A stretch of 64,000 bases of DNA from positions 24,512-88,511 of the forward strand of contig QZIL01000093.1 in NCBI GenBank assembly GCA_003599025.1. Reading direction: 5' to 3'. Under the pieces are notes generated by a model. That model was not told where the DNA came from, ran no database searches, and saw only the letters and a list, made by a program, of their open reading frames with translations. Numbering within the stretch: the first letter of the stretch is position 1; each line of letters starts with the position of its first letter. The position numbers were made by a program, and so were the translations under genes. Origin of the DNA: Nitrospiraceae bacterium (lineage in GTDB: Bacteria; Nitrospirota; Thermodesulfovibrionia; UBA6902). Below are positions 1 through 64,000 of the stretch, piece after piece.

Positions 1-225
1 ATAGCAAGGTCAGCTGTAAGCGATCTGTTTTTTGGCAGCCTTCGTCTGTAAATGCGTTCCAGCAGCCTGATATCACTTTTTTTCAGGCCGGATGTATTGC
101 CGTATACTGATGGAATGGTTTGCTCCTTTAATAAAGTAGATAGCAGCTTGCAGTTAGCAGTTAGGGAAGCTGTGTGCCTCAATGATACTCAACTACTGAC
201 TGCCAACTTCTGACTACAGTTTTTT

Positions 226-2883
226 TTAGTGTGCTTCACCCCAGTTCTTTCCAATTCCCATATCAACCTTGAGCGGGACAAGGAGACGTATTGCGTTCTC
301 CATCTCATCTTTCACTAACTTCATGACCGCATCTTTTTCCCCTTCAGGGACTTCAAAGAGCAGTTCATCATGAACCTGAAGGAGCATCCGGGTCCTTAAC
401 CCTTCCTTCCCGAGTCTCCTCCAGATATTAATCATCGATACTTTGATTATATCAGCTGCCGAGCCCTGAACCGGGGAGTTGATTGCGAGCCTTTCGCCGA
501 GCTGCCGGATGTTCCTGTTTGAGCTCTTCAGTTCAGGGATTGCGCGTTTTCTGTTGAACAGGGTTGTTACATAACCTGTTTCTGAGGCATCTTTAATAAG
601 CTTGTCCATATAATTTTTTATGCCGCTATGTCGCGCAAAATAAGTGTCGATATAATAGCGGGCCTCGTCAGCCGGAATACCAAGCTGCTGGCTCAATCCG
701 TACGGGCTTATCCCGTACACGATCCCGAAGTTCACGGTCTTTGCGCTGCGCCTCATCTCTGTGGTAACCGACTCAGGCTTTACCCCGAAAAGTTCGCAGG
801 CCGTCCTTGTATGTATATCTCCATCATGGTTAAATACCTCAATAAATCCCTCGTCCTGACTCAGGTGTGAGAGGACGCGAAGCTCGATCTGGGAATAATC
901 CGATGAAAGAAGCAGATGTCCTTCCTCAGCGATAAACGCTTCGCGGATCTTCTTTCCCCATTCGCCTCTGATGGGGATGTTCTGCAAGTTCGGGTCGGAG
1001 CTGCTGAGCCTTCCGGTTGCTGTTATCGTCTGATTAAATGACGTATGTATCCTTCCGGTTTTATTGTTGACGAGCCTTGGCAGTGCGTCGACGTATGTGC
1101 TTTTCAGTTTCGCCAGCCCCCTGTACTCTATGATCTCCCTGGGCAGTTCGTGTACATTGGCAAGCTGTTCGAGCACGTCGATGTTGGTAGAGTATCCTGT
1201 CTTTGTCTTCTTTGTGGGTCTCAGGCCGAGTTTTTCAAACAGGATCTCCTGGAGCTGTTTGGGTGAATTGATATTGAATTCCTCTCCGGCTATAAAATAT
1301 ATCCTCTGCTCTATGCTCGAAAGTTCCTTCTCCAGTTTATTTGAAAAGGTATCCATTAAGGGCAGGTCGATCTTTACCCCTGCCATTTCCATCTCTGCAA
1401 GCACCTCGATCAGTGGCATCTCAAGGCTCTGAAAAAGATCGGTGAGACCTTCATTTTCCATTAGAGGCAGAAAGCGGTTTTTTAATTTCAGGGTGACCGC
1501 TGCGTCTTCTCCGGAATATGAGGAAGCATCTTCAACCGGGACCTCGCTGAAGTCCTTAACGCCTTTTCCGGCAACTTCGCTGTATGAAAGCTTTTTGATC
1601 CCGAGATGTTCCATGGCTGCATCGGTCAGGTTATGGTTGGATTTATTGGGGTTTAACAGGTACGAAGCGAGCATGGTGTCAAAGGCTATGCCTCTTACAT
1701 GCAGCCCTTCATTTTTCAGTACGATTACATCATACTTGATATTGTGGCCGGTCTTTTTGATCTTCTCATCTTCAAGGATCTCTTTTATCCGGTCAATTAC
1801 AAAGGCCTTGGGCAACTGGACGGGTACTCCAAGGTATGAGTGTCCGACAGGGATGTAATAAGCCCTGGCCGGGTCTGCTGAAAGAGAAATACCTACAAGG
1901 TCCGCATTCATTGGTGAGGGGGACGTTGTTTCGGTATCAATAGTAATCTCGTTTTTAACATCTGCAAGGGCCTCTTCAAGCGTCTTCCGGTCGAAGACAG
2001 TGATAAATTCGGTTGTTTCAGCAGCCGTGGAAGCCTGAGCAGGGACGAGCTTTATCAGGCTGCTGAACCCGTATTTTCTGAAGTGCTCAAGCAGCTTCGG
2101 CCATTCAGGTTCTTTTAAGGCGAGGTTACTGACCGGGACATCAACCGGTACCTCCGGATGTACCGTGGCCAATTCCTTACTGAGCCTGATATTGTCGATG
2201 TTTTCGGACACGGCATTACGGGCCTTGGCATTTTTTATCCTGTCCCGGTTTACGATGAGGTTGTCAAGGGTCTCAAATTCCTTTAAGAGCTTTACGGCTG
2301 TTTTTTCTCCGATACCGCGCGCCCCCGGGATATTATCTGATGAGTCTCCCATGAGCGCGATGATTTCCGGGAATTGGGAAGGCCCGACCCCGAACCGCTC
2401 GATGACGTCCTTCTCGTCTGTTATTTTTTCCTTCATCGTGTCATACAGCTTTATCTTTGGACTCACTACCTGGCACATGTCTTTGTCGCCTGTGACAATG
2501 TATACCTCAAGCCCTTCTCCTTCAGCTTCTCTCGCAATATGGGCAAGTATATCGTCGGCCTCATAACCTGTCAGCTCAATGGTCTGAATTCTGAATGCGT
2601 CTATTATTTCCTTGATAAGGGGCACCTGCGGTTTCAGTTCATCCGGCATCCCGGGACGGTTGGCCTTATATTCCTTGAATGCCTCATGTCTGTGAGTGGG
2701 AGAGGGAGTATCAAAAACAACCGCAAAATAGTCCGGCTTTTTCTCTTTTAAAATCTTCAGGATCATGTTGGTAAAACCAAAGATCGCATTAGTAGGTGTC
2801 CCGTCGGATGAAGTGAGACCTCTTATTGCATAGAAGGCGCGATATAAATACGAGTTTCCGTCTATAAGATACAGTGTTGGCAT
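226..2883 (-). CDS. polA: DNA polymerase I
   Basis: 885 aa; 5'-3' exonuclease N-terminus (YLIDGNSYLYRAFYA), 3'-5' exo and family-A polymerase domain (RRSAKTVNFGIVYG, QVHDELLFE). Confidence 0.95.
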   Translation of the reverse strand: MPTLYLIDGNSYLYRAFYAIRGLTSSDGTPTNAIFGFTNMILKILKEKKPDYFAVVFDTPSPTHRHEAFKEYKANRPGMPDELKPQVPLIKEIIDAFRIQTIELTGYEADDILAHIAREAEGEGLEVYIVTGDKDMCQVVSPKIKLYDTMKEKITDEKDVIERFGVGPSQFPEIIALMGDSSDNIPGARGIGEKTAVKLLKEFETLDNLIVNRDRIKNAKARNAVSENIDNIRLSKELATVHPEVPVDVPVSNLALKEPEWPKLLEHFRKYGFSSLIKLVPAQASTAAETTEFITVFDRKTLEEALADVKNEITIDTETTSPSPMNADLVGISLSADPARAYYIPVGHSYLGVPVQLPKAFVIDRIKEILEDEKIKKTGHNIKYDVIVLKNEGLHVRGIAFDTMLASYLLNPNKSNHNLTDAAMEHLGIKKLSYSEVAGKGVKDFSEVPVEDASSYSGEDAAVTLKLKNRFLPLMENEGLTDLFQSLEMPLIEVLAEMEMAGVKIDLPLMDTFSNKLEKELSSIEQRIYFIAGEEFNINSPKQLQEILFEKLGLRPTKKTKTGYSTNIDVLEQLANVHELPREIIEYRGLAKLKSTYVDALPRLVNNKTGRIHTSFNQTITATGRLSSSDPNLQNIPIRGEWGKKIREAFIAEEGHLLLSSDYSQIELRVLSHLSQDEGFIEVFNHDGDIHTRTACELFGVKPESVTTEMRRSAKTVNFGIVYGISPYGLSQQLGIPADEARYYIDTYFARHSGIKNYMDKLIKDASETGYVTTLFNRKRAIPELKSSNRNIRQLGERLAINSPVQGSAADIIKVSMINIWRRLGKEGLRTRMLLQVHDELLFEVPEGEKDAVMKLVKDEMENAIRLLVPLKVDMGIGKNWGEAH

Positions 2884-2960
2884 AGGCTATTATACACTAA
2901 GAGACTACATGAGCCGTCTTAAAGACAGGTGTTAAATGGAGATGTTATAGCGGTGTTAAA

Positions 2961-3434
2961 TTAACGGCCATATTTAGCGCACATATCTTCCAGAAAAAGC
3001 TGAAGTTCGTCCGGTTGTAACAGTTCCTGAGGCAGTGTTGCTCCGAGGATAATGGCTTTGTCGATTTTTTTCAGGAGATTTATGACGCTATAGCTGATTA
3101 TCTGGTCCGGGAGGGAGGCCGGTACATTTTTTATCAGCATATGCTCTGTGGACCAGCTGTCTTTCGGCGGGATCACTGCTGCACATTCATTGCCTCGAAG
3201 TGTTTCTGGCGTTGCTCCATGCTCCAGTGCAAGGGCCCTGACGTCGAGATTTACAAGCTGCAGCCCTCGTATGGCAGGGTTTGACATTGGACGGTGCCGC
3301 CCCTTTGTGATAGGGAGAAAACGGTCTATGTTTATTCCCGAACAGTAAAGATAGGAACTGCCACCGCTGGTGATGGGCTTTAATATGAAATATAGAAAAT
3401 CATTTATATATTCACATGGTCTACTGTCACTCAT
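2961..3434 (-). CDS. hypothetical protein
   Basis: 157-aa ORF between polA and the ytxH-like gene; no family recognised confidently. Confidence 0.4.
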   Translation of the reverse strand: MSDSRPCEYINDFLYFILKPITSGGSSYLYCSGINIDRFLPITKGRHRPMSNPAIRGLQLVNLDVRALALEHGATPETLRGNECAAVIPPKDSWSTEHMLIKNVPASLPDQIISYSVINLLKKIDKAIILGATLPQELLQPDELQLFLEDMCAKYGR

Positions 3435-3512
3435 GGGCGGCTGTTCTGACGCAAGTCTGTCTGGATGAGACTTATCATCTTTTGCACGATATCAGTCTGT
3501 TGATGCCCTATG

Positions 3513-3830
3513 CTAAGATGAATGAGTGTGCTTCTCTTTTTCTTTAGTGTATGCGTCCTTGCCGGCTTCGATGGCAGAGGAGATCAATGATTTCTTCTCT
3601 GATATAAATTCCTTGCCGTGCTCAACAGCAGATGATAGTTTTTCCTTTGCATGTTCTGTATATTCTGAAGCCTTCTTTCTCGATTCGTCACTAAATTCCC
3701 TTATTCTTTCTCTGGTTTCGCGTCCTGAGCGTGGAGCGGTAAGCAAAGCTATACCTGCACCTACGAGACCGCCTAAAACAAATGCAAGAACGACATGGCC
3801 TGAAGCTGAACATCCTCTTTCGTCACTCAT
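3513..3830 (-). CDS. YtxH domain-containing protein
   Basis: 105 aa; N-terminal TM helix (VLAFVLGGLVGAGIALLTAP) followed by a charged Lys/Glu-rich helix, typical YtxH. Confidence 0.6.
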   Translation of the reverse strand: MSDERGCSASGHVVLAFVLGGLVGAGIALLTAPRSGRETRERIREFSDESRKKASEYTEHAKEKLSSAVEHGKEFISEKKSLISSAIEAGKDAYTKEKEKHTHSS

Positions 3831-4222
3831 TTTTCAATCTCCTTTTTTGTAATGCCCTGGGTTAAGACACTCAGAGCGGTTTTTATGCCTGCACCAAAAC
3901 TGCTTATCGTCCCTGATATAAATCTGCTTGTCTGCTTTAACAGAATATTTATTTCATCAATGATAATCCCTGTTTCTCCTACTGCATTAGTAAGGTTTCG
4001 GACACTGCTGATTGATTCATCCAGCTTTTCTGCAACCTGATTTGTCTTCTCAACTGTTTCCTGAAGTTGTATTAAAAGCGGATTCAGCGTTGAATGAGTG
4101 TTCTTCAGGAAGTCTTCAGCAACCTTTGCAGTTCTCTTTATCTGCAGAATAGTGGGAATCAAAAATGCTACTAATATTATAAATGCCCCGGCAATAATCC
4201 CCCAGAAAAACTGAGTGTCCAT
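3827..4222 (-). CDS. DUF948 (YtxG-like) membrane protein
   Basis: 131 aa; N-terminal TM then coiled-coil; overlaps the downstream ytxH-like gene by 4 nt, a usual pairing. Confidence 0.55.
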   Translation of the reverse strand: MDTQFFWGIIAGAFIILVAFLIPTILQIKRTAKVAEDFLKNTHSTLNPLLIQLQETVEKTNQVAEKLDESISSVRNLTNAVGETGIIIDEINILLKQTSRFISGTISSFGAGIKTALSVLTQGITKKEIEK

Positions 4223-4433
4223 AATTGCTCCTTTATAAAAAATATATCATTAAATAAGGTGGTTTGCAAACAAACAATATGATACATGATTAAGGAGCAG
4301 CATGCAATTAATATTATTGAATTGAGTATTATTAAATTACTGAATAAAGAAATTGGCAGTATAATCTATTAAAATCAAATAGATGAAGAAATGTGCGCTC
4401 ATAAGGTCATTAAAGACTATTTTCCATCAGAGG

Positions 4434-5636
4434 CTACCATACCCTGCATAAAAGCCCTTTTAAATAGCTACCTTCCGGGAAGTTCAGAGATGTAGGGTGG
4501 TCGGTGGCCTGGTGAAGCCATCGGATGATTTGTGACTCACGGCCTGCATCCAGAGCGGCATCAGCAACAATTTTTTGAAAAAGATCTTTATCCACAAGCC
4601 CGGAACATGAAAATGTAAACAGGATGCCTCCTGGTCTGAGCAGTTTAATTGCAAGTAAATTTATATCTTTGTATCCACGACATGCACGCATCAACTGGCC
4701 CCTTGAAGCAGCAAATTTGGGGGGATCCAGAATGATGGAGTCAAACCTCCGGTTAGAATCTCGATACTGTCGCATTACAGTGAATACATCACCCTCCATG
4801 TTTATAACCTTTGCATCATCAAGACCATTCAGGATGATGTTCTGAAGGCCAATCTTCAGAGCGTCCGCTGATGAATCGATATTTGTTATACCGGCTGAGC
4901 CTCCCTTTAATGCGGCCACAGCAAAGCCACCTGTATAAGAGAAGCAGTTCAATATCTCAGAGTTACCAGCATATTCAGTTACAATGGTACGGTTGTCCCT
5001 CTGGTCCAGATAAAACCCTGTCTTGTGTCCATATCTGATGTCGACCAGGAAACGGTTTAGTCCCTCCCGGATTTCAACAAGTTCGGGTGGTTCCTGGCCG
5101 CAGAGTAATCCTGTATGTTCCGGAAGCCCTTCTTTCTCACGGGCATTGACATCGGAACGTTCATATATTCCCTTATTAGGTATCAATGCTGATAATTGTC
5201 CTACGATGGTCTGTTTCCAGTATTCAGCACCTGCAGACAGGAACTGACAGACGAGAAAATCACTATATTGGTCTACAATAAGACCAGGCAAGAAGTCTGA
5301 TTCACTGTTTACCAGGCGACATGCATTTGTGGCATATTTTTCCAGAAGATGTAATCTGGATTTTACAGCCCGCTGAAGGCGGGAACGGAACAGGGAAGGG
5401 GAGACTTCTTCATCTCTGTCAAAAGTCCAGATCCGGACCGTAATCTGTGAATGTGGAGAAAAAGCACCGCTACCGCACCATTTACCATCTGAGGCAACTA
5501 TGTCGACGGTTTCTCCTGGCTGAGGTGAACCATGAATTTTTGCAATGGCCCCTGAAAATACCCACGGATGCCGGCGAAGCAGCGATTTTTCACGTTGGGG
5601 TTTGAGGACAACTGATATCATATGTTTTCGAGTCAA
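4434..5636 (-). CDS. rlmI: 23S rRNA (cytosine1962-C5)-methyltransferase RlmI-like, class I SAM MTase
   Basis: 400 aa; PUA-like N-terminus, SAM motif (LNCFSYTGGFAVAA) and DPPKF motif. Confidence 0.8.
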   Translation of the reverse strand: MTRKHMISVVLKPQREKSLLRRHPWVFSGAIAKIHGSPQPGETVDIVASDGKWCGSGAFSPHSQITVRIWTFDRDEEVSPSLFRSRLQRAVKSRLHLLEKYATNACRLVNSESDFLPGLIVDQYSDFLVCQFLSAGAEYWKQTIVGQLSALIPNKGIYERSDVNAREKEGLPEHTGLLCGQEPPELVEIREGLNRFLVDIRYGHKTGFYLDQRDNRTIVTEYAGNSEILNCFSYTGGFAVAALKGGSAGITNIDSSADALKIGLQNIILNGLDDAKVINMEGDVFTVMRQYRDSNRRFDSIILDPPKFAASRGQLMRACRGYKDINLLAIKLLRPGGILFTFSCSGLVDKDLFQKIVADAALDAGRESQIIRWLHQATDHPTSLNFPEGSYLKGLLCRVW

Positions 5637-5886
5637 TATTTTATTTGTTTCACTATAGTTCGATCCAGGGTATATGCCTGCCCTTATGATGTTTCTTGCC
5701 TGAATTTAAGAGAACATGACATGCAACTTATCTAAATAAAAAGTTGCGGGTGAATTTGAGAACACTAATCTTAATATTAAGATAAAAGCTAAAAAGAATT
5801 TTAAGTATATCAAAAATGAAAATTATTTTATGCCTTTATTTATTTATTGAGTTATGCATAATAGTTGCAGCCTTTTCTAATAAAAA

Positions 5887-6282
5887 ATGTTTCAGGAGAC
5901 AGACCGTAATAACGTGTTTATAAGAAAAGAAATTTATGTAATTTATATTATTATGTTGGGCATATTAAATCTTTTCGGATGTGGCATCGAAAAAGATGGT
6001 GGCAGTTCAGCGTCTTCCACCGGAACCGAGGGCGGGTCTGTAACTCTTTCATGGCAAGCCCCGGCAACTGATGAAAATGGATCAGCTTTGAATAATTTAG
6101 CCGGATATAAAATATATTACGGGATGTCTTCCAACAATTATACTCGCTCAATAGATGTTGGTAGTTCTACGAGTATTGTCATTAGTAACCTGTCTCAAGG
6201 GAAATGGTGCTTTGCTGTCACTGCTTATAATGCATCAGGTTTTGAAAGTAAATATTCTAATGAGATGTGTAAAACCATATAA
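5887..6282 (+). CDS. fibronectin type III-like lipoprotein
   Basis: signal peptide with lipobox LFGC; the C-terminal roughly 80 aa (VTLSWQAPA...LAGYKIYYG...WCFAVTAYNASG) is Fn3-like and paralogous to the next gene. Confidence 0.55.
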   Translation: MFQETDRNNVFIRKEIYVIYIIMLGILNLFGCGIEKDGGSSASSTGTEGGSVTLSWQAPATDENGSALNNLAGYKIYYGMSSNNYTRSIDVGSSTSIVISNLSQGKWCFAVTAYNASGFESKYSNEMCKTI

Positions 6283-6599
6283 TTAAATTCTCTCTAAGTC
6301 GACATTTATATATATCATCAAAGTCATCTTCTTAATTCCACATTGAAGATATATGTTCCTCTATGTCTTCTCATCTTAAATTTACTGAAAAACGTTCTGT
6401 AGAAATAATGTTGATGGACAATAAGGAATTATATCCAGATAAATCCGGGAATAGTATGCCGTAATTCTATTGGTAGTTTAAAGAGGGATATTATCACAGC
6501 AATAAGCCGTAACCTGTTTTGTGTTTTTTATTGCACATTTCAAGAGGTGAATCTGTTGGAAATGTACTAAATGTAATTTGAGTGACCTGAATCACATCT

Positions 6600-7118
6600 T
6601 TGATTCTTGATTCCTTTTACCATAAGATCGTGAGGACAAGAAAAAAAGACAGCATTTTTAAGAGGCCCTTTTTAATAACGATCCTTCTTTTTTTAACACT
6701 TTGGGGATGCGGCAGCGGAGGTGGTGGCAGCAGAAGCGGTGCCAGTGAATTTGTAGGGAGTGGGAGTAGCGGAAGCGGGGGGAGTGAATTTGGAGATAAT
6801 GGGAGTGGCGGCAACAGTCAAGACGGAGATGCTGAAGGAAGCGACCCTGGTACCGGCCCGACCCCGGACAATTCTGTAACGCTTGTGTGGGATAACCCTG
6901 ATGGAAACAGCGACGGCTCTGACTTAAATGATTTGGCTGGATATAAAATTTATTATGGTACATCTTCAGGAAACTATACACAATCGATAGATGTTGGAAA
7001 TATAACTAGTGCTGCGATCAGCAATTTGTCCTCAGGGACCTGGTGTTTTGCTACAACTGCCTATGACACATCCGGGAATGAAAGCGATTATTCAAATGAA
7101 GCATGTAAAACAATATAA
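6600..7118 (+). CDS. fibronectin type III-like lipoprotein (paralog, Gly/Ser-rich linker)
   Basis: TTG start; lipobox LTLWGC; G/S-rich linker; C-terminus about 60% identical to the 5887..6282 product. Confidence 0.55.
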   Translation: MILDSFYHKIVRTRKKDSIFKRPFLITILLFLTLWGCGSGGGGSRSGASEFVGSGSSGSGGSEFGDNGSGGNSQDGDAEGSDPGTGPTPDNSVTLVWDNPDGNSDGSDLNDLAGYKIYYGTSSGNYTQSIDVGNITSAAISNLSSGTWCFATTAYDTSGNESDYSNEACKTI

Positions 7119-7153
7119 GAAATTAAATCAGCGCTGATGTTATCTTCTGTCTT

Positions 7154-8605
7154 TTAATAACTGCTTTTTCTATCTTCGTGATATTCCTTTTCTTCGTTTA
7201 CACTCCATAAGTCATGATTGGCACCGTGAATGTTTTCGACTGCCAGCATGGCAGTTAACATGGAGTGGTCCTGATTATTATATCTGTGTAATCCATTTCG
7301 ACCTGCGAGTTGAAGGTTTTTGATCCCTTTTAAATATTGCTGAATAATATTAAGCATTTCCCTGTACTTTGAATCATAAGCCGGGTATGCCTTTGGCATA
7401 CGCACAACGCTTCCGTCTTCTACGTAAGACGACTTGACGAGCCCTATTGCTTCCAGCTCTTTTTTACCAAGCTCTATTAAAGCCTCGTCCGTCATATTCC
7501 AGAGATCATCTCCTTCGAAACAGAAGTACTCAAGTCCAAGGCAAGATTTATTCTGGTCAGCTACCATATCAGGACTCCAGTTCTTAAAGTTCTGGACTCT
7601 ACCGAGCCTGACGAGAGGATCATGAATGTATATCCAGTTGTCAGGGAACAGATCGGGATGGTTAACAATCAATGCAACTGTAAGAAAGTCTCTATAATTG
7701 AGATTGTTTGCAGCTTCAAGTACTTCGCCGGGAACAGTGGGCTGTAATTTCTGTATCAGCTCCCGGATAGGCATAGTGCTTATGAACTCCTTGCCATGAA
7801 ACAGTGTTTTTTGTCCATTTGCCCGGACTTCTATTGCATCTACTCTATTCTTTTTACTGTCCCATACAATACTCTCGACTTCACTGCCGAGATGGACATT
7901 AGAGCCATTTTTCTGAATTATATTTGATACTGTTTGCCACATCATGCCAGGTCCCAGTTTAGGATAATCAAAAGAATTGATCAGTGTCTTGGCAATATGC
8001 CCGTTGTTTTTTTTATGTGGTTTTATAAGAGCATTTTTTAAGGCACTTTTCAGCGATAGCCCCTTTATACGCTGAGCTGCCCATTCAGCCCTTATTTCAT
8101 TGCATGGTAAGCCCCAGACTTTTTCTGTATAAGATTTGAAAAAAATATTGTACAGACGTTTCCCAAATCGATTTGTTACCCACTGCTCGAATGTCTCCTC
8201 GTTTTTATAGGGGAAGATGTGAGCATGTATATAACTTAATACGATCATAGAGCTGTTCCAGATACCAAGCCCTGATAATGCATTAAATAAGCGAATAGGA
8301 TAATAAAAAAATTTCTTGTTGTAGTATATCCTTGACAATCTATTGCGATGAAGAAAGTCTTCCTGAAGCACTTCCTGCCACATATGCTTTGCATCATCTA
8401 TTTTAGTGAAAAAACGATGGCCTCCAATATCAAACAGATAATTTTTGTAATTAACAGTTTTTGCTATTCCACCGACAAGATAGTCTTTTTCCAGGACAAT
8501 GGATTTCCTGCCCAGCTTGCATAATTGATATGCTGCAGTGAGTCCTGCCGGGCCGGCGCCAATTATAATGACTTCACCGTTTTGGTCTTTAGAATAAGTA
8601 TTCAT
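7154..8605 (-). CDS. FAD/NAD(P)-dependent oxidoreductase (amine oxidase/UGM-like superfamily)
   Basis: 483 aa; N-terminal dinucleotide fold (IIGAGPAGLTAAYQL...LEKDYLVGG). Confidence 0.7.
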   Translation of the reverse strand: MNTYSKDQNGEVIIIGAGPAGLTAAYQLCKLGRKSIVLEKDYLVGGIAKTVNYKNYLFDIGGHRFFTKIDDAKHMWQEVLQEDFLHRNRLSRIYYNKKFFYYPIRLFNALSGLGIWNSSMIVLSYIHAHIFPYKNEETFEQWVTNRFGKRLYNIFFKSYTEKVWGLPCNEIRAEWAAQRIKGLSLKSALKNALIKPHKKNNGHIAKTLINSFDYPKLGPGMMWQTVSNIIQKNGSNVHLGSEVESIVWDSKKNRVDAIEVRANGQKTLFHGKEFISTMPIRELIQKLQPTVPGEVLEAANNLNYRDFLTVALIVNHPDLFPDNWIYIHDPLVRLGRVQNFKNWSPDMVADQNKSCLGLEYFCFEGDDLWNMTDEALIELGKKELEAIGLVKSSYVEDGSVVRMPKAYPAYDSKYREMLNIIQQYLKGIKNLQLAGRNGLHRYNNQDHSMLTAMLAVENIHGANHDLWSVNEEKEYHEDRKSSY

Positions 8606-8810
8606 GCTATATACTGGATATTAGAAAAAGTAGACTGAGACATACGAGTAACTGCACATGATACCTTATCATCCTAACTTAATAATATCATTGATATTTA
8701 ATTGAACTGGTTATATCTTATACGAATAAAAAAAATTCAGCAGAAATTGGTGAGTTTATCAGATCGAATGATGATGGTTTATTGCTAATGACTGCCGATC
8801 ATATCCCTGC

Positions 8811-9998
8811 TTATATTTTCTTTAATTTATTATTAACATTGCTTAAAATATTTTTTAATGACTCAGCCTGCTCAGCCAGAGACCTGTCGCTTACAGCATC
8901 ATGATTGTCAGGTGTATTTTCTTCACTTGAGGTGGTCTTTTTTTCGAGGGAGGTCACTCGTTCTGAAAGAGCATTTAACTGATTGTCCGAATCAATGTTT
9001 TTAATCTCTGATACTTCAGATTCTAACTGTGTGAATCTTTCTGATAAAGCAGTAAGTTCTACGATACTCTTCTTGACAGTTTCCTCAAGTTCGATGATCC
9101 TGATTGCGATATCTCCAGTCAATGCCCTGTACTCATGCTCTCCATCTTTACTTTTTTCTGCGGACAGATTGTCCTCAGAAATATGTGAATAAATACGTGA
9201 TTCAAGATCTTTTATTACTTCCCTGACAATATCAGTGCTGACCTCTTTTTTCCCTTCGACAAAGGTGGCCAGCAGCGCAAAATCGCATAATATATTGATA
9301 AGTCGCGGGATGCCTCTGCTGAACCTGTAAATCAGTTCTGACATGTCACCCTGAAACCTGATGACACTTGTGTTGCCTGCGATAGTAAGACGATGAGTGA
9401 TATATTTAATAGTTTCGTCGATTGTCAGTGGACTGATATGGTAGTTAATATTAATACGCTGACGTAACTGCATCATTTCCTGGAGCATAAGCGTCTTATT
9501 CAACTCGGGCTGCCCTACCAGTATTATTTGAAGCAGCTTCGCCCTGTCTGTTTCAAGATTTGAAAGTAACCTTATCTCTTCCAATAAGTTTGGGGAAAGA
9601 TTTTGTGCTTCATCAATGAGTAAAATCGGCTGTGTCTTCTTGGCATACTGATCTATAAGAAAGTCATTTAACTCGCTCAATAATTTGGTTTTACTTTTTC
9701 CTTCAACATCCAGACCGAAGTCTTCATTTATCATGGATATGAGCTGTTGAGAAGATACCTTGGTATTGTTAATTCTGGAAAGTTTGACTGAACTGCTGAG
9801 ATTCTTTATGAAATTCCGGATTATTGTGGTCTTGCCTGAACCTATCTCCCCTGTGATAAGAATAAATCCGACTTTCTCTTTTATTCCATACTCAAGATAG
9901 GTGATTGCTTTCTTGTGCGTGCTGCTCTGGAAAAGAAAATCGGGATTAGGTAATAATTCAAATGGCTTACACCTGAATGAAAAATGTTGTTCGTACAT
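8811..9998 (-). CDS. ExeA-like AAA ATPase, PEP-CTERM locus secretion ATPase subfamily
   Basis: 395 aa; Walker A (GEIGSGKTT), Walker B (LLIDEAQNL), C-terminal coiled coil; adjacent to PEP-CTERM-associated genes. Confidence 0.7.
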   Translation of the reverse strand: MYEQHFSFRCKPFELLPNPDFLFQSSTHKKAITYLEYGIKEKVGFILITGEIGSGKTTIIRNFIKNLSSSVKLSRINNTKVSSQQLISMINEDFGLDVEGKSKTKLLSELNDFLIDQYAKKTQPILLIDEAQNLSPNLLEEIRLLSNLETDRAKLLQIILVGQPELNKTLMLQEMMQLRQRININYHISPLTIDETIKYITHRLTIAGNTSVIRFQGDMSELIYRFSRGIPRLINILCDFALLATFVEGKKEVSTDIVREVIKDLESRIYSHISEDNLSAEKSKDGEHEYRALTGDIAIRIIELEETVKKSIVELTALSERFTQLESEVSEIKNIDSDNQLNALSERVTSLEKKTTSSEENTPDNHDAVSDRSLAEQAESLKNILSNVNNKLKKI

Positions 9999-10438
9999 AT
10001 TAACAACCTGGAAAACTGCCTTTGAAGGCAGTGAAATAGTCTTAATAAAATTTATCTGTTATTGTGTTACAGTCGTTACCGTTGTTGCCTCAGGTCAGGC
10101 ACGAAATAATGTGCCTGTCCAGATTTGTATGGTCCTGTGTTCTATGCCATACATATAAGCATATTCTATTTGGTATCTATAATAATAGCCGGTACTGAAC
10201 TCCGTCAAGACTTCTCGCATATTCAATAAGTAAGCCTTTTACGGTGTCTTGTCATAATAGGTGCGGTGGTGAGCATACTAAATCCGGGAAGCTGGTATAT
10301 CCACGCAGGGAAGATAAGAAATAAACGTATCCTGGTTATTCTCATAAAGGTGTGATTCCTGCATCAGATAAATTATATTGCCCCATTAAAACAGACAGGT
10401 ATAAGCAGGCAATAATTTCAACCGGTGATGGGATTTGA

Positions 10439-11197
10439 TTATAAACCTTTAGTCAGTTCTTCGTATAATTCAGGATATTCCTGCATTATTTCCTGTTCTA
10501 CTTGTCCGAGATCCGCCATGTAAGGAGTTCTGATACCATGATAATCAACGGGATCACCTATTTCCTTAAATATAAAACCGAATTTGTTTAATAAAATAAC
10601 GACCCCTTTTGTCATTACTGCATACCAGTGAGTTATCTTCCTTCGCCTGCTTTCCTGGTACATGGCTTTATATAAACTGATCACCACTTCGTGTCTCTTC
10701 CTTCTCTCGCTGTATGTTTCAATGGACCGCCTGGATCCTTTATGTTTATACTTATCATCGGCTCTTCTGATATAGGACCGGTTATTTGAATAGTTTGATG
10801 AAAAATTGAAGCTGCCGATACTCCGTCTTTCCTCATCAGGGCCATATATGTATTTATCTTCAGCTCTCCTTCTGTAATCTCTGTGGATTACCAGCCTCGA
10901 AACTTCCGCAATTGAGTCCCTTGGTATTTCATCCTTATTGATAGTCAATTCGCAGTATTTTTCAGTCGGGAACCCCTCTGGAGAATTAAGTATTAAACTT
11001 ACTGCCCCCACTATCTTCTGTGTATCATCCTTTACTGCAAAGTGTAACGCATTGCTGTCAAAGACATCTGATACTATTTCATCAGGATGGTTCTCAGGTT
11101 TTTCAAAACACCACTCATAGCAGTATATTTTATAACGCAATTTGTAAATGTCTTTCAGGTCTTTTTCATCTGAAATATGTTTAATTCTTAATGACAT
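10439..11197 (-). CDS. PEP-CTERM/exosortase system-associated N-acyltransferase (FeeM/LuxI-like GNAT)
   Basis: 252 aa; LRYKIYCYEW...FEKP autoinducer-synthase/FeeM-like N-terminus; large basic low-complexity insertion (RRRAEDKY...RRKRHE). Confidence 0.5.
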   Translation of the reverse strand: MSLRIKHISDEKDLKDIYKLRYKIYCYEWCFEKPENHPDEIVSDVFDSNALHFAVKDDTQKIVGAVSLILNSPEGFPTEKYCELTINKDEIPRDSIAEVSRLVIHRDYRRRAEDKYIYGPDEERRSIGSFNFSSNYSNNRSYIRRADDKYKHKGSRRSIETYSERRKRHEVVISLYKAMYQESRRRKITHWYAVMTKGVVILLNKFGFIFKEIGDPVDYHGIRTPYMADLGQVEQEIMQEYPELYEELTKGL

Positions 11198-11890
11198 TTA
11201 ATTTTCTTTTATGAACTTATCTGTTTTAGAGTACAAGGCTGTTTGATGTAAATGACTCATATTGTTTTAAAGTAGCAAGAATTAATTTGTATCTGAAGAC
11301 TAATACTGTAACATGGATTGCTGCATCGTATCAAAGCAGAATGTCTGCAAAATCATATTTGTGTGACATGGCAAAATTGGCACACCTGGTTACAGTGTCA
11401 TCTGTTATATTTATATATTTCGGAAACAAAGCCTGAAAACTTTAAGCATACTTGCAAGCAGGTTTATATGTTATTTAATTTCTTTTAATATTGAAATGTT
11501 ATGCCAAAATATATAAAACATGCTTTATGTACTCTGCCAATATAAAAAATGCACATGTGATTTGGAACAGATTTTGCATTGATAGCAATAAAGTGCTGGT
11601 TGTATGGTCATAAGCTTTAAGTGCTTGACAAAAAGATAGTCATAATTTATAAATATATGTCATCGGGGACATGGGAAATATAATTTGGGCACACAGTTAA
11701 GTGACGTCCTCTCTTTAATTTCCTGACAAATCAGTACAAAGCAAAATTTTGCAGATTTACCTATAGGTAGCGCGAGTGATATTTAGGAATCAGGCACACT
11801 AATACCTGCCTGTTTTCTGAGGGATCTTTGCGGCAACAGCGCTATGGCTTCTTAACATCAAGAAAAAATAATTTAAAGGAGAGTAATAAC

Positions 11891-12463
11891 ATGAAGACAA
11901 TTTTAATCGTTTTTATTGTAGTGGTTAATATATGTACCTGTATACCGGTAGTCAATGCAGCGTTATATGACAGGGGGGGAGGCCTCATATATGATAGTGT
12001 CCTGAATATTACCTGGCTGCAGAACGCAAATTATTCAGGAGGTACTATGACATGGGATAATGCAGTCGACTGGGCTGACAATCTTGTTTTTCAGAATTAT
12101 AATGACTGGCGGTTGCCGTACTCGGATGTTTTTTGCTCAGGTAATAATTGCAGAGAAAGTGAGATGGGCCATCTTTTTTATAATGAGAGTATTACATCAA
12201 CAAATCCGGGCGGGTTTACAGATGTAAAACCTTCCATGTACTGGTCCAGCACTGAAGATGCTGGGAATTCTTCAAATGCCTGGCGGTTCAGTTTTAAGTA
12301 TGGGACACAGGATGTCAGTCTCAAGACATCAACCCGCTATGCGTGGGCGGTGCGTGATGGCGATTCCAATTCTCCTGTGGCTCCGGAACCTGTAAGCTCA
12401 ATACTGTTTATTGCAGGAGGTGTGACTATGGCTGTCAGATCTCTTAAAAAACAGAGCAAGTAG
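11891..12463 (+). CDS. PEP-CTERM sorting domain protein with DUF1566 (Lcl C-terminal-like) domain
   Basis: RBS aaggagag before ATG 11891; signal peptide; DUF1566-like core (NITWLQ...DWRLPY...EMGHLFYN); C-terminal PEP motif (VAPEP) plus TM and basic tail (RSLKKQSK). Confidence 0.75.
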   Translation: MKTILIVFIVVVNICTCIPVVNAALYDRGGGLIYDSVLNITWLQNANYSGGTMTWDNAVDWADNLVFQNYNDWRLPYSDVFCSGNNCRESEMGHLFYNESITSTNPGGFTDVKPSMYWSSTEDAGNSSNAWRFSFKYGTQDVSLKTSTRYAWAVRDGDSNSPVAPEPVSSILFIAGGVTMAVRSLKKQSK

Positions 12464-13056
12464 GATCAGTTTGCAAAACTCCTGAAATTATTCCCTGCAA
12501 TCTGACCAAAGGGAACACTCTTAATGTCCCCTTCTGTTACAGGAGGGGACATGACTATAAGATTATCCATAGAGAAGGAGTATATGTTGATTTAAAGGTA
12601 TCTGAAAAGTAACGCCAAGTGATGTTGTCTTTCCGGGTTTCAGCCGTGCACTGTAAATATCAGCTGAATCTCTGAAGATTAATATGAATATATATTGAAT
12701 TAGCTTGCTTGACTATTAACTTACTCTTGTGTCAATCTTTCTTTATAACTGTAAAGGAGCATAAGTCCGTCAACGTACACTTATCAATTTAAGGAATTCG
12801 CTTCCAGCGTGAATAGCGGAAGGCCCCTGTTCATAGACGACAATTTAATCCCGAGAAGATTTCAGGGTAATTAATAATACTAAGGGTTTGTTTTATTCCA
12901 CTTTCGATAGTATCCTCAGGGTTTTCCTTTTTGATTTTCAGTCGATACGTTTTTAGTTGACTTTCCCTTGTCGATTGAAATCCCGCTTTGAGAGTGGATT
13001 GCCGGGCTGTATGTAAATTGACTTGCAACTCAGGACAATATAAAGGAGGTTTGATT

Positions 13057-13485
13057 ATGAAATCAGCCGAAAGCGGCAATACAGTAAGGGTGCATTATAC
13101 CGGTACATTGAATGACGGGGATGTCTTTGATTCGTCTGTAGACCGTGACCCGCTTGAATTCAGAATAGGTGACGGACAGATGATCCCCGGGTTTGAAAAG
13201 GCTGTTACAGGGATGAATGTTGGAGACACCAAGACAGTGAAAATCCCCGCAAGTGAAGCCTATGGGGCACGCAGGGAGGATCTTGTTGTTAAGTTGACCA
13301 GGAGTCATTTCCCCGATAATATCGTACCGGTGACCGGACTTCAGCTAAGTCTTAAAAGCCCCGAAGGTCAGATCATTAATGCGATTATAACGTCAGTGGA
13401 AGAAGAGAATGTATTCCTGGATGCCAACCATCCGCTTGCAGGAAAAGATCTAACCTTTGAGATTGAACTTATGGAAATATTTTAA
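13057..13485 (+). CDS. FKBP-type peptidyl-prolyl cis-trans isomerase (SlyD-like)
   Basis: RBS aaggagg; VRVHYTGTLNDGDVFDSS...GDGQMIPGFEKAV FKBP core with IF-domain insert. Confidence 0.85.
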   Translation: MKSAESGNTVRVHYTGTLNDGDVFDSSVDRDPLEFRIGDGQMIPGFEKAVTGMNVGDTKTVKIPASEAYGARREDLVVKLTRSHFPDNIVPVTGLQLSLKSPEGQIINAIITSVEEENVFLDANHPLAGKDLTFEIELMEIF

Positions 13486-13546
13486 GCTTTTATTGTAAAG
13501 AGATACTGCTTACAGATCAGTTGTTGCCTGGCATTTTTTTGTAGGG

Positions 13547-14374
13547 CTACAAACCCAGGTATTCCTTCAGCGCTTCTTTCCAGGGTCTGGCTTCGCTGAT
13601 CCCTTCAAGTCTCAGCATGGTGTTATTGAGAACAGAAAAGGCCGGTCTTCTGGCAGGGAGATTAAATATGTCTGAAGTTGTTTTTCTGATTTCAGAACTG
13701 CTTGATCGCAGCCTCGCTATTTCAACTGCGAAATCGTACCATGAACAATATGAAGAATTGGTTATATGATATGTACCGTATCCCCTGCCAATAAGCTCCT
13801 TCAGTTTTATCGCAAGATCAAGGGTATAAGTTGGTGATCCTACCTGATCTGTCACAACGTCTATTTCATTTCTTTCCATAAGCAGTCTGCTGATCGTATC
13901 AACAAAGTTTTTCCCTTTTTTACCGTAGAGCCAGGAAGTCCGTACAATATAAAACCTGTTTGTAAGAGATGTTACGTATCTTTCTCCGAGCAGTTTAGAG
14001 AGCCCGTAATGACTTATCGGGTTAGGTATGTCCCATTCATTATAGGGTTCATTCTTTGTACCGTCAAATACATAGTCAGAACTGATATAGATTATCGGGC
14101 AGCCGGTCTCCTCACATGCCATGGTTACGTTTCTTGTCCCGATACCATTAACAAGATATGCTGTGTCAGGGTCCTTTTCACTTCCATCAACGTTTGTATA
14201 AGCTGCCGCATGAATTACGTAGTCAGGTTTGACATCTCTTATAGCTGCAACTGATGCATCAAGGTTGGTGATATCAAAATCCTTTAAAGTAAATGCAGTC
14301 ATTTTGACATCTGAAAAAACACGGCATAAGTCACTGCCGAGCATCCCGTCTGATCCGGTCAAAGCGATTTTCAA
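13547..14374 (-). CDS. rfbD: dTDP-4-dehydrorhamnose reductase
   Basis: 275 aa; MKIALTGSDGMLG Rossmann fold; last gene of the rml operon. Confidence 0.85.
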   Translation of the reverse strand: MKIALTGSDGMLGSDLCRVFSDVKMTAFTLKDFDITNLDASVAAIRDVKPDYVIHAAAYTNVDGSEKDPDTAYLVNGIGTRNVTMACEETGCPIIYISSDYVFDGTKNEPYNEWDIPNPISHYGLSKLLGERYVTSLTNRFYIVRTSWLYGKKGKNFVDTISRLLMERNEIDVVTDQVGSPTYTLDLAIKLKELIGRGYGTYHITNSSYCSWYDFAVEIARLRSSSSEIRKTTSDIFNLPARRPAFSVLNNTMLRLEGISEARPWKEALKEYLGL

Positions 14375-15396
14375 GTCTTCAGCCTTTCCCCGTACTGGGT
14401 GTTATAGTATGTCATATAATCACCGGATAGAATTCTTTGCCACCACTGTTTGTTAGATATGTACCATTCAATTGTTTTTTCGATCCCGTCCTCAAAATTA
14501 ATATCCGGTTTCCAACCGATTTCCTGCTCGATCCTGGAAGGATCGATTGCATATCTCCGGTCATGACCTTTCCGGTCCCTGACATAGGAGATGAGATTCG
14601 TCAGTACCTTTTCTTCAACGTGGAATTTTTCAGCAACTATACTCAATATCAGATTCACAATCTCAATATTTTGCCGCTCGTTTCTGGAACCGATATTGTA
14701 TATTCCACCGGTTGTCCCGTTATGGAAGACCGCATCAACAGCCCTGCAATGGTCGGTTACGTGGATCCAATCTCTGACGTTCATTCCATCCCCGTATACA
14801 GGGATCGGATTTCTGTTTAACGCATTTATAATAACGAGTGGAATAAGCTTCTCAGGAAACTGATAGGGTCCGTAATTATTTGAACACCTGGTGATCATTG
14901 CCTTAAGATTGTGGGTTTCAACATAGGACCTTACCAGGAGGTCTGATGAGGCCTTACTTGCTGCGTAAGGGCTGTTGGGTAATAACGGGGAGGCCTCATT
15001 AAATGCCCCCTCTGTGGTGGAGCCGTATACCTCATCAGTTGATACATGCAAGAATGTGCACCCTCTCTGTCTGGCAATTTCAAGAAGGCTGCATGTGCCC
15101 ATGACATTTGTCTGTAAAAAAGGCTGAGCATCGAGGATACTTCTGTCCACATGACTCTCTGCGGCAAAATTAATAATTGCATCGAATTCTGTTTCCCGCA
15201 GAAGCTCTCCGTCGCAGATATCTCCTTTAATAAATGTGTATCTGTCGGATGTTTCAATATCCTTAAGATTTTCAAGGTTGCCGGCATAGGTAAGCTTGTC
15301 GAGATTAATAATGTGGTAATCAGGATATGTAGAGAGGATATGTCTGATGTAATTTGATGCTATGAAGCCTGCACCGCCTGTAACTAACAGTTTCAT
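14371..15396 (-). CDS. rfbB: dTDP-glucose 4,6-dehydratase
   Basis: 341 aa; MKLLVTGGAGFIASNY and YAASKASSD catalytic motif. Confidence 0.9.
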   Translation of the reverse strand: MKLLVTGGAGFIASNYIRHILSTYPDYHIINLDKLTYAGNLENLKDIETSDRYTFIKGDICDGELLRETEFDAIINFAAESHVDRSILDAQPFLQTNVMGTCSLLEIARQRGCTFLHVSTDEVYGSTTEGAFNEASPLLPNSPYAASKASSDLLVRSYVETHNLKAMITRCSNNYGPYQFPEKLIPLVIINALNRNPIPVYGDGMNVRDWIHVTDHCRAVDAVFHNGTTGGIYNIGSRNERQNIEIVNLILSIVAEKFHVEEKVLTNLISYVRDRKGHDRRYAIDPSRIEQEIGWKPDINFEDGIEKTIEWYISNKQWWQRILSGDYMTYYNTQYGERLKT

Positions 15397-15398
15397 TC

Positions 15399-15842
15399 TT
15401 AATCCCCTATCCTGAATGGAGATTCGGGATCATCTTCATACCTTATTTCATCTATATCTTCAGTTTTCCCCCACCCCCCATAAAGCTTGTCAGGCAGATT
15501 TATTACAAGACCCTGCACGCTGCCAATATTTCTGTACGCATGTACTATCCCCGGAGGTACGATTGCCATTGTTGGAATGTCTGATGTGTCTATAATTTTA
15601 TGTTCCCCGTACGTGGAAGAATTGTCCCTGTTGTCCCACAGGTAAATCCTGAACCTGCCGACAAAACAGAAGCAGTCTGTCTGCTCTTTGTGCTCATGGG
15701 GACCTCTGGAATAACCGAGGTTCGTCATTGACAGATATGACATGACAGGCCTGAACGGGTTTTGATCGTCTCTGAGTATCTCCGCAAGCCAGCCCCGCTG
15801 GTCTTTGTGAAGACCTAACTCCTTTACCTCAAGTCCTTCCAT
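15399..15842 (-). CDS. rfbC: dTDP-4-dehydrorhamnose 3,5-epimerase family (short cupin type)
   Basis: 147 aa; HKDQRGWLAEI motif; sits between rmlA and rmlB. Confidence 0.6.
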   Translation of the reverse strand: MEGLEVKELGLHKDQRGWLAEILRDDQNPFRPVMSYLSMTNLGYSRGPHEHKEQTDCFCFVGRFRIYLWDNRDNSSTYGEHKIIDTSDIPTMAIVPPGIVHAYRNIGSVQGLVINLPDKLYGGWGKTEDIDEIRYEDDPESPFRIGD

Positions 15843-16910
15843 CTACACCTCCACCACTGAATCATCGCCTATCATAAGCCTGAGTGCCTTATGCAGTTTA
15901 TTGTTCCTGAAGATCCTGACATTCCGGCCGATAAGGCTTTCTTCCAGTCGTTCAATCTCATTCAGTTCGCTACCATCCATTATGACGGAATGCTCTACGG
16001 AAGATCTGACGATTTTTACACTATTGCCTATGCTGGTATATGGACCGATAAAAGAATTCTCGACAACTGTATTTTCACCTATAACAACAGGCCCGCGTAT
16101 CTTGCTTTCTCTGACAACAGAACCCTTGCCGATAGAAACACGGCCGAGTATGTTGCTTTTATCATCTACTTTGGCATCAATGCCTGCTTTAAGCCATTCA
16201 TCAAGCACTATTACGTTTGCAGTAAGCATGTCATCTTTTTTCCCTGTATCTAGCCACCACATTTCAAGGATAAAACTCTCCACTTTGCATCCCATGTCGA
16301 TCAATTCCTGAATGGCATCGGTTATTTCCAGTTCTCCTCTTTTGGAAGGTCGTATCCTGTCAATGGCTTCGTGTATCTTCGGAGAAAAGATATATATTCC
16401 TACAAGTGCCAGATTTGATGGAGGCACCTCCGGTTTTTCGATCAGTCTGAGTACCTTGCCCTCTTTTGTAACATCAGCGACACCGAACTGCTTCGGGTTA
16501 TCCACTTCTTTAAGTAGAATCAGTGCCTCAGGAGAATTATCGTTGAATTCCCTGACAAAGGTGTCAATCCTGGTCCCGATAAGATTGTCTCCCAGATACA
16601 TGATGAATGAAGAACCAGCCAGAAAATTTCTGGCTGTCTTAATGGCATGTGCAAGTCCGCCGGGGACATCCTGCTGTATATATTCTATGGAGATGCCCCA
16701 TCGGCTTCCGTCACCGACTGCTCTCTTTATCTCTTCTCCTGTTTCAGGTGATATGATGATTCCGACATCAGTTATCCCAGCCTGCACTATATTGTCTATG
16801 CAATAAAATAAAATCGGTTTATTGGCCACTGGTACAAGCTGTTTTGCGCCTGAATAGGTCAACGGCCTCAGACGTGTACCTTTACCGCCGCTTAATATGA
16901 TAGCTTTCAT
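15843..16910 (-). CDS. rfbA: glucose-1-phosphate thymidylyltransferase (long form with LbH C-terminus)
   Basis: 355 aa; MKAIILSGGKGTRLRPLT; C-terminal hexapeptide-repeat region. Confidence 0.85.
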   Translation of the reverse strand: MKAIILSGGKGTRLRPLTYSGAKQLVPVANKPILFYCIDNIVQAGITDVGIIISPETGEEIKRAVGDGSRWGISIEYIQQDVPGGLAHAIKTARNFLAGSSFIMYLGDNLIGTRIDTFVREFNDNSPEALILLKEVDNPKQFGVADVTKEGKVLRLIEKPEVPPSNLALVGIYIFSPKIHEAIDRIRPSKRGELEITDAIQELIDMGCKVESFILEMWWLDTGKKDDMLTANVIVLDEWLKAGIDAKVDDKSNILGRVSIGKGSVVRESKIRGPVVIGENTVVENSFIGPYTSIGNSVKIVRSSVEHSVIMDGSELNEIERLEESLIGRNVRIFRNNKLHKALRLMIGDDSVVEV

Positions 16911-16943
16911 GCAATCTATGTTATCCCAAATACCTCAAGAACT

Positions 16944-18428
16944 TCAAACCTGCCGCTTTCTTAATTCCGTCTTCTTTATTTTACCTGTAGCAGTCTTTGG
17001 AAATTCATCAATGAAAATTATTTTTCTGGGGATCTTAAATGGAGCTATGCGCCCTTTAAGGGAGTCCATTATATCCGTTTCCTTAATGACAGCGTCTTCT
17101 TTCTTTTTTATATAAAGCAGCGGCGTCTCTGATCCCCTGCCGTCAGGGACTCCTACCATAGCGCATTCTTCCACTGGCTCAAGTCTCATAATTATATCTT
17201 CAATTTCACGCGGATAAATATTCATTCCATCGACGATGATCAGGTCTTTCTTCCTGTCGACTATATAGATATAACCTTCATCATCAATTTTCCCCATATC
17301 ACCTGTATAAAGCCAGCCGTCCCTTAATACTGCCCAGGTTTCTTCTTCCTTGTTAAAGTATCCCTTCATAATATTGGGGCCTTTTACAACAATTTCCCCA
17401 ACAACGCCTGACGGAGCTTTATTACCGTCCTCGTCGATTACCCTGACCTCAACTCCCGGCACAGGAAGCCCGACAGAAGCAGGTTTGCGAGTCCCCTGTA
17501 ACGGATTCACGGCCACAACAGGGGAAGCCTCAGTAAGTCCGTAGCCTTCAATCAATGGGACTTTAAAGCGTGACTCAAACGCACTTAATGTATCTGCGGG
17601 CAGGGCTGCTGCCCCTGATATACAGGCCCTGATGTTCAGAAGAAGCTTCAGCATAAATCTCATAAGCACAGGTATCCTCTTGCCGGCAAGAATGTTATAT
17701 ATTGTGGGGACCCCGGCTAATAATGTTATCCTGTGACGGATAATGCTTTTTAACACGATTGAAAAGGGCTTCACTGATTTAAGCAGGATAATGCTCGAGC
17801 CGGAATAGACCGGAACAAGAACGCAGGCAGTAAATGCAAATGAATGAAATAAAGGGAGAAACAGCAGGAACCTGTCCAGCCTGGAAACCTGCAGCGCCTT
17901 TACAGAGGCCTCCGCATTAGAAACAAGATTTGTATGAGTGAGCATTGCCCCTTTGGGAAATCCAGTTGTGCCGGAAGTATAAAGGAACACAGCAATATCA
18001 CTGTCAAAGATGTGTACCGGACCTGTTTCTTCGCGGGGGATCTCATTGAACTGTAATGCAGTCAGCCCTGGCACAGAGACTGTTATCTTTTCAATATGAG
18101 ATAAGAAACCGTCACTGTAAATGAGAATTTTTGCGCCTGAGTCCCTGAGAATGTAAGAGATCTCATCAGGGGTCAGAAAAGTATTAATGGGGACCGTAAT
18201 GCCGCCGGCCCTGAGAATCGCAAAATATGAAATAATGTATTCAGGGCAGTTATCCATCAGAATGGCAACGCGACCCTGGTCCTGCAACCCGATGGCCCTG
18301 AGTCCACCTGCACAGAGGGTTACGAGATGGTCAGCCTCAGAATAAGACAGCTTTCTCTTTTCGAACTTTATAAAGGTCCTGTTTTTGTTCTGCTGCGCAC
18401 TTTCGGACAGTAAATTATCGAGTGTCAA
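16944..18428 (-). CDS. long-chain acyl-CoA synthetase (AMP-binding)
   Basis: 494 aa; LYTSGTTGFPKG AMP-binding motif, YGLTE, and GWLYTGD..DRKKD. Confidence 0.8.
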   Translation of the reverse strand: MTLDNLLSESAQQNKNRTFIKFEKRKLSYSEADHLVTLCAGGLRAIGLQDQGRVAILMDNCPEYIISYFAILRAGGITVPINTFLTPDEISYILRDSGAKILIYSDGFLSHIEKITVSVPGLTALQFNEIPREETGPVHIFDSDIAVFLYTSGTTGFPKGAMLTHTNLVSNAEASVKALQVSRLDRFLLFLPLFHSFAFTACVLVPVYSGSSIILLKSVKPFSIVLKSIIRHRITLLAGVPTIYNILAGKRIPVLMRFMLKLLLNIRACISGAAALPADTLSAFESRFKVPLIEGYGLTEASPVVAVNPLQGTRKPASVGLPVPGVEVRVIDEDGNKAPSGVVGEIVVKGPNIMKGYFNKEEETWAVLRDGWLYTGDMGKIDDEGYIYIVDRKKDLIIVDGMNIYPREIEDIIMRLEPVEECAMVGVPDGRGSETPLLYIKKKEDAVIKETDIMDSLKGRIAPFKIPRKIIFIDEFPKTATGKIKKTELRKRQV

Positions 18429-18644
18429 CTGGCGCTGTCCTTTCTTGCATATTTCTGGATGTTGTTGGAGTGTTCCATGTTTTGTCTAGGAAATGGCGAA
18501 GTCCTGTTTTTTTACTGCCATAATATATCATTTTCAAGTACGTTCCTGCTCTGAGCATCACAAAGAAGGGAATATTTTGTATACTATAATGCGATTAATT
18601 TTTTACATTCAGTCATTCATTTAATCCCGGACAAATAAATCGTT

Positions 18645-19532
18645 ATGGACCTTAAACTTTATTTAAGCAGGAAAAAAAAGATAATAGATGATTTCCTTGG
18701 AAATTATATTACGTCTAAAAAGAAAAATAAGGACTGTCCTGCGAAGTTGGCTGAGGCTATGGGTTATGCTCTCTTGGCCGGAGGAAAAAGGGTAAGGCCC
18801 ATACTCGCGATTGCAGCGTTCGAGGCTGCGGGTGGCAGATCTAAAGGTATCGTCCCTGTTGCAGCATCTCTTGAACTCATTCACACTTACTCTCTCATAC
18901 ACGATGACCTTCCTGCCATGGACGATGATGACTTCAGGAGGAACAAGCCGACCACGCACAAGGTGTTTGGAGAGGGTACGGCTATACTGGCAGGGGACGC
19001 GCTTCTTACTGACGCCTTCAATATTATATCAAAGACAAAAACCGATCCTGCAATATTAATAAAGGTAGTCAGCGAGTTGTCCCATGGAGCAGGCCCGGAC
19101 GGAATGGTCGGAGGACAGACAGTGGACCTGATGCTTGAAGGGACAAAGGCCGGGAAAAAGGACCTTCTCTATATCCATACTCACAAGACAGGGGCCCTTA
19201 TCAGGGCCTCGATCAGGATCGGCGCTATAATGGCCGGGTGCTCGCCAGCTGCATTAAGGGCACTGACGGGATATGGGGATAAAATAGGACTTGCATTTCA
19301 GATAGCTGATGATATCCTTGATATAACAGGAACTAAAGAAGAGATGGGCAAGACTACAGGGGCGGATGATGCCAGAGGCAAAAACACCTATCCTTCAACA
19401 TTTGGCCTCGAGGAATCGCAGAAAATGGCGGAGAAACTTGTAAATGACTCCCTTAAGGCAATACAATATCTAGACAAGAAGGCAGAACCGCTGGCAGAGA
19501 TCGCCAGATACATAATAGCAAGGCGCAATTAG
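18645..19532 (+). CDS. ispA: polyprenyl (farnesyl/geranylgeranyl) diphosphate synthase
   Basis: 295 aa; FARM motif (LIHDDLPAMDDDDFRR) and second D-rich motif (IADDILD); directly upstream of dxs. Confidence 0.85.
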   Translation: MDLKLYLSRKKKIIDDFLGNYITSKKKNKDCPAKLAEAMGYALLAGGKRVRPILAIAAFEAAGGRSKGIVPVAASLELIHTYSLIHDDLPAMDDDDFRRNKPTTHKVFGEGTAILAGDALLTDAFNIISKTKTDPAILIKVVSELSHGAGPDGMVGGQTVDLMLEGTKAGKKDLLYIHTHKTGALIRASIRIGAIMAGCSPAALRALTGYGDKIGLAFQIADDILDITGTKEEMGKTTGADDARGKNTYPSTFGLEESQKMAEKLVNDSLKAIQYLDKKAEPLAEIARYIIARRN

Positions 19533-19542
19533 AGTCCGTTGC

Positions 19543-19612
19543 GTCATTCCCGCAAGCGAAGCGCGTCGGGAATCCTTCTTGAAAAAGATTCTGGACAAGC
19601 CGGAATGACAGA
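19543..19612 (+). repeat. family-A palindromic interspersed element (GTCATTCCCGC..CGGGAATC..CCGGAATGAC)
   Basis: about 70 nt with terminal and internal inverted repeats; near-identical inverted copy at 54727..54800. Confidence 0.7.
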
Positions 19613-19658
19613 CAAACAGTAATTAGTCGGCTTTATAAACACTAAACAGAGAACAGAC

Positions 19659-21557
19659 ATGTATTTGGAAAAAATAAAAAGCCCGGCAGACATAAAGAAA
19701 CTTTCAATTACTGACCTGAAAGAACTTGCACAGGAATTGAGGGAGATAATCATTCAGACCGTTGCTACCAACGGGGGGCATCTCGCTTCGAATCTCGGAA
19801 CAGTGGACCTGACTATCGCACTTCATTATGTGTTTAATTCCCCGGAGGACAAGATAATCTGGGACGTAGGCCACCAGGCTTATACTCACAAATTACTTAC
19901 CGGCAGATTTGATTTGTTTCCTACTATCAGAAAGTATAAAGGCCTTTCCGGATTTCCGAAAATGACTGAAAGCCCCCATGATTCCTTTGGCACGGGCCAC
20001 AGTTCTACTTCAATATCCGCAGCGCTCGGTATTCTGGAGGGACGGGACCATAACAGGAAAAAATTCAAGGTCATCCCGGTAATAGGTGACGGTGCACTTA
20101 CTGCAGGACTCGCCTTTGAAGGGCTTAACCATGCCGGACATTTAAAGAAGGACATTATTGTCATTCTTAATGATAATGAGATGTCGATTTCTCCCAATGT
20201 TGGCGCACTGTCCGCATATCTTCGGAGATTGATGATGGGGGACCTGTATACAAAATTTAAAAAAGAGACCAAGCTGTTCCTCGAAAGAATCCCCGGTGTA
20301 GGCGAGCCGGTCCTCAAGATTGCCCAGAAGGCCGAGGATACAGTAAAGGGGCTTTTTGTACCGGGCCTGCTTTTTGAAGAACTCGGATTTGAATATGTCG
20401 GACCTGTGGACGGACATAAAATAGATGCCCTGATAGAGACTCTGAACACCTTTAAGGACTTTCCGGGGCCTGTCCTTATTCATACAATTACAAAGAAGGG
20501 TAAGGGATATGAGCCTGCTGAGAAAAACCCCTGGAACTTTCACGGGGTCGGGCCTTTTGATATTGAGACAGGTGAGTCTCAGCCTTCATCCAGAAAATCA
20601 TACAGCGAAATATTCGGCAACTGTCTTACCAGACTCGCTGCAGAAGACAATCGTATAATTGCTATAACCGCAGCAATGACAGAGGGTACAGGCCTTTCTG
20701 AATTCGTAAGGTCCTACCCTAAAAGATTTTACGATGTGGGAATAGCCGAACCTCATGCTGCTACCTTTGCGGCAGGTCTTGCCAGTCAGGGGCTGAAACC
20801 TGTGGTAGCAATTTATTCTACATTTCTCCAGAGGTCATATGATGAGATCATCCATGACATCTGTCTGCAGGACCTGCCGGTCGTTTTTGCCATTGACAGG
20901 GCCGGGATAGTCGGAGATGACGGGCCTACCCATAACGGGACCTTTGACCTTTCCTATCTCAGGCATATACCTAACCTTATCGTCATGGCACCTAAAGATG
21001 GGTATGAACTCAGATGCATGCTTAAGACAGCGTTGTCACTGAATAAACCTGCGGCCATAAGATATCCGAGAGGATCTGTAATCGATAGTAAGGAGGATTC
21101 AGAATTAAAAAGTATCACGTTAGGGACGGCCGAGGTAGCAAGAGAAGGAAAGGACATCCTGATCCTGGCTGTCGGAAATACTGTTGAGCCGGCTATTGCT
21201 GCTTCTGAACTTCTTGCAGGTGCTGATATTGATGCATGCATTGTAAATGCAAGATTTGTTAAACCGCTTGATATCGAACTGATCTCCCGCTATGCAAAAG
21301 AAATCGGACATGTACTCACAGTCGAGGAAAATGCGGTTTCCGGCGGTTTTGGCAGTGCAGTTCTGGAGGAACTCACTGCATATGGGGTATCGGGGCTGAA
21401 CTTCAGGATGCTCGGGCTTCCGGACAGATTTATTGAACATGGCACGCAAAGTCTCCTGAGACAGCAGTTGGGCCTTGATGCAGAAGGTATTGCACGGGAG
21501 GCTTTGGCCCTGGTCGGTAAAAAGCATAATGCCTTGAGCAGCCGTCCAGCCACTTAG
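19659..21557 (+). CDS. dxs: 1-deoxy-D-xylulose-5-phosphate synthase
   Basis: 632 aa; GGHLASNLGTVDLTIALHYVF, the TPP-binding motif (GDGALTAG) and transketolase-like C-terminus. Confidence 0.95.
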   Translation: MYLEKIKSPADIKKLSITDLKELAQELREIIIQTVATNGGHLASNLGTVDLTIALHYVFNSPEDKIIWDVGHQAYTHKLLTGRFDLFPTIRKYKGLSGFPKMTESPHDSFGTGHSSTSISAALGILEGRDHNRKKFKVIPVIGDGALTAGLAFEGLNHAGHLKKDIIVILNDNEMSISPNVGALSAYLRRLMMGDLYTKFKKETKLFLERIPGVGEPVLKIAQKAEDTVKGLFVPGLLFEELGFEYVGPVDGHKIDALIETLNTFKDFPGPVLIHTITKKGKGYEPAEKNPWNFHGVGPFDIETGESQPSSRKSYSEIFGNCLTRLAAEDNRIIAITAAMTEGTGLSEFVRSYPKRFYDVGIAEPHAATFAAGLASQGLKPVVAIYSTFLQRSYDEIIHDICLQDLPVVFAIDRAGIVGDDGPTHNGTFDLSYLRHIPNLIVMAPKDGYELRCMLKTALSLNKPAAIRYPRGSVIDSKEDSELKSITLGTAEVAREGKDILILAVGNTVEPAIAASELLAGADIDACIVNARFVKPLDIELISRYAKEIGHVLTVEENAVSGGFGSAVLEELTAYGVSGLNFRMLGLPDRFIEHGTQSLLRQQLGLDAEGIAREALALVGKKHNALSSRPAT

Positions 21558-21649
21558 AACAAATAATGCAGCCATTGAAAAATAAATTAATTAATTTTCC
21601 AACATCTGCTTTATTTGAAATGCATTTTCTTGGTTGAAATTACTTTTCT

Positions 21650-22396
21650 ATGGGTTCCAGCGCTTTAAAAAAATCCCGCCTTGACATTATATTGGTTGAA
21701 AAAGGTCTTGTGGAAAGCAGAGAAAGGGCAAAGGCCCTGATCCTTGAGGGCAGTGTCCTTGTAAACGGAATTGTTGTAGACAAGGCCGGAGCGCTCGTGC
21801 GGCTGGACGACGAAATGACAGTGGTAAATAAAATGCCTTATGTCAGCCGGGGCGGTCTTAAGCTTGAACATGCGATCCGGGAATTTAATATTGACGTAAA
21901 AGGCAAAACAGCAATGGATGTGGGCGCTTCCACCGGCGGCTTTACAGACTGCCTGTTGCAGAACGGCGTGAGGAAGGTCTTTGCGATTGATGTGGGATAC
22001 GGGCAGTTCAGCTGGATATTGAGGACTGATGAAAGAGTAGTGCTATTTGAAAAGACAAACATCAGGTATCTTGATAACGACTTGATATACGATGAAATAG
22101 ATATTGCTGTCATAGATGTATCTTTTATCTCTCTTCTTAAAGTCATCCCCAATGTCCTGGGATTTCTGGGACACTCAGGGGTCATTGTCGCATTGATCAA
22201 ACCTCAGTTTGAGGCAGGCAGAAAAGACGTTGGAAAAGGAGGGGTTGTCAAAAGCGAAGACAAGCGGCTTGAGATTATTCAAAATATCAAAAACGAAACA
22301 GCAAAAATGGGCCTTGATATTTTAGGTGTAACACCGTCTCCAATCAAGGGCCCAAAAGGAAATGTAGAGTACCTGCTTTATTTACGAAAACCCTGA
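21650..22396 (+). CDS. tlyA: TlyA family rRNA (cytidine-2'-O)-methyltransferase
   Basis: 248 aa; S4 domain (RLDIILVEKGL) plus FtsJ-like MTase (DVGASTGGFTDCLL). Confidence 0.85.
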   Translation: MGSSALKKSRLDIILVEKGLVESRERAKALILEGSVLVNGIVVDKAGALVRLDDEMTVVNKMPYVSRGGLKLEHAIREFNIDVKGKTAMDVGASTGGFTDCLLQNGVRKVFAIDVGYGQFSWILRTDERVVLFEKTNIRYLDNDLIYDEIDIAVIDVSFISLLKVIPNVLGFLGHSGVIVALIKPQFEAGRKDVGKGGVVKSEDKRLEIIQNIKNETAKMGLDILGVTPSPIKGPKGNVEYLLYLRKP

Positions 22397-22411
22397 CCGG
22401 GGCATCCGTAA

Positions 22412-22657
22412 TTACGATAAGACCAGTTCGTCCTCATTTTCAGGAGCATGTTCCTCTTCTACCTCAATTTCCTTTATCTTTCTTCTTTTTTTGGCAAGGC
22501 TGTCTTCCTTGATTTTCATCAGTAACTGTTCTACGCTCTCACAATATTTTTCTATTTCATCGTCGGTATATGGTTTGTTTTTGCTATGTTTTTGTTTTAG
22601 TACCATTTTTCTCTCCTTTATCAGGGCCATCTTCCCTGATAAAGACAGATGGCACAT
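22412..22657 (-). CDS. small Lys/Glu-rich hypothetical protein
   Basis: 81-aa ORF (or 72 aa from MALIKERK); no similarity recognised. Confidence 0.3.
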   Translation of the reverse strand: MCHLSLSGKMALIKERKMVLKQKHSKNKPYTDDEIEKYCESVEQLLMKIKEDSLAKKRRKIKEIEVEEEHAPENEDELVLS

Positions 22658-22795
22658 CCGGTATTACCCGGCCTCCAATCTGCCTATAAAAATAATATAG
22701 TGCTTCTTGGCAAAACATAACATGATATTTATCATATCGGACGACACGTTAATAATTAGATTCCGCTGTGGAAAGTGATTTCCACTTACCTGAAT

Positions 22796-22865
22796 GTCAT
22801 TTCGAACGGAGTGAGAAATCCAAACATGCTGCGAATGCAAGATTTCTCCCGTTGGTCGAAATGAC
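22796..22865. repeat. family-B palindromic element (GTCATTTCGA..GAGAAATC..GATTTCTC..TCGAAATGAC)
   Basis: nested inverted repeats; second copy at 27334..27405. Confidence 0.65.
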
Positions 22866-22950
22866 AATGTTCCCTGAATATTCTTATTTCAGGTTTCCGC
22901 AAGAGTTCTAACATAAGGAGTTGAGAAGGTAAGACGTTATCAAGTCGACT

Positions 22951-23451
22951 CTATATTGTTCTGGTAAATGCGTGGAGATAGTCTATCTCTTCAGCGCAGG
23001 AGCCTACCCCGTATTCTGAAGTCCCGTATAATATTTTCGTGATATGCAGCTGTGAAGACTTATCTAACTGGCGGATTTTCCGGAATGAGTACGTGCCGGC
23101 CAGAATCAATCCTGTCAGTCCGGATGCTACGTCTAAGGAATTGACTCCTGTATACTGGGAAAGGACCTGTCCTGCGTATGCAGCAAGAAACAGGACAATT
23201 ACCGGGAGTATGAAAGCCAGAAAATATCCTTTTATATGTATGGTCTTATCAAGCCCCAGCTCCACGGTATCACCTCTCTCAGCGCCGAGCTGATTACCTA
23301 CTTTGAGCACCATGCCCGCCCCGCTCTTCCCGCATATCCCGGCCTGTGCCTTTCCGCATTCCCGGCAGGACTTGCTCTTGTTTGTTATTACGAGCGCACT
23401 GGTACCCTCGGCCTTGAGGACTGTACCTGTTTCGATGTCTGAGCTTTGCAT
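22951..23451 (-). CDS. RseC/MucC family (SoxR-reducing system) Fe-S membrane protein
   Basis: 166 aa; N-terminal SCRECGKAQAGICG cysteine cluster, then two TM helices. Confidence 0.55.
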   Translation of the reverse strand: MQSSDIETGTVLKAEGTSALVITNKSKSCRECGKAQAGICGKSGAGMVLKVGNQLGAERGDTVELGLDKTIHIKGYFLAFILPVIVLFLAAYAGQVLSQYTGVNSLDVASGLTGLILAGTYSFRKIRQLDKSSQLHITKILYGTSEYGVGSCAEEIDYLHAFTRTI

Positions 23452-23666
23452 GGTTATATTTTATTAGAATGGGATGAGCTTTGGTATGATGTATATCATC
23501 CTGGAAAAGCATTTATCTGCAGATTATCACAGATGAAAGAAAGAAGCGGAGAGCATACCTGTAAATTACATTTAACAGAATTCACTAAATGTACAATGCA
23601 GCCTTGACCTGCGCATCTTGTGAGTATGTGGGGCAATTCAGCTGAAAGCTGACGCCTGGCCACTTC

Positions 23667-24293
23667 CTATAAAAAATCATTAACAAAATAATTTGTCTTT
23701 TTCTCCATTCCAACAGTGCTCTCAGGGCCATGGCCTGAATATACTTTTGTGTTTTCGGGTAAACTGAGAAGGCGTCTGAAGGATTTCTTGAGCGCTTCCA
23801 TACTGCCTCCGGGAAAGTCGGTCCTTCCGACAGAGCCCTTAAAAAGGGTGTCCCCGGTTATCAATATACCATTGCCATGCAGACATATCCCTCCGGGGCT
23901 GTGGCCGGGGGTGTGCATGACCTTTAAGCTGAAACTGCCGACCTGGATATTATCTCCTTCATCAATAAAGCCGTCAGGCTGCGGAATATCGTCAAAGTCA
24001 TACCCCCAGAAAGCGGCCTGGTCCTTGGCTGTCTCATATACCTGCTGGTCCTCCCTGTGGATCAGTATTCTGGCCCCGGTCGCTTTCTTGATATCGCCTA
24101 CCGCTCCCACGTGATCAAAGTGGGTATGAGTGCATATTATGGAATGCACCTGCAGGCCCTTGTCTTTAATTATTTCGATAATCCTGTCGGGTTCGTCTCC
24201 GGGATCTACGATAATGGCCTGTTTTGTCACTTCATCTCCGATGATATAAGTGTTTTCCTCAAGCGGACCAACAATAAGCCTTTCAAGAATCAT
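23667..24293 (-). CDS. MBL-fold metallo-hydrolase (glyoxalase II-like)
   Basis: 208 aa; CTHTHFDHVGAVGD metal-binding motif. Confidence 0.8.
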   Translation of the reverse strand: MILERLIVGPLEENTYIIGDEVTKQAIIVDPGDEPDRIIEIIKDKGLQVHSIICTHTHFDHVGAVGDIKKATGARILIHREDQQVYETAKDQAAFWGYDFDDIPQPDGFIDEGDNIQVGSFSLKVMHTPGHSPGGICLHGNGILITGDTLFKGSVGRTDFPGGSMEALKKSFRRLLSLPENTKVYSGHGPESTVGMEKKTNYFVNDFL

Positions 24294-24488
24294 GCACTTT
24301 CTCCTTTGTTATGTAGGGTCTGTATATTATAATAAAAACCCGGAACTAGTGAAACAGGCCACGATGGATACAGGGTTTATTTTCTGACTGCGTTAGCAGT
24401 TCCCTGATCATTACACTTGAATCCCCGGCCCTCAAATTGTTTACATCCATTTAAACTTTCAGGCTAAGGAACTATAATTATAAATACC

Positions 24489-25298
24489 ATGAAATATCTT
24501 GACCTCTATAAACTCCTTAATAAATCAAACTGCCGTGCCTGCGGGCTGCCGACCTGCATGGCGTTTGCTCATGCTGTTATCAACAGCGGGAAGAAAATCG
24601 GGGATTGTCCTCATCTTAATAAGCACGTTGTAGAAGGCCTGAATGCAAAAATTGTAAGGAGAGACCAGGGCAGGGAATATGAGTTGGCAATCCGGAATCT
24701 CAAAAAAGCGGTATCCGGTATGAATTTCAGTATTATGGCAGATGCCTTAGGGGCCAGGATTGTCGGGGGCAGGCTCTGCATTAAATGTCTGGGCAGGGAT
24801 TTTTATATAGATACTAATGGTAATGTTGAATCTGACTGCCACATAATCACGTGGGTCACATTGCCGCTGCTCAGCTATATAAAATCAGGAGGAGGCCCCG
24901 GACTGTCAGGCAGGTGGGTATCGTTTGAGGAGCTGAAAAACGGGCCTTCCATGCTCAATTTTTTCAACAGGAGATGCATAGAGCCCTTAAGGCAGATAGC
25001 AGAATCCCACACAGACATCTTCTTTGACCTGCTTGATATTTTTGGAGGGCAGGAAATAGAGGGATTTACTTCTGATTACTCACGCATTATTTATCCGCTT
25101 CCCAGGGTGCCTTTCCTTGTCCTGTACTCGAGGCCTGAAGGGGAATTTCAATCGCGCATCAATATACTCTTTGACAGCACAGCAGATGCATTCCTTGAGA
25201 TTGACCCTTTATGTATACTTAGCAGGGGAATAGTGGAAATGTTCAAGAAGCTCATTGATAAACATGAGGAACTGCTGCCGGGACTTCGGGCCATGTGA
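24489..25298 (+). CDS. DUF3786 protein with N-terminal (Fe-S)-binding domain
   Basis: 269 aa; N-terminal CRACGLPTCMAFA...GDCP motif as in the corrinoid Fe-S protein N-terminal domain. Confidence 0.5.
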   Translation: MKYLDLYKLLNKSNCRACGLPTCMAFAHAVINSGKKIGDCPHLNKHVVEGLNAKIVRRDQGREYELAIRNLKKAVSGMNFSIMADALGARIVGGRLCIKCLGRDFYIDTNGNVESDCHIITWVTLPLLSYIKSGGGPGLSGRWVSFEELKNGPSMLNFFNRRCIEPLRQIAESHTDIFFDLLDIFGGQEIEGFTSDYSRIIYPLPRVPFLVLYSRPEGEFQSRINILFDSTADAFLEIDPLCILSRGIVEMFKKLIDKHEELLPGLRAM

Positions 25299-25528
25299 TT
25301 TTATGGTGCATTTACCAGATATATGGACAATGCTGTCTATATGAATAATATTTACTGAAATTCAGGCAGGCACCTGATTTCCTGAACTAACTGATGCTAA
25401 AAGGAATACAGGCTAACGCCTTGACTTTAATTGCTCTTTAAGGTTTAATAATACTCTGTTTTTGACATCCAGAGTCCTGACTCAGATCAAAAGGGACTTT
25501 AAATTATTAAGTATACGGAGGTATCACA

Positions 25529-25825
25529 TTGCCAGCAAAAGCAGCACCAAAGAAAAGCAAATCAGGCATTAAAAGAGCACGTCAGACCGTAGCGATTACC
25601 GTGGAAAACAAGTCTGCAAAGAACATGCTGAAGACACTGTCAAAGAAGGTTGAAAAGGCGGTGGCCGAAAAAAATAAGGACACTGCAGGGACAGCCCTGA
25701 AAGAAATTATTTCCGCGGTTGACAAGGCAGCCAGAAAAGGACTTATTCACAGGAACACAGCATCCAGAAAGGTCTCCCGGCTCACAAAGCTCGTCAATTC
25801 CATACTCCCTTCTGAAGCAGCCTGA
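25529..25825 (+). CDS. rpsT: 30S ribosomal protein S20
   Basis: 98 aa, basic; SGIKRARQ...KNMLKT...AARKGLIHRNTASRK; TTG start. Confidence 0.9.
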   Translation: MPAKAAPKKSKSGIKRARQTVAITVENKSAKNMLKTLSKKVEKAVAEKNKDTAGTALKEIISAVDKAARKGLIHRNTASRKVSRLTKLVNSILPSEAA

Positions 25826-26747
25826 TCAGCAGGACCTCAAGCACAAGCCCCGGTCTCCCCGTTGTCTTGATCCCGAGGTCCGCTTCATGCAGGCTCCGGA
25901 AAATACGGTAAAAGTCGTCTTCTTTATATGAAGGCAGGTATTTGACGAGTGTCCTGTATGTCTTTTCCCGCATCTTGGCAGGCCTCTGTCCGTTGTTTCT
26001 CCAGAGAGTATAAAACTGTTTGAAATGCCAGTTCAGCGTCCCGAGAATGACAGGTGCATCAAAGGCATTTCCTGAAAGCATTGTGTTCAGAATCCTGAAG
26101 GCCCTTGTATTCTGGCCTGCAATCAACGTATCTAACAGGTCAAAAGATGTATATTTTCTCATAGTGCTTGTCGAGGAAATAATGTCTTTGCCTGTTACTG
26201 TCCCGCTCCCCGAAAGTGCGAGTTTTTCGACCTCTGAAATTAACAAACCAACGTCATGTCCCACAAATTCAATCAGCATCTCTACCGCATCAGCAGACAT
26301 TTTTACGCCTTTGCCTGCTGCATAGTTTCTCAGCCATGCAGGGATGTCCCATTCTTTTATATTAAGTGAATAGACCTTCCAGTTGAATTTGAGGGCCGCC
26401 CTGGGTGCATTTTTTGAAAGGACCACCATGCAGGTAGTTGCGGAAGGTCCGTCCAGATATGGCGTCAGCACCTGGACAGCTGAGGCATTAAGCTCGTGAA
26501 AGTCCTTCAGAACAACCAGACGCCGCATTGCCATTACCGGCAGTGTCAATGCAGCATCTACAATTTCCTGCGGTCTTGAAGATGAATCAAACACATCATA
26601 ATTGAAGTCTGCCGGCCCAGAGGCCATAACGGTCTTAACAATCCCGGCGAGCGCTTCATCAAGAAAACAGCTTTCGTCACTCCAGAGAAAATAAAGGGGA
26701 GAGGACACGCCGCTTTCGATCTCTTTCTGGAGGGCCTTATTTAGCAT
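25794..26747 (-). CDS. holA: DNA polymerase III subunit delta
   Basis: 317 aa; LYFLWSDE N-terminus; the holA-lptE-leuS block is conserved. Confidence 0.8.
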   Translation of the reverse strand: MLNKALQKEIESGVSSPLYFLWSDESCFLDEALAGIVKTVMASGPADFNYDVFDSSSRPQEIVDAALTLPVMAMRRLVVLKDFHELNASAVQVLTPYLDGPSATTCMVVLSKNAPRAALKFNWKVYSLNIKEWDIPAWLRNYAAGKGVKMSADAVEMLIEFVGHDVGLLISEVEKLALSGSGTVTGKDIISSTSTMRKYTSFDLLDTLIAGQNTRAFRILNTMLSGNAFDAPVILGTLNWHFKQFYTLWRNNGQRPAKMREKTYRTLVKYLPSYKEDDFYRIFRSLHEADLGIKTTGRPGLVLEVLLIRLLQKGVWN

Positions 26748-27264
26748 ATTCGATAATGATTTTGCTTACTATTTCCTTGGCTATCTCTCTGCAGGCCTTG
26801 TCTGCTGCGGACTCTTTGCGGGCCACGCTTTCATTTACAGTACCGGTGGACTGAAAGGTGATTTTGATAGGCGATGCGACAGAATTGAATTCAGTTATCT
26901 TTCCGTTACTGATCAACCTGAGGTCTACATTCATTATTATCTCCTGCTCCTTCACCGTCTCGTCAACAGCTGCCACGGCCCCCAGCGCGAATGTAATAAT
27001 GGTCGTTTCGAGGACCGCATCAGTGCCTGCTGACCTGACCTCCATCCCCTGGTTTATGAATTCATTGGAGAGGGCCATGTGCATCCTCTCCTCAAGCTTG
27101 GGTTCATAGGTGTTGTTTATGACGGGCTTGATGGTTATTGCATCAAAGGGGAGGGACCCAGAACCGATAAATCTGTATCCGCAGGAGCTGACTAAAATAG
27201 CTAAAATAAAAAAGAGAGGAGTAAAAATAAGAAGATCCTGAAATTTAATTTTTGAATGCTCCAT
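26737..27264 (-). CDS. lptE: LPS-assembly lipoprotein LptE
   Basis: 175 aa; lipobox LVSSCGY; located between leuS and holA. Confidence 0.7.
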   Translation of the reverse strand: MEHSKIKFQDLLIFTPLFFILAILVSSCGYRFIGSGSLPFDAITIKPVINNTYEPKLEERMHMALSNEFINQGMEVRSAGTDAVLETTIITFALGAVAAVDETVKEQEIIMNVDLRLISNGKITEFNSVASPIKITFQSTGTVNESVARKESAADKACREIAKEIVSKIIIEYAK

Positions 27265-27333
27265 ATTATATTCCCTCTTTTCTGCTAACTAGTTCCTGTT
27301 GCGGAAACTATAAAATACTTATGTAGCTGGATG

Positions 27334-27405
27334 GTCATTTCGACCAGCGGGAGAAATCTTTCGGTATTGCAACGGGTTAAGATTTCTCGCTTCACTCGAA
27401 ATGAC
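27334..27405. repeat. family-B palindromic element
   Basis: gtcatttcgaccagcgggagaaatc...gatttctcgcttcactcgaaatgac between lptE and leuS. Confidence 0.65.
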
Positions 27406-27470
27406 ATGTTAATATCAGATTATCACTTTCCTCAACAGATACTGACTACTAACTCCTGACTACTTGCTAC

Positions 27471-29927
27471 TTAAATTACTATATTCACCAGCCGGCCCTG
27501 TACAACTATCACCTTTTTAGGGACACCGCCCTTTATGAGTTCCTGAATTTTCTCATCGCTGAAGGCCGTTTCCCTGACAGTCTCATCATCAAGGCCTGCG
27601 GCTATAGTTGTCCTGGCCCGGACCTTGCCGTTAATCTGAATGACAAGCTCTATCTCGTCATCTTTGGCAATATCATCATCCCAGGACGGCCATTTTTCAG
27701 TACACATTGAGCTGCTTTCCCCAAACTCCATCCAGAGTTCTTCAGAAAAGTGCGGGGCAAAAGGAGAGAGGAGCATAACTAACTGCCGGACGGTATATCT
27801 CAGCAGGTCCCTCTCATCTTCGTCTGAAGGATTGAAGGTCAGTGTCTCGTTGACAAGTTCCATTAATGCTGCAATTGCGGTGTTGAAATGATAGTCGCGT
27901 TCAATGCTGTTGGTGACCTTTTTGATTGTCTGGTGGGTCTTCCGCAGTAATTGAGAAGCGGATGCAGAAAAATGCGATACGTCCTTTAGCTGCCCGCCAG
28001 ACCTTTTGCTCAATATATCGTGGTTTTTGTAGACGAATGTCCATATGCGGTTTAAAAACCGCAGTGCGCCTTCTACCCCCTGGTCAGACCATTCCAGGTC
28101 CCTTTCCGGAGGGGCCGCAAACATGCTGAAAATCCTTACTGTGTCAGTGCCATACCTGTTCACAAGCATGTCGGGGTCCACTACATTGCCCTTTGATTTG
28201 GACATCTTGGCACCGTCTTTTATGACCATGCCCTGTGTAAGCAGGCTCTTGAATGGTTCGCTCACCATGACCAGCCCGAGGTCCCTGAGTACCTTTGTGA
28301 AAAATCTTGAATAAAGCAGGTGCAGCACTGCGTGCTCTATGCCGCCGATATATTGGTCAACCGGCATCCAGTACTGAAGAGGTGAGGTGTTCCCGCCCGT
28401 AAAATTGACCTTGTGATTTCCGCCAAGACAGTAAGCGATAAAATACCATGATGAATCCACAAAGGTGTCCATGGTGTCTGTCTCTCTGCGTGCATCTGCG
28501 CTGCACCGGGGGCACTTTATATTTACAAAGCTTTCAGTTTCTGCAAGCGGAGAAGCGCCTTTCCCTGAGATATGTACGTCTTCAGGAAGAATGACAGGCA
28601 GGTCATCCACCGGAACAGGAACAATACCACAGGACGGACAATAAATTATCGGTATTGGTGTTCCCCAGTATCTCTGACGTGATATACCCCAGTCCCTGAG
28701 CTTGTAATTCACTACCTTGCTGCCGAGACCTTCTTTCTCAATGAACCCTGCGATCTTTTCCCTTGCCTCTTCAGAGGTGAGCCCTGAATACGGCCCTGAA
28801 TCTACGAGGATGCCGTAAGCTTCAAATGCTTCACTCATTGTGGCTGGTTCCTCTGCGGCGTGTTCTTTGCCCCGTATTACGATCCTGATCGGAATGTTAT
28901 ACTTTTTCGCGAATTCAAAGTCCCTCTGATCATGGGCAGGTACGGCCATTACTGCCCCGGTCCCGTATTCCATAAGGACAAAGTTTGCGGCATAGATCGG
29001 TATGCTTTCTCCAGTAAGGGGATTTTCCGCATGGCAGCCGGTGAACACCCCCTGCTTTTCTTCAGGATCATCTGAAAGCGCCCTGATCTGCCTTAGTATA
29101 TCTTCATCTTTTACCAGTTCGTGTATGAGAGGATGTTTACGGGCAACGCTCATGAAGGTAGCGCCGTACAGCGTGTCCTGCCTTGTTGTGAATATCCTTA
29201 ATTTTTTGTCTGAGCCTGTTACCCTGAAATCAACCTCGACACCCTCGCTCCTGCCTATCCAGTTGCGCTGCATGGTCACGACCTTCTCAGGCCAGCCGCT
29301 GAGAGTATCAGCATCTTTCAGGAGTTCCTCTGCATAGTCGGTAATCTTGAAAAACCACTGCTCAAGGTCCTTTTGCACCACAACAGTGTCACAGCGCCAG
29401 CACCCCTCGTTAATTACCTGTTCGTTTGCCAGTACGGTCTCACATGCCGGGCACCAGTTAACAGAGGAGGCCTTTTTATAGGCAAGGCCGCGCTCCAGCA
29501 TCTTAAGGAAAAACCACTGGTTCCACCTGTAATATTCGGGACTGCATGTGGTCACTTCCCGCTGCCAGTCATACACAAGCCCCATCTTTTTAAGCTGGTC
29601 CTTCATGTAAGCGATATTTTCATGGGTCCACTTTGAAGGATGTACCCCGTGTTTTATAGCGGCATTTTCTGCAGGCATGCCGAAAGAGTCCCACCCCATC
29701 GGATGCATAACATTAAAGCCACGCATCTTTTTGTATCTTGTTATAACATCGCCGATAACATAATTCCTGACATGCCCCATGTGTATCCTGCCGGAGGGGT
29801 AGGGGAACATCTCAAGACAGTAGAATTTGGGAAGCCCGGGATCTTCTTTGACTGCAAACAGCTTTTCCCGGTCCCAGAACTCCTGCCACTTCTTTTCTAT
29901 ACTCTGCGCATTATATCTTTCGTCCAA
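27471..29927 (-). CDS. leuS: leucine--tRNA ligase
   Basis: 818 aa; HMGHVRNY (HIGH) and KMSKSKGN (KMSKS) motifs. Confidence 0.95.
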
Positions 29928-30211
29928 TCTGGCCTCCGCTGTTTATAATAGTACTTTATATCTATGGTCTTTACATCTTCAGGGCATCTGACCACTATCG
30001 TTAAAGTGTGTATTTTACCATAAACATTCACTCAAAAAACCAAATCGGGCGGGCTGATTACCCGTTGGATTTAAAAATTAATTTAGTGCTATACTACCTC
30101 TTGATTTTTACAGGAAGATCCAGAAAAAGTTGTCTCTGCATGCTCAAAGCCGGTGTCCAGATTTAATCCTGTAAGGCAATCATTCTGAAAGGTAAGCTCA
30201 GGTCTATTAAT

Positions 30212-32518
30212 TTGACACGTAAAGATTCAACAGAATTAAGTGCACGCGTTCTGCTTTCCGGTGCCGGTCATTTCCTTATTGCACTTGCACTGACAATATC
30301 ATTAGTTCTTGCCGGTATTTTAACCGCCTCAGCTGAAACTTCTCCCCTTATCAAGATGATTGATATAAAGGGAAACCGGAAAATCAGTACAGATACAATT
30401 TACTCAAAGATGATCAGTAAGGCAGGCGCCCCTTTTTCCAAGAATACAGTACAGGAAGACATTAAAAAATTATACGGGATAGGTTACTTTGATGATATCA
30501 GGGTCGAGATAGAGGCATTTGAAGGCGGGGTCCGACTTGTCTATATACTCATTGAAAAACCTTCGATTATCAGTCTGGATTTTCAGGGCAACAAGGAACT
30601 GGAGACCAACAACATCAGGGAAAAGATCACCCTGACTACGGGTGCTATAGCCAACCTGGCCCTCATAACTGATAATGCAAAAAAGATCGTCGTCTATTAT
30701 CAGTCAGAAGGATACTGGCTCGCAACCGTAGTCCCTGTCATCAATAAGGTCTCGGAAGACGGCATTGCCCTTACCTTTCAGATACAGGAGGGGCCGAAAG
30801 TAAGCATAGACACGATCACCTTTGACGGCAATGAGGCACTTTCTGACAGAGAGATCAAGCGTGTGATGAAAACAAAGGAATGGTGGATATTTTCTTTTCT
30901 TACAGGATCGGGGGTTTACAGTGAAGAACAGATGAGGGCGGATTTATCAGCAATAAAGGAGTTGTGTCAGAGTAAGGGGTACATTTACATTGCCGTCTCT
31001 GATCCGCGAGTTGTGCTGAGTGAGGACAAAAAAGACCTTGATATTACAATATCAATTTCTGAAGGCGACCAGTACAGGGTCGGGAGTATAAAAGTGAAGG
31101 ACAACACTGTTTTTTCTGACGCTGAACTTTATGAGCAGGTCAGGACGGCCCCGGGGCTGATATTTGACAGGACCGCACTCAAAAAGGACATTGATAAAAT
31201 CATAGACCTGTATATGGACCGGGGCTATGCCCGGGCTGATGTTGATCCTATTGTTGATGTAAATAAGGAAGAGAAGACCGCAGACATAACCCTGTCTGTA
31301 ATTGAAGGGGGAATATACAAGATCGGCAGGATTGATGTCACCGGCAATATCAAGACGCGCGACAAGGTCATACGCCGGGAGATGAGGCTTGATGAGGGGG
31401 ATACTTTCAGCAAGAAGCTCCTGATGAGAAGCTATCAGAGAATAAACAATCTTAACTATTTTGAAAGCGTGGATATCAGGCCGACTCCCAAGGTAGAGAC
31501 CCAGCTTATGGACCTTGATGTCAGGGTGGAGGAAAAGCTGACGGGCATGCTGAGCATTGGAGGCGGTTACAGTTCCGTAGACAAATTCATGGTCATGGGC
31601 GAGGTGACCCAGACAAACCTGTTCGGGAAGGGACTGCATTTAAAATTGAAAGCAGACTTCAGCTCAAGAAGAACAACCTACAATTTATCACTCCGGGACC
31701 CCTGGTTCATGGACAAACCTGTCTCCGCAGCCATAGGCGTATATAATGAAGTTATCGATTACCCTGACTATGACAAGAAGGCCACAGGCGGCAACATAAG
31801 CTTCGGTAAAGAATTGTCCGAATACGTTGGAGGCAACATCCATTATGAGATTGAACAGGTGGAGATAACAAATGTTTCGGATGATGCTTCATCACTCACG
31901 AGAGAACAGGAAGGGTCAAAGCTCACCAGCAGCATCAGCCCTTCGATATGGAGGGACACAAGGGACAATTATCTTGACCCGACAACAGGTTCAAGGAACG
32001 CGCTTTATTTAACCGTTGCCGGACTTGGAGGAGACAACCATTTCTGGAAGATGGTAGTTGATTCCGGATGGTTTTTCCCTGTAATATGGGATACGACATT
32101 CGGCATACACGGACGGTATGGGGCCGTAAGTGGCTATAACAGTCATGAGGTGCCACTGTATGAAAGATTTTACGTTGGCGGCATTAATACCATAAGGGGG
32201 CTTGGATTTGGTGAAGGCGGCCCCATTAATGAAGAGGGTGAAGAAATCGGAGGGGTCCAGCAGATGATAATCAATGCTGAATATATTTTCCCTCTGGTAA
32301 ATGAAATGAAACTAAAAGGGGTGCTGTTTTTTGACTACGGAGGCGCCTTTGATCAGAGTTACAGCGTGTCTGAACGCAATATGAGAAGGACAACCGGTGC
32401 CGGGGTGAGATGGATGTCTCCGCTGGGCCCGCTGAGACTTGAGTGGGGATATAATCTGGACAAGAGAGAAAACGAGGGCCAGCATAAATGGGAATTTTCA
32501 TTGGGAGGGTTCTTTTAG
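30212..32518 (+). CDS. bamA: outer membrane protein assembly factor BamA
   Basis: 768 aa; TTG start; signal peptide, five POTRA-like repeats, Omp85 barrel ending ...WEFSLGGFF. Confidence 0.9.
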   Translation: MTRKDSTELSARVLLSGAGHFLIALALTISLVLAGILTASAETSPLIKMIDIKGNRKISTDTIYSKMISKAGAPFSKNTVQEDIKKLYGIGYFDDIRVEIEAFEGGVRLVYILIEKPSIISLDFQGNKELETNNIREKITLTTGAIANLALITDNAKKIVVYYQSEGYWLATVVPVINKVSEDGIALTFQIQEGPKVSIDTITFDGNEALSDREIKRVMKTKEWWIFSFLTGSGVYSEEQMRADLSAIKELCQSKGYIYIAVSDPRVVLSEDKKDLDITISISEGDQYRVGSIKVKDNTVFSDAELYEQVRTAPGLIFDRTALKKDIDKIIDLYMDRGYARADVDPIVDVNKEEKTADITLSVIEGGIYKIGRIDVTGNIKTRDKVIRREMRLDEGDTFSKKLLMRSYQRINNLNYFESVDIRPTPKVETQLMDLDVRVEEKLTGMLSIGGGYSSVDKFMVMGEVTQTNLFGKGLHLKLKADFSSRRTTYNLSLRDPWFMDKPVSAAIGVYNEVIDYPDYDKKATGGNISFGKELSEYVGGNIHYEIEQVEITNVSDDASSLTREQEGSKLTSSISPSIWRDTRDNYLDPTTGSRNALYLTVAGLGGDNHFWKMVVDSGWFFPVIWDTTFGIHGRYGAVSGYNSHEVPLYERFYVGGINTIRGLGFGEGGPINEEGEEIGGVQQMIINAEYIFPLVNEMKLKGVLFFDYGGAFDQSYSVSERNMRRTTGAGVRWMSPLGPLRLEWGYNLDKRENEGQHKWEFSLGGFF

Positions 32519-32564
32519 ATGCGGGTGTTTTGCTGTCAGTGTACAGCTATATAAAATTTAATGT

Positions 32565-32795
32565 TTCATAAATCAGGCAAGCGGCCTCGGAATCAAGTCG
32601 GATCGACTCGCCGCAAAACCTTTACAATGCGATTGAATATTGAAATTAAACCATTACGGCAGGACTTAACACCTGGTGAAATCCGGAAAGACACCATTTA
32701 TGCTTTCATGAATTTCGCTAACGTAACGCAGGTAAAGCTTTTCCATCAAGTCCGCTTGCCTGGCATAAACAATCTAATGCAACTGCAATATAAAT
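32565..32795 (+). repeat. conserved ~225-nt noncoding element, copy 1 (candidate sRNA or 5' leader)
   Basis: about 75% identical to 51836..52055 along most of its length; carries a 27-nt family-A fragment insertion; the overlapping 78-aa ORF is not conserved in copy 2. Confidence 0.5.
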
Positions 32796-32805
32796 AGGAG
32801 GATTT

Positions 32806-33324
32806 ATGAGAAAGATATTTTTTCTGATTATTATCATTTCTGTGGCCGCATTCAGTGCTCAGGCAGCTGAGCTCAAGATTGGATACATAGATTTTCAAAA
32901 GATCGTATCGCAATCCGAGCAGGGCAAGCAGGCAATGAAGACACTGGATAGCATTGAGAATGCAAAAAATGCTCTTATTAATGATAAGATCGAACAGATC
33001 AAGAAGCTTGAAGAGGAGCTGACCAAGCAGGGGGCTGTCCTTAATCTTGAGACCAAAGAAAAGAAACAGGCAGACCATGAAAGACTGATGATGGAATATC
33101 AGAAGATGAGAAGAGACCGTGACGAAGAACTGAAAAAGAATGAGGCTGAATTAATCCAGAAGATAGTCCTGGATGTCAGAAAACTCCTGGCAAAGATATC
33201 TGAAGAGGAGGGCTATGCGGTAATTCTTAATGAGGCCGGCATTGCATATATCCGCCCTGAGTCTGACATGACTGACAGGGTGCTTAAATTGTTCAATGAA
33301 TCTTCTGTTAACGTTAAAAAATAG
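32806..33324 (+). CDS. skp: OmpH/Skp family periplasmic chaperone
   Basis: 172 aa; signal peptide, KIGYIDFQKI start of Skp fold, coiled-coil body. Confidence 0.8.
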   Translation: MRKIFFLIIIISVAAFSAQAAELKIGYIDFQKIVSQSEQGKQAMKTLDSIENAKNALINDKIEQIKKLEEELTKQGAVLNLETKEKKQADHERLMMEYQKMRRDRDEELKKNEAELIQKIVLDVRKLLAKISEEEGYAVILNEAGIAYIRPESDMTDRVLKLFNESSVNVKK

Positions 33325-33351
33325 AGTCTTGCGACTGACTATTAATCTGCT

Positions 33352-34377
33352 ATGAAATTAAGAGAACTGGCCGACCTCATCGGCGGCAGGATAGCGGGCG
33401 ATCCCGAGGTAGAAATAACCGGAGTAGCAGGCATTGAGAATGCCGGAGAAGGGGACATCACCTTTCTGCATGACATTAATAATGTCCCTGCGGTGTCAGC
33501 CTCGGCCCTGATAGTGAAAGAAGAAATCAGCGGACTGAAGGCAAGCCTGCTGATAGCCGGCAACCCTCACTATGCATTTGCAAGGGCACTGGAGGTTTTT
33601 TATGTTAAGCCGTACAGTCCATCGGGCATCAGCGACAGGGCCCTAATCGGTACCAATGTCAGGATGGGAGACAATGTATCAGTCCATTCGAATGTGTATA
33701 TAGGCAACGATGCTGAGCTGGGGGCAGGTGTAACTTTGTCTTCCGGGGTCTTTCTGGGCGAGGGGTCTGCAGTAGGGGAAGGCTCATTCATCTATCCGAA
33801 TGTGACAATAAGGGAGAAGGTGAAGATTGGCAGGAGAGTTATCGTGCATTCAGGTGCGGTCATCGGTTCTGATGGATTCGGTTATGTTCCTGAAAAAGGC
33901 AGCCACTACAAAATACCGCAGGTGGGAGGTGTAATTATTGAAGATGACGTGGAGATCGGGGCCAATGTATGTATTGACAGGGGTACTGTAGGTAATACCG
34001 TCATAGGCAGCGGGACCAAGATCGATAATCTGGTGCAGGTTGCCCATAATGTAAAAATCGGAAGGAATTGTATAATAGTGGCGCAGGTCGGCATAAGCGG
34101 CAGTGTGGAAATAGGCAACGGGGCGATTATAGCAGGGCAGGTCGGGATCAAAGACCATGTTAAGATAGGCGCCGGAGCAATTGTTGCCGCACAGGCGGGC
34201 GTGTCCGGCGATCTTTCAGGAGGCCAGATATATTCAGGGAGCCCGGCAATTCCTCATGGAATATCGCTGAGGGCCCAGAGCATTTATTCAAAACTGCCGG
34301 AATATATTAAACGCATACGGGAAATCGAAAAGAAACTGGGGATATCCGGAAAGGTCGACGAAAAAAAGGACAAGTGA
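33352..34377 (+). CDS. lpxD: UDP-3-O-acylglucosamine N-acyltransferase
   Basis: 341 aa; N-terminal LpxD domain plus hexapeptide LbH repeats. Confidence 0.9.
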
Positions 34378-34465
34378 TAAAACTGCAGCGGGCACTTTTT
34401 CCATAGCAGTGTTACCGTGGTCAAGTTTAGATAATACGAATAGCTGGACAAGGAGGAAAAGTCAG

Positions 34466-34906
34466 ATGATGAACATCCGTGAAATTCAAAAAATCCTGCC
34501 GCACCGTTATCCTTTTCTGCTGATCGACAGGATTATTGAAATGAACCCGAAGGAAAAGGCGGTGGGTCTTAAGAATGTAACTGCCAATGAGCAGTTTTTT
34601 CAGGGACACTTCCCGGGTTATCCAATAATGCCGGGCGTATTAATAATAGAAGCGATGGCCCAGGTGGCAGGTATACTCGCATTTCAATCCGGTGCCCAGG
34701 GGAATTCAGTATATTTTATGAGTGTTGAGAAGGCCAAATTCAGGAAACCGGTCGTCCCCGGAGACCAGCTCCGTTTCGAAGTGAACATAATTCAGAACAG
34801 AAGCAATGTCTGGAAATTTTCCGGGCAGGCCTTTGTCGACGAACAGGTTGTCGCAGAGGCTGATTTTACCGCTATGGTGACAGAACAGGAACTCGGAAAT
34901 GGCTAA
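34466..34906 (+). CDS. fabZ: 3-hydroxyacyl-ACP dehydratase
   Basis: RBS aggagg; LPHRYPFLLIDRI...GHFPGYPIMPGVLIIEAMAQ. Confidence 0.9.
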   Translation: MMNIREIQKILPHRYPFLLIDRIIEMNPKEKAVGLKNVTANEQFFQGHFPGYPIMPGVLIIEAMAQVAGILAFQSGAQGNSVYFMSVEKAKFRKPVVPGDQLRFEVNIIQNRSNVWKFSGQAFVDEQVVAEADFTAMVTEQELGNG

Positions 34907-35678
34907 ACAAAAAATTCATCCAACAGCAATAGTTGATTCAAAGGCGAAATTTTCAGAAGGAGTTGAGATCGGCCCTTACTGTATTGTCGGCGCCGGGGTA
35001 CATCTGGGTAAAAATACTAAACTGATTTCGAATGTTCATATAGAAGAGACGGAAATGGGCAGTGACTGCACAGTATACCCGTTTACAGTGATAGGCCTGC
35101 AGCCCCAGGACATGAAGTACAAAGGAGAGAAGACTAAAGTCCATATCGGCGATAACAATATTATCAGGGAGTACATTTCGATCCATCGCGGTTCAGTAGG
35201 CGGAGAGGGAATTACAAGAATAGGGAGCAATAATTTCCTGATGGCATATGTGCACATTGCCCACGACTGCCGTGTAGGAGACAACGTAATAATGGCCAAT
35301 GCCACGACACTTGCGGGCCATGTTACAGTAGAGGACTATGTTTTTATCGGAGGTCATGTTGCTGTGCACCAGTTTACAAATATAGGGGCATATGCCATGA
35401 TCGGTGGGTTCAGTGCCATACCGCAGGACATCCCGCCTTACACAACGGCGGCAGGCGACAGGGCCAAATTATACGGGTTGAACACAGTCGGTCTTAAGCG
35501 CCAGAATTTCAGCGACGCACAGATAAAGGAACTGAAACATGCATACAAGATACTGTTCCGCAGCAAACTTACACTGAAGGAGGCCCTTGCCCTCTTAAAG
35601 CAGGATGGAAAACTCTCAAAGGAAATAAAAAATCTGATCGAGTTTATTGAAAAGAACAAAAGAGGGATATGCCGGTAA
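34899..35678 (+). CDS. lpxA: acyl-ACP--UDP-GlcNAc O-acyltransferase
   Basis: 259 aa; IHPTAIVD start, hexapeptide repeats, C-terminal helical domain. Confidence 0.9.
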   Translation: MAKQKIHPTAIVDSKAKFSEGVEIGPYCIVGAGVHLGKNTKLISNVHIEETEMGSDCTVYPFTVIGLQPQDMKYKGEKTKVHIGDNNIIREYISIHRGSVGGEGITRIGSNNFLMAYVHIAHDCRVGDNVIMANATTLAGHVTVEDYVFIGGHVAVHQFTNIGAYAMIGGFSAIPQDIPPYTTAAGDRAKLYGLNTVGLKRQNFSDAQIKELKHAYKILFRSKLTLKEALALLKQDGKLSKEIKNLIEFIEKNKRGICR

Positions 35679-35690
35679 AGGCAGCGGCAA

Positions 35691-36560
35691 GTGGCAAGTA
35701 AAGAAAAGAACAGCTCACAGCCCGCGAACCCCGCCCCCCGCATTTTAGCCCTTATCGCCGGGATGGGGCAGCTGCCCCTCTCAATTGCAGTCGAGGCAAA
35801 GAAAATGGGGTATTATGTTGTAGGCATAGCCCTGCAGCCTCCTGCAGATGAGTCCCTGAGGCCTGTTGCGGATGAATTTCATAAGGTAAGAATAGGCAGC
35901 TTCGGCGGCCTGCTTGCATTACTGAAAAAACTGTCAGTGACAGAAGCTGTTATGGCCGGTAAAATCCCCAAAAAACTCCTTTACGAAAACAAAAAGAGTC
36001 TTATCCCTGATATCCAGGCCGTAAAACTTATCTTTTCCTTAAAGGACCGCGCTGATGATTCTATAATGAAGGCCGTTGTGAAGGAGCTTGAGAAAAATAA
36101 CGTTAAGGTCCACATGACGACCACATTTACCAGGGACCTCATGGCACCGGAAGGGGTTTTGACCCGGCAGAAACCTTCAAAGGATGACATGAAGGACATC
36201 GAGTTCGGATGGGCCATAGCCAGGGAAATAGGCAAGCTTGATATCGGCCAGACGGTCGTAGTAAAGAAGATGGCCGTGATGGCGGTTGAGGCGATTGAAG
36301 GCACTGATGAAGCTATTCTGAGAGGCGGGTCCCTCGCTCAGAAAGATGCCGTTGTAATAAAAGTAAGTAAACCCCAGCAGGACATGAGATTTGATGTGCC
36401 GGCAGTCGGGCACGATACGCTCGGCTCCATGAAAAAGGTCGGAGCAAAGGTGCTGGCGCTGGAAGCAGGGAAATGCATCATCGTTGATAAAGACCATTTC
36501 CTTAAAGAGGCGGACAAGGCAGGCATATCAGTCATTGGTATCAATCCTGAAAAGAGCTGA
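35691..36560 (+). CDS. lpxI: LpxI family UDP-2,3-diacylglucosamine hydrolase (DUF1009)
   Basis: 289 aa; GTG start; LALIAGMGQLP N-terminus; follows lpxA as in lpxI-type clusters. Confidence 0.7.
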   Translation: MASKEKNSSQPANPAPRILALIAGMGQLPLSIAVEAKKMGYYVVGIALQPPADESLRPVADEFHKVRIGSFGGLLALLKKLSVTEAVMAGKIPKKLLYENKKSLIPDIQAVKLIFSLKDRADDSIMKAVVKELEKNNVKVHMTTTFTRDLMAPEGVLTRQKPSKDDMKDIEFGWAIAREIGKLDIGQTVVVKKMAVMAVEAIEGTDEAILRGGSLAQKDAVVIKVSKPQQDMRFDVPAVGHDTLGSMKKVGAKVLALEAGKCIIVDKDHFLKEADKAGISVIGINPEKS

Positions 36561-36769
36561 GAGCTTCCTTATTTACAACTGACGAAAAGAATTCCTTGCC
36601 CTTTACTATAATAGCAATCGTAACCATTCACTAAAGGGTGGAAAGCTTCTGGTCCGTAATTTATCCGCAAGATAATCACTTCGGGAATCTGCCTTTTTAT
36701 TCCCCATTAAAAAAAGGGGGACACAGGGGGATATTGAAATAATACACACCCATAGTCCCTTTTACTGGT

Positions 36770-36803
36770 GAAGGGGATTCCGGACAAGCCGGAATGACAG
36801 GTT
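36770..36803. repeat. family-A element, partial (3' module ggattccggacaagccggaatgac)
   Basis: matches the right half of the 19543 copy. Confidence 0.5.
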
Positions 36804-36940
36804 ATCTCTACCCTTAAGTGAAGGGTTGCCGGCAACCTGAAATCTGAAATTTTCCCTACCCCTTTATCATTTGTTTTGTTATACTTATTTTATTTTTGTC
36901 CGGCTTTTCATTTAAATCAATCTTATATTGAGGCATAATA

Positions 36941-37333
36941 ATGTCCGATTTTGTAAAAGACGACATAGCACTTGCCAATGCTGTAGGCGCAGGCATTACT
37001 CATTCGTGTGAGTCGTTTGTGGAAGAATATACCGACCTTGTGCTGTCCAGGGTATGGAACCTTGCAAAGACTCACTGCGGACATCCTGCCAGAGAAAGAG
37101 TATGTTCTCTTGTCATACTTCAGAAACAGAGGAAAGGCTCTGATTATTACGTTGAAGACCAGTGTGATGACTGCCTGGACTCATACATATGGTTTTTTGA
37201 TTTCCTGAAAAGAAAGGTCAAGACATATAAAGGGACCAATAACTGCCGTCTCAAGACATATGTCTGGTCATTGGTCAACTCCAACTCTACATATATTGAA
37301 TGGTTAAGGTGGAAATATGGAAGGGCCTTTTAG
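36941..37333 (+). CDS. sigma-70 family region-2-like protein with Cys-rich insertion (possible split sigma factor, part 1)
   Basis: 130 aa; FVEEYTDLVLSRVW...TYVWSLVNSNSTYIEWLRWK resembles sigma70_r2; Cys cluster HSCES..HCGHP..C..DQCDDC. Confidence 0.45.
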   Translation: MSDFVKDDIALANAVGAGITHSCESFVEEYTDLVLSRVWNLAKTHCGHPARERVCSLVILQKQRKGSDYYVEDQCDDCLDSYIWFFDFLKRKVKTYKGTNNCRLKTYVWSLVNSNSTYIEWLRWKYGRAF

Positions 37334-37928
37334 CAAAACCGTCATAGAGAGGTTCCCGTCAGTAATTAAAGCCCTGAATGAAACCTGTCAGCAGGCTTTC
37401 ATATATCTGCGTTTAAGAAAAACAGAAACAGAAATATCAAGGCTGCTTAATCTGACTATTGATGATACTCGGGAAATGATAGAAACAGTCCGGAATGAAC
37501 TCATCAGGGCCGGTCTGCTCGACCTGATAGAAGATCCACGCTTTGTACCGATACACTCGGACGACCCTGACCTGCCTGACCTGCCGATTGAGGCAGGGGA
37601 ACTTGCTGCAGACAGCAGACTTATTGTCAGTGAATTCTTCTCACATCTCAAGGATGCAGTCACTAAGCTTCATGGTCATCAGACCAATCTGTTACGGCTG
37701 AGATACAAACACCAGCTTTCGGCCAAAGATATACTGGGGTTCTGCAAACATATTGGGACAAGCCTTGTCCCCGGCAGAGATGTTTCAGAACTGAAAGAAC
37801 AGGATGTCTTCTATGCACTCAATACAGCAGTAAAAGAGGTCCTTAAACAGCTGAAGTCCCGGTACAAGGGAGAAGAATCATTCAGTACGGAGAACCTCAA
37901 ATACATCTTTGAAGAGATTGGCTTGTGA
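37317..37928 (+). CDS. sigma-70 region-4-like protein with duplicated HTH (possible split sigma factor, part 2)
   Basis: 203 aa; +1 frame and 17-nt overlap with previous ORF; two region-4-like segments (QQAFIYLRLRKTETEISRLLNLTIDDTREM and NLLRLRYKHQLSAKDILGF). Confidence 0.45.
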   Translation: MEGPFSKTVIERFPSVIKALNETCQQAFIYLRLRKTETEISRLLNLTIDDTREMIETVRNELIRAGLLDLIEDPRFVPIHSDDPDLPDLPIEAGELAADSRLIVSEFFSHLKDAVTKLHGHQTNLLRLRYKHQLSAKDILGFCKHIGTSLVPGRDVSELKEQDVFYALNTAVKEVLKQLKSRYKGEESFSTENLKYIFEEIGL

Positions 37929-37981
37929 GAGGTTTAAATCTCCAGCATCCTGTCCGTCTAATTAAGAACGGGAGGTAATAT

Positions 37982-38875
37982 ATGGAACATATAAGTCTTG
38001 AAAAAATATTATCTTACACCGGGAAACGGCTCGATGACCGGGAGGCCCGTGAAGTTGAGGGGCATCTGGCAACATGTGAAAGGTGTCATGAGGTGTTTAT
38101 GGGCCTGAATTCAGCCGGAATTGCGGTGGGCAGGGCCTTTGATCCGGAACCTGCTACATCTTTATGCCCGGAAGACTGGGAGATGGCTGCACTGGTCCGG
38201 AAGGAACTTCCCTCCCAAACTGCAGAAAAGATAAAGACCCATTTGAAGGATTGCGGTTTCTGCGTTGACAGGGCTGCCGGATATTATAAGGCCTTGCATT
38301 TTGAAAGGCCTCCATTTATAACCCCTGAACAGTGGAAACATAAGGCCGTTCAGGGCATGGAAAACAGGCATGCAGTTATGGAGGAAGCAAAGGTTTCATT
38401 AATGCAACGCATTTTGTCTTCTTTCTCACAGATGACATCACCGCTGCCTGCTGTTGCCGGACTGGCTATAGCATTGCTCGCAATTGCCGTAATTACATGG
38501 ATCATCCTGCCGGGGAAAGGTACTCTGCAGGCCCTTGCATCAAATGAGACCCTGCTCATGAGGGATTCCGAAATCCCTTCATCGCTCGGTTTTTCCGGGA
38601 CTGATGATATAAGGGAAGTCAGCAAGATGGACATATCCCTTAACGGGAAGGAAATAATATTCATGTGGAAACCCATAGAAGGGGCGGTTGAATACAACTT
38701 CACGCTCATGGAAGGAAAACATCCTGTCTATGATGTGAAGACAGGCAACGGCGCACTGGTTGCTTTAAGCAATGAACTGATAGAGACACATACGACGTAT
38801 AACTGGCTTATTACCGGCAGGACAGCCGATAACAGATATTTTGAATATAAGGGCAACGTTGTACTGGTCAAGTAA
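37982..38875 (+). CDS. zf-HC2 anti-sigma factor, membrane-spanning
   Basis: RBS gggagg; HLATCERCHE and HLKDCGFCVD zinc-finger motifs; single TM (AVAGLAIALLAIAVITWIIL); periplasmic C-terminal domain. Confidence 0.6.
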   Translation: MEHISLEKILSYTGKRLDDREAREVEGHLATCERCHEVFMGLNSAGIAVGRAFDPEPATSLCPEDWEMAALVRKELPSQTAEKIKTHLKDCGFCVDRAAGYYKALHFERPPFITPEQWKHKAVQGMENRHAVMEEAKVSLMQRILSSFSQMTSPLPAVAGLAIALLAIAVITWIILPGKGTLQALASNETLLMRDSEIPSSLGFSGTDDIREVSKMDISLNGKEIIFMWKPIEGAVEYNFTLMEGKHPVYDVKTGNGALVALSNELIETHTTYNWLITGRTADNRYFEYKGNVVLVK

Positions 38876-38918
38876 CATGTCGATAGTCAGCAAGATAAGA
38901 AGTTGGGAAGTTAAGAAG

Positions 38919-40610
38919 ATGAGAAACAAAATTATTGTGGCCTTTGCTCGACAGCTAAACATCTTATGTTCTCATTTTCTATTTATTGCAATCTTCATGG
39001 CCTTTGCCTCTTCAGGGGCCTTTGCCGAAGACAGGGGAAGAAAGGAATTCTGGATAAACAAATACGGAATAACAAAAGAATACAGGTATACTGCGCGGGC
39101 ATACGCAGTGTTTGAGAGGGTCCTTGCTGCAGCCGACAGGCGGACCGGGATTGAACCTGCTTTATATATTGTGGATTATGATAAAACACCCTGGGCGCAG
39201 GCCCTTGCCGACGGTTCAATAATCCTGTCGAGAAAGGGCCTTGAATTTTGCTACAGCAGACAGGCCCCTGAAGACGGTGACTCGAGGCTGGCCTTTGTAA
39301 TAGGTCATGAGCTGGCCCACCAGTTTAACGGGGACTTCTGGCATTACAAATTCCTGAGAACAGCAGAAGACAGCGATGATAACATCCGGGCCTTTCAGGA
39401 CATAAAAGAACTCGCAAAGAGCACGGACATGCTTCTGGCCAAGGAACTGCAGGCAGACCAGTATGGCATTATTTTCGCCACAATGGCTGGTTACAACAGT
39501 GACAGGATCATTGCCGGTGACAGGAATTTTTTCCTTGAATGGGCTGAAAAAGAGACGCCTTCAGGCCGTCTGACCGAAAATCTCCGGTCCCTGTCCAGCA
39601 AAAGGGCAAAGGCTGTGTCAATGCGTCTCCAGGAAGTTTCGGACAGGATAGTCCTTTTTGATATGGGGGTCATCAGTTACCACCTTGGAAGGTTTGATGA
39701 GTCCCTGGTGCTTTTTAAAAGGTTTGCTTCCTTTTTCCCGGGCAGGGAGGTCTATACAAATGTCGGCACAATATACCTGCAGATGGCCTACAATAAATTC
39801 CGTATGGCAAGGAGTCCCGAGTCTTTTCCCTATGCACTCTCTTTCGGTATTGAAAAAAGGACGAGGGCCGAGTCTATTGATATTGCTTCAAAGGGCTTTA
39901 CAGAAACCGGGTACCGGGAATATAATGAGCTACTTCACATCGCGACCGATAATCTGAAAAAGGCGATTGAATATGATCCGTTTTACCACGAGGCAAAAAA
40001 CAATTTAGGATGCGCCTATATTATGGAAAACAGATATTATGACGCGGTATCTGTACTTGAGGATGCATTGAAGTCAGCACCTGATAGTGCTAAAATCCAG
40101 AATAATCTGGGGGTCGCCTATATTATGCTTGGACAATCAGTCGGCAGTAAGGGCCTTCTGGAAAAAGCGGAAAAAATGTTACTGGCTGCCCGGACCAGGG
40201 ACCGGAAGGCAGGCAGTAATTTCACTTCCTATCAGCGTATGTTTACGGATTTAAACAGCGGCCCTGAATCAGATAGTCCGATTGATGACCCGTTTGATGA
40301 TATTAATATTGAATTCAAGTCTTCTCCAAAATATAAACCTGAGATGAGTGTTTCTCCCGGGTACGGCCTTTCTTTGCTGGAAGTGATTTCTGACAGGGGG
40401 GATTCTGATCTGAAGGTTTTAAAGAAGGTCAGGGAAAATATATTCATCCTTGCCATGGGAGACAGAATTCGTCTGGTCTTATATAAAGAACCATCTCAAC
40501 TGATTACAAATATAAAAGGAGGTGAGCAGAGAAGCGTCTATGTGTCTGGCACGGGCAGGAACGGCGTTGTTATTTCAGTAAATACATCGCCTGATTATTT
40601 TGAATTTTAA
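38919..40610 (+). CDS. M48 family metallopeptidase with TPR repeats (BepA-like)
   Basis: signal peptide; HELAHQ zinc motif; C-terminal TPR-like repeats (NNLGCAYIMENRYYDA..., NNLGVAYIMLGQ). Confidence 0.7.
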   Translation: MRNKIIVAFARQLNILCSHFLFIAIFMAFASSGAFAEDRGRKEFWINKYGITKEYRYTARAYAVFERVLAAADRRTGIEPALYIVDYDKTPWAQALADGSIILSRKGLEFCYSRQAPEDGDSRLAFVIGHELAHQFNGDFWHYKFLRTAEDSDDNIRAFQDIKELAKSTDMLLAKELQADQYGIIFATMAGYNSDRIIAGDRNFFLEWAEKETPSGRLTENLRSLSSKRAKAVSMRLQEVSDRIVLFDMGVISYHLGRFDESLVLFKRFASFFPGREVYTNVGTIYLQMAYNKFRMARSPESFPYALSFGIEKRTRAESIDIASKGFTETGYREYNELLHIATDNLKKAIEYDPFYHEAKNNLGCAYIMENRYYDAVSVLEDALKSAPDSAKIQNNLGVAYIMLGQSVGSKGLLEKAEKMLLAARTRDRKAGSNFTSYQRMFTDLNSGPESDSPIDDPFDDINIEFKSSPKYKPEMSVSPGYGLSLLEVISDRGDSDLKVLKKVRENIFILAMGDRIRLVLYKEPSQLITNIKGGEQRSVYVSGTGRNGVVISVNTSPDYFEF

Positions 40611-40720
40611 TCGGGATAACTCTGTCCGTCCAATAATAATTACAATGATACTTTCCCTCACCCGGACCGGTTCTGAGAGCAGGAGGGCGATATTAAGGGA
40701 ACAAAAAAAGGAGGTCAGTA

Positions 40721-41311
40721 ATGAAAAAAGCTGTGAGGTTATGGTTTGTCTTATTATCAGCAATGGTATTGATTTCAGGATGTGCAGGCAGCAAGAAAGT
40801 GACCGATATGACACCGATACAGGAACTTAAGGCCCCTGAATGGGTAATGAAGGGAAGCGGTGCATTTGGCGGGGAAAAGGGCAAGGTGTTTTACGGGGTG
40901 GCGTCAGCCTCAAGGATGCAGAACATTTCCCTTATGCGTACTGCCGCAGACAACCGGGCGAGGAATGAAGTCGCAAAGGTCTTTCAGTTTTACACAGCGT
41001 CTCTGATGAAAGATTACGCTGCATCTACCGTTGCAGGAGACCCTGATGTCAGCTCTGAGGAACAGCATGTTGAGCAGGCCATAAAGACAGTCACGTCAAT
41101 GACTCTGTCCGGTGTTGAAGTTGTAGACCACTGGCAGAACCCTGCCACTCAGGAATTCTTCGCCCTTGCCAGGCTGGACCTCAATTCATTCAAGGACAAC
41201 TTTGACAAGATGCAGACCCTGGACAAGAAGGTAAGAGATTACATCAGAGAAAACGCGGACCGCATGCACGAGGAACTCGAAAAAGAAGAGGCAAAAAAGG
41301 CGGGCCAGTAA
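40721..41311 (+). CDS. LPP20/FlgP-like lipoprotein
   Basis: RBS aaggagg; lipobox LISGC; PEWVMKGSG...GVASA...AADNRARNEVAKV LPP20-type core. Confidence 0.55.
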   Translation: MKKAVRLWFVLLSAMVLISGCAGSKKVTDMTPIQELKAPEWVMKGSGAFGGEKGKVFYGVASASRMQNISLMRTAADNRARNEVAKVFQFYTASLMKDYAASTVAGDPDVSSEEQHVEQAIKTVTSMTLSGVEVVDHWQNPATQEFFALARLDLNSFKDNFDKMQTLDKKVRDYIRENADRMHEELEKEEAKKAGQ

Positions 41312-41411
41312 CAGGTAAATTGACGGGTTGCAGGGGGTGACATTTGCTCTGCAGCCCGGACATAAATTCGAAGTTGCTGAGAAGGCCATAAGTATGATTA
41401 CAACTTGGTTC

Positions 41412-41487
41412 GTCATTCCCGCAATACGTTGAGCGGGAATCCATTTAAGGAACTGGATACCTGATTAAGGACTTTGGGTATGACAGT
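41412..41487. repeat. family-A element
   Basis: GTCATTCCCGCaatacgttgaGCGGGAATCC...GGGTATGACAG; related to the 52375 copy. Confidence 0.65.
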
Positions 41488-41545
41488 CAATAACGGATCA
41501 TACATATAAGCTTATTGATAGGTAATTAGGATATGTGAGGTTGCC

Positions 41546-41995
41546 ATGAAAAAACTTTTTCTGACATTAACAATAATTCTGTCTATGACCGGCACGGTCT
41601 TTGCCGGCCCTGAAAGAGTAACGCTGATTACAGAGGATGAAGGCGCCATGAAAGATGCCCCCCCAGGACTTTATGACGTGGGGAGGGTTCTTAACACCGG
41701 TCCTGAGATAAAGATTATTTCACCCGAAATTGCAGATGAATATCATCCCCCTGTTGACATTAACATTGTTTTTGAACCGACAGATGATGCGAAAGTCGAC
41801 ATGTCAAAGTTCAAGGTTGAGTATATTAAAATAATGTCTCTTGATATTACAGACAGGTTTTTGCAATACACAACTAAAGATGGGATAAGGATCAAGAATG
41901 CCGACTTCCCGAGAGGCAAACACAAATTGAAGGTCACTATCGGGGATGATCATGGCGGGATAACTGAGGAGATATTTACAGTCAAGCTGCTGTAG
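41546..41995 (+). CDS. secreted hypothetical protein
   Basis: 149 aa with signal peptide (TGTVFA/GPE); no family recognised. Confidence 0.45.
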   Translation: MKKLFLTLTIILSMTGTVFAGPERVTLITEDEGAMKDAPPGLYDVGRVLNTGPEIKIISPEIADEYHPPVDINIVFEPTDDAKVDMSKFKVEYIKIMSLDITDRFLQYTTKDGIRIKNADFPRGKHKLKVTIGDDHGGITEEIFTVKLL

Positions 41996-42191
41996 TTTTT
42001 TAGTGTTCCGGCGGTCTGCGGCGATCAGACAGAAGACTGCTGAAACCAATTGTCATTATTAGAAACTGTCATGCCCGTTCCGTGACAAAGCGCGGAACGG
42101 GTCTCCGGTTATTTAAAGAGCTGCTGCCTGTTCCATAAGTTATGACGCTGAGGACAGGTTTTACCGGAATTATAGAAAAAGGACACGAAGC

Positions 42192-42839
42192 ATGTTCAGA
42201 TTACAGTCTCTTTTTTCATTGCTGGTTTTTCTGATTGCATTGGCAGACGGTGCCTCTGCAGGGTCTGCTTATGACAATGTTTACGCGGAATACCCGAAAG
42301 ATAAATACCTTGTGGGTATAGGCGAGACCGGCAGGACCGGGAATTTCCTGAATGACAAAAGGGTTGCTGAGGTGCTTGCGAGGCTCGAAATTGCCAAGCA
42401 GATAAAGGTCAGGCTCAAAGAAGAAACCGTAGATATAATGTGTGAAGGCGGGGCAGCAAGGCTGTTCAAAGACATGCGCGAATGCAGAAATGAATTTGTC
42501 ATGGTAGTTGAAGTCACTGTCGATGAGTTTCTTTCGGGCTCAAAGATAGTCAGTCATTGGGAACAGGATGGAATTGTATATGCAGTAGCTGTACTGCCGA
42601 AGGCAGAGGCTGTCAAAGAACTTGATGACAGGTCAAAGGAGTCGGCAGACAGGACCAGGGAAAATATTGAAAAGGCCAAAAACGGAGACGACGGGGCTGC
42701 TGGCGAAGCACAAAGGGAATATATGAAAGCAGTGACATATGACAGGGAAAAAGAGATGCTTGACGGAGTCAGAAGCCGTTCATCGGACATGTTTGATGAG
42801 CTTGAGAAGGAGTTGGTGAAGCTGGGGGGTAAGGAATGA
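42192..42839 (+). CDS. LPP20-like secreted protein
   Basis: 215 aa; signal peptide; YLVGIGETG...AEVLARLEIAKQIKVRL core similar to 40721 and 45301 products. Confidence 0.5.
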   Translation: MFRLQSLFSLLVFLIALADGASAGSAYDNVYAEYPKDKYLVGIGETGRTGNFLNDKRVAEVLARLEIAKQIKVRLKEETVDIMCEGGAARLFKDMRECRNEFVMVVEVTVDEFLSGSKIVSHWEQDGIVYAVAVLPKAEAVKELDDRSKESADRTRENIEKAKNGDDGAAGEAQREYMKAVTYDREKEMLDGVRSRSSDMFDELEKELVKLGGKE

Positions 42840-45160
42840 AAACCATAAAGATGGCAATGCTGCTTTTGGTCCTTATTATGCCGGCATATGTTTATTCTGC
42901 CGACAACAAAAAAGATCCCTCTCAGAATGGGGAGAAAACTGACTTCAGGATATTTAAGGGCCATTCAGAGGAAGTTCTCACGATTGCCTTAAGTCCGGAC
43001 GGCCGGATGCTGGCATCGGGTGGTGAAGATGAAATTGTTATTCTCTGGAATGTATCCACCGGAGAAAAGATAAGGACGCTCAAGGGACACTCGGGCCATG
43101 TTACGGCACTGTCCTTCAGTCCTGCCAACCAGACACTGGCTTCTGGAAGCAAGGACAAGAAGATAATTATATGGGATGCAGCTACCGGTGAGAAGATAAA
43201 GGACTTCAGTGACGACAGCTTCGATGCTGTCCTGTCAATTGCCTTCAGTCCTGACGGCAAAAGCCTTGCGGTCGGAAGTGAGGAGGAAACCATTACCTTA
43301 TGGGACCCGGAATCTGGAAAGACAATAAGAACTCTGAAGGGACATTCAGATGAAGTCTGTTCCCTGGCCTTCAGCCCAGACGGAAAATTGCTCGCCTCAG
43401 GCAGCGGTGATAAAACAATTATTATATGGAACCCTGTGACCAGCGAAATCCGCAACACCCTGAAAGGCCACAAAGATACGGTAAACTCTGTGGCGTTCAG
43501 TCCCGATGGCCGGGTGTTGGCCTCTGGTAGTGAGGACAGGACAATCGCCCTCTGGAATATTGCTTCCGGGGAAAAAATAAATATGCTGACTGACAATAAA
43601 GACTCTGTGCAGTCTGTTGCCTTCAGTCCTGATGGAATGCTTCTCGTCTCAGGCAATGAGGACGAAACCGTTACCATATGGGACGCGCAGACCGGAGGTA
43701 AACTAAAAATTCTTTCAGGGCATAAGGACATGATTACATCAGTTATATTCAGTCTGGATGGAAGCTCCCTTATATCAGCCGGTGAGGACAGAAATATAAT
43801 TGTCTGGAATACCGGCTACAGGACCTCATTCGCAGGTCCGCCGGCATCTGTCCCCTCACCCGCTGCTCCCCTGTCGGCAACAAAGGCCCCGGCAAATAAA
43901 ATCCCGGAAGTCAAGGTCCCGACTGTTAAAACCCCGGCATTTGCCCCTAATCTCCCTGTTCTGGCTGCGCCTGAACTGATGTACGATGTCAGGGTGGATG
44001 ATGCGAATGGCAACGGGATTTTCGAGGGAGGAGAAACTATCAAAGTGACAGTGAATATTGAAAACAGGGGCAAGGGTGCTGCCGAGGCTGTTGAGATATT
44101 GGTGTCCGGCAATAATTCACTGATATACTGCCTTGGAAACAGCAGGGTTGTGGGCGATGTTGGCCCCGGCAGTAAAAAAGATGTAATCCTGCAATGCACT
44201 CTGCCCACTCGCCTTAAGGCTGAAACAGCCCACATTTCTCTGGAACTGGCAGAGCAGAGGGGTTATTCACCCGCGGAAATAAAGTCCTTTACTGTTGCCA
44301 TGAAACCAGCTGATATAATAAAGACCGAGCACATAATTTCCCGGCATATAGATGTGGATGTGGTCCCTGCAAAAAACAGTAATTTCAGGAGGGACAATTC
44401 ATATGCTCTTGTAATAGGGATCAGCAATTATCGTGACAAGGAAATTCCTCCGGTCAAATACGCAAAATCAGACGCGGAGAAATTTGCAAAGTACCTCGAA
44501 AATATCGGAGGGGTCCCGGCAAAGAACATCAAGCTGGTCACTGACGAGATGGTGACCAAGGGTGACATTGAAGCATATATCGAAGACTGGCTGCCGAGAA
44601 GGATAAAAAAAGATTCCGAGGTCTTTGTTTATTATGCCGGACACGGTACTCCTGACCCCCGTACCGGTGAGGCATATATTGTACCATATGACGGAAATCC
44701 TGATTACAAATCAAAGCTCTATCCCCTTAAAAGGATGTATGCCTCTTTAAACAAGCTGCCGTCAGAACAGGTTGTTGTTATGCTGGATTCCTGTTTCTCC
44801 GGAGGAGGGGAGAGGGGTGTAATGAGTCAGGGGACCAGGCCTGTAAGTCTGTCTGTTGAGAACCCTATCCTGGCCGGAGGGAAGGTTTTTGTACTTGCTT
44901 CAGCTTCAGGGACGCAGATAAGTTCAGATTTTGATAAGGTAAAACACGGATTATTTACTTATTATCTTCTTAAAGGGATGAAGGGCGATGCGGACGAAGA
45001 CATGAACGATAAAATAGAGCTTCAGGAACTCTATAAGTATGTAAAGCATAACGTCTCTGAGACCGCATCATCTGAACTGAACAGAGAACAGATGCCTGTG
45101 CTTCTGCCTGATATGGAGCAGCACAGACCTGCAGCGATCGAAATAACAAGGGTGAAGTAG
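42836..45160 (+). CDS. secreted WD40-repeat / CARDB-like / caspase (peptidase C14) fusion protein
   Basis: 774 aa; signal peptide; seven WD40 blades (LASGS.D..I.IWD); CARDB-like middle; C-terminal caspase fold with His (YYAGHG) and Cys (LDSCFSGG) dyad. Confidence 0.8.
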   Translation: MKTIKMAMLLLVLIMPAYVYSADNKKDPSQNGEKTDFRIFKGHSEEVLTIALSPDGRMLASGGEDEIVILWNVSTGEKIRTLKGHSGHVTALSFSPANQTLASGSKDKKIIIWDAATGEKIKDFSDDSFDAVLSIAFSPDGKSLAVGSEEETITLWDPESGKTIRTLKGHSDEVCSLAFSPDGKLLASGSGDKTIIIWNPVTSEIRNTLKGHKDTVNSVAFSPDGRVLASGSEDRTIALWNIASGEKINMLTDNKDSVQSVAFSPDGMLLVSGNEDETVTIWDAQTGGKLKILSGHKDMITSVIFSLDGSSLISAGEDRNIIVWNTGYRTSFAGPPASVPSPAAPLSATKAPANKIPEVKVPTVKTPAFAPNLPVLAAPELMYDVRVDDANGNGIFEGGETIKVTVNIENRGKGAAEAVEILVSGNNSLIYCLGNSRVVGDVGPGSKKDVILQCTLPTRLKAETAHISLELAEQRGYSPAEIKSFTVAMKPADIIKTEHIISRHIDVDVVPAKNSNFRRDNSYALVIGISNYRDKEIPPVKYAKSDAEKFAKYLENIGGVPAKNIKLVTDEMVTKGDIEAYIEDWLPRRIKKDSEVFVYYAGHGTPDPRTGEAYIVPYDGNPDYKSKLYPLKRMYASLNKLPSEQVVVMLDSCFSGGGERGVMSQGTRPVSLSVENPILAGGKVFVLASASGTQISSDFDKVKHGLFTYYLLKGMKGDADEDMNDKIELQELYKYVKHNVSETASSELNREQMPVLLPDMEQHRPAAIEITRVK

Positions 45161-45194
45161 AGGTACTAAGACATAACTTAACAAAGCCTCATGC

Positions 45195-45253
45195 CCGTCA
45201 TTCCGGGCTTGACCCGGTCGGATCGACTCGCCCCGACCTTCGCGGGAATGACA
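45195..45253. repeat. family-A element variant
   Basis: cGTCATTCCGGG...GGTCGGatcgactcgcCCCGACC...CGCGGGAATGAC. Confidence 0.6.
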
Positions 45254-45300
45254 AACAAGGTGGCTTTCAATATGTAGTTGTTAGTAAGGGGTAGGTTCAC

Positions 45301-45837
45301 ATGAAGTTATTTCTGACATCGATTTTTCTTTTTTCATTCTTGACAGCCTGCCAGTCAGCCTATGTCAAACCATCAGGCCCGCCGCCTGCCTGGGTGGTCA
45401 GGACGCCTGATATGAAAGGCATGATCTGTGCTGTCGGGGCAAGCGGTCCCACGTATTTCAGGGATGACGCGCAGTTGAATGCTGCTGAAAACGCGAGGGC
45501 GGAGCTCGCAAGGACGATAAGCGTCAGCATTAAGAACATAATGGTCGAGATGACTTCTGACAAAGGCAGCTATATTGATGACGCGACCGTAAGTGAGGTC
45601 TCGTCTTGGGCCACCTCGGCAGTTGTGGAAAATTCCAGCATAATGGAGTACTGGTATGACGCGGACGGTCAGGTGTCGAAAAAGGATTTCACCTATGCCC
45701 TTGGCTGCATGCCGCGCAAGTTTGACAGGAAGTCTCTTGAGGCGCACATGTCTGATTCACATTCTGCCGGCCAGGGGAGTCATAATGACATCAGCCGCGC
45801 GGCAGATGAGATACTCAGGCAGCTTGAGGGGGAGTGA
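45301..45837 (+). CDS. LPP20/FlgP-like lipoprotein
   Basis: 178 aa; lipobox LTAC; PPAWVVRTPD...AVGASG...AAENARAELARTISVSI. Confidence 0.55.
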   Translation: MKLFLTSIFLFSFLTACQSAYVKPSGPPPAWVVRTPDMKGMICAVGASGPTYFRDDAQLNAAENARAELARTISVSIKNIMVEMTSDKGSYIDDATVSEVSSWATSAVVENSSIMEYWYDADGQVSKKDFTYALGCMPRKFDRKSLEAHMSDSHSAGQGSHNDISRAADEILRQLEGE

Positions 45838-45925
45838 ATGCTTATGTTGGTTCAATCATTCTGATTGAACTATAAAGCTAAATTATATGGAGCATCTCCG
45901 AAAAAGTGCTAATAAGCAGATGGTT

Positions 45926-45998
45926 GTCATTCCCGCGCAGGCGGGAATCCAGAGCCTTTGAAAGGACCAGATTCCGGTTTAAGGACTGCCGGAATGAC
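45926..45998. repeat. family-A element
   Basis: GTCATTCCCGCgcagGCGGGAATCC...gccGGAATGACag; overlaps the 5' leader of the FGE-like gene. Confidence 0.7.
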
Positions 45999-46007
45999 AG
46001 GAAGGGC

Positions 46008-47054
46008 ATGAAAAATATAATCCTGGCCATCATTATCTCTATGGTATTATCCTCTTATGCATTCGCTGCCGAGGTCAAGAACGTTGTCTCCTCCCAGTCA
46101 GGCAACCGCGTGCTCTTTGAATATGACCTGACCGGAGAAGAGAAAGAGGCTGACGTTAATATCACGATCACCGTCAACGGCACGGCCTATAGCGCAGAAA
46201 AGCTCTACCTTGAGGGTGATTATGGGAAGGTCAGCTTAGGCAAGGGTAGGAAGATATACTGGAACGTGCTCCAGGACTTTCCGAGGGGACTTAATACGAC
46301 GTTTGAGTGGGAGATAACTGAGGGAGGCAAAGACTTCAAAGATCCGTTGACAGGAATGGAGTTTGTCTTTGTTAAAGGTGGGTGTTTTCAGATGGGGGAT
46401 ACGTTTGGCGATGGAGATGCGGATGCGAAGCCGGTACATGAGGTGTGCGTGGATGATTTTTATCTGGGGAAATATGAGGTGACTCAGAGGCAATGGAGAG
46501 AGGTTATGGGGAACAATCCTTCGTATTTCAAGAACTGTGGCGATGACTGCCCTGTGGAACAGGTGAGTTGGAACGATGTGCAGGAGTTCATTAATAAGCT
46601 GAATGAAAAGATAACCCCCCATAGTCCCCCCTTAGATAAGGGGGGAAGAAAAGGGGGGTACAGACTTCCTACAGAGGCGGAGTGGGAGTATGCCGTACGG
46701 AGCTGTGGGAAGAAGGAGGAGTACTCAGGTAGTGACAGTATTGACAGTGTGGCATGGTATGACAGTAATTCGGGAAGAAAGACACATCCTGTAGGGCAGA
46801 GAAGTCCTAATGGTCTCGGCATTTATGACATGAGCGGCAATGTATGGGAATGGGTACAGGACTGGTACGGGGAGAAATATTACGGTGAAAGTCCCAAGTA
46901 CAATCCTAATGGACCGAACAGTGGAACCGCTCGCGTGCTGCGCGGCGGGTCTTGGAGCAATATTACGAGGTATGCTCTCACATCCAATCGCGTCAGGTAC
47001 CATCCCGACTACAGATTCAACAACGTCGGGTACCGCCTTCTTTGGACTAAGTAG
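46008..47054 (+). CDS. secreted FGE-sulfatase (SUMF1/EgtB/PvdO) fold protein, apparently lacking the catalytic Cys pair
   Basis: signal peptide; N-terminal beta domain; FGE core (YRLPTEAEWEYA...NGLGIYDMSGNVWEW...RVLRGGSW...VGYRL). Confidence 0.8.
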   Translation: MKNIILAIIISMVLSSYAFAAEVKNVVSSQSGNRVLFEYDLTGEEKEADVNITITVNGTAYSAEKLYLEGDYGKVSLGKGRKIYWNVLQDFPRGLNTTFEWEITEGGKDFKDPLTGMEFVFVKGGCFQMGDTFGDGDADAKPVHEVCVDDFYLGKYEVTQRQWREVMGNNPSYFKNCGDDCPVEQVSWNDVQEFINKLNEKITPHSPPLDKGGRKGGYRLPTEAEWEYAVRSCGKKEEYSGSDSIDSVAWYDSNSGRKTHPVGQRSPNGLGIYDMSGNVWEWVQDWYGEKYYGESPKYNPNGPNSGTARVLRGGSWSNITRYALTSNRVRYHPDYRFNNVGYRLLWTK

Positions 47055-47276
47055 TTTATTAGTCTTTAGACTTTTTGCTTTTTTACACTTTGTTTTTTTG
47101 GGGTACAGGGGCATTGCCCCTGTAGAAAATAAATATGGAGGTAGGATAGGAGCACACTCCTCAGTCCCTTCTCGGAATCGAGTCAATACGACTTTATAGA
47201 GAAGAGATACAGTGAAACAACTTGAAATATGAAAAGTACATAAGTAATCTAATAAAAAATCATTAAATCGTTTATT

Positions 47277-47618
47277 ATGAAGAAGACAATAAAACCGCCT
47301 CTAAGAAAGTCTGTGCTGAACACCATATTAAAACGTCTGGTGGATAACCTTGACGTTGTCAAGATAATCCTATTTGGCTCCTATGCTTCAGGCAAGCCGA
47401 CAAAGGACAGCGACCTGGACCTTCTCATCATTCTGAATACCAAAGAAAAAGGGCTGAAACGCTATGCGATGGTCAGTGAGCTGCTTGAGCCGAGAAAAAT
47501 ACCGATGGACATCATTGTAAAGACGCCTGAAGAGATGAAGAGCAGGGCCAGGATGTTTGACCCATTTTTGAGAACGGTTCAGAAAACAGGGAAGATCCTC
47601 TATGAAAAACCAGCCTGA
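47277..47618 (+). CDS. nucleotidyltransferase (MNT-type antitoxin)
   Basis: 113 aa; LFGSYASGKPTKDSDLDLLIIL Pol-beta NTase motif. Confidence 0.8.
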   Translation: MKKTIKPPLRKSVLNTILKRLVDNLDVVKIILFGSYASGKPTKDSDLDLLIILNTKEKGLKRYAMVSELLEPRKIPMDIIVKTPEEMKSRARMFDPFLRTVQKTGKILYEKPA

Positions 47619-47988
47619 TGTCCTTGAATGGATATTGAAAGCAGAACAGGATTATGAGACTGCTGAAACAATGGCCCGCAGAAGGAAGAATCCTGTGCCT
47701 GATGTGGTCGGTTTCCACAGCCAGCAATGCATTGAAAAATATTTAAAGGCCTATCTCGTTTTGAAAAAGCTCGATTTTCACAAGACGCACGACCTGCTTG
47801 AACTCCTTGAAATAGCTCTCGCAAAAGATCCGCTCCTCGAAGGATACAGGGCCGACCTGCGACTGTTAAATCCATTCTCTGTTCAATTCCGTTATCCCGG
47901 TGAAAGCGCGACACTGGAAGAGTCAAAAACGGCATTGAAGGCCATGCGCAAGGTGCGGATGTTTATTAGAGAAAAGTTTAATCTGTAA
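47602..47988 (+). CDS. HEPN domain protein (toxin partner of MNT)
   Basis: 128 aa; overlaps MNT gene by 17 nt; HEPN fold with conserved ...FRYPG.. region. Confidence 0.75.
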   Translation: MKNQPDVLEWILKAEQDYETAETMARRRKNPVPDVVGFHSQQCIEKYLKAYLVLKKLDFHKTHDLLELLEIALAKDPLLEGYRADLRLLNPFSVQFRYPGESATLEESKTALKAMRKVRMFIREKFNL

Positions 47989-48005
47989 AGTCACAGGGAT
48001 GGGGC

Positions 48006-49397
48006 ATGTTTAAAAAATTATCTGCCGTTACATTAGCAATTATCCTTTCAGCCTCAATGGCTTTTGCCGAGAAAGGCTCTCTTAAGATCGGCATCCTTCC
48101 CGCGCCCCCAAACATTTCAGCGAGCGTGAAATTTACCGAGCCGTCAGGCAACAACATCCTCGACGCGGAGGAGACAGGCACGCTGACCATCATTATAAGC
48201 AATTCCGGGAAGGGGGACGCCTTTGACGTCACGGCTGAGCTAAAGGCGGACAAAAAGACCAGAGGCTTTACCTATAACAATACCGTATCTTTTGGCACGA
48301 TACCTGCCGGTAAGCAGTCATCGATGGACATTGAACTAAGGGCCGGGGAAGACATCCCCACCGATAATATAGCTTTCTCGATAACCGTAAAGGAGGCAAA
48401 CGGCTTTGACGCGGACCCGCTTAAGGTGGCGTTCAGGACAAAGTCCTTTGAGCCTCCAAGTCTCATTATCGCTGACATCGGCATAGACGACCAGAACGGC
48501 AATTCATCTGTCGAGCAGATGGAGATTGTGGTTGAGGGCGTAGACGCGCCGAAGGGAGAGATAAGGGTAGCAAAAGGTCTCAGCGTGGACATTGAACAGG
48601 GCCTGCCGGTCACAAAGACACAGAACAGGGACGCCTTTGCGGTGGTCATGGGCAACTCGGAGTACAAATACGCGAAGAACGTCGACTTTGCGGTAAATGA
48701 CGCTCAGATGGTAAAACGCTATTTGACCGAAGTCCTTGGCTTCAGGGAGGGCAATATCTTCATACTTGCCAACGCGACAAAAGGGGACCTTGAGCTCTAC
48801 TTCGGGACCAAAGACAATTTCAAAGGCAAACTCTTTAACCAGGTAAAGCCGGGCAGGTCGGACATTTTTATCTATTATTCAGGGCATGGCGCCCCGGGCC
48901 TGAAAGACAGGAAAGGCTACATCGTCCCTGTCGAGGCAGACCCGCAATATATCGAACTGAGCGGCTACCCGCTGGATGTCTTCTACAGCAACCTCTCGAA
49001 GCTTCCTGCAAAGTCCGTGACGGTAGTGACGGACGCGTGCTTTTCAGGCGCAGACATTTATGACAGCATCTCACCGATAGTCCTTGAGATAGACAACCCG
49101 GTCATAAACCTGAATAACGGAATCGTGCTTTCAAGTTCGACAGGAACTCAGGTCTCGACATGGTACAATGAGAAGAAGCACGGGATGTTCACGTACTTCT
49201 TTTTGAAAGCAATACACGACAGGAACGCGGATTATGATGGGAACAGGGAGCTTACATTTGATGAAATTTACCGGTATATTTCGGACAGGTCCGACGGCGT
49301 TCCCTATTACGCAAGAAGCATACATAATGTGGAGCAGACGCCTGTCATTCAGGGAAAGTATCAGGGCAGGGTGTTGGTGACGTATGAGGAGAAATGA
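48006..49397 (+). CDS. secreted caspase family protein (peptidase C14) with N-terminal CARDB-like domains
   Basis: 463 aa; signal peptide; His (IYYSGHG) and Cys (VTDACFSG) catalytic dyad. Confidence 0.8.
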   Translation: MFKKLSAVTLAIILSASMAFAEKGSLKIGILPAPPNISASVKFTEPSGNNILDAEETGTLTIIISNSGKGDAFDVTAELKADKKTRGFTYNNTVSFGTIPAGKQSSMDIELRAGEDIPTDNIAFSITVKEANGFDADPLKVAFRTKSFEPPSLIIADIGIDDQNGNSSVEQMEIVVEGVDAPKGEIRVAKGLSVDIEQGLPVTKTQNRDAFAVVMGNSEYKYAKNVDFAVNDAQMVKRYLTEVLGFREGNIFILANATKGDLELYFGTKDNFKGKLFNQVKPGRSDIFIYYSGHGAPGLKDRKGYIVPVEADPQYIELSGYPLDVFYSNLSKLPAKSVTVVTDACFSGADIYDSISPIVLEIDNPVINLNNGIVLSSSTGTQVSTWYNEKKHGMFTYFFLKAIHDRNADYDGNRELTFDEIYRYISDRSDGVPYYARSIHNVEQTPVIQGKYQGRVLVTYEEK

Positions 49398-49496
49398 AAA
49401 TAAACACACCCCTCTATCCCTTCTTTTTAGAGGGGATGAATTGGAATGGCCCAAAAAATGAAAACAGTGTCCGTCAAAATATTTAAACACATAAAT

Positions 49497-49528
49497 ACCT
49501 GGATTCCGGATCAAGTCCGGAATGACGC
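49497..49528. repeat. family-A element, partial (3' module)
   Basis: ggattccggatcaagtccggaatgacgcc. Confidence 0.5.
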
Positions 49529-49592
49529 CATTAAACTGAAGCATTGATTGTTTATTATTAGAATAATGAATTAACGATATTATGGAGGGCAT

Positions 49593-50930
49593 ATGAAAAA
49601 AATATTTCTGGTATCGGCCATATTATTCATTTTTACCTCGTCAGCCTTTGCCGAGTTCCCTGCTGTAAAGGTATACGAGAAGACGGCAAAGAATGTTGTG
49701 CTGATAATCGCCAAAAGCGAAGACACCAGCAGTATGATAGGCGCGGGATCCATTATTTCAGGCACTGGACTGGTCTCTACAAACGCACATGTAGTTGTTG
49801 ACAAGTCTACCTCAAAACCATATTCAAAGATCAGGGTATATCTTAAACCTGATAAGGTGACCGGGAAGTTCAGGAAGGACCTTGTCCATAGCCATAAGGC
49901 TGAAATAGTAGCATATGACATCGACCTGGACCTGGCCATTCTGAAAGCTGAAGAAATCCCGTCCGGGACAGGGACCATAGAACTTGCAAACCCGGATGAG
50001 ATAAAAGTCGGCGAAGAGGCAGTGGCTATCGGCCACCCTGAGCAGGGAGGCCTCTGGACCCTCACATACGGAAGAATAAGCGGAGAAATAGAAGACCAGA
50101 ACAGCATAAAGGGTAAAGACGTATTTCAGACAGACGCGAGCGTCAACCGCGGCAATTCCGGCGGCCCTCTCCTCGATAAAAGAGGGTACATGATAGGCAT
50201 AAACTCAAACATGGCGCGTCTGGGGGCAGGTGATATTCCGATAACAGGTGTTAATTTTGCTGTCAAGGCCTCGGTGCTGAAAAGCTGGCTTCAGAAGCAG
50301 GGGATTACACTTGCTTATGGAAAAGCGGACCTGTACAAAGAAGAACGGGTGAAGCCCGCAGGAGCAGAACTTGAGATGGAGAAAAAATCTGAACAACCGG
50401 AAGTACCAAGGGCAGAACCCTCTGTTGAGAAAGCAGAGCCTGTTATAGAGAAACCGGAACCGTCTGTTGAAAAGACTGAGCCGTCGGTAGAAAAAGCAGA
50501 ACCAGTCGCTGAGAAAGCGGAACCATCTGTTGAAAAGACTGAGCCGTCGGTAGAAAAAGCAGAACCAGTCGCTGAGAAAGCGGAACCATCTGTTGAAAAG
50601 ACTGAGCCATCAGTAGAAAAAGCCGAACCTGTCGTTGAGAAGGCGGAACCATCTGTTGAAAAGGCGGAAGCCCCTGTCGAGAAGGCGAAACCTGTAATAA
50701 GGCAGGCTGAACCACCTGTCAGGAAATCACATACTGTTGTTGAAAAAGCGGAACCCCGTGCTGAACAGAAAGACATGAAAGACGGGGACGGAGAGAAAAC
50801 GCCGGAGACTGAACAGACTGAAAAATACCAGCCTCATCGTAAGGCCTACAGCTATGACTCATTGTTGAAGGCAGCTGAAGAAGATCTTGAAGACATGATG
50901 GAGGAGATGAGGGGAAAGATCAGAAGGTGA
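49593..50930 (+). CDS. secreted trypsin-like serine protease with C-terminal EK/P-rich tandem-repeat linker
   Basis: signal peptide; TNAHVV (His), DLAIL (Asp), GNSGGPL (Ser) triad; C-terminal repeats (EKAEPSVEKTEPSVEKAEPVA)n. Confidence 0.7.
   Translation: MKKIFLVSAILFIFTSSAFAEFPAVKVYEKTAKNVVLIIAKSEDTSSMIGAGSIISGTGLVSTNAHVVVDKSTSKPYSKIRVYLKPDKVTGKFRKDLVHSHKAEIVAYDIDLDLAILKAEEIPSGTGTIELANPDEIKVGEEAVAIGHPEQGGLWTLTYGRISGEIEDQNSIKGKDVFQTDASVNRGNSGGPLLDKRGYMIGINSNMARLGAGDIPITGVNFAVKASVLKSWLQKQGITLAYGKADLYKEERVKPAGAELEMEKKSEQPEVPRAEPSVEKAEPVIEKPEPSVEKTEPSVEKAEPVAEKAEPSVEKTEPSVEKAEPVAEKAEPSVEKTEPSVEKAEPVVEKAEPSVEKAEAPVEKAKPVIRQAEPPVRKSHTVVEKAEPRAEQKDMKDGDGEKTPETEQTEKYQPHRKAYSYDSLLKAAEEDLEDMMEEMRGKIRR
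50448..50700 (+). repeat. in-frame 63-bp coding tandem repeat (about 3.5 units)
   Basis: the unit gagaaagcggaaccatctgttgaaaagactgagccgtcggtagaaaaagcagaaccagtcgct is repeated nearly perfectly inside the protease gene. Confidence 0.75.
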
Positions 50931-51817
50931 TGAAGATAGAGAGCATAAAAATAATCAAATGCCTGCTTTCATTTTTTATTGTTACATATGCTGTGGCGGT
51001 ATATTCTTCAAAGGCGCTTAGAGCTGAGGACACGGCCCCGCTTGTTCCGGACAATGATAACCTTAAGATAGTAGAAGCTGTTGGAGAAATTCTGCTTGGT
51101 GATGACACCACCCCTGCACAGGGCAGGGCAATGGCCCGTAATAACGCGAGGAGAAATGCTCTTGAACAGGCAGTAGGGGTAAAGGTCCACAGCTCGACAG
51201 TTTTATACAATAGCAGCCTTATAAGCGACCTTGTTGTAACAGCCACCAAGGGGCTGATAGTTGAAGAACAAATAATTGATGACGGGCCGGTCATAAAAGG
51301 AGACCAGATATATCATATTTGCAAGCTCAGGGCATATGTAAAGCCTGTCAATATAGAAAAGAGAGGGAACTTCAGGGTCCTTAAAGCTGAAGTCCTGAGG
51401 GCCGGGTCGGACAGAGGTCTTAAAAACCCTGTATTTCAGGACAATGATGAAATACAGGTGATAGTAAGTGTTAATGAAGCTTCACATATAAATATTTTCA
51501 GCGTGAGCCAGGACGGAATGGTTTCGCAGCTTTATCCGAATAAATTTTTTAAATCAGAGCAGCTGGCTGCCGACAAGACCATGATATTCCCGGATGATGC
51601 CCAGCGGGCACTTGGACTGAGACTCCGTGTAAGGACCCCGAAAAAACTGAGCTCGGCACTTGAATCGGTGCTCGTGGTAGCTTCAAAGGAAATGATCGAG
51701 TTGCATCCTGCAGACGGGATGAATGAGCTTATGCTTACGGACGTTCTGAAGAGTCTTTCTGGAATCGATCCGTCATTATGGGCTGATATGACAGTCGGGT
51801 ATGAGGTGAGGAAGTAG
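50927..51817 (+). CDS. LPP20-like plus DUF4384 domain protein
   Basis: 296 aa; signal peptide; N-terminal LPP20-like core (AVGEIL..AQGRAMARNNARRNALEQAVGVKV); C-terminal DUF4384-like (EIQVIVSVNEASHINIFSVSQDGMVSQLYPNKFF). Confidence 0.55.
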   Translation: MMKIESIKIIKCLLSFFIVTYAVAVYSSKALRAEDTAPLVPDNDNLKIVEAVGEILLGDDTTPAQGRAMARNNARRNALEQAVGVKVHSSTVLYNSSLISDLVVTATKGLIVEEQIIDDGPVIKGDQIYHICKLRAYVKPVNIEKRGNFRVLKAEVLRAGSDRGLKNPVFQDNDEIQVIVSVNEASHINIFSVSQDGMVSQLYPNKFFKSEQLAADKTMIFPDDAQRALGLRLRVRTPKKLSSALESVLVVASKEMIELHPADGMNELMLTDVLKSLSGIDPSLWADMTVGYEVRK

Positions 51818-51835
51818 CGGGTCAATTTTACCTTA

Positions 51836-52055
51836 ATGTTGCATAAAGCAGGCAAGCGGCCTTGCTGTAAAACCTTTACAATGCGATGGTAAATTGGGAT
51901 TAAACTTTGGCAGCAGGTCTTAATGCTAAGCGAAGTTCAGAATAATATACGTTATGCTTTTATGAATCTTGCTGAGGTATCGCAGGTAAAGCTTTTCCGT
52001 CAAGCCCGCTCACCTTATACGAGTAATTTAATGCAACTGGAAAGTTTATATATGA
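51836..52055 (+). repeat. conserved ~225-nt noncoding element, copy 2
   Basis: shares blocks with copy 1: taatgtt.cataaa.caggcaagcggcc, aaacctttacaatgcgat, gcaggtaaagcttttcc.tcaag.ccgct, taatgcaactg. Confidence 0.5.
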
Positions 52056-52066
52056 AGTGAGGTGAT

Positions 52067-52285
52067 ATGTCAGCAGTGAAATGTACATCTAAACTCATAA
52101 TCGGCCTTTTGATTGGTGCGATGCTCGGACTCTGGATCGGCGTCAATATCGGAAGGGAACGCCCCCTGTTCAGCAATCCCTTCAGGAAGGAAAGCGTATA
52201 TGAAAAATTCAGGAAAGCGGGCAGGGGATTAGGTGACGCTATAAAGGAAAGCGCTGATGAATTGCACGATAAATTGAAAGAATGA
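52067..52285 (+). CDS. small membrane protein, hypothetical
   Basis: 72 aa; one TM helix (LIIGLLIGAMLGLWIGVNI); downstream of the conserved noncoding element. Confidence 0.3.
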   Translation: MSAVKCTSKLIIGLLIGAMLGLWIGVNIGRERPLFSNPFRKESVYEKFRKAGRGLGDAIKESADELHDKLKE

Positions 52286-52374
52286 CGTGTACATGAATCA
52301 GGATAGACATAATTGTATTTATTAAGACGGTCATAAGTAAAGCGGCATAGCTTGACTTAAAGTACCTACTGTTG

Positions 52375-52443
52375 GCAGTCTGTTGAGCGGGAATCCGGAC
52401 AGCTAAAGAACTGGATGCCAGATTAAGAACTTCGGGCATGACG
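52375..52443. repeat. family-A element, 5'-truncated
   Basis: ...ttgaGCGGGAATCCggacagctaaagaactggat...ttcgGGCATGACg; similar to the 41412 copy. Confidence 0.55.
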
Positions 52444-52576
52444 CTAATTTATTTATCTTTACTTTTGACTTCATTAGTATATGCACTTTAAATCTTTCTG
52501 CGCTTTGATGTAAAATTAACGTCGGCTTAATTATTGGTTGAGCAATAAATATCATCTGACAGGAAACGATATATAA

Positions 52577-53497
52577 ATGATAAACGCAGGTGTTATCGGA
52601 ACAGGATCAATCGGGATGCATCATGCCAGGATTTATTCCGGCCTGGAAGGGGTGCATCTTGCCGGAATATTTGATGCAGATGCTGCACGGGCGCAGGAAA
52701 TTGCGGCGAAGTTTAACTGTAAGGTGTTCAGCAGTTATCAGGAGCTTATAGACTCTGTTGATGCTGTCAGCATTGCGGTCCCCACTACTTTGCATTATGA
52801 AATAGCTATGGCCTGTCTGAAAAATAACAGGCACATTCTGGTTGAAAAACCGGTCACCACTACACTGGATGAGGCTGACAGACTAATTGAGGAGGCAGAC
52901 AGCAGAAATCTGACATTCCAGGTCGGTCATCTGGAACGGTTCAATGCCGGGGTCTCCATGATAAGCGCCATGGTGAACAAGCCGAAATTCATCGAATCCC
53001 AGCGTCTTTCACCATTTCTGGGCAGGGGGACGGATGTTGATGTTACCCTTGACTTAATGATACATGACATAGATATAATACTGAGCCTGGTTGATTCGGA
53101 GATTGCCGATATCCGTGCAACAGGGGCAAGGGTGCTTACAGGAAATATAGACATTGCACATGCATGGATAGAGTTTGAAAACGGCTGCATTGCTGAAGCA
53201 GTGTCAAGCCGGATAGCAGAGGACAAAAAAAGAGAGCTCAAGGTCTTCCAGCATAATGCTTACCTGAATCTGGACTACCAGAAGCAGGAAGTGTCGAGTT
53301 ATATAAAACAAAACGGAAACGTGGAAAAGGAGACAAGGAACCCCGAGGTAAAAGAACCGTTAAAAGAGCAGCTGGTCTCTTTTATCGAATGTATCAGGAA
53401 CTCTACTGAGCCGCTGGTCTCAGGCAGGGAAGGGAAAGAGGCTCTGAAAGTGGTACTGAAAATATCAGGGCTGGTCAACCGGGGGTTTGCAAGCTAA
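52577..53497 (+). CDS. Gfo/Idh/MocA family sugar-nucleotide dehydrogenase
   Basis: 306 aa; MINAGVIGTGSIGMHHA Rossmann fold; paired with a DegT aminotransferase. Confidence 0.8.
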   Translation: MINAGVIGTGSIGMHHARIYSGLEGVHLAGIFDADAARAQEIAAKFNCKVFSSYQELIDSVDAVSIAVPTTLHYEIAMACLKNNRHILVEKPVTTTLDEADRLIEEADSRNLTFQVGHLERFNAGVSMISAMVNKPKFIESQRLSPFLGRGTDVDVTLDLMIHDIDIILSLVDSEIADIRATGARVLTGNIDIAHAWIEFENGCIAEAVSSRIAEDKKRELKVFQHNAYLNLDYQKQEVSSYIKQNGNVEKETRNPEVKEPLKEQLVSFIECIRNSTEPLVSGREGKEALKVVLKISGLVNRGFAS

Positions 53498-54632
53498 GAA
53501 AAAAGATATGCCAAAAATAACAGAAAACATAAAGACAATACCCATGCTTGATCTCAAGGCACAACATGAACCTCTCAATGAGGAAATTAAGACCGCTGTA
53601 AGAGAGATACTCGACAGCAGCCGCTTTATACTGGGTCCTAATGTGTCTTCATTTGAACAGGAAGTTGCTGCTTATCATAATGTAGCAGGCGCAGTCGGCC
53701 TTGGATCAGGCACAGATGCCCTCTACCTTGCTCTAAGGGCTCTTGATATTAAAGAAGGCGATGAGGTTATTACAACACCGTTTACTTTTTTTGCTACTGC
53801 TGAGGCGATAACCTATGTAGGTGCGACCCCGGTTTTTGTTGATATAGACCGGCAGACCCTGAATATCGACCCTTTAAAAATAGAAGAGAAAATTACTTCA
53901 AAAACAAAGGCCATCATTGTTGTACATCTCTTTGGTCAGCCTGCAGAGATGGATGAAATTATGTCCATAGCCGGCAAACACGGGCTGAAAGTCATTGAAG
54001 ATTCTGCACAGGCCTTCGGGGCAAAGTATAAGGGCAGGCCCGTAGCAGGTATCGGTGATGCGGGATGCTTCAGCTTTTACCCGAGCAAGAATCTGGGGGC
54101 TTACGGTGACGGCGGTATGCTGATAACTAATAATCCCGAAATATCCGAAAAGGTCAAACTGTTAAGAAATCACGGTACAACGGGCCCCTATCAGCACAGC
54201 TTTATCGGGTACAACAGCAGGCTTGATGAAATACAGGCAGCTATACTGAGAATAAAATTTAAACACATAGATACTTATAACAGTAAAAGGCGTGATATTG
54301 CCGCGCTCTACACCTCGTTGATCGGTAATGCCGTTGCATGTCCGGTAGAAAAACAGGACAGGGTGCATGTTTACCACCAGTATACATTCAGGACCCCTGT
54401 AAGGGCAGCAGTGGAAAAGGCCCTGCACGACAACCATATATCAGCGGTTGTGTACTACCCCATTCCACTCCATTTGCAGGTGGCCTTTAACTATCTCGGT
54501 TACAAACCTGGTGATCTGCCGGAAGCAGAGGCAGCAGCCGGGGAAGTGCTCTCAATACCCATCTACCCGGAGCTTGAACCGGAAGACGTAAAGATGATTG
54601 CAGGGGTCATTCTTAAGGCTCTGCAAAAATAG
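53487..54632 (+). CDS. DegT/DnrJ/EryC1/StrS family aminotransferase
   Basis: 381 aa; PLP-dependent fold (VHLFGQPAEMDEI...FSFYPSKNLGAYGDGG); start ambiguous (TTG 53487 or ATG 53508). Confidence 0.85.
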   Translation: MQAKKKDMPKITENIKTIPMLDLKAQHEPLNEEIKTAVREILDSSRFILGPNVSSFEQEVAAYHNVAGAVGLGSGTDALYLALRALDIKEGDEVITTPFTFFATAEAITYVGATPVFVDIDRQTLNIDPLKIEEKITSKTKAIIVVHLFGQPAEMDEIMSIAGKHGLKVIEDSAQAFGAKYKGRPVAGIGDAGCFSFYPSKNLGAYGDGGMLITNNPEISEKVKLLRNHGTTGPYQHSFIGYNSRLDEIQAAILRIKFKHIDTYNSKRRDIAALYTSLIGNAVACPVEKQDRVHVYHQYTFRTPVRAAVEKALHDNHISAVVYYPIPLHLQVAFNYLGYKPGDLPEAEAAAGEVLSIPIYPELEPEDVKMIAGVILKALQK

Positions 54633-54726
54633 CCGGAAAAATTTCTGTGATAATCTGCGTCCATCTGTGAATGAAATATTTCTAAAACCTATCTCAAAAT
54701 CAAAAACAGAACATTATTGAATAGCT

Positions 54727-54800
54727 TGTCATTCCGGCTTGTCCGGAATCTTTCTTTGTTTTCAGTAAGATTCCCGACGCGCTTCGCTTGCGGGAATGAC
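54727..54800 (-). repeat. family-A element (inverted copy of the 19543 element)
   Basis: reverse complement of 19543..19612 matches 54727..54800 with only a few substitutions. Confidence 0.7.
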
Positions 54801-54834
54801 ATTCTAATCAGAAGAACCTATTTTGAGATAGGTT

Positions 54835-56589
54835 CTACTCCGTCACCAGAAGTACCTGACCGGCTTTCAGGTTTGTTGACCGCAGGTTATTAATCTGCTG
54901 CAGGGTTCTTGTATCAGTGTTGAATTTCCTGGCTATGAGCCAGAGAGTATCACCTCTTTTGACCAGGTATTTCCCGTTAGATGGAACGCTCGCCTTTGCG
55001 GTATAAGTATTGTCTCCTGAACTTCCGCGCAGTGGTATCTTCAGTTTCTGACCGGCCCTGATAAAATACTTTCTGTTCAGATTGTTTGCATTGGCAATTT
55101 TCTGTGGTGAGGTGTGATATTTTCTTGCGATTGCGGCCAGTGTTTCGCCGCTCCGGACGCGGTGATATACATAGGCGCTGCTCGAAAGCATAATATCATT
55201 TTTCGACGACGCCCACTCCTGCATAGTGTCTTTGCAGGCCAGGAATGCTTCATTCTTTCCGGCAGGGATTTTAAGCGAGTACCTCGTCGGCGGTGTCACC
55301 TGTAAACGAAGTTCGGGATTTAATGCCGTGAGCTCCTCCAGTGTTATACCCAGAGACTCTGCCACTGTTTTCAGGTGGACCTGTTTCTCAATACTCACTG
55401 TTTCATAAGAAACAGGCTGATCAATTTCATCGAAAGTAAAACCGTATTTCTCAGGGTCTTTCATTATATGCAGCGTGGCAAGGAACCTTGGGACGTAGCG
55501 GGCGGTTTCACGGGGAAGCTGACTGTACAGGTCCCAGAAATTATCAAGATAGTTGATCTTCTGATTGCGAATCTTTCTCAATACCGCGCCCTCGCCGCAG
55601 TTGTAAGCAGCAAGAACAGTGGTCCAGTCCCCGAACATCTGGTGAAGTTCCTTTAAATATGCTATGGCAGCTGCTGTGGCTTTTTCAGGGTCCATCCGCT
55701 CGTCTATCCATGTGTCCCTCTTCAGACCGAATTTATACCCGGTTGAGGGGATGAACTGCCAGATGCCGAGCGCGCGGGCCGGAGACAGCGCCTTTACCTT
55801 AAACCAGCTCTCAATATGAGGCATCCACGCGAGTTCTTCTGGCAGGCCGGCATCTCTGAGAGAGGCCCTTATTTTATCAATATAAAGACCTGAACGCTTG
55901 TAAGATTCTATAAAAAACTGGCGTTCATACCCCTGGAATGATTTGATCTCCATCTGAACATGCTCGTTCATTATCAGGGGTATTTCAAGATGATTGCCAT
56001 TGACTGCTTTATATCTTGAGGCATAAATCTCAAGGATACGCTTTGCAGTCATGAAACGCAGATCATCCTGCTGCTGGATCAGGTCAGGCCTGCTTTCAGT
56101 ATCAACGCTCAGGACCAGCTCATATGCACGGTCCAGTGTCTCGATAGCCTTTTCGAGATTGCCATCAGCCCAGAATTCCTGGGAGGCGTTAACAAAATCA
56201 AGGGCAGTATCAAGCATTTCCTCTTCAGTAGCAACTTCCTCAAGATTATCAACTACATCCTCAATCGCTTCTTTTGCCGGCCCTGCATCATCAACAGAGC
56301 TGGTGATCTGGATATTTGCACGGTTTTGTTCCGGGATGCTCAGAGCATCATTACTGATATTTTTTTTATTACAGCCATCAGCACCCGGGCATTTAATATC
56401 CCCGGAGTCAGCGGCTTTAATCTCTGATGCAGCGTTATTATTTCCCGCGTTATCTTCAACAACAATCGAAGGAATGATCCTGGGCAAATGAATGTCAGTA
56501 TTGCCCTGGACCCGGGGTTGACTGTAGCTGCAGCTGAACATCAGGAGAAAAACCAGCAGACCCGCAATTTTGAATTTATATGGTTTCAT
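54835..56589 (-). CDS. mltD: membrane-bound lytic murein transglycosylase D-like (SLT domain plus 2 LysM)
   Basis: 584 aa; signal peptide; SLT motifs (ESWFKVKALSPARALGIWQF, AAYNCGEG); two C-terminal LysM domains. Confidence 0.8.
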   Translation of the reverse strand: MKPYKFKIAGLLVFLLMFSCSYSQPRVQGNTDIHLPRIIPSIVVEDNAGNNNAASEIKAADSGDIKCPGADGCNKKNISNDALSIPEQNRANIQITSSVDDAGPAKEAIEDVVDNLEEVATEEEMLDTALDFVNASQEFWADGNLEKAIETLDRAYELVLSVDTESRPDLIQQQDDLRFMTAKRILEIYASRYKAVNGNHLEIPLIMNEHVQMEIKSFQGYERQFFIESYKRSGLYIDKIRASLRDAGLPEELAWMPHIESWFKVKALSPARALGIWQFIPSTGYKFGLKRDTWIDERMDPEKATAAAIAYLKELHQMFGDWTTVLAAYNCGEGAVLRKIRNQKINYLDNFWDLYSQLPRETARYVPRFLATLHIMKDPEKYGFTFDEIDQPVSYETVSIEKQVHLKTVAESLGITLEELTALNPELRLQVTPPTRYSLKIPAGKNEAFLACKDTMQEWASSKNDIMLSSSAYVYHRVRSGETLAAIARKYHTSPQKIANANNLNRKYFIRAGQKLKIPLRGSSGDNTYTAKASVPSNGKYLVKRGDTLWLIARKFNTDTRTLQQINNLRSTNLKAGQVLLVTE

Positions 56590-57082
56590 GTTAATTGATT
56601 TCCTCCTTGTATAACACCTTTACAGGCAGCATTGATAATATTATTTACTGTATTCGGACAAGAACACAAAGATATTCCTTATCGGAAACAAAATATAAAA
56701 GCTCCATTCATTTTACCTATCCATATAGGAATATGCAATTACAAAACAATGCAATATCTATTCCATTTATCTGGCTGTCTTATCAACAATAAAACATTTA
56801 AATATCGGCTTGTTACAAATCCCGTCATTAATATGCGAACGTCACGGACCTGACGAATGTCAATATTGCATGCATTATTGCTAATGTGACGGACTTATCA
56901 AGGGAAACAATTTATGACTGCTGTCCAAAACAGTTAAAACATCAGAGGCGTTTGGCCTCCCTAATATAGTTAAGCTGGACAAGTGTGTAATTTGATAATC
57001 TTAAAATGCCTGCCCCTGCTGTTTTCAGGTCATTTCCGATGCTGTTTACTTAACACCATGTTTTTTATAAAATAGACGGGTC

Positions 57083-57871
57083 ATGAATATCCTGAAAGAC
57101 AAGGTCGTACTTATAACAGGCAGTTCAAGGGGTATTGGGCGGGCCATAGCAAAAACATGCGCGCTTGCCGGTGCGGATATAGTTGTCAATTACCGGAAGG
57201 CCGGAGGCTCGTCGCAGGCCCAGGGAGAGGAGCTATGCGGGGAGATTGAAGCTATGGGACGCCGGGCAATAATAGTCCATGCTGACATTGCTTCAAAGGA
57301 TTCGGTCAGGGGCATGTTTAACGAAGTGATGGAAAAAATGGGGAGACTGGATTATCTCATACTGAATGCCGCAAAGGCCCCTTTTAAACCGCTCGAGAAA
57401 TTATTCGAGAGGGAACTGAGACAGCTGGTGGATACCAACTATATAGGCAATATATTCTGCATTCAGGCAGCAATGCCCATGCTCGAAAAAACCGGAGGAA
57501 GAATAATATTCATATCGAGCCTCGGAAGCCGTTTCTACAACCAGGCTTATCCTCTGGGCAGCATGAAGGCCGCAATGGAGTCAGTCGTAAGAGATTGCGC
57601 AGAGAGCCTTCGCTTAAAAAATATTTCTGTAAATGCTGTGTGCGGTGGTATTGTCAAGACTGATTCCTTCAAGGTGCTTCGCCAGTTCTGGGACAATATA
57701 GATATGCTTCCTGCTGAACTTTATGTTGAGCCGGAGGAAATAGCTGATGTGGTGCTTTTTCTGTGCAGTGATGCGAGCAGGGGAATAACCGGACAGACTA
57801 TTGTTGTTGACAAGGGGCTGAGCAATGCAATATGCCGGACACCGGTGAAAACAGTGAATAGTGAACAGTGA
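57083..57871 (+). CDS. SDR family oxidoreductase (FabG-like ketoreductase)
   Basis: 262 aa; TGSSRGIGRAIA cofactor motif and S/Y/K catalytic residues. Confidence 0.8.
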   Translation: MNILKDKVVLITGSSRGIGRAIAKTCALAGADIVVNYRKAGGSSQAQGEELCGEIEAMGRRAIIVHADIASKDSVRGMFNEVMEKMGRLDYLILNAAKAPFKPLEKLFERELRQLVDTNYIGNIFCIQAAMPMLEKTGGRIIFISSLGSRFYNQAYPLGSMKAAMESVVRDCAESLRLKNISVNAVCGGIVKTDSFKVLRQFWDNIDMLPAELYVEPEEIADVVLFLCSDASRGITGQTIVVDKGLSNAICRTPVKTVNSEQ

Positions 57872-57978
57872 ATAGTGAACAGTCAGTCGATGTATCGAAT
57901 GGTTTTCCCTTTTCAACTTCTATCTGCTTTAAACATACAACATATAAAATTATAAGTCATCAGACATAAGGAGGCGCA

Positions 57979-58542
57979 ATGAGTCAGAACCAGATTACTG
58001 AAGAGAAGGTATTTGAAGAGCTTAAAAAGGCCATAGTCGAGACACTGCGGGTTGATGAAGGCTCGATCACAAGGGAGAGTTCCCTGATAAACGACCTCGG
58101 GGCCGAGTCACTCGATTTCCTCGATATAAACTACAGACTGGAGCAGGCATTCGGCATGAAAATGGCCCGCCACTTTGTCCTTGAACACATTGAGGAAATG
58201 TTTGGTGAAGGCACTGCCATAGACGAGGACGGCCGCCTGACTGACAAGGCCATTGAATTGCTGAAGATCCGTTTTGGAAGCAACATGCCGGCATTGCAAT
58301 CAGGCATGGACATGGATGAAATTCCTGCCATGGTCACTGTCCAGTCAATGGTCCAGGGAGTAATGGACATACTTGGCAGCCTTCCCGAGAAGTGCTCAAA
58401 CTGCGGCAATTCAGCATGGCAGTCTGAGGACGGGACCAAAATCAAATGCGGCTCCTGCGGGGAAGGTGCAACATTCACAAATGGTGATGATTTAATAAAG
58501 GCCTGGCTCACAAAGGTACAGGACGAGAAAAAAATCTTCTGA
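57979..58542 (+). CDS. acyl carrier protein with about 100-aa C-terminal extension containing a Cys4 zinc-ribbon
   Basis: RBS aaggagg; phosphopantetheine site (DLGAESLDFLDI); C-terminal CSNCGNS...CGSCGEG. Confidence 0.65.
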   Translation: MSQNQITEEKVFEELKKAIVETLRVDEGSITRESSLINDLGAESLDFLDINYRLEQAFGMKMARHFVLEHIEEMFGEGTAIDEDGRLTDKAIELLKIRFGSNMPALQSGMDMDEIPAMVTVQSMVQGVMDILGSLPEKCSNCGNSAWQSEDGTKIKCGSCGEGATFTNGDDLIKAWLTKVQDEKKIF

Positions 58543-58543
58543 T

Positions 58544-59839
58544 ATGACCACGAAATCTTCCAGGCGAAGGGTGGTTGTTACGGGATACGGGATGATCACC
58601 ACTTCAGGAAAAAACACTGAGGAGACCTTTGCAAAGTGCAGTCAGGGGCTTTCCGGAATTGATTACATCAGGTCTTTTGATACGACAGGGCTTCCCTGTC
58701 AGATAGCCGGTGAAGTCAACAACTCCTGGATTGAAGAATTTGAGAGCAGGACCGACCAGAGGTTGAGAAAATTCTCATCACGCGGGCTCCGCCTCATGAG
58801 AATAGCTGTTTCAGAGGCAGCAGCACAGGCAGGTCTTGATAATGTCAGGGACCGTGAAAATATCGGGGTCTCGCTCGGCTCTCATGGAGACAATCCTGAT
58901 GTGGAAGACATCAAACTGATCCACAGGTTCTATGATGGGGACGGCCATTGGGACATGAAAAACCTGTTAAAGACAGGGGGGTATCCGTTCCTGCATTTTT
59001 TCAGGAGAAAACCGGACGCTGCGGCATCCATACTGTCAACCACATTTGACTGCAGAGGCCCTGTCCTGTCCCTTGTTTCCGCCTGCGCAGCAGGCTCTCA
59101 GGCCATTGGAGAGGCAGTGCGGCTGATTGAGGACAGAAAGTGCAATGTCATGATAGCAGGCGGCTGTGAGGCCACTATTGATTTTACCGGGATGATCGGG
59201 TTTATACTGCTTAAGGCGCTCTGTGAGAAATATACTGAACCCCAAAAGGCCTCAAGGCCGTTTGACAGAAAGCGCAGCGGCTTTGTCATGTCTGAGGGCG
59301 GAGGAGCCCTTGTCCTGGAAGAACTTGAACATGCCCGCGCACGAGGCGCTCAGATACTCGGGGAAATAAAGGGCTATGGTTCTTCTGCTGATGCCTATCG
59401 TATAACCGACACTCACCCTAAAGGACTGGGCGCAGTGATTGCGATGAAGGCAGCGCTGAATGATGCGGGAATAACTCCTGATGAGGTCGACTACATAAAT
59501 GCCCACGGGACATCTACATCACAGAACGACCTGACAGAGACACGGGCCATCAAAGAAGTGTTCGGAGCACGCGCAGGGGACGTGCCTGTAAGTTCCAACA
59601 AGTCCATGCTTGGCCATGCGATAGCAGCGGCAGGCCCTATTGAATGTATACTGACTCTGGTAGGCATCAGCCGTTCAATATTGCTCCCGACTATTAATTA
59701 TGAGTCCCGTGACCCCAAGTGCGACCTTGATTACGTGCCGAATGAAGCCAGGAACAAGGAGCACAGTATAGCGCTTTCAAACTCATTCGGCTTCGGAGGA
59801 CAGAACGCCTGTCTGTGCGTCGGCAGGTATGAAGGTTAA
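58544..59839 (+). CDS. beta-ketoacyl-ACP synthase (KAS I/II family)
   Basis: 431 aa; active-site Cys (LVSACAAGSQAIG), His motifs (NAHGTST, LGHAIAAAG). Confidence 0.85.
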   Translation: MTTKSSRRRVVVTGYGMITTSGKNTEETFAKCSQGLSGIDYIRSFDTTGLPCQIAGEVNNSWIEEFESRTDQRLRKFSSRGLRLMRIAVSEAAAQAGLDNVRDRENIGVSLGSHGDNPDVEDIKLIHRFYDGDGHWDMKNLLKTGGYPFLHFFRRKPDAAASILSTTFDCRGPVLSLVSACAAGSQAIGEAVRLIEDRKCNVMIAGGCEATIDFTGMIGFILLKALCEKYTEPQKASRPFDRKRSGFVMSEGGGALVLEELEHARARGAQILGEIKGYGSSADAYRITDTHPKGLGAVIAMKAALNDAGITPDEVDYINAHGTSTSQNDLTETRAIKEVFGARAGDVPVSSNKSMLGHAIAAAGPIECILTLVGISRSILLPTINYESRDPKCDLDYVPNEARNKEHSIALSNSFGFGGQNACLCVGRYEG

Positions 59840-59882
59840 AAGAACCGGTTGAATGGCCCATGGGGTCATAAGGGGGATTTTT

Positions 59883-60314
59883 ATGAGAATAGCACCGTTA
59901 GACATACAACAGAAGAAATTCCCTAAACGCTTTAAAGGCTATGATCCGGAGGATGTTCGTATATTTCTCGAGATAGTCAGCGGAGAAGTGGAAGAACTTC
60001 GCAGGGAAAATGCCGCTTTAAAGGAAGAGGCCAGGGCAACAGGGGACCAGTTAAAAGAGTTCGACGGGCTGGAAGTCGCACTAAGAGACACTGTCATAAA
60101 GGCACAGGAATTCGTAGAAACATACAGGGCAAATGTTCACAGAAGCGCGGAGCTTCTTCAGAAAGAAGCGGAAGCGCGGGCAGAGGAAATGCTGAAGGGA
60201 CTGCAGCATAAGGTCGTTGAAATACACAGGGAAATTACCGAGCTTAAGGGCATCAGGAAGCATTTTAAAGATGAGATGACAAGTTTAATTGAAAGCTCCC
60301 TTGAGAAGGTCTAG
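59883..60314 (+). CDS. DivIVA domain protein
   Basis: RBS aaggggg; MRIAPLDIQQKKFPKRFKGYDPEDV N-terminal DivIVA motif, then coiled coil. Confidence 0.7.
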   Translation: MRIAPLDIQQKKFPKRFKGYDPEDVRIFLEIVSGEVEELRRENAALKEEARATGDQLKEFDGLEVALRDTVIKAQEFVETYRANVHRSAELLQKEAEARAEEMLKGLQHKVVEIHREITELKGIRKHFKDEMTSLIESSLEKV

Positions 60315-60536
60315 GCCAGATTAGGCATATCTGACACAGATGTAGTTGATCCGGAAAAAGTATTTATCCGCAGTTTATCACTGATTTATTACAGGTTAAC
60401 CATCCTTATTGCCGGCCGGCCTGCAGGCTTGTCAACTCGCATGGCCTGTCGCATTTATATCTGTGCTTTATCTCTGAAACCTGCCCGTCCGGCAGGCAGG
60501 TCTGTGGAATTACGGACGTTCCTGGATGAATAAGAT

Positions 60537-62852
60537 TCAGGAGCGCCTTGGAATGATGTCGTGCAGCAGTTCACTCAGGGTCTCAATCTGATAAGGTTTT
60601 GTAATCACGCTGCAGAAACCGTGTGTTTTGTAATTTGCCATGACTGTATCAGTCGAATAACCGCTCGATACAATGACCCTCGCTTCCGGGTCTATCTCGA
60701 GCAGTTTGCCGACAGCCTCTTTACCGCCCATTCCTTCACGGATTGTTAAATCCATTATTACAACATTAAAAGGGTCAGAGTTCATAGCATTTTTATAGAG
60801 TTCGACTGCCTGGGCCCCGTCTCTGGCAAGTTCCACTTTATACCCGATCTTCACAAGCGTTTTCCGGACGGTCGTCAATATACTTTCATCATCATCCATG
60901 AGCAGGATTTTACCTTCGCCATTAATTAACGCAGGTTTTCTGTCAGGCTCAATTAAGCCATGTCTTCTGATTGCGGGGAGATAAAAGTGAAAGGTTGTGC
61001 CGGCATCAGGAGCTGAATCCACTTCGATATAGCCATCATGGTTCATAATGATTGCATATGTGCTTGAAAGCCCGAGGCCGTGCCCTTTCTGCTTTGTTGT
61101 GAAATACGGATCAAATATTTTCTGAATGTTCTCTTTTGGAATACCGACTCCCTGGTCTTTAACAGTCACCTTTACGTATTCCCTGTTCAGCAAAGGCAGG
61201 CCACACTGTTCATCAATTATTACATTCTCGGCGCTTATCCTGATAGTTCCGCCTTCAGGCATGGCCTGACGGGCGTTTATTATCAAATTGAAAAAAACCT
61301 GGTTAATCTGTCCCTCGTCGACTTCAACCGCCCATAAATCAGGTGGTATGAAAAATTCACAGTTAATGTCAGAGCCCCTTAACACAATGCGCGCTGAATT
61401 CTTTAACTGTTTTGCAATAGACACTATTTTCTTGACAGGCGCTCCGCCTTTGGAGAAAGTCAGCAGCTGCGCAGTCAGGTCCTTTGCGCGGAGGCATGCC
61501 TCTTCAGCGTCAGCCAGTATTTCATATGTGTTTTTCATGATACCGGATGACATCTTCGCCAGTGCAATATTGCCGATTATGGAAGTCATGATATTGTTAA
61601 AGTCATGGGCGATTCCTCCAGCCAGAACGCCGACTGATTCGAGCTTCTGGACCCTCAGCTGTTCTTCCTCGATTTTCTTGCGTTCTGTAATGTCCACCAG
61701 TATTGTCATGATATGAGAGGGTCTTCCCTGCGAATCCCTGAGTACAGTGGAATTAATATATCCCCAGATTATACTGCCATTTTTTGTGATATACCTTTTT
61801 TCCATTCTGTAGCCGTCGCTTTTATCTTCCAGCAGTTCCTTATACAGCGCAAGATTTTTTCCCATATCTTCAGGATGGGAAAGGTCAGATATCGACAAAC
61901 CGGATATTTCCTCTCTTGTGTAGCCGAAAATATTGTGAAATGCCGGATTGAATGTTGCGAATGAGAGGTCCCTGTCCAGGGGTGCTGATTCGATGGGGTA
62001 AATAATAATTCCTGTCGGGGACATTTCAAAAAAAGTCCTGAACTTTTCCTCGCTCTGGCGCAATGCCTCTTCAGTCTGTTTGCGTTCCGTGATTTCTCTT
62101 TGAATACTGTCATACGCATCTTTTATCCCGGTGCTCATGGCATTAAAATGGTTGGCGAGTTCCCCGAATTCTGTCTTGTCCTTATAGGAAATCGCAGCGC
62201 CATACTCACCTGACGTTATCATTCTGGTAGCATTAACAAGGGCATTGACCGGCTTTGTGACCGATTTAATAAGCCTTATGGCGACCAGTATACTTAGCAG
62301 CAGGGTCACCAATACTGTTATGAAGAGAATAGTTTTTACATTGCTGATATTTGCCATGGCTGCCCCTGTCTTTTCATCAAGACTGGTCGTGGCACTGTGG
62401 GACATATGTTCTGTAACTTCGATAAGCCTGTCCCCCGTATTGACGGCATCTTTTTTCAATTGCAGTAATCTGGTTGTGTTCGCTCTCGATGTCAGGTAAT
62501 AGCTCAGGGCGACCTCGTAATCCTGCATAATGGACTGCATATTAATTATGCGGTCAGCGAGGTTTTGCGGATGGTGGCAGGAAGAGCATTTATTGGCGGA
62601 TTCCTCAAGCGACAGGACATTAAGCACGATCGAATCGAGGTCAGTGGCAAAAGGGGTGTCCACAGAAAGGAGGTTGGACTGGACAGTTTGAATATTGATG
62701 ATTAGTGAGCGTCGCAGCTCTTCTACCTGATACAGTTCAATGAGCCGCTTCAGCTCAGCGGTAGTGCTGGTCATGTAAAGTACGCCAAGCCCTGTACCTA
62801 CTGAAAAAAAGAGCAAGAGTGCGAACAGTGATAAGATAATTTTTTTCTTCAT
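60537..62852 (-). CDS. hybrid sensor histidine kinase (TM/HAMP/PAS/HisKA/HATPase/REC)
   Basis: 771 aa; N-terminal TM, HAMP, PAS, H-box (AGGIAHDFNNIMT), ATPase G-boxes, C-terminal receiver (IMDLTIREGMGG). Confidence 0.85.
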   Translation of the reverse strand: MKKKIILSLFALLLFFSVGTGLGVLYMTSTTAELKRLIELYQVEELRRSLIINIQTVQSNLLSVDTPFATDLDSIVLNVLSLEESANKCSSCHHPQNLADRIINMQSIMQDYEVALSYYLTSRANTTRLLQLKKDAVNTGDRLIEVTEHMSHSATTSLDEKTGAAMANISNVKTILFITVLVTLLLSILVAIRLIKSVTKPVNALVNATRMITSGEYGAAISYKDKTEFGELANHFNAMSTGIKDAYDSIQREITERKQTEEALRQSEEKFRTFFEMSPTGIIIYPIESAPLDRDLSFATFNPAFHNIFGYTREEISGLSISDLSHPEDMGKNLALYKELLEDKSDGYRMEKRYITKNGSIIWGYINSTVLRDSQGRPSHIMTILVDITERKKIEEEQLRVQKLESVGVLAGGIAHDFNNIMTSIIGNIALAKMSSGIMKNTYEILADAEEACLRAKDLTAQLLTFSKGGAPVKKIVSIAKQLKNSARIVLRGSDINCEFFIPPDLWAVEVDEGQINQVFFNLIINARQAMPEGGTIRISAENVIIDEQCGLPLLNREYVKVTVKDQGVGIPKENIQKIFDPYFTTKQKGHGLGLSSTYAIIMNHDGYIEVDSAPDAGTTFHFYLPAIRRHGLIEPDRKPALINGEGKILLMDDDESILTTVRKTLVKIGYKVELARDGAQAVELYKNAMNSDPFNVVIMDLTIREGMGGKEAVGKLLEIDPEARVIVSSGYSTDTVMANYKTHGFCSVITKPYQIETLSELLHDIIPRRS

Positions 62853-62948
62853 TTGCCGTCCGTTATTTATCCATTATTCCGTACCGATGGTCCGGGTCTG
62901 CTGCCCTGGGTACTCAGTGATTCCAGCTTTGCATACAGTTAAGCGAAT

Positions 62949-64000
62949 CTATACGGAATAATATATTATCCTGCGTAACAGTGCGCTGAGGTCTTCTATT
63001 TCATACGGTTTGGGGATGACACCGCAAAAGCCGTATTTTTTATAATCAGACATTATCGGGTCATTAAAATATCCGCTTGATACTATGGCCTTTACATCAG
63101 GGTCTATTTTAAGGAGGTTCAGTATTGTTTCCTGCCCTCCCATGCCTCCGCGTATTGTAAGATCCATAATGACAGCATTAAAGGGCCTTCCGGATTTTAA
63201 CGCTTTCTCGTAAGACGCGATGGCTTCATCACCGTTGGAAGCGACTTCCACATCATAACCTAAATGGTTCAGCATCTTACGGACAGTCGTTCTTACAGAA
63301 TGTTCGTCGTCCATCAGAAGGACCCTCCCCTCACCCTTATGGGCCTTGAATCTTTCATGGACGTTGACCGGATAAGCCTCTTTTGAGGCGTGCAGGTATA
63401 TAGTGAATGTGGTCCCCTTACCGACCTCGGAATTAACGTCAATAAATCCATTGTGGTTTTTAATAATCGAAAAGGTGGTCGCAAGTCCTAATCCGCTTCC
63501 TTCACTTTTTGTCGTGAAGTACGGATCAAATATTTTTTTTACATGGTCCTCAGGTATGCCAACACCCTCATCTCTTACCGAGATTTTAATGTAATCACCA
63601 TGTTCGAGGGACAGGACGTTTTCAACGGAAACCATCATGTTTTCAGCTGTGATGTTTATAGAGCCGCCTTCCGGCATCGCCTGCACAGCATTAATAACGA
63701 GATTATAAATGACCTGTGCAATCTGGCCTTCATCGACCTCTACAGGCCAGAGGTCATCCGGAATGGAAAAAAAGCAGTTGACGTGGGACCCTCTTGACGC
63801 GAAATTGGCTGAATTTATTATAAGCTCCTCAATCCTGGTGACCTTCTTTATGGGAGCCCCGCCCTTGGAAAATGTGAGCAGCTGGTTAGTCAGGTTTTTT
63901 GCCTGGAAACAAGCCTTTTCAGCATCGATTAAAATCTCGGACAGCCTGCTGCCGGAATCCACTGATACCTTTGCAAGTGAGATGCTTCCTGCAATGGTCG
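62949..64000 (-). CDS. hybrid sensor histidine kinase, paralog (N-terminus beyond window edge)
   Basis: partial; HisKA C-part/HATPase/REC about 55% identical to the C-terminal half of the 60537..62852 product. Confidence 0.8.
   Translation of the reverse strand, partial: TIAGSISLAKVSVDSGSRLSEILIDAEKACFQAKNLTNQLLTFSKGGAPIKKVTRIEELIINSANFASRGSHVNCFFSIPDDLWPVEVDEGQIAQVIYNLVINAVQAMPEGGSINITAENMMVSVENVLSLEHGDYIKISVRDEGVGIPEDHVKKIFDPYFTTKSEGSGLGLATTFSIIKNHNGFIDVNSEVGKGTTFTIYLHASKEAYPVNVHERFKAHKGEGRVLLMDDEHSVRTTVRKMLNHLGYDVEVASNGDEAIASYEKALKSGRPFNAVIMDLTIRGGMGGQETILNLLKIDPDVKAIVSSGYFNDPIMSDYKKYGFCGVIPKPYEIEDLSALLRRIIYYSV

Follow-up and report, generated by a model that had tools for sequence, protein, structure and literature searches.

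The dRS3 repeats and intergenic mosaic elements (NIMEs) of Neisseria occur as intergenic inverted pairs around short spacers and are enriched beside variable gene blocks. NIME spacers (RS elements) are typically 50-150 bp long and have families of their own, and dRS3 is also a filamentous-prophage integration site, used via an IS110/Piv-like recombinase. Hairpins of the Neisseria NTS type are bound by SsnA, a 94-aa single-domain GIY-YIG protein that recognizes them only as ssDNA and in one orientation, nicks a few nt 5' of the GTCAT head and limits the integration of transforming DNA (Nat Commun 2025, PMC11893778). The REP/REPIN repeats of Pseudomonas and Enterobacteria are GTAG-headed short intergenic palindromes arranged as inverted doublets; their partner, RAYT, is one small nuclease-type gene that is itself flanked by repeats and has a HuH Y1 transposase fold, recognition is thought to take place on ssDNA, and inheritance is vertical with turnover (PMC8266576, PMC8049555).

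Here, we compare these systems with the intergenic repeats in a 64-kb stretch of DNA (the whole stretch analysed, hereafter the window) from the Nitrospirota (Thermodesulfovibrionia), a phylum absent from the main text of PMC11893778. We conclude that the window repeats are probably Ssn-related hairpin repeats of the same class as Neisseria NTS/dRS3 and the published Ssn-related motifs (SRMs), with a nuclease partner that we infer.

The repeat unit is a single hairpin, mostly in convergent doublets

The initial annotation had proposed two interspersed families of intergenic palindromes, A and B, described as REP/MITE-like. Both families are real. All 10 element sites that it listed are present at the coordinates given, and the family A terminus GTCATTCCCGC (≤1 mismatch) matches 10 times against 0.89 expected, a count reached in 0/100 shuffles. 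The terminal 10-mer of family B alone is not significant (9 matches vs 4.65 expected); its two full copies are real 26-27-nt palindromes, mutually inverted. The 10 sites all fall within the 14.8% of the window outside likely genes (P ~5e-9 under random placement), and the REP-like description was right in spirit.

The basic unit is, however, a single hairpin, GTC-AT[N]CC..loop..GG[N']AT-C, with asymmetric conserved ends (5' GTCAT head, 3' ATC tail), and not a 70-nt palindrome. What had been called family A, an element of ~70 nt, is thus a true repeat but consists of a convergent doublet of two units, one per strand, with the GTCAT heads outward and a spacer of 3-35 nt; in family B the paired units belong to a sibling hairpin class. 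The two families share this architecture and have unlike stems (ATTCC/GGAAT in A, ATTTC/GAAAT in B).

Run on the 64-kb window, a covariance model of the individual hairpin returned exactly 15 units at ≥26.9 bits, the next match (14.1 bits) being the reverse strand of a seed. Since the seeds are recovered by construction, the informative result of this census is the absence of further copies. The 15 GTCAT-headed units are distributed over 10 intergenic sites as six convergent doublets (A1, A3, A5, A8, B1 and B2; 12/15 units), three solo units (3/15) and one odd variant:

A1, 19543..19609: doublet in the ispA-dxs spacer, 19541-19577(+), 31.6 bits, and 19584-19611(-), 31.5 bits; left unit ssDNA fold -8.3 kcal/mol
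B1, 22796..22865: family B doublet (palindrome I15) between convergent tlyA/ftsJ-like and rseC genes, 22794-22823(+), 32.9 bits, and 22838-22867(-), 31.4 bits; unit form GTCATTTCGA-N7-GAGAAATC
B2, 27334..27405: family B doublet in the leuS-lptE spacer, 27332-27361(+), 28.2 bits, and 27378-27407(-), 29.7 bits; inverted relative to B1 (repeats I2, I4, I16)
A2, 36665..36800: directly after lpxI; degenerate left unit 36665-36690, 82-nt spacer containing a C/G-run palindrome, and intact right unit 36773-36800(-), 31.6 bits, carrying the exact 23-mer GTCATTCCGGCTTGTCCGGAATC (36776-98)
A3, 41412..41484: doublet, 41410-41444(+), 32.7 bits, and 41453-41486(-), 26.9 bits; left unit (41411-41444) matches the published SRM pattern, right unit stem compensated (ATACC/GGTAT)
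A4, 45195..45252: aberrant variant scoring merely 10-11 bits; outer termini GTCATTCC/GGAATGAC kept, inner halves replaced by two small nested hairpins
A5, 45926..45998: doublet, 45924-45952(+), 34.9 bits, and 45967-46000(-), 28.8 bits; left unit (45925-45952) is TGTCATTCCCGCGCAGGCGGGAATCCAG, ssDNA fold -8.9 kcal/mol, z -4.4
A6, 49499..49528(-): solo unit with 8-bp stem, 31.8 bits, between caspase-like and trypsin-like genes; ssDNA fold -7.6 kcal/mol, z -3.5
A7, 52382..52444: upstream of a gnnA-like gene; 5'-truncated left remnant 52382-52396 (GTTGAGCGGGAATCC) and intact right unit 52411-52444(-), 27.7 bits, stem compensated (ATGCC/GGCAT)
A8, 54728..54800: doublet between convergent genes, 54726-54753(+), 34.2 bits, and 54766-54802(-), 32.0 bits; left unit is the exact 23-mer of A2 (54728-50) and is flagged terminator-like; enclosed by a 17-bp inverted repeat (54685-54701 / 54819-54835)

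As had been noticed from the letters alone, A1 and A8 are inverted relatives: they form one subfamily in opposite orientation (90% identity over 42 nt, 96% over 27 nt), and the units of both carry GCGAAGC in the loop. The reported concentration in an accessory island is likewise borne out, with the repeats clustering in and around a block at 36.6-52.5 kb that splits the lpx gene cluster, A2 at the left edge of the block and A7 at the right. By contrast, the family A fragment placed at ~32596-32622, within copy 1 of a conserved noncoding element, is not supported. This copy has a 21-nt insert (~32588-32608) that the model does not score as a unit, and all that the insert has in common with the A4 interior is a CGGAATC heptamer and one 16-mer (32597-32612 = 45217-45232).

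Convergent doublets also prevail elsewhere. In 100 metagenome loci the model gave 213 hits, whose adjacent pairs ≤120 nt apart comprise 72 convergent, 10 divergent and 3 tandem arrangements; 68% of the units in these loci belong to convergent doublets and about a third are solo.

Stem pairing is maintained

Our alignment combines units of the window with those of five related genomes, 32 in all. In this alignment 86.7% of cells pair, and covariation scores 0.282, compared with 0.083 in shuffles (0/500 reach 0.282) and ≤0.117 in slid controls, in a test that is partly circular because the units were chosen for ≥5 perfect pairs and only pairs 6-8 are free of selection bias. Compensatory swaps occur at stem positions 3 (T-A, G-C, A-T), 6 and 8. 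For units whose stem is 7-8 bp long, the ssDNA folding energy is -5.7 to -8.9 kcal/mol (z -2.9 to -5.1). Nearest-neighbour energies are marginal for the local B hairpins and for three variant A units, and a whole doublet may also form one long hairpin.

The family B unit follows the pattern GA-x1C-[GNA]-Gy1-GA, in which G·A mismatches occur in tandem and the loop is a GNA triloop. Of 62 copies, 36 have GAA, GCA or GGA as the loop, and the inner (closing) pair covaries across the 62. GNA triloops and tandem G·A pairs are reportedly, from the work of Hirao et al. on d(GCGAAGC), hallmarks of stable DNA mini-hairpins. Such mini-hairpins, in which a sheared G·A pair closes the GNA triloop, have been described as isolated motifs in biophysical work and from some replication origins; they are not known to form the core of any repeat family dispersed through a genome. 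Family B resembles them in its GNA loops with covarying closing pairs, as do A1 and A8 in their GCGAAGC loops. No Ssn-like gene was found as a protein partner for family B in 356 kb around 58 IMG/VR copies.

The units resemble Neisseria NTS and dRS3

Using the NTS and dRS3 definitions of PMC11893778, we found that unit 45925-45952 matches the Neisseria NTS (CGTCATTCCCGCGMAVGCGGGAATCYRG) at 27/28 positions and that an exact dRS3 (ATTCCC-N8-GGGAAT) lies inside it at 45929-45948. The SRM pattern has three matches in the window against 0.27 expected (100 shuffles). As in the NTS/SRM-Ssn system, the repeats combine a GTCAT head, an ATTCC..GGAAT hairpin and an ATC(C)AG tail, and they are dense (15 units per 64 kb) and grouped near particular genes (PMC11893778). 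Unlike in that system, most units in the window have longer or different loops and stems (ATTCCGG, ATACC, ATGCC) that the published pattern does not cover, the prevailing form is the convergent doublet with a 3-35-nt spacer, and the 64 kb hold no ssn gene. Only 2/15 units (41411-44 and 45925-52) fit the SRM pattern, the others having longer loops or different stems, and family B does not fit it. Compared with NIMEs, the window repeats share the exact dRS3 core, the intergenic inverted pairs and the enrichment beside a variable gene block, whereas their spacers are shorter than RS elements and no IS110/Piv-like recombinase gene was seen here.

GIY-YIG genes lie beside the same hairpin in metagenome DNA

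The exact 23-mer shared by A2 and A8 is present in >120 metagenome stretches. Directly beside it, in 6/120 loci (534 kb), lies a gene for a GIY-YIG protein of 94-113 aa; in this related metagenome DNA no other gene family recurs at 0-51 nt from the hairpin. Pfam PF01541 matched 4/4 of the proteins tested (E 1e-6 to 1e-12), and in each of the four complete cases two convergent hairpins enclose the gene at ~50 nt or less, a two-sided arrangement shared with ssn in PMC11893778. Three NTS-type IMG/VR loci likewise have a hairpin-bracketed GIY-YIG gene. The homologue P0065, named 'GIY-YIG nuclease family protein [Nitrospirota bacterium]' at NCBI, is bracketed by the same 23-mer in a 441-nt cassette whose copies in four contigs are ~99% identical and have three or more different left flanks. 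In the 94-aa protein of locus L314, the Y8/Y18/E65 spacing resembles Y6/Y17/E64 of SsnA. Nucleotide-level homology to the window in 4/120 hairpin loci suggests that many of these loci come from relatives. We found no Ssn/GIY-YIG ORF in the window (regex, tblastn and profile search of six frames, best E 0.63) or in 1.2 Mb of dxs-flanking DNA of relatives, and solved structures gave no match by sequence to the Ssn-like protein.

The repeats are polymorphic in presence and absence among relatives. In the closest relative (L121) ispA abuts dxs, while the window spacer is 115 nt longer and contains A1; the spacer is also empty in L123 and L127, holds a different, inverted doublet in L128 and has a GTAG-headed perfect palindrome in L130. 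A8 has an orthologous copy in L202 (82% identity over 160 nt including flanks).

Alternative explanations

Interspersed intergenic imperfect palindromes in REPIN-like inverted doublets, variably present among relatives, are what would be expected if the genome encoded, beyond the window, a RAYT (TnpA_REP, a Y1 transposase of IS200/IS605 type), and the GTAG-headed palindrome in L130 indicates that REP-type elements exist in this clade. We nevertheless regard mobilisation by a RAYT as very unlikely, since the 5' head that is conserved reads GTCAT and not GT[AG]G, no main ORF of the window contains a Y1_Tnp or other transposase domain, and the 534 kb surrounding 135 occurrences of the identical hairpin hold no RAYT-like cluster, GIY-YIG alone being specifically adjacent. 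The suggested link to an IS200/IS605-type transposase is thus not supported, and neither is the MITE label. Non-autonomous derivatives of a DDE-transposase IS, with GTCATTCC/GGAATGAC as terminal inverted repeats, would account for the ~70 nt length, the inverted termini, the multicopy intergenic occurrence and the variable presence among relatives. This origin is extremely improbable, as no target-site duplication was found at the ten sites or in the filled-vs-empty comparison, no transposase (DDE or other) in the window or near copies, and solo half-units are common (3/15 here, about a third in metagenome loci). Moreover, the termini covary with internal partners in local hairpins and not with each other: the stems at 41453-86 and 52411-44 are ATACC/GGTAT and ATGCC/GGCAT, while the opposite terminus remains ATTCC.

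The hairpins might instead act at the RNA level, as intercistronic terminators, attenuators or mRNA stabilisers whose spread is incidental. Every site is downstream of at least one gene end in the ORF map, the left unit of A8, with CTTTCTTTGT directly after it, is flagged terminator-like, and a T-rich tract usually follows the 23-mer in metagenome copies. A secondary exaptation is plausible, as for REPs; as the primary explanation an RNA role is unlikely, and the attenuator function mooted in the initial annotation finds little support. Only 1/15 units is terminator-like, with no regional enrichment (22 vs 17.9 +/- 4.5), and Rfam gave no match even at E≤1. The doublets are symmetric and are found both ways round with respect to transcription, a terminator has no need of an asymmetric GTCAT head and ATC tail, and GCGAAGC-type GNA triloops with tandem G·A pairs are said to be typical of stable DNA mini-hairpins. 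SsnA, furthermore, does not bind RNA (PMC11893778). Finally, the units could be Ssn-type relics with no active partner protein here, persisting as recombination substrates or neutral DNA. The 64 kb without an ssn gene and several degenerate or truncated copies (36665-90, 52382-96, 45195-252, 19584-611) fit such orphans, and 19% of genomes with >200 SRMs have no detectable homologue (PMC11893778). We give this possibility very little weight: many of the units are intact and have 7-8-bp stems that pair perfectly, pairing is maintained by compensatory change, the exact 23-mer is kept across genomes whose genes are only ~69% identical (L128), and a Nitrospirota ssn cassette with the same hairpin is multicopy, its ~99% identity between copies implying recent activity.

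A proposed hairpin-Ssn system in Nitrospirota

Under the Ssn-related reading, a homologue of Ssn, encoded somewhere beyond these 64 kb, would recognize the hairpins whenever the DNA becomes single-stranded, as may occur during replication, DNA uptake or cruciform extrusion. A doublet would present one cleavable unit on each strand, and therefore either strand could be recognized. The doublets have the same geometry as the hairpin-ssn-hairpin cassettes minus the gene; they may be gene-less miniatures of these cassettes, as REPINs are to RAYTs, although the partner fold would be GIY-YIG and not HuH Y1 and the head is GTCAT and not GTAG. The nuclease would presumably spread or maintain them, and their accumulation around the 36.6-52.5 kb block could result from local recombination or insertion. 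Ssn is not known to carry out strand transfer, so its mobilising the repeats is a hypothesis, as is the spread of SRMs by Ssn in the source paper (PMC11893778). Because family A is of the kind recognized by Ssn in Neisseria, the window would provide a new example, in a Nitrospirota genome, of the hairpin-Ssn system first described in 2025.

Architecture and distribution of the repeats

The initial annotation described REP-like palindromes dispersed between genes, and a repeat is present at all of its sites. The terminus GTCATTCCCGC occurs 10 times with at most one mismatch, against 0.89 expected, and none of 100 shuffled sequences reaches 10. Each family A element, taken at first for a single palindrome, stands as a repeat and consists of two short hairpins, one per strand. 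We call one GTCAT-headed DNA hairpin a unit and two convergent units a doublet. A doublet reads GTC-AT[N]CC..loop..GG[N']AT-CC, a spacer, and GG-AT[N]CC..loop..GG[N']AT-GAC, with the GTCAT heads facing outward and the ATC(C) tails inward. Family A units have ATTCC/GGAAT-type stems and family B is a sibling class with ATTTC/GAAAT stems; the likeness noted between them holds, head, tail and doublet geometry being common to both. The two copies of family B are imperfect palindromes of 26-27 nt, inverted relative to each other.

Sites of the repeats in the window (doublets have one unit on each strand)
19543: A1, convergent doublet
22796: B1, convergent doublet of family B
27334: B2, convergent doublet of family B
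36665-36800: A2, decayed left half (36665-90) and solo unit (36773-36800)
41412: A3, convergent doublet
45195-45252: A4, variant that retains only the outer termini
45926: A5, convergent doublet
49499-49528: A6, solo unit
52382-52444: A7, decayed left half (52382-96) and solo unit (52411-52444)
54728: A8, convergent doublet

A covariance model of the single unit, seeded with 32 units taken from five related genomes as well as the window, picks out 15 units across the 64 kb at 26.9 bits or more; the next match scores 14.1 bits and corresponds to a seed read on its reverse strand. Because the model recovers its own seeds by construction, the informative outcome is the absence of further copies in the window. 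Twelve of the 15 units lie in the six doublets (A1, A3, A5, A8, B1 and B2), and two of the three solo units adjoin decayed left halves. All ten sites fall outside likely genes, a fraction amounting to 14.8% of the window (P about 5e-9). No tRNA genes, and thus no integration-site signal, were found in the window.

The longest ORF of an FGE-sulfatase gene (start region 45906-46007) begins at a GTG inside A5, at 45906, and thus reads the hairpins as protein, ..LSFPRRRESR..RFRFKDCRNDRKG... Translation probably starts instead at an ATG at 46008, which opens a signal peptide (MKNIILAII..). Repeats of this kind produce spurious N-terminal ORF extensions in annotation.

The local hairpin is the conserved structure

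The minimum-energy fold of a whole doublet is one long imperfect hairpin. The right units of A3 (41453-86) and A7 (52411-44) have the stems ATACC..GGTAT and ATGCC..GGCAT, respectively, whereas the terminus opposite each remains ATTCC. Such compensatory changes maintain the local hairpins at the expense of pairing over the longer range, and we therefore rejected the long palindrome as the selected structure. On the alignment of 32 units, 86.7% of cells are paired. The covariation score, partly circular at pairs 1-5 since units were chosen for at least five perfect pairs, is 0.282. Shuffling gives 0.083 +/- 0.018 (0 of 500 shuffles score as high), and sliding the 3' partners as a control gives no more than 0.117. 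Pairs 6 and 8, outside the selection, still swap among CG, GC and AU. Folded as single-stranded DNA, units with 7-8-bp stems have energies between -5.7 and -8.9 kcal/mol, with z between -2.9 and -5.1.

For family B, we gathered 62 copies of GTCATTTCGA-N7-GAGAAATC, drawing on the window and on an IMG/VR scan and leaving N7 unconstrained. N7 takes the form x1 x2 [3-nt loop] y2 y1, in which x1-y1 is Watson-Crick in 95% of copies (CG 32, GC 20, AT 7) and x2-y2 in 82%; 36 of the 62 have a GAA, GCA or GGA loop. On account of this pairing and loop composition, the family B unit is 5 bp, a tandem G·A, 2 bp and a GNA triloop, the layout of very stable DNA mini-hairpins. By nearest-neighbour energies these hairpins look weak, but the unbiased sample of 62 copies points the other way.

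The units resemble Ssn-related motifs

A literature text search for the repeat terminus led to the description of Ssn, a group of small GIY-YIG single-strand DNA nucleases (PMC11893778). SsnA is a 94-aa single-domain GIY-YIG protein that binds its hairpin in a single orientation and only when the DNA is single-stranded, cutting immediately 5' of it; such binding with cleavage 5' of the head is reported for the Neisseria and Wolbachia homologues only (PMC11893778). The Neisseria Transformation Sequence (NTS) is defined as CGTCATTCCCGCGMAVGCGGGAATCYRG and contains the dRS3 repeat (ATTCCC-N8-GGGAAT), and the degenerate Ssn-related motif (SRM) is HGTCWYN(0-2)YYVSBRHN(0-5)WNVSBRGN(0-2)RNCYNB (PMC11893778). 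We took as members sequences matching the NTS with at most one mismatch or the SRM pattern.

The unit at 45925-45952 agrees with the NTS at 27 of 28 positions, fits the SRM pattern and contains the one exact dRS3 of the window (45929-45948); 41411-41444 also fits the SRM pattern. In all, the pattern has 3 matches in the window against 0.27 expected. The other 13 units have the head, stem logic and tail of the SRM and fall outside the strict pattern through loop length or stem sequence. Like SRM and NTS repeats, the window units are hairpins with an asymmetric, oriented 5' flank (GTCAT) and are multicopy, in excess of chance expectation. The inverted-pair arrangement of Neisseria dRS3/NIME is present too; the other stems differ (ATTCCGG, ATACC, ATGCC, ATTTC), and the short spacers do not represent RS families. 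The window repeats are a real feature and quite likely belong to this known, recently described kind. SRM-type motifs were very widespread in the IMG/VR scan and, as the published pattern catches only 2 of the 15 window units, SRM counts elsewhere may be too low.

A GIY-YIG nuclease gene is associated with the hairpin

No GIY-YIG or ssn gene was found in the window with a GIY-YIG regular expression, tblastn or a 7-sequence profile over six frames, the absence of ssn resting on the tblastn and profile results. As the window holds neither a GIY-YIG protein nor a transposase, we searched metagenomes for exact copies of the 23-mer GTCATTCCGGCTTGTCCGGAATC, present unchanged at A2 and A8 and with one mismatch at A1. 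The scan returned at least 120 loci with at least 135 copies, and many of the loci listed carry the very partner unit of A1 and A8 within unrelated flanks.

A small GIY-YIG protein is encoded right beside the hairpin in 6 of the 120 loci listed (534 kb), and all four of the GIY-YIG proteins tested match Pfam PF01541. Clustering of all ORFs in the listed 23-mer loci revealed no other gene family specifically adjoining the hairpin. Two convergent hairpins bracket the GIY-YIG gene in all four complete cases (contigs L251, L312, L314 and L316), as they do in three NTS-type IMG/VR loci; ssn genes typically have repeats on their flanks (PMC11893778). The GIY-YIG ORF continues into the right unit, where its product reads ..IPDKPE, and ends at the TGA of GGAATGAC. 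In L314 this gene and its hairpins lie between recA and recX. NCBIfam has no specific model for the Ssn protein, and PDB no sequence relative of it.

Among 600 relatives returned by a homologue search, one (P0065) comes from a Nitrospirota MAG by its NCBI name. Its gene is bracketed by the 23-mer within a 441-nt block (GGTTCTTCCGGGAAC...CCTGAAGAACC), arranged as hairpin, 105-aa GIY-YIG gene and hairpin, with outer inverted ends GGTTCTTC.../...GAAGAACC.

Contigs carrying the cassette (Hainich groundwater)
L356, 4916-5355: cassette copy; the contig end coincides exactly with the cassette edge
L357, 216-656: cassette copy
L358: cassette copy
L359: cassette copy

The four copies are about 99% identical and have at least three different left flanks. 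The block looks like a multicopy, possibly mobile ssn unit of a Nitrospirota MAG, by NCBI naming. Repeats also break metagenome assemblies, as where L356 ends at the cassette edge.

Family B units fail the SRM pattern, and no partner gene for them was found by the IMG/VR scan, tblastn, the profile search or clustering of neighbouring ORFs, which yielded only phage structural genes common to homologous contigs. By analogy with family A, family B may belong to the Ssn system.

Turnover of the repeats among related genomes

The DXS protein of the window is 92% identical to that of L121, a groundwater 'Nitrospirae bacterium' MAG that is about 81-83% identical to the window at the nucleotide level, and 60-87% identical to those of other Thermodesulfovibrionia. 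In L121, 9 nt separate the ispA stop from the dxs start, where the window has 115 extra nt holding A1. The spacer is also empty in L123 and L127; it holds a doublet of another subfamily in opposite orientation in L128, a GC hairpin in L122 and a C5/G5 palindrome in L262. In L130 (about 6700-6745), it contains a perfect GTAG-headed palindrome, GTAGGGGCGTATTGCAATACGCCCCTAC, with the look of a classical REP. Differing palindromes in one spacer indicate that several unrelated palindrome families use this site in different lineages. Similar doublets are found elsewhere in the related genomes L126, L128, L130, L135 and L138.

A8 is kept at the orthologous site of L202, where element and flanks together show 82% identity over 160 nt. 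A 17-bp inverted repeat, AGAACCTATCTCAAAAT / ATTTTGAGATAGGTTCT (54685-54701 / 54819-54835), encloses A8 and is conserved around the L202 element; its right arm can be read as a separate 9-bp hairpin, located where a convergent SLT/LysM gene ends.

No target-site duplications were found at any copy or in the comparison of filled and empty ispA-dxs spacers. Two repeats, AATTAG near A1 and AACCTAT near A8, were rejected as target duplications, since they do not abut the elements.

Other repeats and genes of the region

Further features of the window
12520-12557 (minus strand): isolated intergenic hairpin GTCATGTCCCCT..AGGGGACAT, with a 9-bp stem and a GTCAT head and without an ATC tail, not scored by the unit covariance model
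32558-32788 and 51833-52042: conserved noncoding element, about 230 nt long, in two copies
36600-52500: block of about 16 kb bounded by A2 and A7
46611-46659: nested C6/G6 palindrome, in frame in the FGE-sulfatase-domain ORF
50408-50764: 21-nt (7-aa) periodic repeat, about 11 or more copies, in a trypsin-like peptidase ORF (49593-50930)
57853-57880: tandem heptamer AGTGAAY x4, in the spacer after a fabG-like gene

The noncoding element copies are 81% identical; one precedes skp/ompH, the other a gnnA-like oxidoreductase gene. The element has complementary ends (AGGCAAGCGG.. / ..CCGCTTGCCT), and no Rfam match was found at E<=1. Copy 1 has a 21-nt insert missing from copy 2. A family A fragment had been placed in copy 1 at 32596, and the covariance model does not support it as a unit.

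The 16-kb block splits a lipid A cluster (bamA-skp-lpxD-fabZ-lpxA-lpxI / gnnA-gnnB). It encodes a zf-HC2 anti-sigma-like protein, a TPR protein, three LPP20 lipoproteins, WD40 and FGE-sulfatase proteins, an NTase/HEPN pair, and caspase (C14), trypsin-like and DUF4384 proteins. The nested palindrome (AACCCCCC..TCCCCCC..GGGGGGA..GGGGGGT), encoding ..ITPHSPPLDKGGRKGG..., has an 86% similar copy in the relative L130 (2717-2765), and similar C5/G5 palindromes occupy several spacers: that of A2 (about 36700-36735), the ispA-dxs spacer of L262 and those of some metagenome doublets (L311, L317). These C-run/G-run palindromes look like a third dispersed palindrome family. The AGTGAAY heptamer repeat recurs at another locus in the relative L133 (about 14587-14615), beside lptE.

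Origin and possible mobility of the repeats

The REP-like description of the repeats was apt, and inverted doublets predominate, as they do in REP/REPIN systems, both among the window units and in the metagenome loci, where neighbouring units form 72 convergent, 10 divergent and 3 tandem pairs. Classical REP/REPIN elements mobilised by a RAYT nevertheless fail as an explanation. The head is an invariant GTC-A-T in all 32 aligned units and not GT[AG]G, the Y1 (HuH) TnpA_REP domain is absent from every main window ORF, and the gene flanked by the hairpin in related contigs encodes a GIY-YIG protein. The suggested IS200/IS605 association found no backing either, as the main window ORFs contain no Y1 or other transposase domain.

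An origin as MITEs, derived from a DDE-transposase IS with terminal inverted repeats, was also suggested and fails on the lack of target-site duplications, on termini that pair locally and not with one another, and on the failure to find a transposase in the main window ORFs or among the ORFs near copies. A purely RNA-level role has little support: Rfam gave no match at the gathering threshold over the whole window or at E<=1 over 19400-55000. Some copies, such as the left unit of A8, may nevertheless have been exapted. That the repeats are orphan relics, Ssn-type hairpins whose source genome has no active partner, strikes us as very improbable.

The anatomy of the unit, its stem covariation, its genomic behaviour and its association with a GIY-YIG gene are direct observations. 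Ssn recognises its hairpin strand-specifically in single-stranded DNA and nicks 5' of GTCAT (PMC11893778). The source genome would encode an Ssn beyond the window, and each doublet would offer it one cleavable unit per strand. The doublets would stand to the hairpin-ssn-hairpin cassette as REPINs stand to RAYTs, being miniatures of it that lack the gene. For this organism they might, for example, control incoming single-stranded DNA or promote recombination around the 36.6-52.5 kb block in the lpx cluster. A bolder version, which we put forward tentatively and consider rather unlikely, is that the doublets replicate non-autonomously, as the counterpart of REPINs in a GIY-YIG system; that the 441-nt cassette, present in several contexts in a Nitrospirota population, is the autonomous mobile element, powered by a GIY-YIG nuclease that acts on single strands; and that family B is a second hairpin class served by another nuclease.

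Whether Ssn mobilises its repeats was left open in the original description (PMC11893778), and the relation of doublet to cassette, together with the multicopy cassette, offers concrete material on this question. The 2025 description of the Ssn/SRM system concerned chiefly Neisseria and other Pseudomonadati (PMC11893778). If the assignment is true, the system would reach the uncultured groundwater and sediment Nitrospirota (Thermodesulfovibrionia).

Follow-up and report, generated by a model that had tools for sequence, protein, structure and literature searches.

Two non-coding stretches of a Nitrospirota contig as probable members of a MITE-like hairpin repeat family

Hairpin MITEs and REPINs are well known from other phyla, and nothing in the repeat described here is surprising in kind. 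A MITE is a small (50-800 bp) non-coding element (PMC11602168). Among the closest described systems, the ERIC/IRU elements of enterobacteria and the Correia elements (CREE/NEMIS) of Neisseria are intergenic, non-coding, imperfect palindromes of ~100-220 bp, bounded by terminal inverted repeats and duplicating a short piece of the target, present in many copies that differ in presence or absence between relatives, and often co-transcribed with the neighboring genes. RNase III cleaves Correia RNA at its terminal repeats, and ERIC makes an RNase E site accessible and alters mRNA levels (review PMC10969869). REPINs are also extragenic and multi-copy, and are found clustered in tandem as well as in the form of singlet or truncated remnants; their inverted ends, spacer length, and hairpin capacity are conserved, and compensatory changes are common (PMC3116915). 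Finally, multi-copy cis-regulatory RNAs, such as riboswitch classes with dozens of copies, combine a conserved core, covarying stems, and a sense position upstream of genes.

The element analyzed here, which occurs twice in a 64-kb window (the whole stretch of DNA under analysis), resembles ERIC and Correia elements in size, palindromic form, intergenic position, terminal repeats, copy number, and target duplication, co-transcription being in its case a prediction, but it has no sequence relationship to them and belongs to another host phylum. Moreover, Correia elements duplicate TA, whereas the Nitrospirota element duplicates any 2 bp; its best-conserved part is an internal stem and not the termini; and its sister families share termini, length, and fold, with the centre replaced. 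Compared with REPINs, which it resembles in distribution and remnants, it is about twice as long, lacks REP-palindrome termini, makes a 2-bp target duplication, and has no RAYT nearby. The conserved core, covarying stems, and sense upstream position recall riboswitches; unlike these, the element is mobile, with target duplications, is not tied to a gene class, is missing at orthologous sites, and shows neither an evident expression platform nor a strand-specific G·U signature.

Based on the comparisons reported below, both stretches are probably copies of a mobile DNA element that is MITE-like, non-autonomous, and specific to Thermodesulfovibrionia-type Nitrospirota. This is an ordinary kind of element (a MITE/REPIN-like repeat), and the family seems undescribed: in the literature searched, the element motifs occur in no paper, and none reports MITEs from Nitrospirae or Thermodesulfovibrio.

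A sequence-only reading had pointed to two similar regions in the window, and MAFFT aligns both at ~75% identity. In blastn, the two share a 182-nt match at 73% (E 6e-26) and a 30-nt match at 93%, a repeat search of the window recovers them as a pair, and sequence searches of the whole window make them its sole copies. All the conserved blocks quoted in that reading are found in both. The regions are real, but their ends were moved, by comparison with 30+ further copies, to 32555-32791 (237 nt) and 51830-52045 (216 nt), and the insertion given as 27 nt proved to be a copy-1-specific one of 21 nt. The 11-bp helix proposed for copy 1 (CAGGCAAGCGG/CCGCTTGCCTG) exists, being only a part of a ~46-pair hairpin that runs inward from the extreme ends. 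As had been claimed, the downstream genes are unrelated (skp/OmpH and a 72-aa membrane protein), and the conclusion that this is not a simple gene duplication holds. Conservation is at the nucleotide level and non-coding, the 78-aa ORF of copy 1 being broken in copy 2, and both copies end just ahead of an RBS, with 14-21 nt from the copy end to the next start codon. The features of the two copies are as follows.

32555 to 32791, + strand: copy 1, 237 nt long, flanked by bamA (30212-32518) and skp (32806-33324); nhmmer score 198; alignments A1/A2
Ends of copy 1: termini AATTTAATGTTTCAT... and ...ATGCAACTGCAATAT, both degenerate
32587 to 32607, + strand: private 21-nt insertion TCGGAATCAAGTCGGATCGAC in the 5' arm of copy 1; a gap in 27/27 other copies (alignment A2)
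32615 to 32633, + strand: 5' conserved core of copy 1, AAAACCTTTACAATGCGAT, 5' side of the inner stem
32722 to 32744, + strand: 3' conserved core of copy 1, CGTAACGCAGGTAAAGCTTTTCC, 3' side of the inner stem
51828 to 51829, strand not applicable: left copy of the target-site duplication TT of copy 2 (window versus empty-site comparison)
51830 to 52045, + strand: copy 2, 216 nt long, flanked by a DUF4384 gene (50927-51817) and the 72-aa membrane-protein gene orf72 (52067-52285); nhmmer score 219
51830 to 51848, + strand: left terminal inverted repeat of copy 2, ACCTTAATGTTGCATAAAG
51849 to 51868, + strand: 5' arm of the outer stem of copy 2, CAGGCAAGCGGCCTTGCTGT, pairing with 51999-52016 in a covarying helix
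51869 to 51887, + strand: 5' conserved core of copy 2, AAAACCTTTACAATGCGAT
51888 to 51975, + strand: central region of copy 2 (88 nt), kept within family A and replaced by unrelated sequence in other families
51976 to 51998, + strand: 3' conserved core of copy 2, GGTATCGCAGGTAAAGCTTTTCC
51999 to 52016, + strand: 3' arm of the outer stem of copy 2, GTCAAGCCCGCTCACCTT, in the covarying helix
52025 to 52045, + strand: right terminal inverted repeat of copy 2, AATTTAATGCAACTGGAAAGT
52046 to 52047, strand not applicable: right copy of the target-site duplication TT of copy 2 (empty site and family-wide duplication statistics)

The element is an imperfect palindrome of 212-217 bp in which 19-nt terminal inverted repeats (consensus ACCTTAATGTTGCATAAAT / ATTTAATGCAACTGTAAGGT) are followed inward by a covarying outer stem, a conserved inner stem, and a family-specific centre. 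The termini pair as 6+7+4 bp around a fixed 2x2 mismatch, and the inner-stem cores (AAAACCTTTACAATGCGAT / ATCGCAGGTAAAGCTTTT) are strongly conserved, with fixed mismatches of their own. A search for homologues in other genomes found many further copies in Nitrospirota MAGs. When 185,579 species genomes were scanned with the 18-mer core, 43 loci were obtained, of which 32 are real copies, all of them in Nitrospirota-type MAGs or relatives; MAG082 (JBFLYJ01) has at least 14 of them and JACRQA01 has 6. When nhmmer was applied to the scan loci and the window, 29 full copies and ~10 truncated ones were obtained, and the element is carried by dozens of unrelated loci across many Nitrospirota (Thermodesulfovibrionia-type) MAGs. 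Also, a search with the exact left terminus led to the sister families B and C, which have another centre and equal length and architecture, and to mini-elements of 50-93 nt with flanking duplications of their own; Thermodesulfovibrio spp. include carriers of the short forms. The 19-mer ACCTTAATGTTGCATAAAT is common to families A, B, and C and to the mini-elements, and the length is constant at 212-217 nt across families. Truncated and tandem copies occur as well, and one locus, L028, is repeat-rich and contains mini-elements. The plasmid, phage, and viral collections searched gave no match except one chance hit.

Among 28 curated copies, 19 are flanked by an exact 2-bp direct duplication and 3 more by one of 3 bp; in the automatically delimited set, 8/14 copies have an exact 2-bp duplication, against 2.3 expected, and 0/2000 shuffles reached this number. 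In about one quarter of the copies no clean 2-bp duplication is seen, and in a few the duplication is 3-5 bp long. Insertion takes place into AT-rich spacers between genes, the flanks being 67-72% A+T. Moreover, empty sites are found in relatives. The element is absent from the bamA-skp spacers of four loci (L044-L047), which are 38-51 nt long and whose Skp orthologues have 94, 83, 81, and 80% identity; one of these MAGs bears the element at another locus. Copy 2 is absent from the orthologous DUF4384-orf72 spacers of L048 and L049, including that of the nearest relative, whose DUF4384 protein is 77% identical, and no element was detected in the corresponding spacer of L050. L044 and L048 come from one metagenome sample (JGI 3300007351). 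The filled site in the window reads cgggtcaatTT[element]TTatatatgaagtgagg, and the empty site of L048, cgggtcaatGTcatacacggaatgagg, shows an undisrupted target with a single copy of the dinucleotide. By sequence comparison, both copies are precisely missing from the spacers of the closest relatives, and the two window copies are lineage-specific insertions. Together with the size (212-217 bp, or 50-93 bp in the mini-forms) and the lack of a maintained ORF, this is what is expected of a MITE: terminal inverted repeats not below the usual minimum of 10-15 bp (ACCTTAATGTTGCATAAAT / ATTTAATGCAACTGTAAGGT), a target-site duplication within the range of 2-10 bp (2 bp in 19/28), and many dispersed copies with presence or absence at orthologous sites.

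The conserved secondary structure proposed earlier is confirmed by abundant compensatory changes, and the covariation check, run on the aligned copies, gave a strong signal, well above the controls with slid partners. For the 46 stem pairs, 87.1% of the cells are paired, compared with 37-44% with slid partners; 27 pairs show double changes, compared with 13-20; and the covariation score of the stem is 0.254, compared with ~0.075. Inner-stem pairs covary between families (CTTTAC/GTAAAG, CTTTAT/ATAAAG, CTTTAG/CTAAAG), and in the inner stem, CTTGCCGTAAAACCTTTACAATGCGAT / ATCGCAGGTAAAGCTTTTCCGTCAAG, three pyrimidine-pyrimidine mismatches are fixed and an AAU bulge is conserved. Conservation is uneven along the element. 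In family A, the termini show 0.24-0.28 differences per site, which is no better than the centre, whereas in the inner-stem cores the figure is only 0.03-0.09, a conservation 3-8 times that of the termini. The inner stem is intact even in copies with decayed termini, and the mini-elements lack the core yet still appear mobile. A core conserved above the termini, along with apparently mobile core-less forms, is not what simple selfish-DNA decay predicts, and it hints at a function of the core other than transposition.

The orientation relative to genes is strongly biased. It is the same as that of the flanking genes in a ratio of about 18:2 copies; between co-directional gene pairs, 13/14 copies in one set and 5/6 in a second are in sense orientation, as are two mini-elements of L028 that lie between same-strand genes. 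For a MITE-like element, a trans-acting transposase recognizing the shared termini would provide mobilization, and the complementarity of the arms would be kept by the need of the element to fold on itself, in transposition as single-stranded DNA or, after transcription, as RNA. Copies in line with the surrounding genes would be the main survivors, within short intercistronic or 5' spacers, the opposite orientation being counter-selected. Survival of this kind in short spacers makes co-transcription with the neighbors, as a ~100-bp hairpin, most likely. Such a hairpin could alter the processing or stability of the flanking mRNAs, by analogy with ERIC and Correia elements, and RNA processing of this type would be the most plausible route for the element to affect its neighbors. 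Nonetheless, the strong orientation bias counts against the MITE reading and is unexplained by the tests run. The search for an autonomous parent covered fuzzy matches to the termini, distant 3' cores, the ORFs beside solo or truncated copies, and L028 with its many repeats; neither in ~70 loci (~8 kb around each copy) nor in the window did it yield a parent, or a transposase, with matching termini, so that mobilization by a transposase is something we infer. Insertion sequence families making 2-3 bp duplications include IS30 and the IS5 subgroups ISL2 and IS427, which serve as leads only.

The same absence of a classical transposase would be in line with a REPIN-like origin, in which a single-copy HUH/Y1 (RAYT- or IS200/IS605-like) transposase, acting on single-stranded DNA, would use the hairpin as its substrate. 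This reading expects the stem to be conserved in structure over sequence and the orientation to be biased to replication and hence to genes, and the strong orientation bias, the length held at 212-217 nt across families, the compensatory changes in the hairpin, and the strand-symmetric mismatch spectrum of the stem (on the + strand, 39 G·U versus 58 A·C) all agree with it, as does an architecture that fits published REPINs (PMC3116915). However, the termini, as read from the sequence, are not short REP-type palindromes, no constant tetra- or pentanucleotide is found 5' of the copies, and in the ~8 kb examined per locus no Y1/HUH transposase of RAYT type adjoins any copy. Also, the 2-bp target duplication is present where REPINs should have none; to our knowledge, it is not a feature of IS200/IS605/RAYT-type insertion. 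A REPIN-like mechanism is considered improbable.

Strong covariation and a conserved core with fixed internal loops also resemble a functional RNA, and a cis-regulatory structured RNA in the + transcript (a riboswitch-like leader, an RNA thermometer, or an intercistronic processing module) could control the downstream gene, its spread being secondary. The co-orientation with genes is consistent with this, as copies usually stop 0-30 nt ahead of the next start codon; in several of them (e.g., L041, L033b, L042b) the right terminus UAAGGU/UAAGGA lies at Shine-Dalgarno distance from the ATG, and the 5' terminus ACCUUA is complementary to it. Nonetheless, riboswitches hold orthologous positions before functionally related genes, and for skp and orf72 neither was found: the downstream genes are unrelated, and in the nearest relatives (Skp 94%, DUF4384 protein 77% identical) the corresponding spacers lack the leader proposed earlier, which means that skp and orf72 do not need the element. 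Some copies lie between convergent genes (L013, L018, L053, L066), others are truncated or in tandem, and target-site duplications flank them. In the window, the RBS of each downstream gene lies outside the element. Moreover, + strand G·U mismatches are not in excess over A·C, so there is no sign of selection for one particular RNA strand, and the alifold energies of the two strands are nearly equal (-76.8 versus -75.2 kcal/mol). Rfam, with families such as 6S RNA, omega/HEARO RNA, and tracrRNA, gave 0 matches for the whole window at gathering thresholds, and for both copies at E up to 10 only chance matches below 15 bits. That the element is a regulator of its neighbors first and a mobile sequence second is quite unlikely. 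Even less credible is a gene in its own right, either for a multi-copy trans-acting small RNA or for a small protein (an ORF of 26-78 aa in the + frame ...YAFMNLAEVSQVKLFRQ...NLMQL*). In most family-A copies, one frame of the + strand stays open for ~43 codons, and in the 216-nt form an ATG in the left terminus is in frame with a TAA in the right terminus. However, the 45- and 78-aa ORFs, a 26-aa core ORF, and the whole-element ORF were all examined and none is maintained: the whole-element frame is stop-free in 5/34 copies, the length is a multiple of 3 in only 18/34, the internal ATG is lost in ~10/28, and frameshifting indels are present. Variability by codon position (0.57/0.51/0.70) is not coding-like, the most conserved block is invariant also at third positions, family B has another frame across the homologous core, and Pfam and NCBIfam gave no match for the element ORFs. 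For a dedicated small RNA, a consensus scan found no promoter within either copy, no terminator in the orientation of the element, and no + strand terminator following it, the sole terminator-like site being a weak one on the minus strand of copy 2. The element is a repeat dispersed over the genome, bounded by terminal inverted repeats and duplicating 2 bp of target, and the dedicated sRNA, or the skp or orf72 leader, suggested earlier is not supported.

A further reading takes the element as more than selfish DNA. The core could be a portable functional module that rewires the downstream gene, acting as a protein- or RNase-recognition hairpin in a polycistronic mRNA or as a DNA site for a host factor, or the element could be the folded-DNA substrate of a novel transposition system that leaves a 2-bp duplication; we regard these possibilities as speculative and rather unlikely. 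A core 3-8 times better conserved than the termini, intact where these have decayed, and absent from apparently mobile mini-elements would fit either of them, as would the ~18:2 co-orientation and the position before start codons. The conserved inner stem and the co-orientation are in any case testable hints of host use or of non-standard mobilization, and three long subfamilies and mini-forms with identical termini offer a natural data set on selection in hairpin repeats. For annotation, these ~215-bp blocks will recur as structured ncRNA candidates in Nitrospirota/Thermodesulfovibrionia genomes and MAGs, and naming the repeat family by its consensus, termini, and 2-bp duplication prevents misannotation; the family likewise accounts for broken contigs and chimeras among MAG assemblies.

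Some minor candidates and observations complete this description. A minus-strand RNA was suggested by the window copies alone (better z-scores, and G·U pairs in copy 2), a signal that is gone with 28 copies. Sequestration of the RBS is weak and copy-specific, and the folds disagree between the two window copies. A sigma-54 promoter, an IHF site, and an integron attC were compared by eye and have unsuitable spacing or polarity, and ~10 solo matches to the 19-mer terminus in the metagenome scan appear to be due to chance, being about the expected number. A single promoter-like match (32806-32834) lies downstream of copy 1, inside the skp ORF. Finally, in the predicted fold of copy 1, its private insertion forms a small local hairpin of its own.

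The repeat that stands upstream of skp and of a 72-aa membrane-protein gene is real, as is its structure, and it corresponds to a family of MITE-like palindromic mobile elements in Thermodesulfovibrionia-type Nitrospirota, possibly REPIN-like (by comparison with the description in PMC3116915). The two regions align over their full length (32558-32790 with 51833-52045, MAFFT), every conserved block quoted in the sequence-only reading is present, and the genes around both copies match its description. By blastn, the copies match in two segments, one of 182 nt with 73% identity (E 6e-26) and one of 30 nt with 93%; a repeat search of the window recovers the same pairs, and no third copy was detected in the 64-kb window by blastn, nhmmer or a terminus search. 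Comparison with the other copies corrects the boundaries first proposed to those listed here, and reduces the insertion specific to copy 1 from 27 nt to 21 nt (32587-32607).

Copies of the element in the window
32555-32791: copy 1, between bamA (30212-32518) and skp/OmpH (32806-33324)
51830-52045: copy 2, between the DUF4384 gene (50927-51817) and the 72-aa membrane-protein gene (52067-52285)

Downstream of copy 1, skp/OmpH (Skp homologues correspond to PF03938) is followed by lpxD, fabZ and lpxA.

Both copies are long imperfect palindromes composed, from the outside inward, of termini, outer stem, inner stem and centre. The 19-nt termini (left ACCTTAATGTTGCATAAAT, right ATTTAATGCAACTGTAAGGT) pair as 6+7+4 bp around a fixed 2x2 mismatch, the outer stem pairs CAGGCAAGCGGCCTTGCCG with CGTCAAGGCCGCTTGCCTG, and the inner stem pairs AAAACCTTTAC-AA-TGCGAT with ATCGCA-G-GTAAAGCTTTT, the centre being about 88 nt long. 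The 11-bp helix CAGGCAAGCGG/CCGCTTGCCTG proposed earlier is present in copy 1 and the pairing is genuine, but it forms just one part of this long palindrome.

Evidence for mobility comes from the flanks and from empty orthologous sites. With the ends set at ACCTTA...TAAGGT and the 2 bases outside the left and right ends compared, 8 of the 14 copies delimited automatically have a 2-bp target-site duplication (TSD), against a mean of 2.3 in shuffled pairings, with 0 of 2000 shuffles reaching 8. In a curated set from all families (n = 28), 19 copies carry an exact 2-bp TSD and three more one of 3 bp; the dinucleotide is variable (TT, AA, CT, TA, GA, TG, AG, TC, GT) and the flanks are AT-rich (72% and 67% over 10 nt). 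Skp orthologues with 94, 83, 81 and 80% identity were located at four loci from other genomes (L044-L047), where the bamA-skp spacers measure 45, 50, 51 and 38 nt, compared with 287 nt in the window, and contain no element according to nhmmer. The empty site of the 94% relative reads cagctatataaaggaggatgtATG, and the filled site of the window cagctatataaa[237 nt]aaataggaggatttATG. One of these loci, L046, belongs to JACRQA01, a MAG with at least 6 element copies at other places. The copy 2 target is intact in the closest relative (L048, from a sample shared with L044), with one dinucleotide (cgggtcaatGTcatacacggaatgaggtgatat), whereas the window has the filled site with two (cgggtcaatTT[216 nt]TTatatatgaagtgaggtgatat). 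Truncated copies (L009, L015, L017, L026/L028, L040), copies interrupted by other small palindromes (L003, L007, L023) and tandem mini-elements also occur. No transposase with matching termini was found in the window and about 70 loci, covering about 8 kb around each copy; the element would be mobilised by a transposase acting in trans.

Searching one genome per species with the inner-stem 18-mer yielded 43 loci, 32 being real copies and 11 chance matches within unrelated genes. All 32 lie in MAGs of Nitrospirota/Nitrospirae/Thermodesulfovibrionia or relatives, with at least 14 in JBFLYJ01, 6 in JACRQA01, and 3 each in JACQXG01 and DRDE01. Across these loci and the window, an nhmmer profile recovered 29 copies of full length and about 10 that are truncated or interrupted, and 3 nhmmer-found copies lack the exact 18-mer. 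Scanning metagenomes with the left 19-nt terminus gave 25 loci, 14 of them real: only 3 correspond to the window's own family A, 7 to a sister family B, 1 to another, C, and the remainder to mini-elements. Families B and C share termini, fold and overall length (212-214 nt) with A; their centres differ and their cores are altered (CAAAGCTTTATAATGCGGYC...GGTGCCGCTATAAAGCTTTTT in B, CTTTAG...CTAAAG in C). The metagenome mini-elements (50-72 nt) are scarcely more than both termini, and comparable forms of 60-93 nt, some in tandem, occur on a Thermodesulfovibrio sp. contig (L028). Plasmid, phage and viral collections gave no match except one chance match, the Rfam/Infernal check proposed earlier matched no family to the window or to either copy, and a literature search found no paper with the element's motifs or on MITEs in Nitrospirota. 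The interpretation as an sRNA gene or gene-specific leader, put forward in the sequence-only reading, is abandoned: the element is dispersed, has TIRs and a 2-bp TSD, and is missing from orthologous sites.

A protein gene could be considered, given that most family-A copies have one + strand frame (...YAFMNLAEVSQVKLFRQ...NLMQL*) open for about 43 codons, and that in the 216-nt form the left-terminus ATG is in frame with the right-terminus TAA. However, coding constraint is absent. About 10 of 28 copies lack the internal ATG, the frame contains indels of 1 and 5 nt, only 5 of 34 copies have a whole-element frame without stops, and element length is divisible by three in only 18 of 34. Variability by codon position is 0.57/0.51/0.70, the best-conserved block has invariant third positions as well, the family B frame across the homologous core differs, with no conserved start, and Pfam and NCBIfam gave no match for the element ORFs.

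The structure, on the other hand, covaries strongly. The RNAalifold consensus of 28 family-A-type copies contains the long stem, with double changes at 12 pairs, and a 46-pair structure was scored on A3, an alignment spanning families A, B and C, against slid controls in which pairing partners were moved by 1-3 columns.

Covariation of the 46-pair structure in A3 (slid controls in parentheses)
Cells paired: 87.1% (37-44%)
Pairs changed on both sides: 27 (13-20)
Double-change cells: 106 (25-33)
Covariation score: 0.254 (about 0.075)

When columns were shuffled, 0 of 500 shuffles equalled the observed value on 4 of 5 measures. These contrasts with the controls mean that selection acts on the hairpin structure, or that it is actively maintained in another way. 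Outer-stem variants include CGGAAGGGGAGGAATG/CATTCCTCCCCTTCCG (L016), CAGACAGGGGGTCT/AGACCCCCTGTCTG (L018) and CGGCAGGCGGTCTTG/CAAGACCGCCTGCCTG (L029); the inner stem shows no variation inside family A and covaries between families. These data do not point to an RNA of one strand, since the consensus energy is the same for both strands (-76.8 vs -75.2 kcal/mol) and G·U mismatch cells on the + strand (39) are not above A·C (58), an A·C on this strand being a G·U on the opposite one. A minus-strand RNA, suggested by the window's two copies alone, was a small-sample effect that vanishes in the larger alignment. The strand-symmetric spectrum fits DNA-level complementarity (ssDNA fold-back) or use of both strands, and arm complementarity may be kept because of the fold-back.

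The element is co-oriented with genes. Between co-directional genes, the sense orientation is observed in 13 of 14 cases of the first set and 5 of 6 of the metagenome set, as well as in two L028 mini-elements between same-strand genes, and in divergent spacers the right end faces the gene start in 4 of 5. The left end lies at a median of about 12 nt past the upstream stop codon and the right end about 15 nt ahead of the next gene's longest-ORF start; therefore, many insertions are in short operon-type spacers, 2-20 nt upstream of the Shine-Dalgarno sequence. In L041, L033b and L042b, the right terminus itself (TAAGGT/TAAGGA) is at Shine-Dalgarno distance. The position is accounted for by AT-rich target preference together with counter-selection of insertions that disrupt genes, and the orientation bias needs a further cause, either selection on the transcript or a strand-specific insertion mechanism. 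A consensus scan detected no σ70-type promoter inside copy 1 or copy 2, and on the minus strand just one weak terminator-like site, in copy 2, at most hinting at polarity in the antisense orientation. The element may be co-transcribed and influence adjacent mRNAs in the manner of ERIC/Correia elements, for which co-transcription and effects on neighbouring mRNAs are described (review PMC10969869).

Conservation along the element is uneven, and highest in the inner-stem sides flanking the centre (5' and 3' cores).

Mean pairwise differences per site within family A
Termini: 0.24-0.28
Outer arms: 0.25-0.32
Centre: 0.245
5' core: 0.03
3' core and inner arms: 0.08-0.11

Although the 18-mer used for searching favoured the 5' core in part, the five copies recovered without it each differ at only 1 of 19 positions there. 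L041, L022b, L011 and L023b have lost well-preserved termini to decay, yet their cores are intact. Core-less mini-elements carry flanking duplications of their own, and similar ones occur at different loci (L054, L072); thus, the core looks dispensable for movement, yet it is the best-conserved part. DNA that is purely selfish and decaying would not be expected to show this, and it is mainly for this reason that a functional reading is kept open.

At L026:1899-1957 and L028:3681-3748, the element's 5' half alone is kept (stem arm + AAAACCTTTACAATGCGAT), at the same place in two species, directly upstream of a histidine-kinase ATG. A TACAAT located 7 nt before this ATG could in principle provide a leaderless mRNA with its -10 box, and the retained half may have been exapted. 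In copy 1, a G-to-T change in the left terminus (32565-32575, UUUCAUAAAUC) gives it full complementarity to the start region of skp, GAUUUAUGAGA (32801-32811), both being paired in the MFE fold. Such a match probably arose by chance, the sequence being AT-rich, and copy 2 has no comparable terminus/gene-start complementarity. Downstream of copy 2, the true start of the 72-aa gene is uncertain, because its ATG is replaced by ATA in the closest relative (L048:2474-2638 vs window 52067-52285), where a shorter 54-aa product is called.

Several classes of palindromic repeat seem to be abundant in these genomes. Unrelated to the element is a second family, with units of about 75 nt (arms GTCATTTCGA..GAGAAATC / GATTTCTC..TCGAAATGAC); its two intergenic units in the window (22794-22868 and 27331-27407) are 4.5 kb apart and inverted relative to each other. 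Short GC-rich hairpins of the GTCATTCCGGCTTGTCCGGAATC / GTCATTCCCGCAAGCGAAGCGCGTCGGGAATC types form a third family (19543-19611, 36769-36805, 54721-54800), and similar units (GGATTCCCGTTTTCACGGGAATGAC) sit inside an element copy of L007. Three different element copies (L003:1880-1920, L023:~40-90, L007:~2690-2720) contain an inserted 28-nt perfect palindrome (GTAGGGGCATGGCGCGCCATGCCCCTAC and variants), which suggests another tiny mobile hairpin targeting or tolerating the element. Finally, the gene immediately preceding the DUF4384 gene, for a trypsin-like serine protease (ORF 49593-50930), carries in its C-terminal half at least 11 tandem 21-bp repeats (50408-50764), which encode a 7-residue (E/K)PSVEK(A/T)-like unit; the orthologous proteins at L048-L050 are shorter, with 363-396 aa vs 445 aa in the window.

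What the first reader, a model, noticed from the sequence alone, without database searches (positions are those of the whole stretch)
36941..38875. Atypical sigma factor encoded in two overlapping frames (Cys-rich region 2; duplicated region 4) with a double zf-HC2 anti-sigma factor
The first ORF (130 aa) looks like sigma-70 region 2 (FVEEYTDLVLSRVW ... TYVWSLVNSNSTYIEWLRWK) but has a Cys/His-rich insertion (HSCES, HCGHP, DQCDDC). The next ORF, in the +1 frame with 17-nt overlap, carries two consecutive region-4-like HTH segments. Downstream is a membrane anti-sigma factor with two HxxxCxxC motifs. This is either a programmed or erroneous frameshift in a single sigma-like gene, or a genuinely two-polypeptide sigma. 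The Cys cluster hints at redox or metal sensing. The module sits at the head of the caspase island.
Basis: partly seen in the sequence, partly recalled or inferred. Interest (0 to 1): 0.6.

Follow-up and report, generated by a model that had tools for sequence, protein, structure and literature searches.

The report
Naturally split two-gene sigma factor
A divergent RNA-polymerase sigma factor that is one protein in its distant relatives is encoded here as two overlapping, separately conserved genes next to a membrane anti-sigma factor with two zinc motifs, making it a likely second natural lineage of two-subunit bacterial sigma factors.

Summary
ORF1 (36941-37333, 130 aa) and ORF2 (37317-37928, 203 aa) overlap by 17 nt in the +1 frame. 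ORF3 (37982-38875) is a single-pass membrane protein with two HxxxCxxC motifs.

This is not a sequencing error. Twelve related split loci, about 50-82% identical (two pairs may be the same population), show the same junction. One further locus separates the two genes by 156 nt. Both ORFs are under purifying selection (dN/dS about 0.1-0.26).

More distant relatives are single 300-350 aa proteins, so the split looks like a derived gene fission. At least one lineage later re-fused through a net 19-nt deletion.

Profile and fold comparisons place the family in the sigma-70 superfamily, always below every curated cutoff:
- ORF1 is a sigma2 domain with a ~30-aa Cys-rich insertion (six invariant Cys and one His in the close clade).
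- ORF2 is an extra HTH at the sigma3 position, then an acidic linker, then sigma4.

A programmed +1 frameshift is unlikely because no slippery site is conserved.

The split or fused sigma, the anti-sigma and an M48/TPR protease form a conserved core ahead of the LPP20/caspase/trypsin island.

Verdict: a new variant of a known kind. Function is inferred, not shown.

The parts
36941..37333 (+). ORF1 (130 aa): sigma2-like subunit of the split sigma factor
   Evidence: ORF. 33 homologues of 118-158 aa. AF2 model pLDDT 83.5. The 14 best Foldseek PDB hits are all sigma2 domains or sigma factors (sigmaE region 2, prob 0.92, but E 0.6). 23 of 24 family members weakly match an RpoE-like sigma model (best E 2.7e-5, below cutoff). 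hhalign of the fused-family profile against sigmaE covers regions 1.2-2.4. dN/dS about 0.1-0.26.
37073..37174 (+). Cys/His-rich insertion in sigma2 (residues 45-78: H45 C46 ... C55 ... C75xxC78), between regions 2.1 and 2.2
   Evidence: These residues are invariant in 24 homologues. The segment is a gap in sigmaE in the profile alignment. AF2 confidence is low here (pLDDT 60-70). The insertion is absent from a Cys-less branch of the wider family. Metal binding is not tested.
37306..37312 (+). SD-like AAGGTGG, 4 nt upstream of the ORF2 start codon (inside ORF1 codons R-W)
   Evidence: Read directly from the sequence. It is AGGTGG in 7 split loci plus the window and the weaker AGATGG in the 5 others.
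37317..37333 (+). 17-nt overlap: the ORF2 ATG lies within the ORF1 Tyr-Gly codons, and the ORF1 stop is TAG
   Evidence: The geometry is identical in 12 of 12 split loci. In L011 a 21-nt to 2-nt replacement fuses the frames. In L015 the genes are 156 nt apart.
37317..37928 (+). ORF2 (203 aa): sigma3-position HTH, acidic linker and sigma4 subunit
   Evidence: 58 homologues, nearly all 202-205 aa. 21 of 29 family members hit Pfam Sigma70_r4_2 (best E 1.9e-7). The family profile matches the PDB sequence of FliA 1rp3 at E 4e-4. AF2 pLDDT 80.7. Foldseek top hits are SigD, SigB, sigma28, SigL and sigma32.
37353..37508 (+). HTH-A (ORF2 residues ~13-64): sigma4/LuxR-like helix-turn-helix at the sigma3 position
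   Evidence: AF2 helices 22-32, 37-44 and 48-64. The equivalent stretch matches the full Sigma70_r4_2 model in P0096 (34.5 bits) and P0084. In collinear FliA/WhiG alignments it falls on region 3. It is an insertion relative to sigmaE.
37509..37607 (+). Acidic, disordered linker (ORF2 residues 65-97), a candidate equivalent of region 3.2
   Evidence: pLDDT below 50 for residues 75-93. It aligns to the linker of FliA in the PDB profile hit.
37608..37865 (+). HTH-B, the sigma4 domain (ORF2 residues ~98-183), with a ~15-aa insertion before the recognition helix
   Evidence: Sigma70_r4_2/r4 hits at residues ~110-139 cover model positions 3-32. Foldseek match to SigL sigma4 (3hug): TM 0.81, rmsd 2.1 A. 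It aligns to sigmaE region 4.
37982..38875 (+). ORF3 (297 aa): membrane anti-sigma factor with two tandem ZAS-type motifs, one TM helix (~residues 155-176, nt 38444-38509) and a ~120-aa extracytoplasmic domain
   Evidence: Pfam zf-HC2 E 1.4e-8 with 2 stretches. NCBIfam RsrA-like and anti-sigma hits are sub-threshold. Motif 1 is at nt 38063-38086 and motif 2 at nt 38240-38263. Both are conserved in 7 loci and also next to the distant fused sigma in L017.
38919..40610 (+). M48-like metalloprotease with TPR repeats (HELAH motif, signal peptide); conserved partner gene downstream of the anti-sigma factor
   Evidence: TPR hits are above cutoff. Peptidase_M48 scores 19.3 bits against a cutoff of 20.3. 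Synteny is conserved in L003, L004, L006, L007, L009 and L011 and in L017. The start at ATG 38919 is inferred from the signal-peptide-like N-terminus.
40721..51817 (+). Downstream envelope/protease island: LPP20 x3, a 149-aa secreted protein, WD40, FGE-sulfatase, an MNT-HEPN pair, caspase C14, trypsin-like and DUF4384. It is the presumed regulon or operon of the sigma factor
   Evidence: Pfam hits. Partial synteny in related loci. Regulation by the sigma factor is inferred only.

Best explanation
ORF1 and ORF2 are the two subunits of a naturally split, highly divergent sigma-70-family factor.

**Origin.** An ancestral single gene of about 320-350 aa was cut at the sigma2/sigma3 domain boundary by a frame-shifting indel in the short inter-domain linker.

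**ORF1.** It is the sigma2 module, expected to contact the beta-prime clamp helices and to recognise and melt the -10 element. It carries a ~30-aa Cys/His-rich insertion between regions 2.1 and 2.2.

**ORF2.** It supplies three parts:
- an HTH at the sigma3 position
- an acidic linker like region 3.2
- sigma4, expected to contact the beta flap and the -35 element

**Expression and assembly.** The 17-nt overlap, with the ORF2 ATG inside ORF1's Tyr-Gly codons and an SD just upstream, gives translational coupling and so roughly matched amounts of the two chains. The two chains are proposed to reassemble on core RNA polymerase.

**Control.** Activity is held in check by the co-transcribed single-pass membrane protein ORF3. 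Its cytoplasmic part has two tandem zinc-type anti-sigma motifs. Release would follow an envelope or thiol/metal signal, possibly involving the adjacent M48/TPR protease. The sigma factor would then drive its own operon and the LPP20/caspase/trypsin envelope island.

**Shown here:**
- the split is real, conserved and under selection
- single-chain relatives and a re-fusion exist
- domain identities are supported at profile and fold level, but below curated cutoffs
- the sigma, anti-sigma and M48/TPR genes are syntenic

**Inferred:** RNA polymerase binding, assembly of the two chains, the anti-sigma interaction, the regulon and any role of the Cys cluster.
For: **The split is real.**
- Coordinates and the overlap are confirmed.
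- 33 ORF1-like proteins (118-158 aa; two further partial sequences of 79 and 85 aa) and 58 ORF2-like proteins (about 203 aa) come from Nitrospirota, Dissulfurispiraceae and Desulfatiglandales metagenome-assembled genomes.
- The junction is identical in 12 of 12 split loci.
- In L015 the two genes are separated by a 156-nt spacer, and ORF2 has its own SD.
- dN/dS is about 0.1-0.26 for both ORFs.

**Single-chain relatives link the two halves.**
- P0069, P0084 and P0090 are fused.
- Most of the 59 representatives found with the ORF1 profile are 300-350 aa, with the ORF1-like domain at the N-terminus.
- In an NJ tree the basal branches are fused, the split clade is derived, and P0069 is nested inside it. 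This fits its net 19-nt deletion.

**Sigma identity.**
- ORF2 family: Sigma70_r4_2 in 21 of 29 members, best E 1.9e-7.
- The ORF2 profile matches FliA 1rp3 at E 4e-4.
- Fused relatives align collinearly from region 2 to region 4 with the FliA/WhiG and sigma70-ECF models (E down to 1.4e-9). All named hits but one are sigma factors.
- hhalign of the family profile against E. coli sigmaE gives E 5e-5 over 160 columns.
- Foldseek: the ORF1 model's 14 best PDB hits are all sigma2 domains or sigma factors. The ORF2 model's top nine PDB hits are all sigma factors, and it matches SigL sigma4 at TM 0.81.

**Anti-sigma factor.**
- zf-HC2 is above cutoff with two stretches.
- The double motif is conserved.

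**Operon core.** The sigma, anti-sigma and M48/TPR genes are syntenic in close and distant relatives.

**Precedent.** In B. subtilis SigO-RsoA, sigma4 and sigma2 lie on separate polypeptides (PMC7826278, PMC8103513).
Against: - No member reaches the curated cutoff of any whole-protein sigma model (for example TIGR02937, 16.8-37.8 bits against 42.9).
- Pfam Sigma70_r2 hits none of the 24 ORF1 homologues.
- The PDB sequence profile search with ORF1 found nothing.
- Foldseek E-values are weak (0.6 or more for ORF1). hhalign probability against sigmaE is only 67%.
- The window's own ORF2 has no Pfam region-4 hit.
- No shared promoter motif was found upstream of ORF1 homologues.
- No complex model of ORF1 with ORF2 could be run.
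- The strictly conserved 17-nt overlap, and the TTT-TAG at the end of ORF1 in the window's closest clade, leave some room for a minor frameshift product.
- All sequences come from metagenomes, and there are no expression data.
Confidence: 0.65

Rival explanations
1. A programmed +1 ribosomal frameshift at the end of ORF1 (GCC UUU UAG C, resembling the prfB/RF2 site) yields a single-chain sigma factor. On this view the two-ORF appearance is a regulatory device rather than a two-subunit protein.
For: - In the window, L001 and L002 the last sense codon is UUU followed by UAG. A P-site tRNA-Phe could re-pair in the +1 frame, and that frame is exactly ORF2's.
- The overlap length is strictly conserved.
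- Single-chain homologues show that a fused protein is functional.
Against: - In 9 of 12 split loci the last sense codon is TAT or GTT before TAA or TAG, where +1 re-pairing is not possible.
- ORF2 always starts with its own ATG, preceded by AGGTGG in part of the loci.
- The ORF2 frame is closed by a stop just upstream of that ATG in most loci.
- L015 has a 156-nt spacer with stops between the genes and a separate SD.
- The SD-like element lies 15 nt from the UUU codon, not the ~3 nt seen in prfB (the prfB spacing is from general knowledge).
- The conserved overlap is explained by descent from one fission event, plus constraint from the invariant WKYGR residues.
Confidence: 0.07
2. The pair is sigma-related but does not act as an initiation factor. 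ORF2 could be a free-standing HTH regulator, or the pair could be a sigma mimic that titrates the anti-sigma factor as PhyR does. ORF1 would then be a Cys-rich sensor or adaptor.
For: - Every sigma HMM hit is below its curated threshold, and no Sigma70_r2 hit exists.
- HTH-A resembles LuxR/GerE-type HTHs (GerE 1fse hit).
- Sigma4 has an insertion before its recognition helix.
- PhyR-type sigma-like domains are known (PMC8103513).
Against: - Fused relatives align collinearly from region 1.2/2.1 through region 4 with the ECF and FliA/WhiG models and with sigmaE.
- The typical ECF sigma2 signature is retained (GD..A...FV..Y...V; YkG...L.TY.W....N....DWLRWKYGR).
- The gene lies next to a ZAS-type anti-sigma factor.
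- No receiver domain or other partner domain is present.
Confidence: 0.15
3. The split is a sequencing or assembly indel, or a decaying pseudogene, in a single sigma gene.
For: The two frames differ by one base, and single-chain homologues exist.
Against: - The same junction occurs in 12 split loci related to the window at about 50-82% identity (two pairs, L006/L007 and L003/L010, may be the same population).
- About 30-55 protein clusters have the split lengths.
- Both ORFs are under purifying selection.
- Reads of this assembly could not be inspected.
Confidence: 0.01

Closest known systems
Bacillus subtilis SigO-RsoA (YvrI-YvrHa) two-subunit sigma factor
   Same: The sigma2-type and sigma4-type functions lie on two separate polypeptides encoded by adjacent co-transcribed genes (PMC7826278, PMC8103513). 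It is the only characterised cellular precedent found in the literature searches.
   Different: - No sequence relationship was detected. No Pfam or NCBIfam hit named SigO or RsoA.
- The gene order is opposite. In the yvrI-yvrHa operon the sigma4 gene comes first. Here the order is collinear with an unsplit sigma gene (sigma2 first).
- Here the genes overlap by 17 nt, unsplit relatives and a re-fusion exist, and sigma2 carries a Cys-rich insertion.
- The regulator is a tandem-ZAS membrane anti-sigma factor.
- Function is untested.
ECF (group 4) sigma factors with ZAS anti-sigma factors (for example SigR-RsrA, SigW-RsiW, sigmaE-ChrR)
   Same: - The N-terminal ECF-like signature, sigma2 regions 2.1-2.4 and sigma4 align to sigmaE and to TIGR02937.
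- The partner is an adjacent anti-sigma factor with HxxxCxxC, one TM helix and an extracytoplasmic domain.
   Different: - An extra HTH domain lies between sigma2 and sigma4, giving a total of about 320-350 aa rather than about 170-200.
- There is a Cys-rich insertion inside sigma2.
- Scores are below the TIGR02937 cutoff.
- The sigma factor is split into two genes.
- The anti-sigma factor has two ZAS motifs in tandem instead of one.
Group 3 sigma factors (FliA/WhiG/sigma28 type)
   Same: The domain order is sigma2, sigma3, linker 3.2, sigma4. There are collinear sub-threshold alignments to TIGR02479 from region 2 to region 4, a FliA PDB sequence hit, and sigma28, SigD and SigB among the top fold hits for ORF2.
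   Different: - Scores are far below cutoff (about 18-30 bits against 189.6).
- The domain at the sigma3 position matches region-4 models rather than Sigma70_r3, apart from one weak r3 hit (E 0.08).
- The regulator is a membrane ZAS factor rather than FlgM.
- The context is unrelated to flagella.
Phage T4 gp55/gp33 (described as a split sigma factor)
   Same: Two separate RNA polymerase-binding proteins jointly replace a sigma factor (PMC12867686).
   Different: That system is viral and depends on the sliding clamp. gp33 is not a sigma4 homologue (general knowledge). The pair here is chromosomal, with recognisable sigma4 and sigma2 domains.
Cys-rich ECF sigma factors (CorE/CorE2, group ECF238) and type III-E CRISPR-associated RpoE-like sigma
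   Same: - Conserved cysteines in a sigma factor have been proposed or shown to sense metal or redox state (PMC7826278).
- The best named hit for ORF1 is the RpoE-like sigma model NF041236, matched by 23 of 24 members.
   Different: - In CorE-type factors the cysteines are in a ~20-aa C-terminal extension, not inside sigma2.
- NF041236 scores 16.9 bits against a cutoff of 100.
- None of the window's larger ORFs scanned against Pfam matched a cas family, and no Rfam family (including CRISPR repeats) matched.

Membership tests
Sigma-70 superfamily | A sigma2 domain (regions 2.1-2.4) is present | tested here: inconclusive
   - Pfam Sigma70_r2: no hit in any of 24 ORF1 homologues.
- PDB sequence profile search: no hit.
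- In favour: the 14 best Foldseek PDB hits of the AF2 model are all sigma2 domains or sigma factors, though E is 0.6 or more and TM is 0.45-0.61.
- In favour: 23 of 24 members weakly hit an RpoE-like model.
- In favour: hhalign against sigmaE covers regions 1.2-2.4 at E 5e-5, Prob 67%.
Sigma-70 superfamily | A sigma4 domain (regions 4.1-4.2 HTH) is present | tested here: met
   - Sigma70_r4_2 hits 21 of 29 ORF2-family members.
- Scores exceed the gathering score (25.7) in P0067 (31.0), P0079 (30.4) and P0044 (26.2) for HTH-B, and in P0096 (34.5) and P0084 (26.6) for HTH-A.
- The AF2 model matches SigL sigma4 at TM 0.81, rmsd 2.1 A.
- The window's own ORF2 is sub-threshold.
Sigma-70 superfamily | Binds core RNA polymerase and confers promoter-specific initiation | not testable with these tools
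   This needs biochemistry or in vivo data. All sequences come from metagenomes.
ECF (group 4) sigma factors | Only sigma2 and sigma4 joined by a short linker; about 170-200 aa; passes TIGR02937 or ECF models | tested here: not met
   - An extra HTH domain plus a 33-aa linker lies between sigma2 and sigma4. Unsplit relatives are 300-350 aa.
- TIGR02937 scores 16.8 bits for the window and up to 37.8 bits for fused relatives, against a cutoff of 42.9.
Group 3 sigma factors (FliA/WhiG) | Passes the FliA/WhiG models; sigma3 domain recognisable as Sigma70_r3 | tested here: not met
   - TIGR02479 scores 18-30 bits against a cutoff of 189.6.
- Sigma70_r3 appears only once, at E 0.08.
- Only the architecture (domain order) is similar.
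Two-subunit sigma factor of the SigO-RsoA type | Sigma2-type and sigma4-type modules on separate polypeptides encoded by adjacent genes | tested here: met
   - There are separate ORFs with their own start and stop codons in 12 overlapping loci and one non-overlapping locus.
- Both are under purifying selection.
Two-subunit sigma factor of the SigO-RsoA type | Sequence homology to SigO/RsoA, and both subunits required for transcription | not tested
   - No SigO or RsoA sequence was compared directly.
- No HMM hit carried those names.
- The requirement for both subunits needs experiments.
- The gene order differs from yvrI-yvrHa (PMC8103513).
ZAS (zinc-binding) anti-sigma factors | An HxxxCxxC motif with a fourth ligand (Cys or His) about 23-26 residues upstream, in an N-terminal cytoplasmic anti-sigma domain, encoded next to its sigma factor | tested here: met
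   - The feature is met twice: H3-x24-H28xxxC32xxC35 and C62-x24-H87xxxC91xxC94.
- Pfam zf-HC2 scores 35.1 bits against 22.2, with two stretches.
- The motifs are conserved in 7 loci and in L015 and L017.
- Zinc binding itself is not testable here.
Type III-E CRISPR-associated RpoE-like sigma (NF041236) | Passes the model cutoff and lies in a type III-E (gRAMP/TPR-CHAT/Csx30/Csx31) locus | tested here: not met
   - The score is 16.9 bits against a cutoff of 100.
- None of the window's larger ORFs scanned against Pfam matched a cas family, and no Rfam family (including CRISPR repeats) matched.
Programmed +1 frameshift genes (prfB type) | A conserved slippery codon before an in-frame stop, with a closely spaced upstream SD; no independent start for the downstream frame | tested here: not met
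   - The last sense codon is TTT in only 3 loci plus the window's clade, and TAT or GTT elsewhere.
- ORF2 has its own ATG in all loci.
- L015 has a 156-nt spacer.

The most novel reading that the evidence does not exclude
On this reading the split is functional. The free sigma2 subunit carries a metal or iron-sulfur/thiol centre (H45, C46, C55, C75xxC78, plus C23 and C102), and that centre decides whether it can join the sigma3-sigma4 subunit on RNA polymerase.

The holo-sigma would then be a two-input AND gate. One input is cytoplasmic redox or metal state, read by ORF1. The other is an envelope signal, read by the tandem-ZAS anti-sigma factor and the M48/TPR protease.

The second ZAS module of the anti-sigma factor may have co-evolved with the Cys-rich sigma2 insertion, so that each chain is captured separately. 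In the loci sampled, anti-sigma factors with two motifs occur only with CxxC-bearing sigma2 (9 loci). Factors with one motif or none occur with Cys-poor sigma2 (5 loci).
Probability: 0.15. Interest if true: 0.75.

Novelty: new variant of a known kind. Interest (0 to 1): 0.55.

Why it matters
Only one cellular two-subunit sigma factor, B. subtilis SigO-RsoA, turned up as characterised in the literature I could search. This family would be a second and independent case.

It also comes with its own evolutionary record. There are unsplit ancestors, one fission at the sigma2/sigma3 boundary that has been kept over deep divergence, a locus where the two genes have drifted apart, and at least one re-fusion. 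That gives a natural experiment on how sigma domains assemble on RNA polymerase without a covalent link. Synthetic biologists currently engineer this with split ECF sigma factors.

The family adds two further unusual features: a conserved Cys cluster inside sigma2 and an anti-sigma factor with two tandem ZAS motifs. It also gives a regulatory handle on the widespread but unexplained LPP20/caspase/FGE-sulfatase/DUF4384 envelope gene islands.

Practically, it shows annotators that these adjacent 'hypothetical proteins' in Nitrospirota MAGs should not be merged or flagged as frameshifted pseudogenes.

Tried and rejected
- **Promoter motif.** I aligned 260 nt upstream of 11 ORF1 homologues and counted bipartite 5-mer/5-mer motifs with 14-19 nt spacers. 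The best motif occurred in 4 of 11 sequences, against a maximum of 3 in shuffles. Nothing usable emerged. The sigma-70-type scan of 36500-39000 was at chance level.
- **Internal duplication of the two HTHs.** hhalign of HTH-A against HTH-B gave Prob 0.2%, so there is no evidence of duplication.
- **PDB sequence profile search with the ORF1 family.** No hits, even at E 10.
- **Pfam on ORF1 and its 23 homologues.** No sigma domain was found.
- **Genome-contig scan.** I ran it with the single ORF2 protein rather than an alignment and got only 4 loci. The metagenome scan with the alignment added 10.
- **Type III-E CRISPR link.** This was suggested by the best NCBIfam name for ORF1. I rejected it because the score is far below cutoff and none of the window's scanned ORFs matched a cas family.
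- **SigO-RsoA primary papers.** PMC2795558 and PMC5903212 are not held. Statements about that system rest on two papers that cite them.
- **One dN/dS pair.** ORF2 for L006 against L005 gave an inflated dN, probably from an unhandled gap, and I ignored it.


Full report
**1. What is in the sequence**

The three ORFs are exactly as described.
- ORF1 runs 36941..37333 (130 aa) and ends ...EWLRWKYGRAF-TAG.
- ORF2 runs 37317..37928 (203 aa). It starts at an ATG formed by the Tyr-Gly codons (TAT GGA) of ORF1, one base forward in frame. The genes therefore share 17 nt.
- An SD-like AAGGTGG lies 4 nt upstream of that ATG.
- ORF3 runs 37982..38875 (297 aa) and follows after 53 nt, with a GGGAGGT SD.

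ORF3 carries HLATCERC (residues 28-35) and HLKDCGFC (87-94). Each has a fourth potential ligand 24 residues upstream (H3 and C62). A hydrophobic span covers about residues 155-176, followed by a ~120-aa C-terminal domain.

Upstream are bamA, skp, lpxD, fabZ, lpxA and lpxI. Downstream are:
- an M48/TPR protein (HELAH motif)
- three LPP20 lipoproteins
- a WD40 protein
- an FGE-sulfatase-domain protein
- a caspase (C14)
- a trypsin-like protease
- a DUF4384 protein

The window is chromosomal DNA of a Nitrospirota MAG. ORF2 is 100% identical to a protein from a 'Nitrospiraceae bacterium' record.

**2. The split is real and old**

Database searches found 33 ORF1-like proteins. Almost all are 118-158 aa; two further partial sequences are 79 and 85 aa. 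They also found 58 ORF2-like proteins, almost all 202-205 aa. These come from Nitrospirota, Dissulfurispiraceae and Desulfatiglandales metagenome assemblies and reach down to about 45-50% identity.

I fetched 14 related loci and read the junction in each. All 12 split loci have the same geometry:
- the ORF2 ATG lies inside the TATGG of the invariant WKYGR
- the overlap is 17 nt
- the ORF1 stop comes two codons after GR

Two pairs (L006/L007 and L003/L010) may represent the same population.

The last sense codon is TTT in the window, L001 and L002. It is TAT in eight loci and GTT in one. The stop is TAG or TAA.

A thirteenth split locus (L015, NCBI GCA_040961635.1) has an ORF1 homologue ending ...WKFGRAF*. 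A 156-nt spacer containing a long inverted repeat follows. After it come a separate SD, the ORF2 homologue (P0091) and a double-motif anti-sigma gene.

Nei-Gojobori estimates give dN/dS of about 0.1-0.26 for both ORFs in five to six locus pairs.

A sequencing error or a decaying pseudogene is therefore excluded.

**3. Single-chain relatives, and the direction of change**

Three homologues are single proteins: P0069 (320 aa), P0084 (318 aa) and P0090 (298 aa). They join the two halves as ...WLRWKYGR-(2-3 aa)-RLP..I..L....

In L011 (P0069) the 21 nt that follow ...GGAAGGG in split relatives are replaced by 2 nt. This net loss of 19 nt restores a single frame.

I then ran an exhaustive HMM search with the ORF1 profile against 1.84 billion representatives.
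- It found only 59 proteins at E below 1e-3.
- Most are 300-350 aa, with the ORF1-like part at residues about 5-130.

An alignment of 28 of these shows the same overall architecture.

In an NJ tree of the ORF2-equivalent part the basal branches are all single-chain. The split forms make up a derived group. P0069 is nested among split sequences, next to P0046. This tree has no support values, so the count of events is provisional.

The most economical reading is one fission of an ancestral ~330-aa gene in the short sigma2/HTH-A linker. The fission has been kept for a long time and was reverted at least once.

**4. What the proteins are**

*The window's proteins on their own are almost invisible to curated models.*
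- ORF1 has no Pfam hit.
- ORF2 has no significant Pfam hit.
- NCBIfam gives only weak sigma hits: ORF1 residues 68-126 to an RpoE-like sigma model (E 0.0045), and ORF2 to FliA/WhiG (E 0.0016) and sigma70-ECF (E 0.004).

*Family-level evidence is much stronger.*
- 21 of 29 ORF2-family members hit Pfam Sigma70_r4_2 (best E 1.9e-7) and 17 hit Sigma70_r4.
- Several hits are above the gathering score.
- 23 of 24 ORF1-family members hit the RpoE-like model NF041236 (best E 2.7e-5), though none hits Pfam Sigma70_r2.
- The ORF2 profile finds FliA (1rp3) among PDB sequences at E 4e-4. The ORF1 profile finds nothing.

*The single-chain relatives give collinear alignments from region 2 through region 4.*
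- Against FliA/WhiG (TIGR02479): for example P0100 residues 90-264 to model positions 37-197, E 9e-7.
- Against sigma70-ECF (TIGR02937): E down to 1.4e-9.
- Essentially every named hit is a sigma factor, yet all are below curated cutoffs.

The result was E 5e-5, Prob 67%, over 160 aligned columns. The alignment shows four things:
- the ECF-type N-terminus (D..L...GD.A...FV..Y...V) aligns
- the Cys-rich segment is an insertion between regions 2.1 and 2.2
- the first HTH of ORF2 is an insertion relative to an ECF sigma factor
- the second HTH aligns with region 4

*Structure predictions.*
- ORF1: pLDDT 83.5, low only in the Cys insertion.
- ORF2: pLDDT 80.7, disordered at residues 75-93.
- For ORF1 the 14 best PDB hits are all sigma2 domains or sigma factors (sigmaE region 2, RpoS, SigC, SigW, SigB, SigI). 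The scores are weak (E 0.6 or more, TM 0.45-0.61).
- For ORF2 the best hits are SigD, SigB, sigma28, SigL and sigma32 over 175-199 columns. Its C-terminal domain matches SigL sigma4 at TM 0.81, rmsd 2.1 A.

I conclude that the pair is a very divergent sigma-70-family factor.
- ORF1 is sigma2.
- ORF2 is HTH-A at the sigma3 position, then an acidic linker like region 3.2, then sigma4.

*HTH-A.* It looks like a region-4/LuxR-type HTH by sequence. It matches the full r4_2 model in P0096 and P0084. However, only about 5-10 residues separate it from the end of region 2.4 in the unsplit proteins. It therefore cannot reach the flap and must sit where sigma3 sits. That last step is inference from known holoenzyme geometry. 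hhalign finds no sign that HTH-A and HTH-B are recent duplicates.

**5. The Cys cluster**

In the close clade C23, H45, C46, C55, C75, C78 and C102 are invariant.

In the wider family one branch keeps three of them (C46, C55, C75). Another branch has none. The cluster is therefore not needed for the fold.

A few members give faint hits to ferredoxin-type subunits, which reflects Cys spacing only.

I could not measure geometry because no coordinates were available and the model is low-confidence in this region. Whether the site binds Zn or Fe-S, or forms disulfides, is open.

**6. The anti-sigma factor and the operon**

*ORF3.*
- It passes Pfam zf-HC2 with two stretches.
- Both HxxxCxxC motifs, and the upstream H or C ligands, are conserved in seven related loci.
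- They are also conserved in L015 and next to the distant single-chain sigma P0097 in L017.

*Motif number in other branches*.
- Next to three Cys-less sigma factors (L018, L019, L020) the anti-sigma factor has one motif.
- Next to two three-Cys sigma factors it has one (L021) or none (L022).

This co-variation is suggestive, but the cases are not phylogenetically independent.

*Synteny.*
- The order sigma (split or fused), anti-sigma, M48/TPR, LPP20 is conserved in L003, L004, L006, L007, L009 and L011.
- The sigma, anti-sigma and M48/TPR genes are also together in L017, with an FGE-sulfatase gene next door.
- Caspase, WD40, trypsin-like and DUF4384 genes vary in order and presence.

The tight spacing suggests one operon starting upstream of ORF1.

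**7. Mechanism**

*Best explanation (confidence 0.65).* This is a two-subunit sigma factor.
- Translational coupling through the 17-nt overlap produces sigma2 and sigma3-sigma4 chains.
- The chains assemble on core RNA polymerase.
- The tandem-ZAS membrane protein sequesters them until an envelope or thiol/metal signal releases them.
- The regulon includes the sigma factor's own operon and the protease/lipoprotein island.

The reality of the split, the domain assignments (at moderate strength) and the synteny are shown. Everything biochemical is inferred.

*Rivals.*
- Programmed +1 frameshifting is attractive for the window's own GCC-TTT-TAG-C. It fails on the TAT/GTT loci, on the independent ATG and SD, and on L015 (confidence 0.07).
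- A non-initiating sigma mimic or a plain HTH regulator cannot be excluded, because every curated threshold is missed (0.15).
- Error or pseudogene is rejected (0.01).

**8. Comparison with what is known**

- The functional analogue is B. subtilis SigO-RsoA, where sigma4 and sigma2 are on separate polypeptides (PMC7826278, PMC8103513). I found no sequence link to it, the gene order is opposite, and no unsplit relatives are mentioned there.
- T4 gp55/gp33 is a looser analogue (PMC12867686).
- By sequence the family lies between ECF and group-3 sigma factors and passes neither set of models.
- CorE-type Cys-rich ECF sigma factors carry their cysteines in a C-terminal tail, not inside sigma2 (PMC7826278).
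- The literature searches found no description of this family or of a tandem-ZAS anti-sigma factor. Those searches cover open-access text only.
- Source annotations are 'hypothetical protein' or an automatic 'specialized sigma subunit'.

**9. Verdict**

This is a new variant of a known kind. It is of moderate interest (0.55). The evolutionary evidence for a natural, maintained sigma fission is clean, and the associated features are unusual. However, the family is rare, known only from metagenomes and functionally untested.

Noticed in passing
window ~36775-36801 (+), ~19580-19612 (+), ~54725-54760 (-); variants at 45194 (-) and 45991 (+): A REP-like hairpin element, GATTC[C/T]GGACAAGCCGGAATGACA, recurs in intergenic DNA. 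Its core GGAATGACAGG has 10 matches (up to 1 mismatch) against 1.2 expected by chance. Similar GGATTCCCG...CGGGAATGAC hairpins lie upstream of the ORF1 homologues in L003 and L011.
   Followed up: partly
window 36824-36837: A perfect 14-nt palindrome, GGTTGCCGGCAACC, lies in the lpxI-ORF1 intergenic region about 100 nt upstream of ORF1. Its function is unknown; it could be an operator or part of a terminator. The repeat finder did not report it.
   Followed up: no
window 47277-47618 and 47602-47988 (+): An MNT-type nucleotidyltransferase (PF01909, E 2.5e-15) and a HEPN-domain protein (PF05168, E 4.9e-24) form a pair inserted inside the island between the FGE-sulfatase and caspase genes. They look like a toxin-antitoxin module, and they also overlap by 17 nt.
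   Followed up: partly
ORF3 homologues in window, L003, L004, L006, L009, L011, L013, L015, L017 versus L018, L019, L020, L021, L022: The number of HxxxCxxC motifs in the anti-sigma factor tracks the cysteine content of the partner sigma2. CxxC-bearing sigma2 goes with two motifs (9 loci). Cys-less or three-Cys sigma2 goes with one motif or none (5 loci). The cases are not phylogenetically independent.
   Followed up: partly
L015:1868-2023: The 156-nt spacer that separates the two sigma genes in this locus contains a long inverted repeat (CCCCGTGGTCGCCTGACC ... GGTCAGGCGACCACGG). This suggests that a small hairpin element inserted between the formerly overlapping genes.
   Followed up: no
window 38841-38921: The mechanical ORF for the M48/TPR protein starts at TTG 38841, inside ORF3. 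The likely true start is ATG 38919 (MRNKIIVAFARQLNILCSHFLFIAIFMAFASSGAFA, signal-peptide-like), which leaves a 43-nt gap after ORF3.
   Followed up: partly
window 41546-41995 (+): A 149-aa protein with a signal peptide and no Pfam match lies between the first and second LPP20 genes of the island.
   Followed up: no
L017:3352-8796; L020:1108-6990: Distant single-chain members of the sigma family are also flanked by FGE-sulfatase, M48/TPR, TPR and very large WD40 proteins. The link between this sigma family and this type of envelope or protease island therefore extends well beyond the window's clade.
   Followed up: partly
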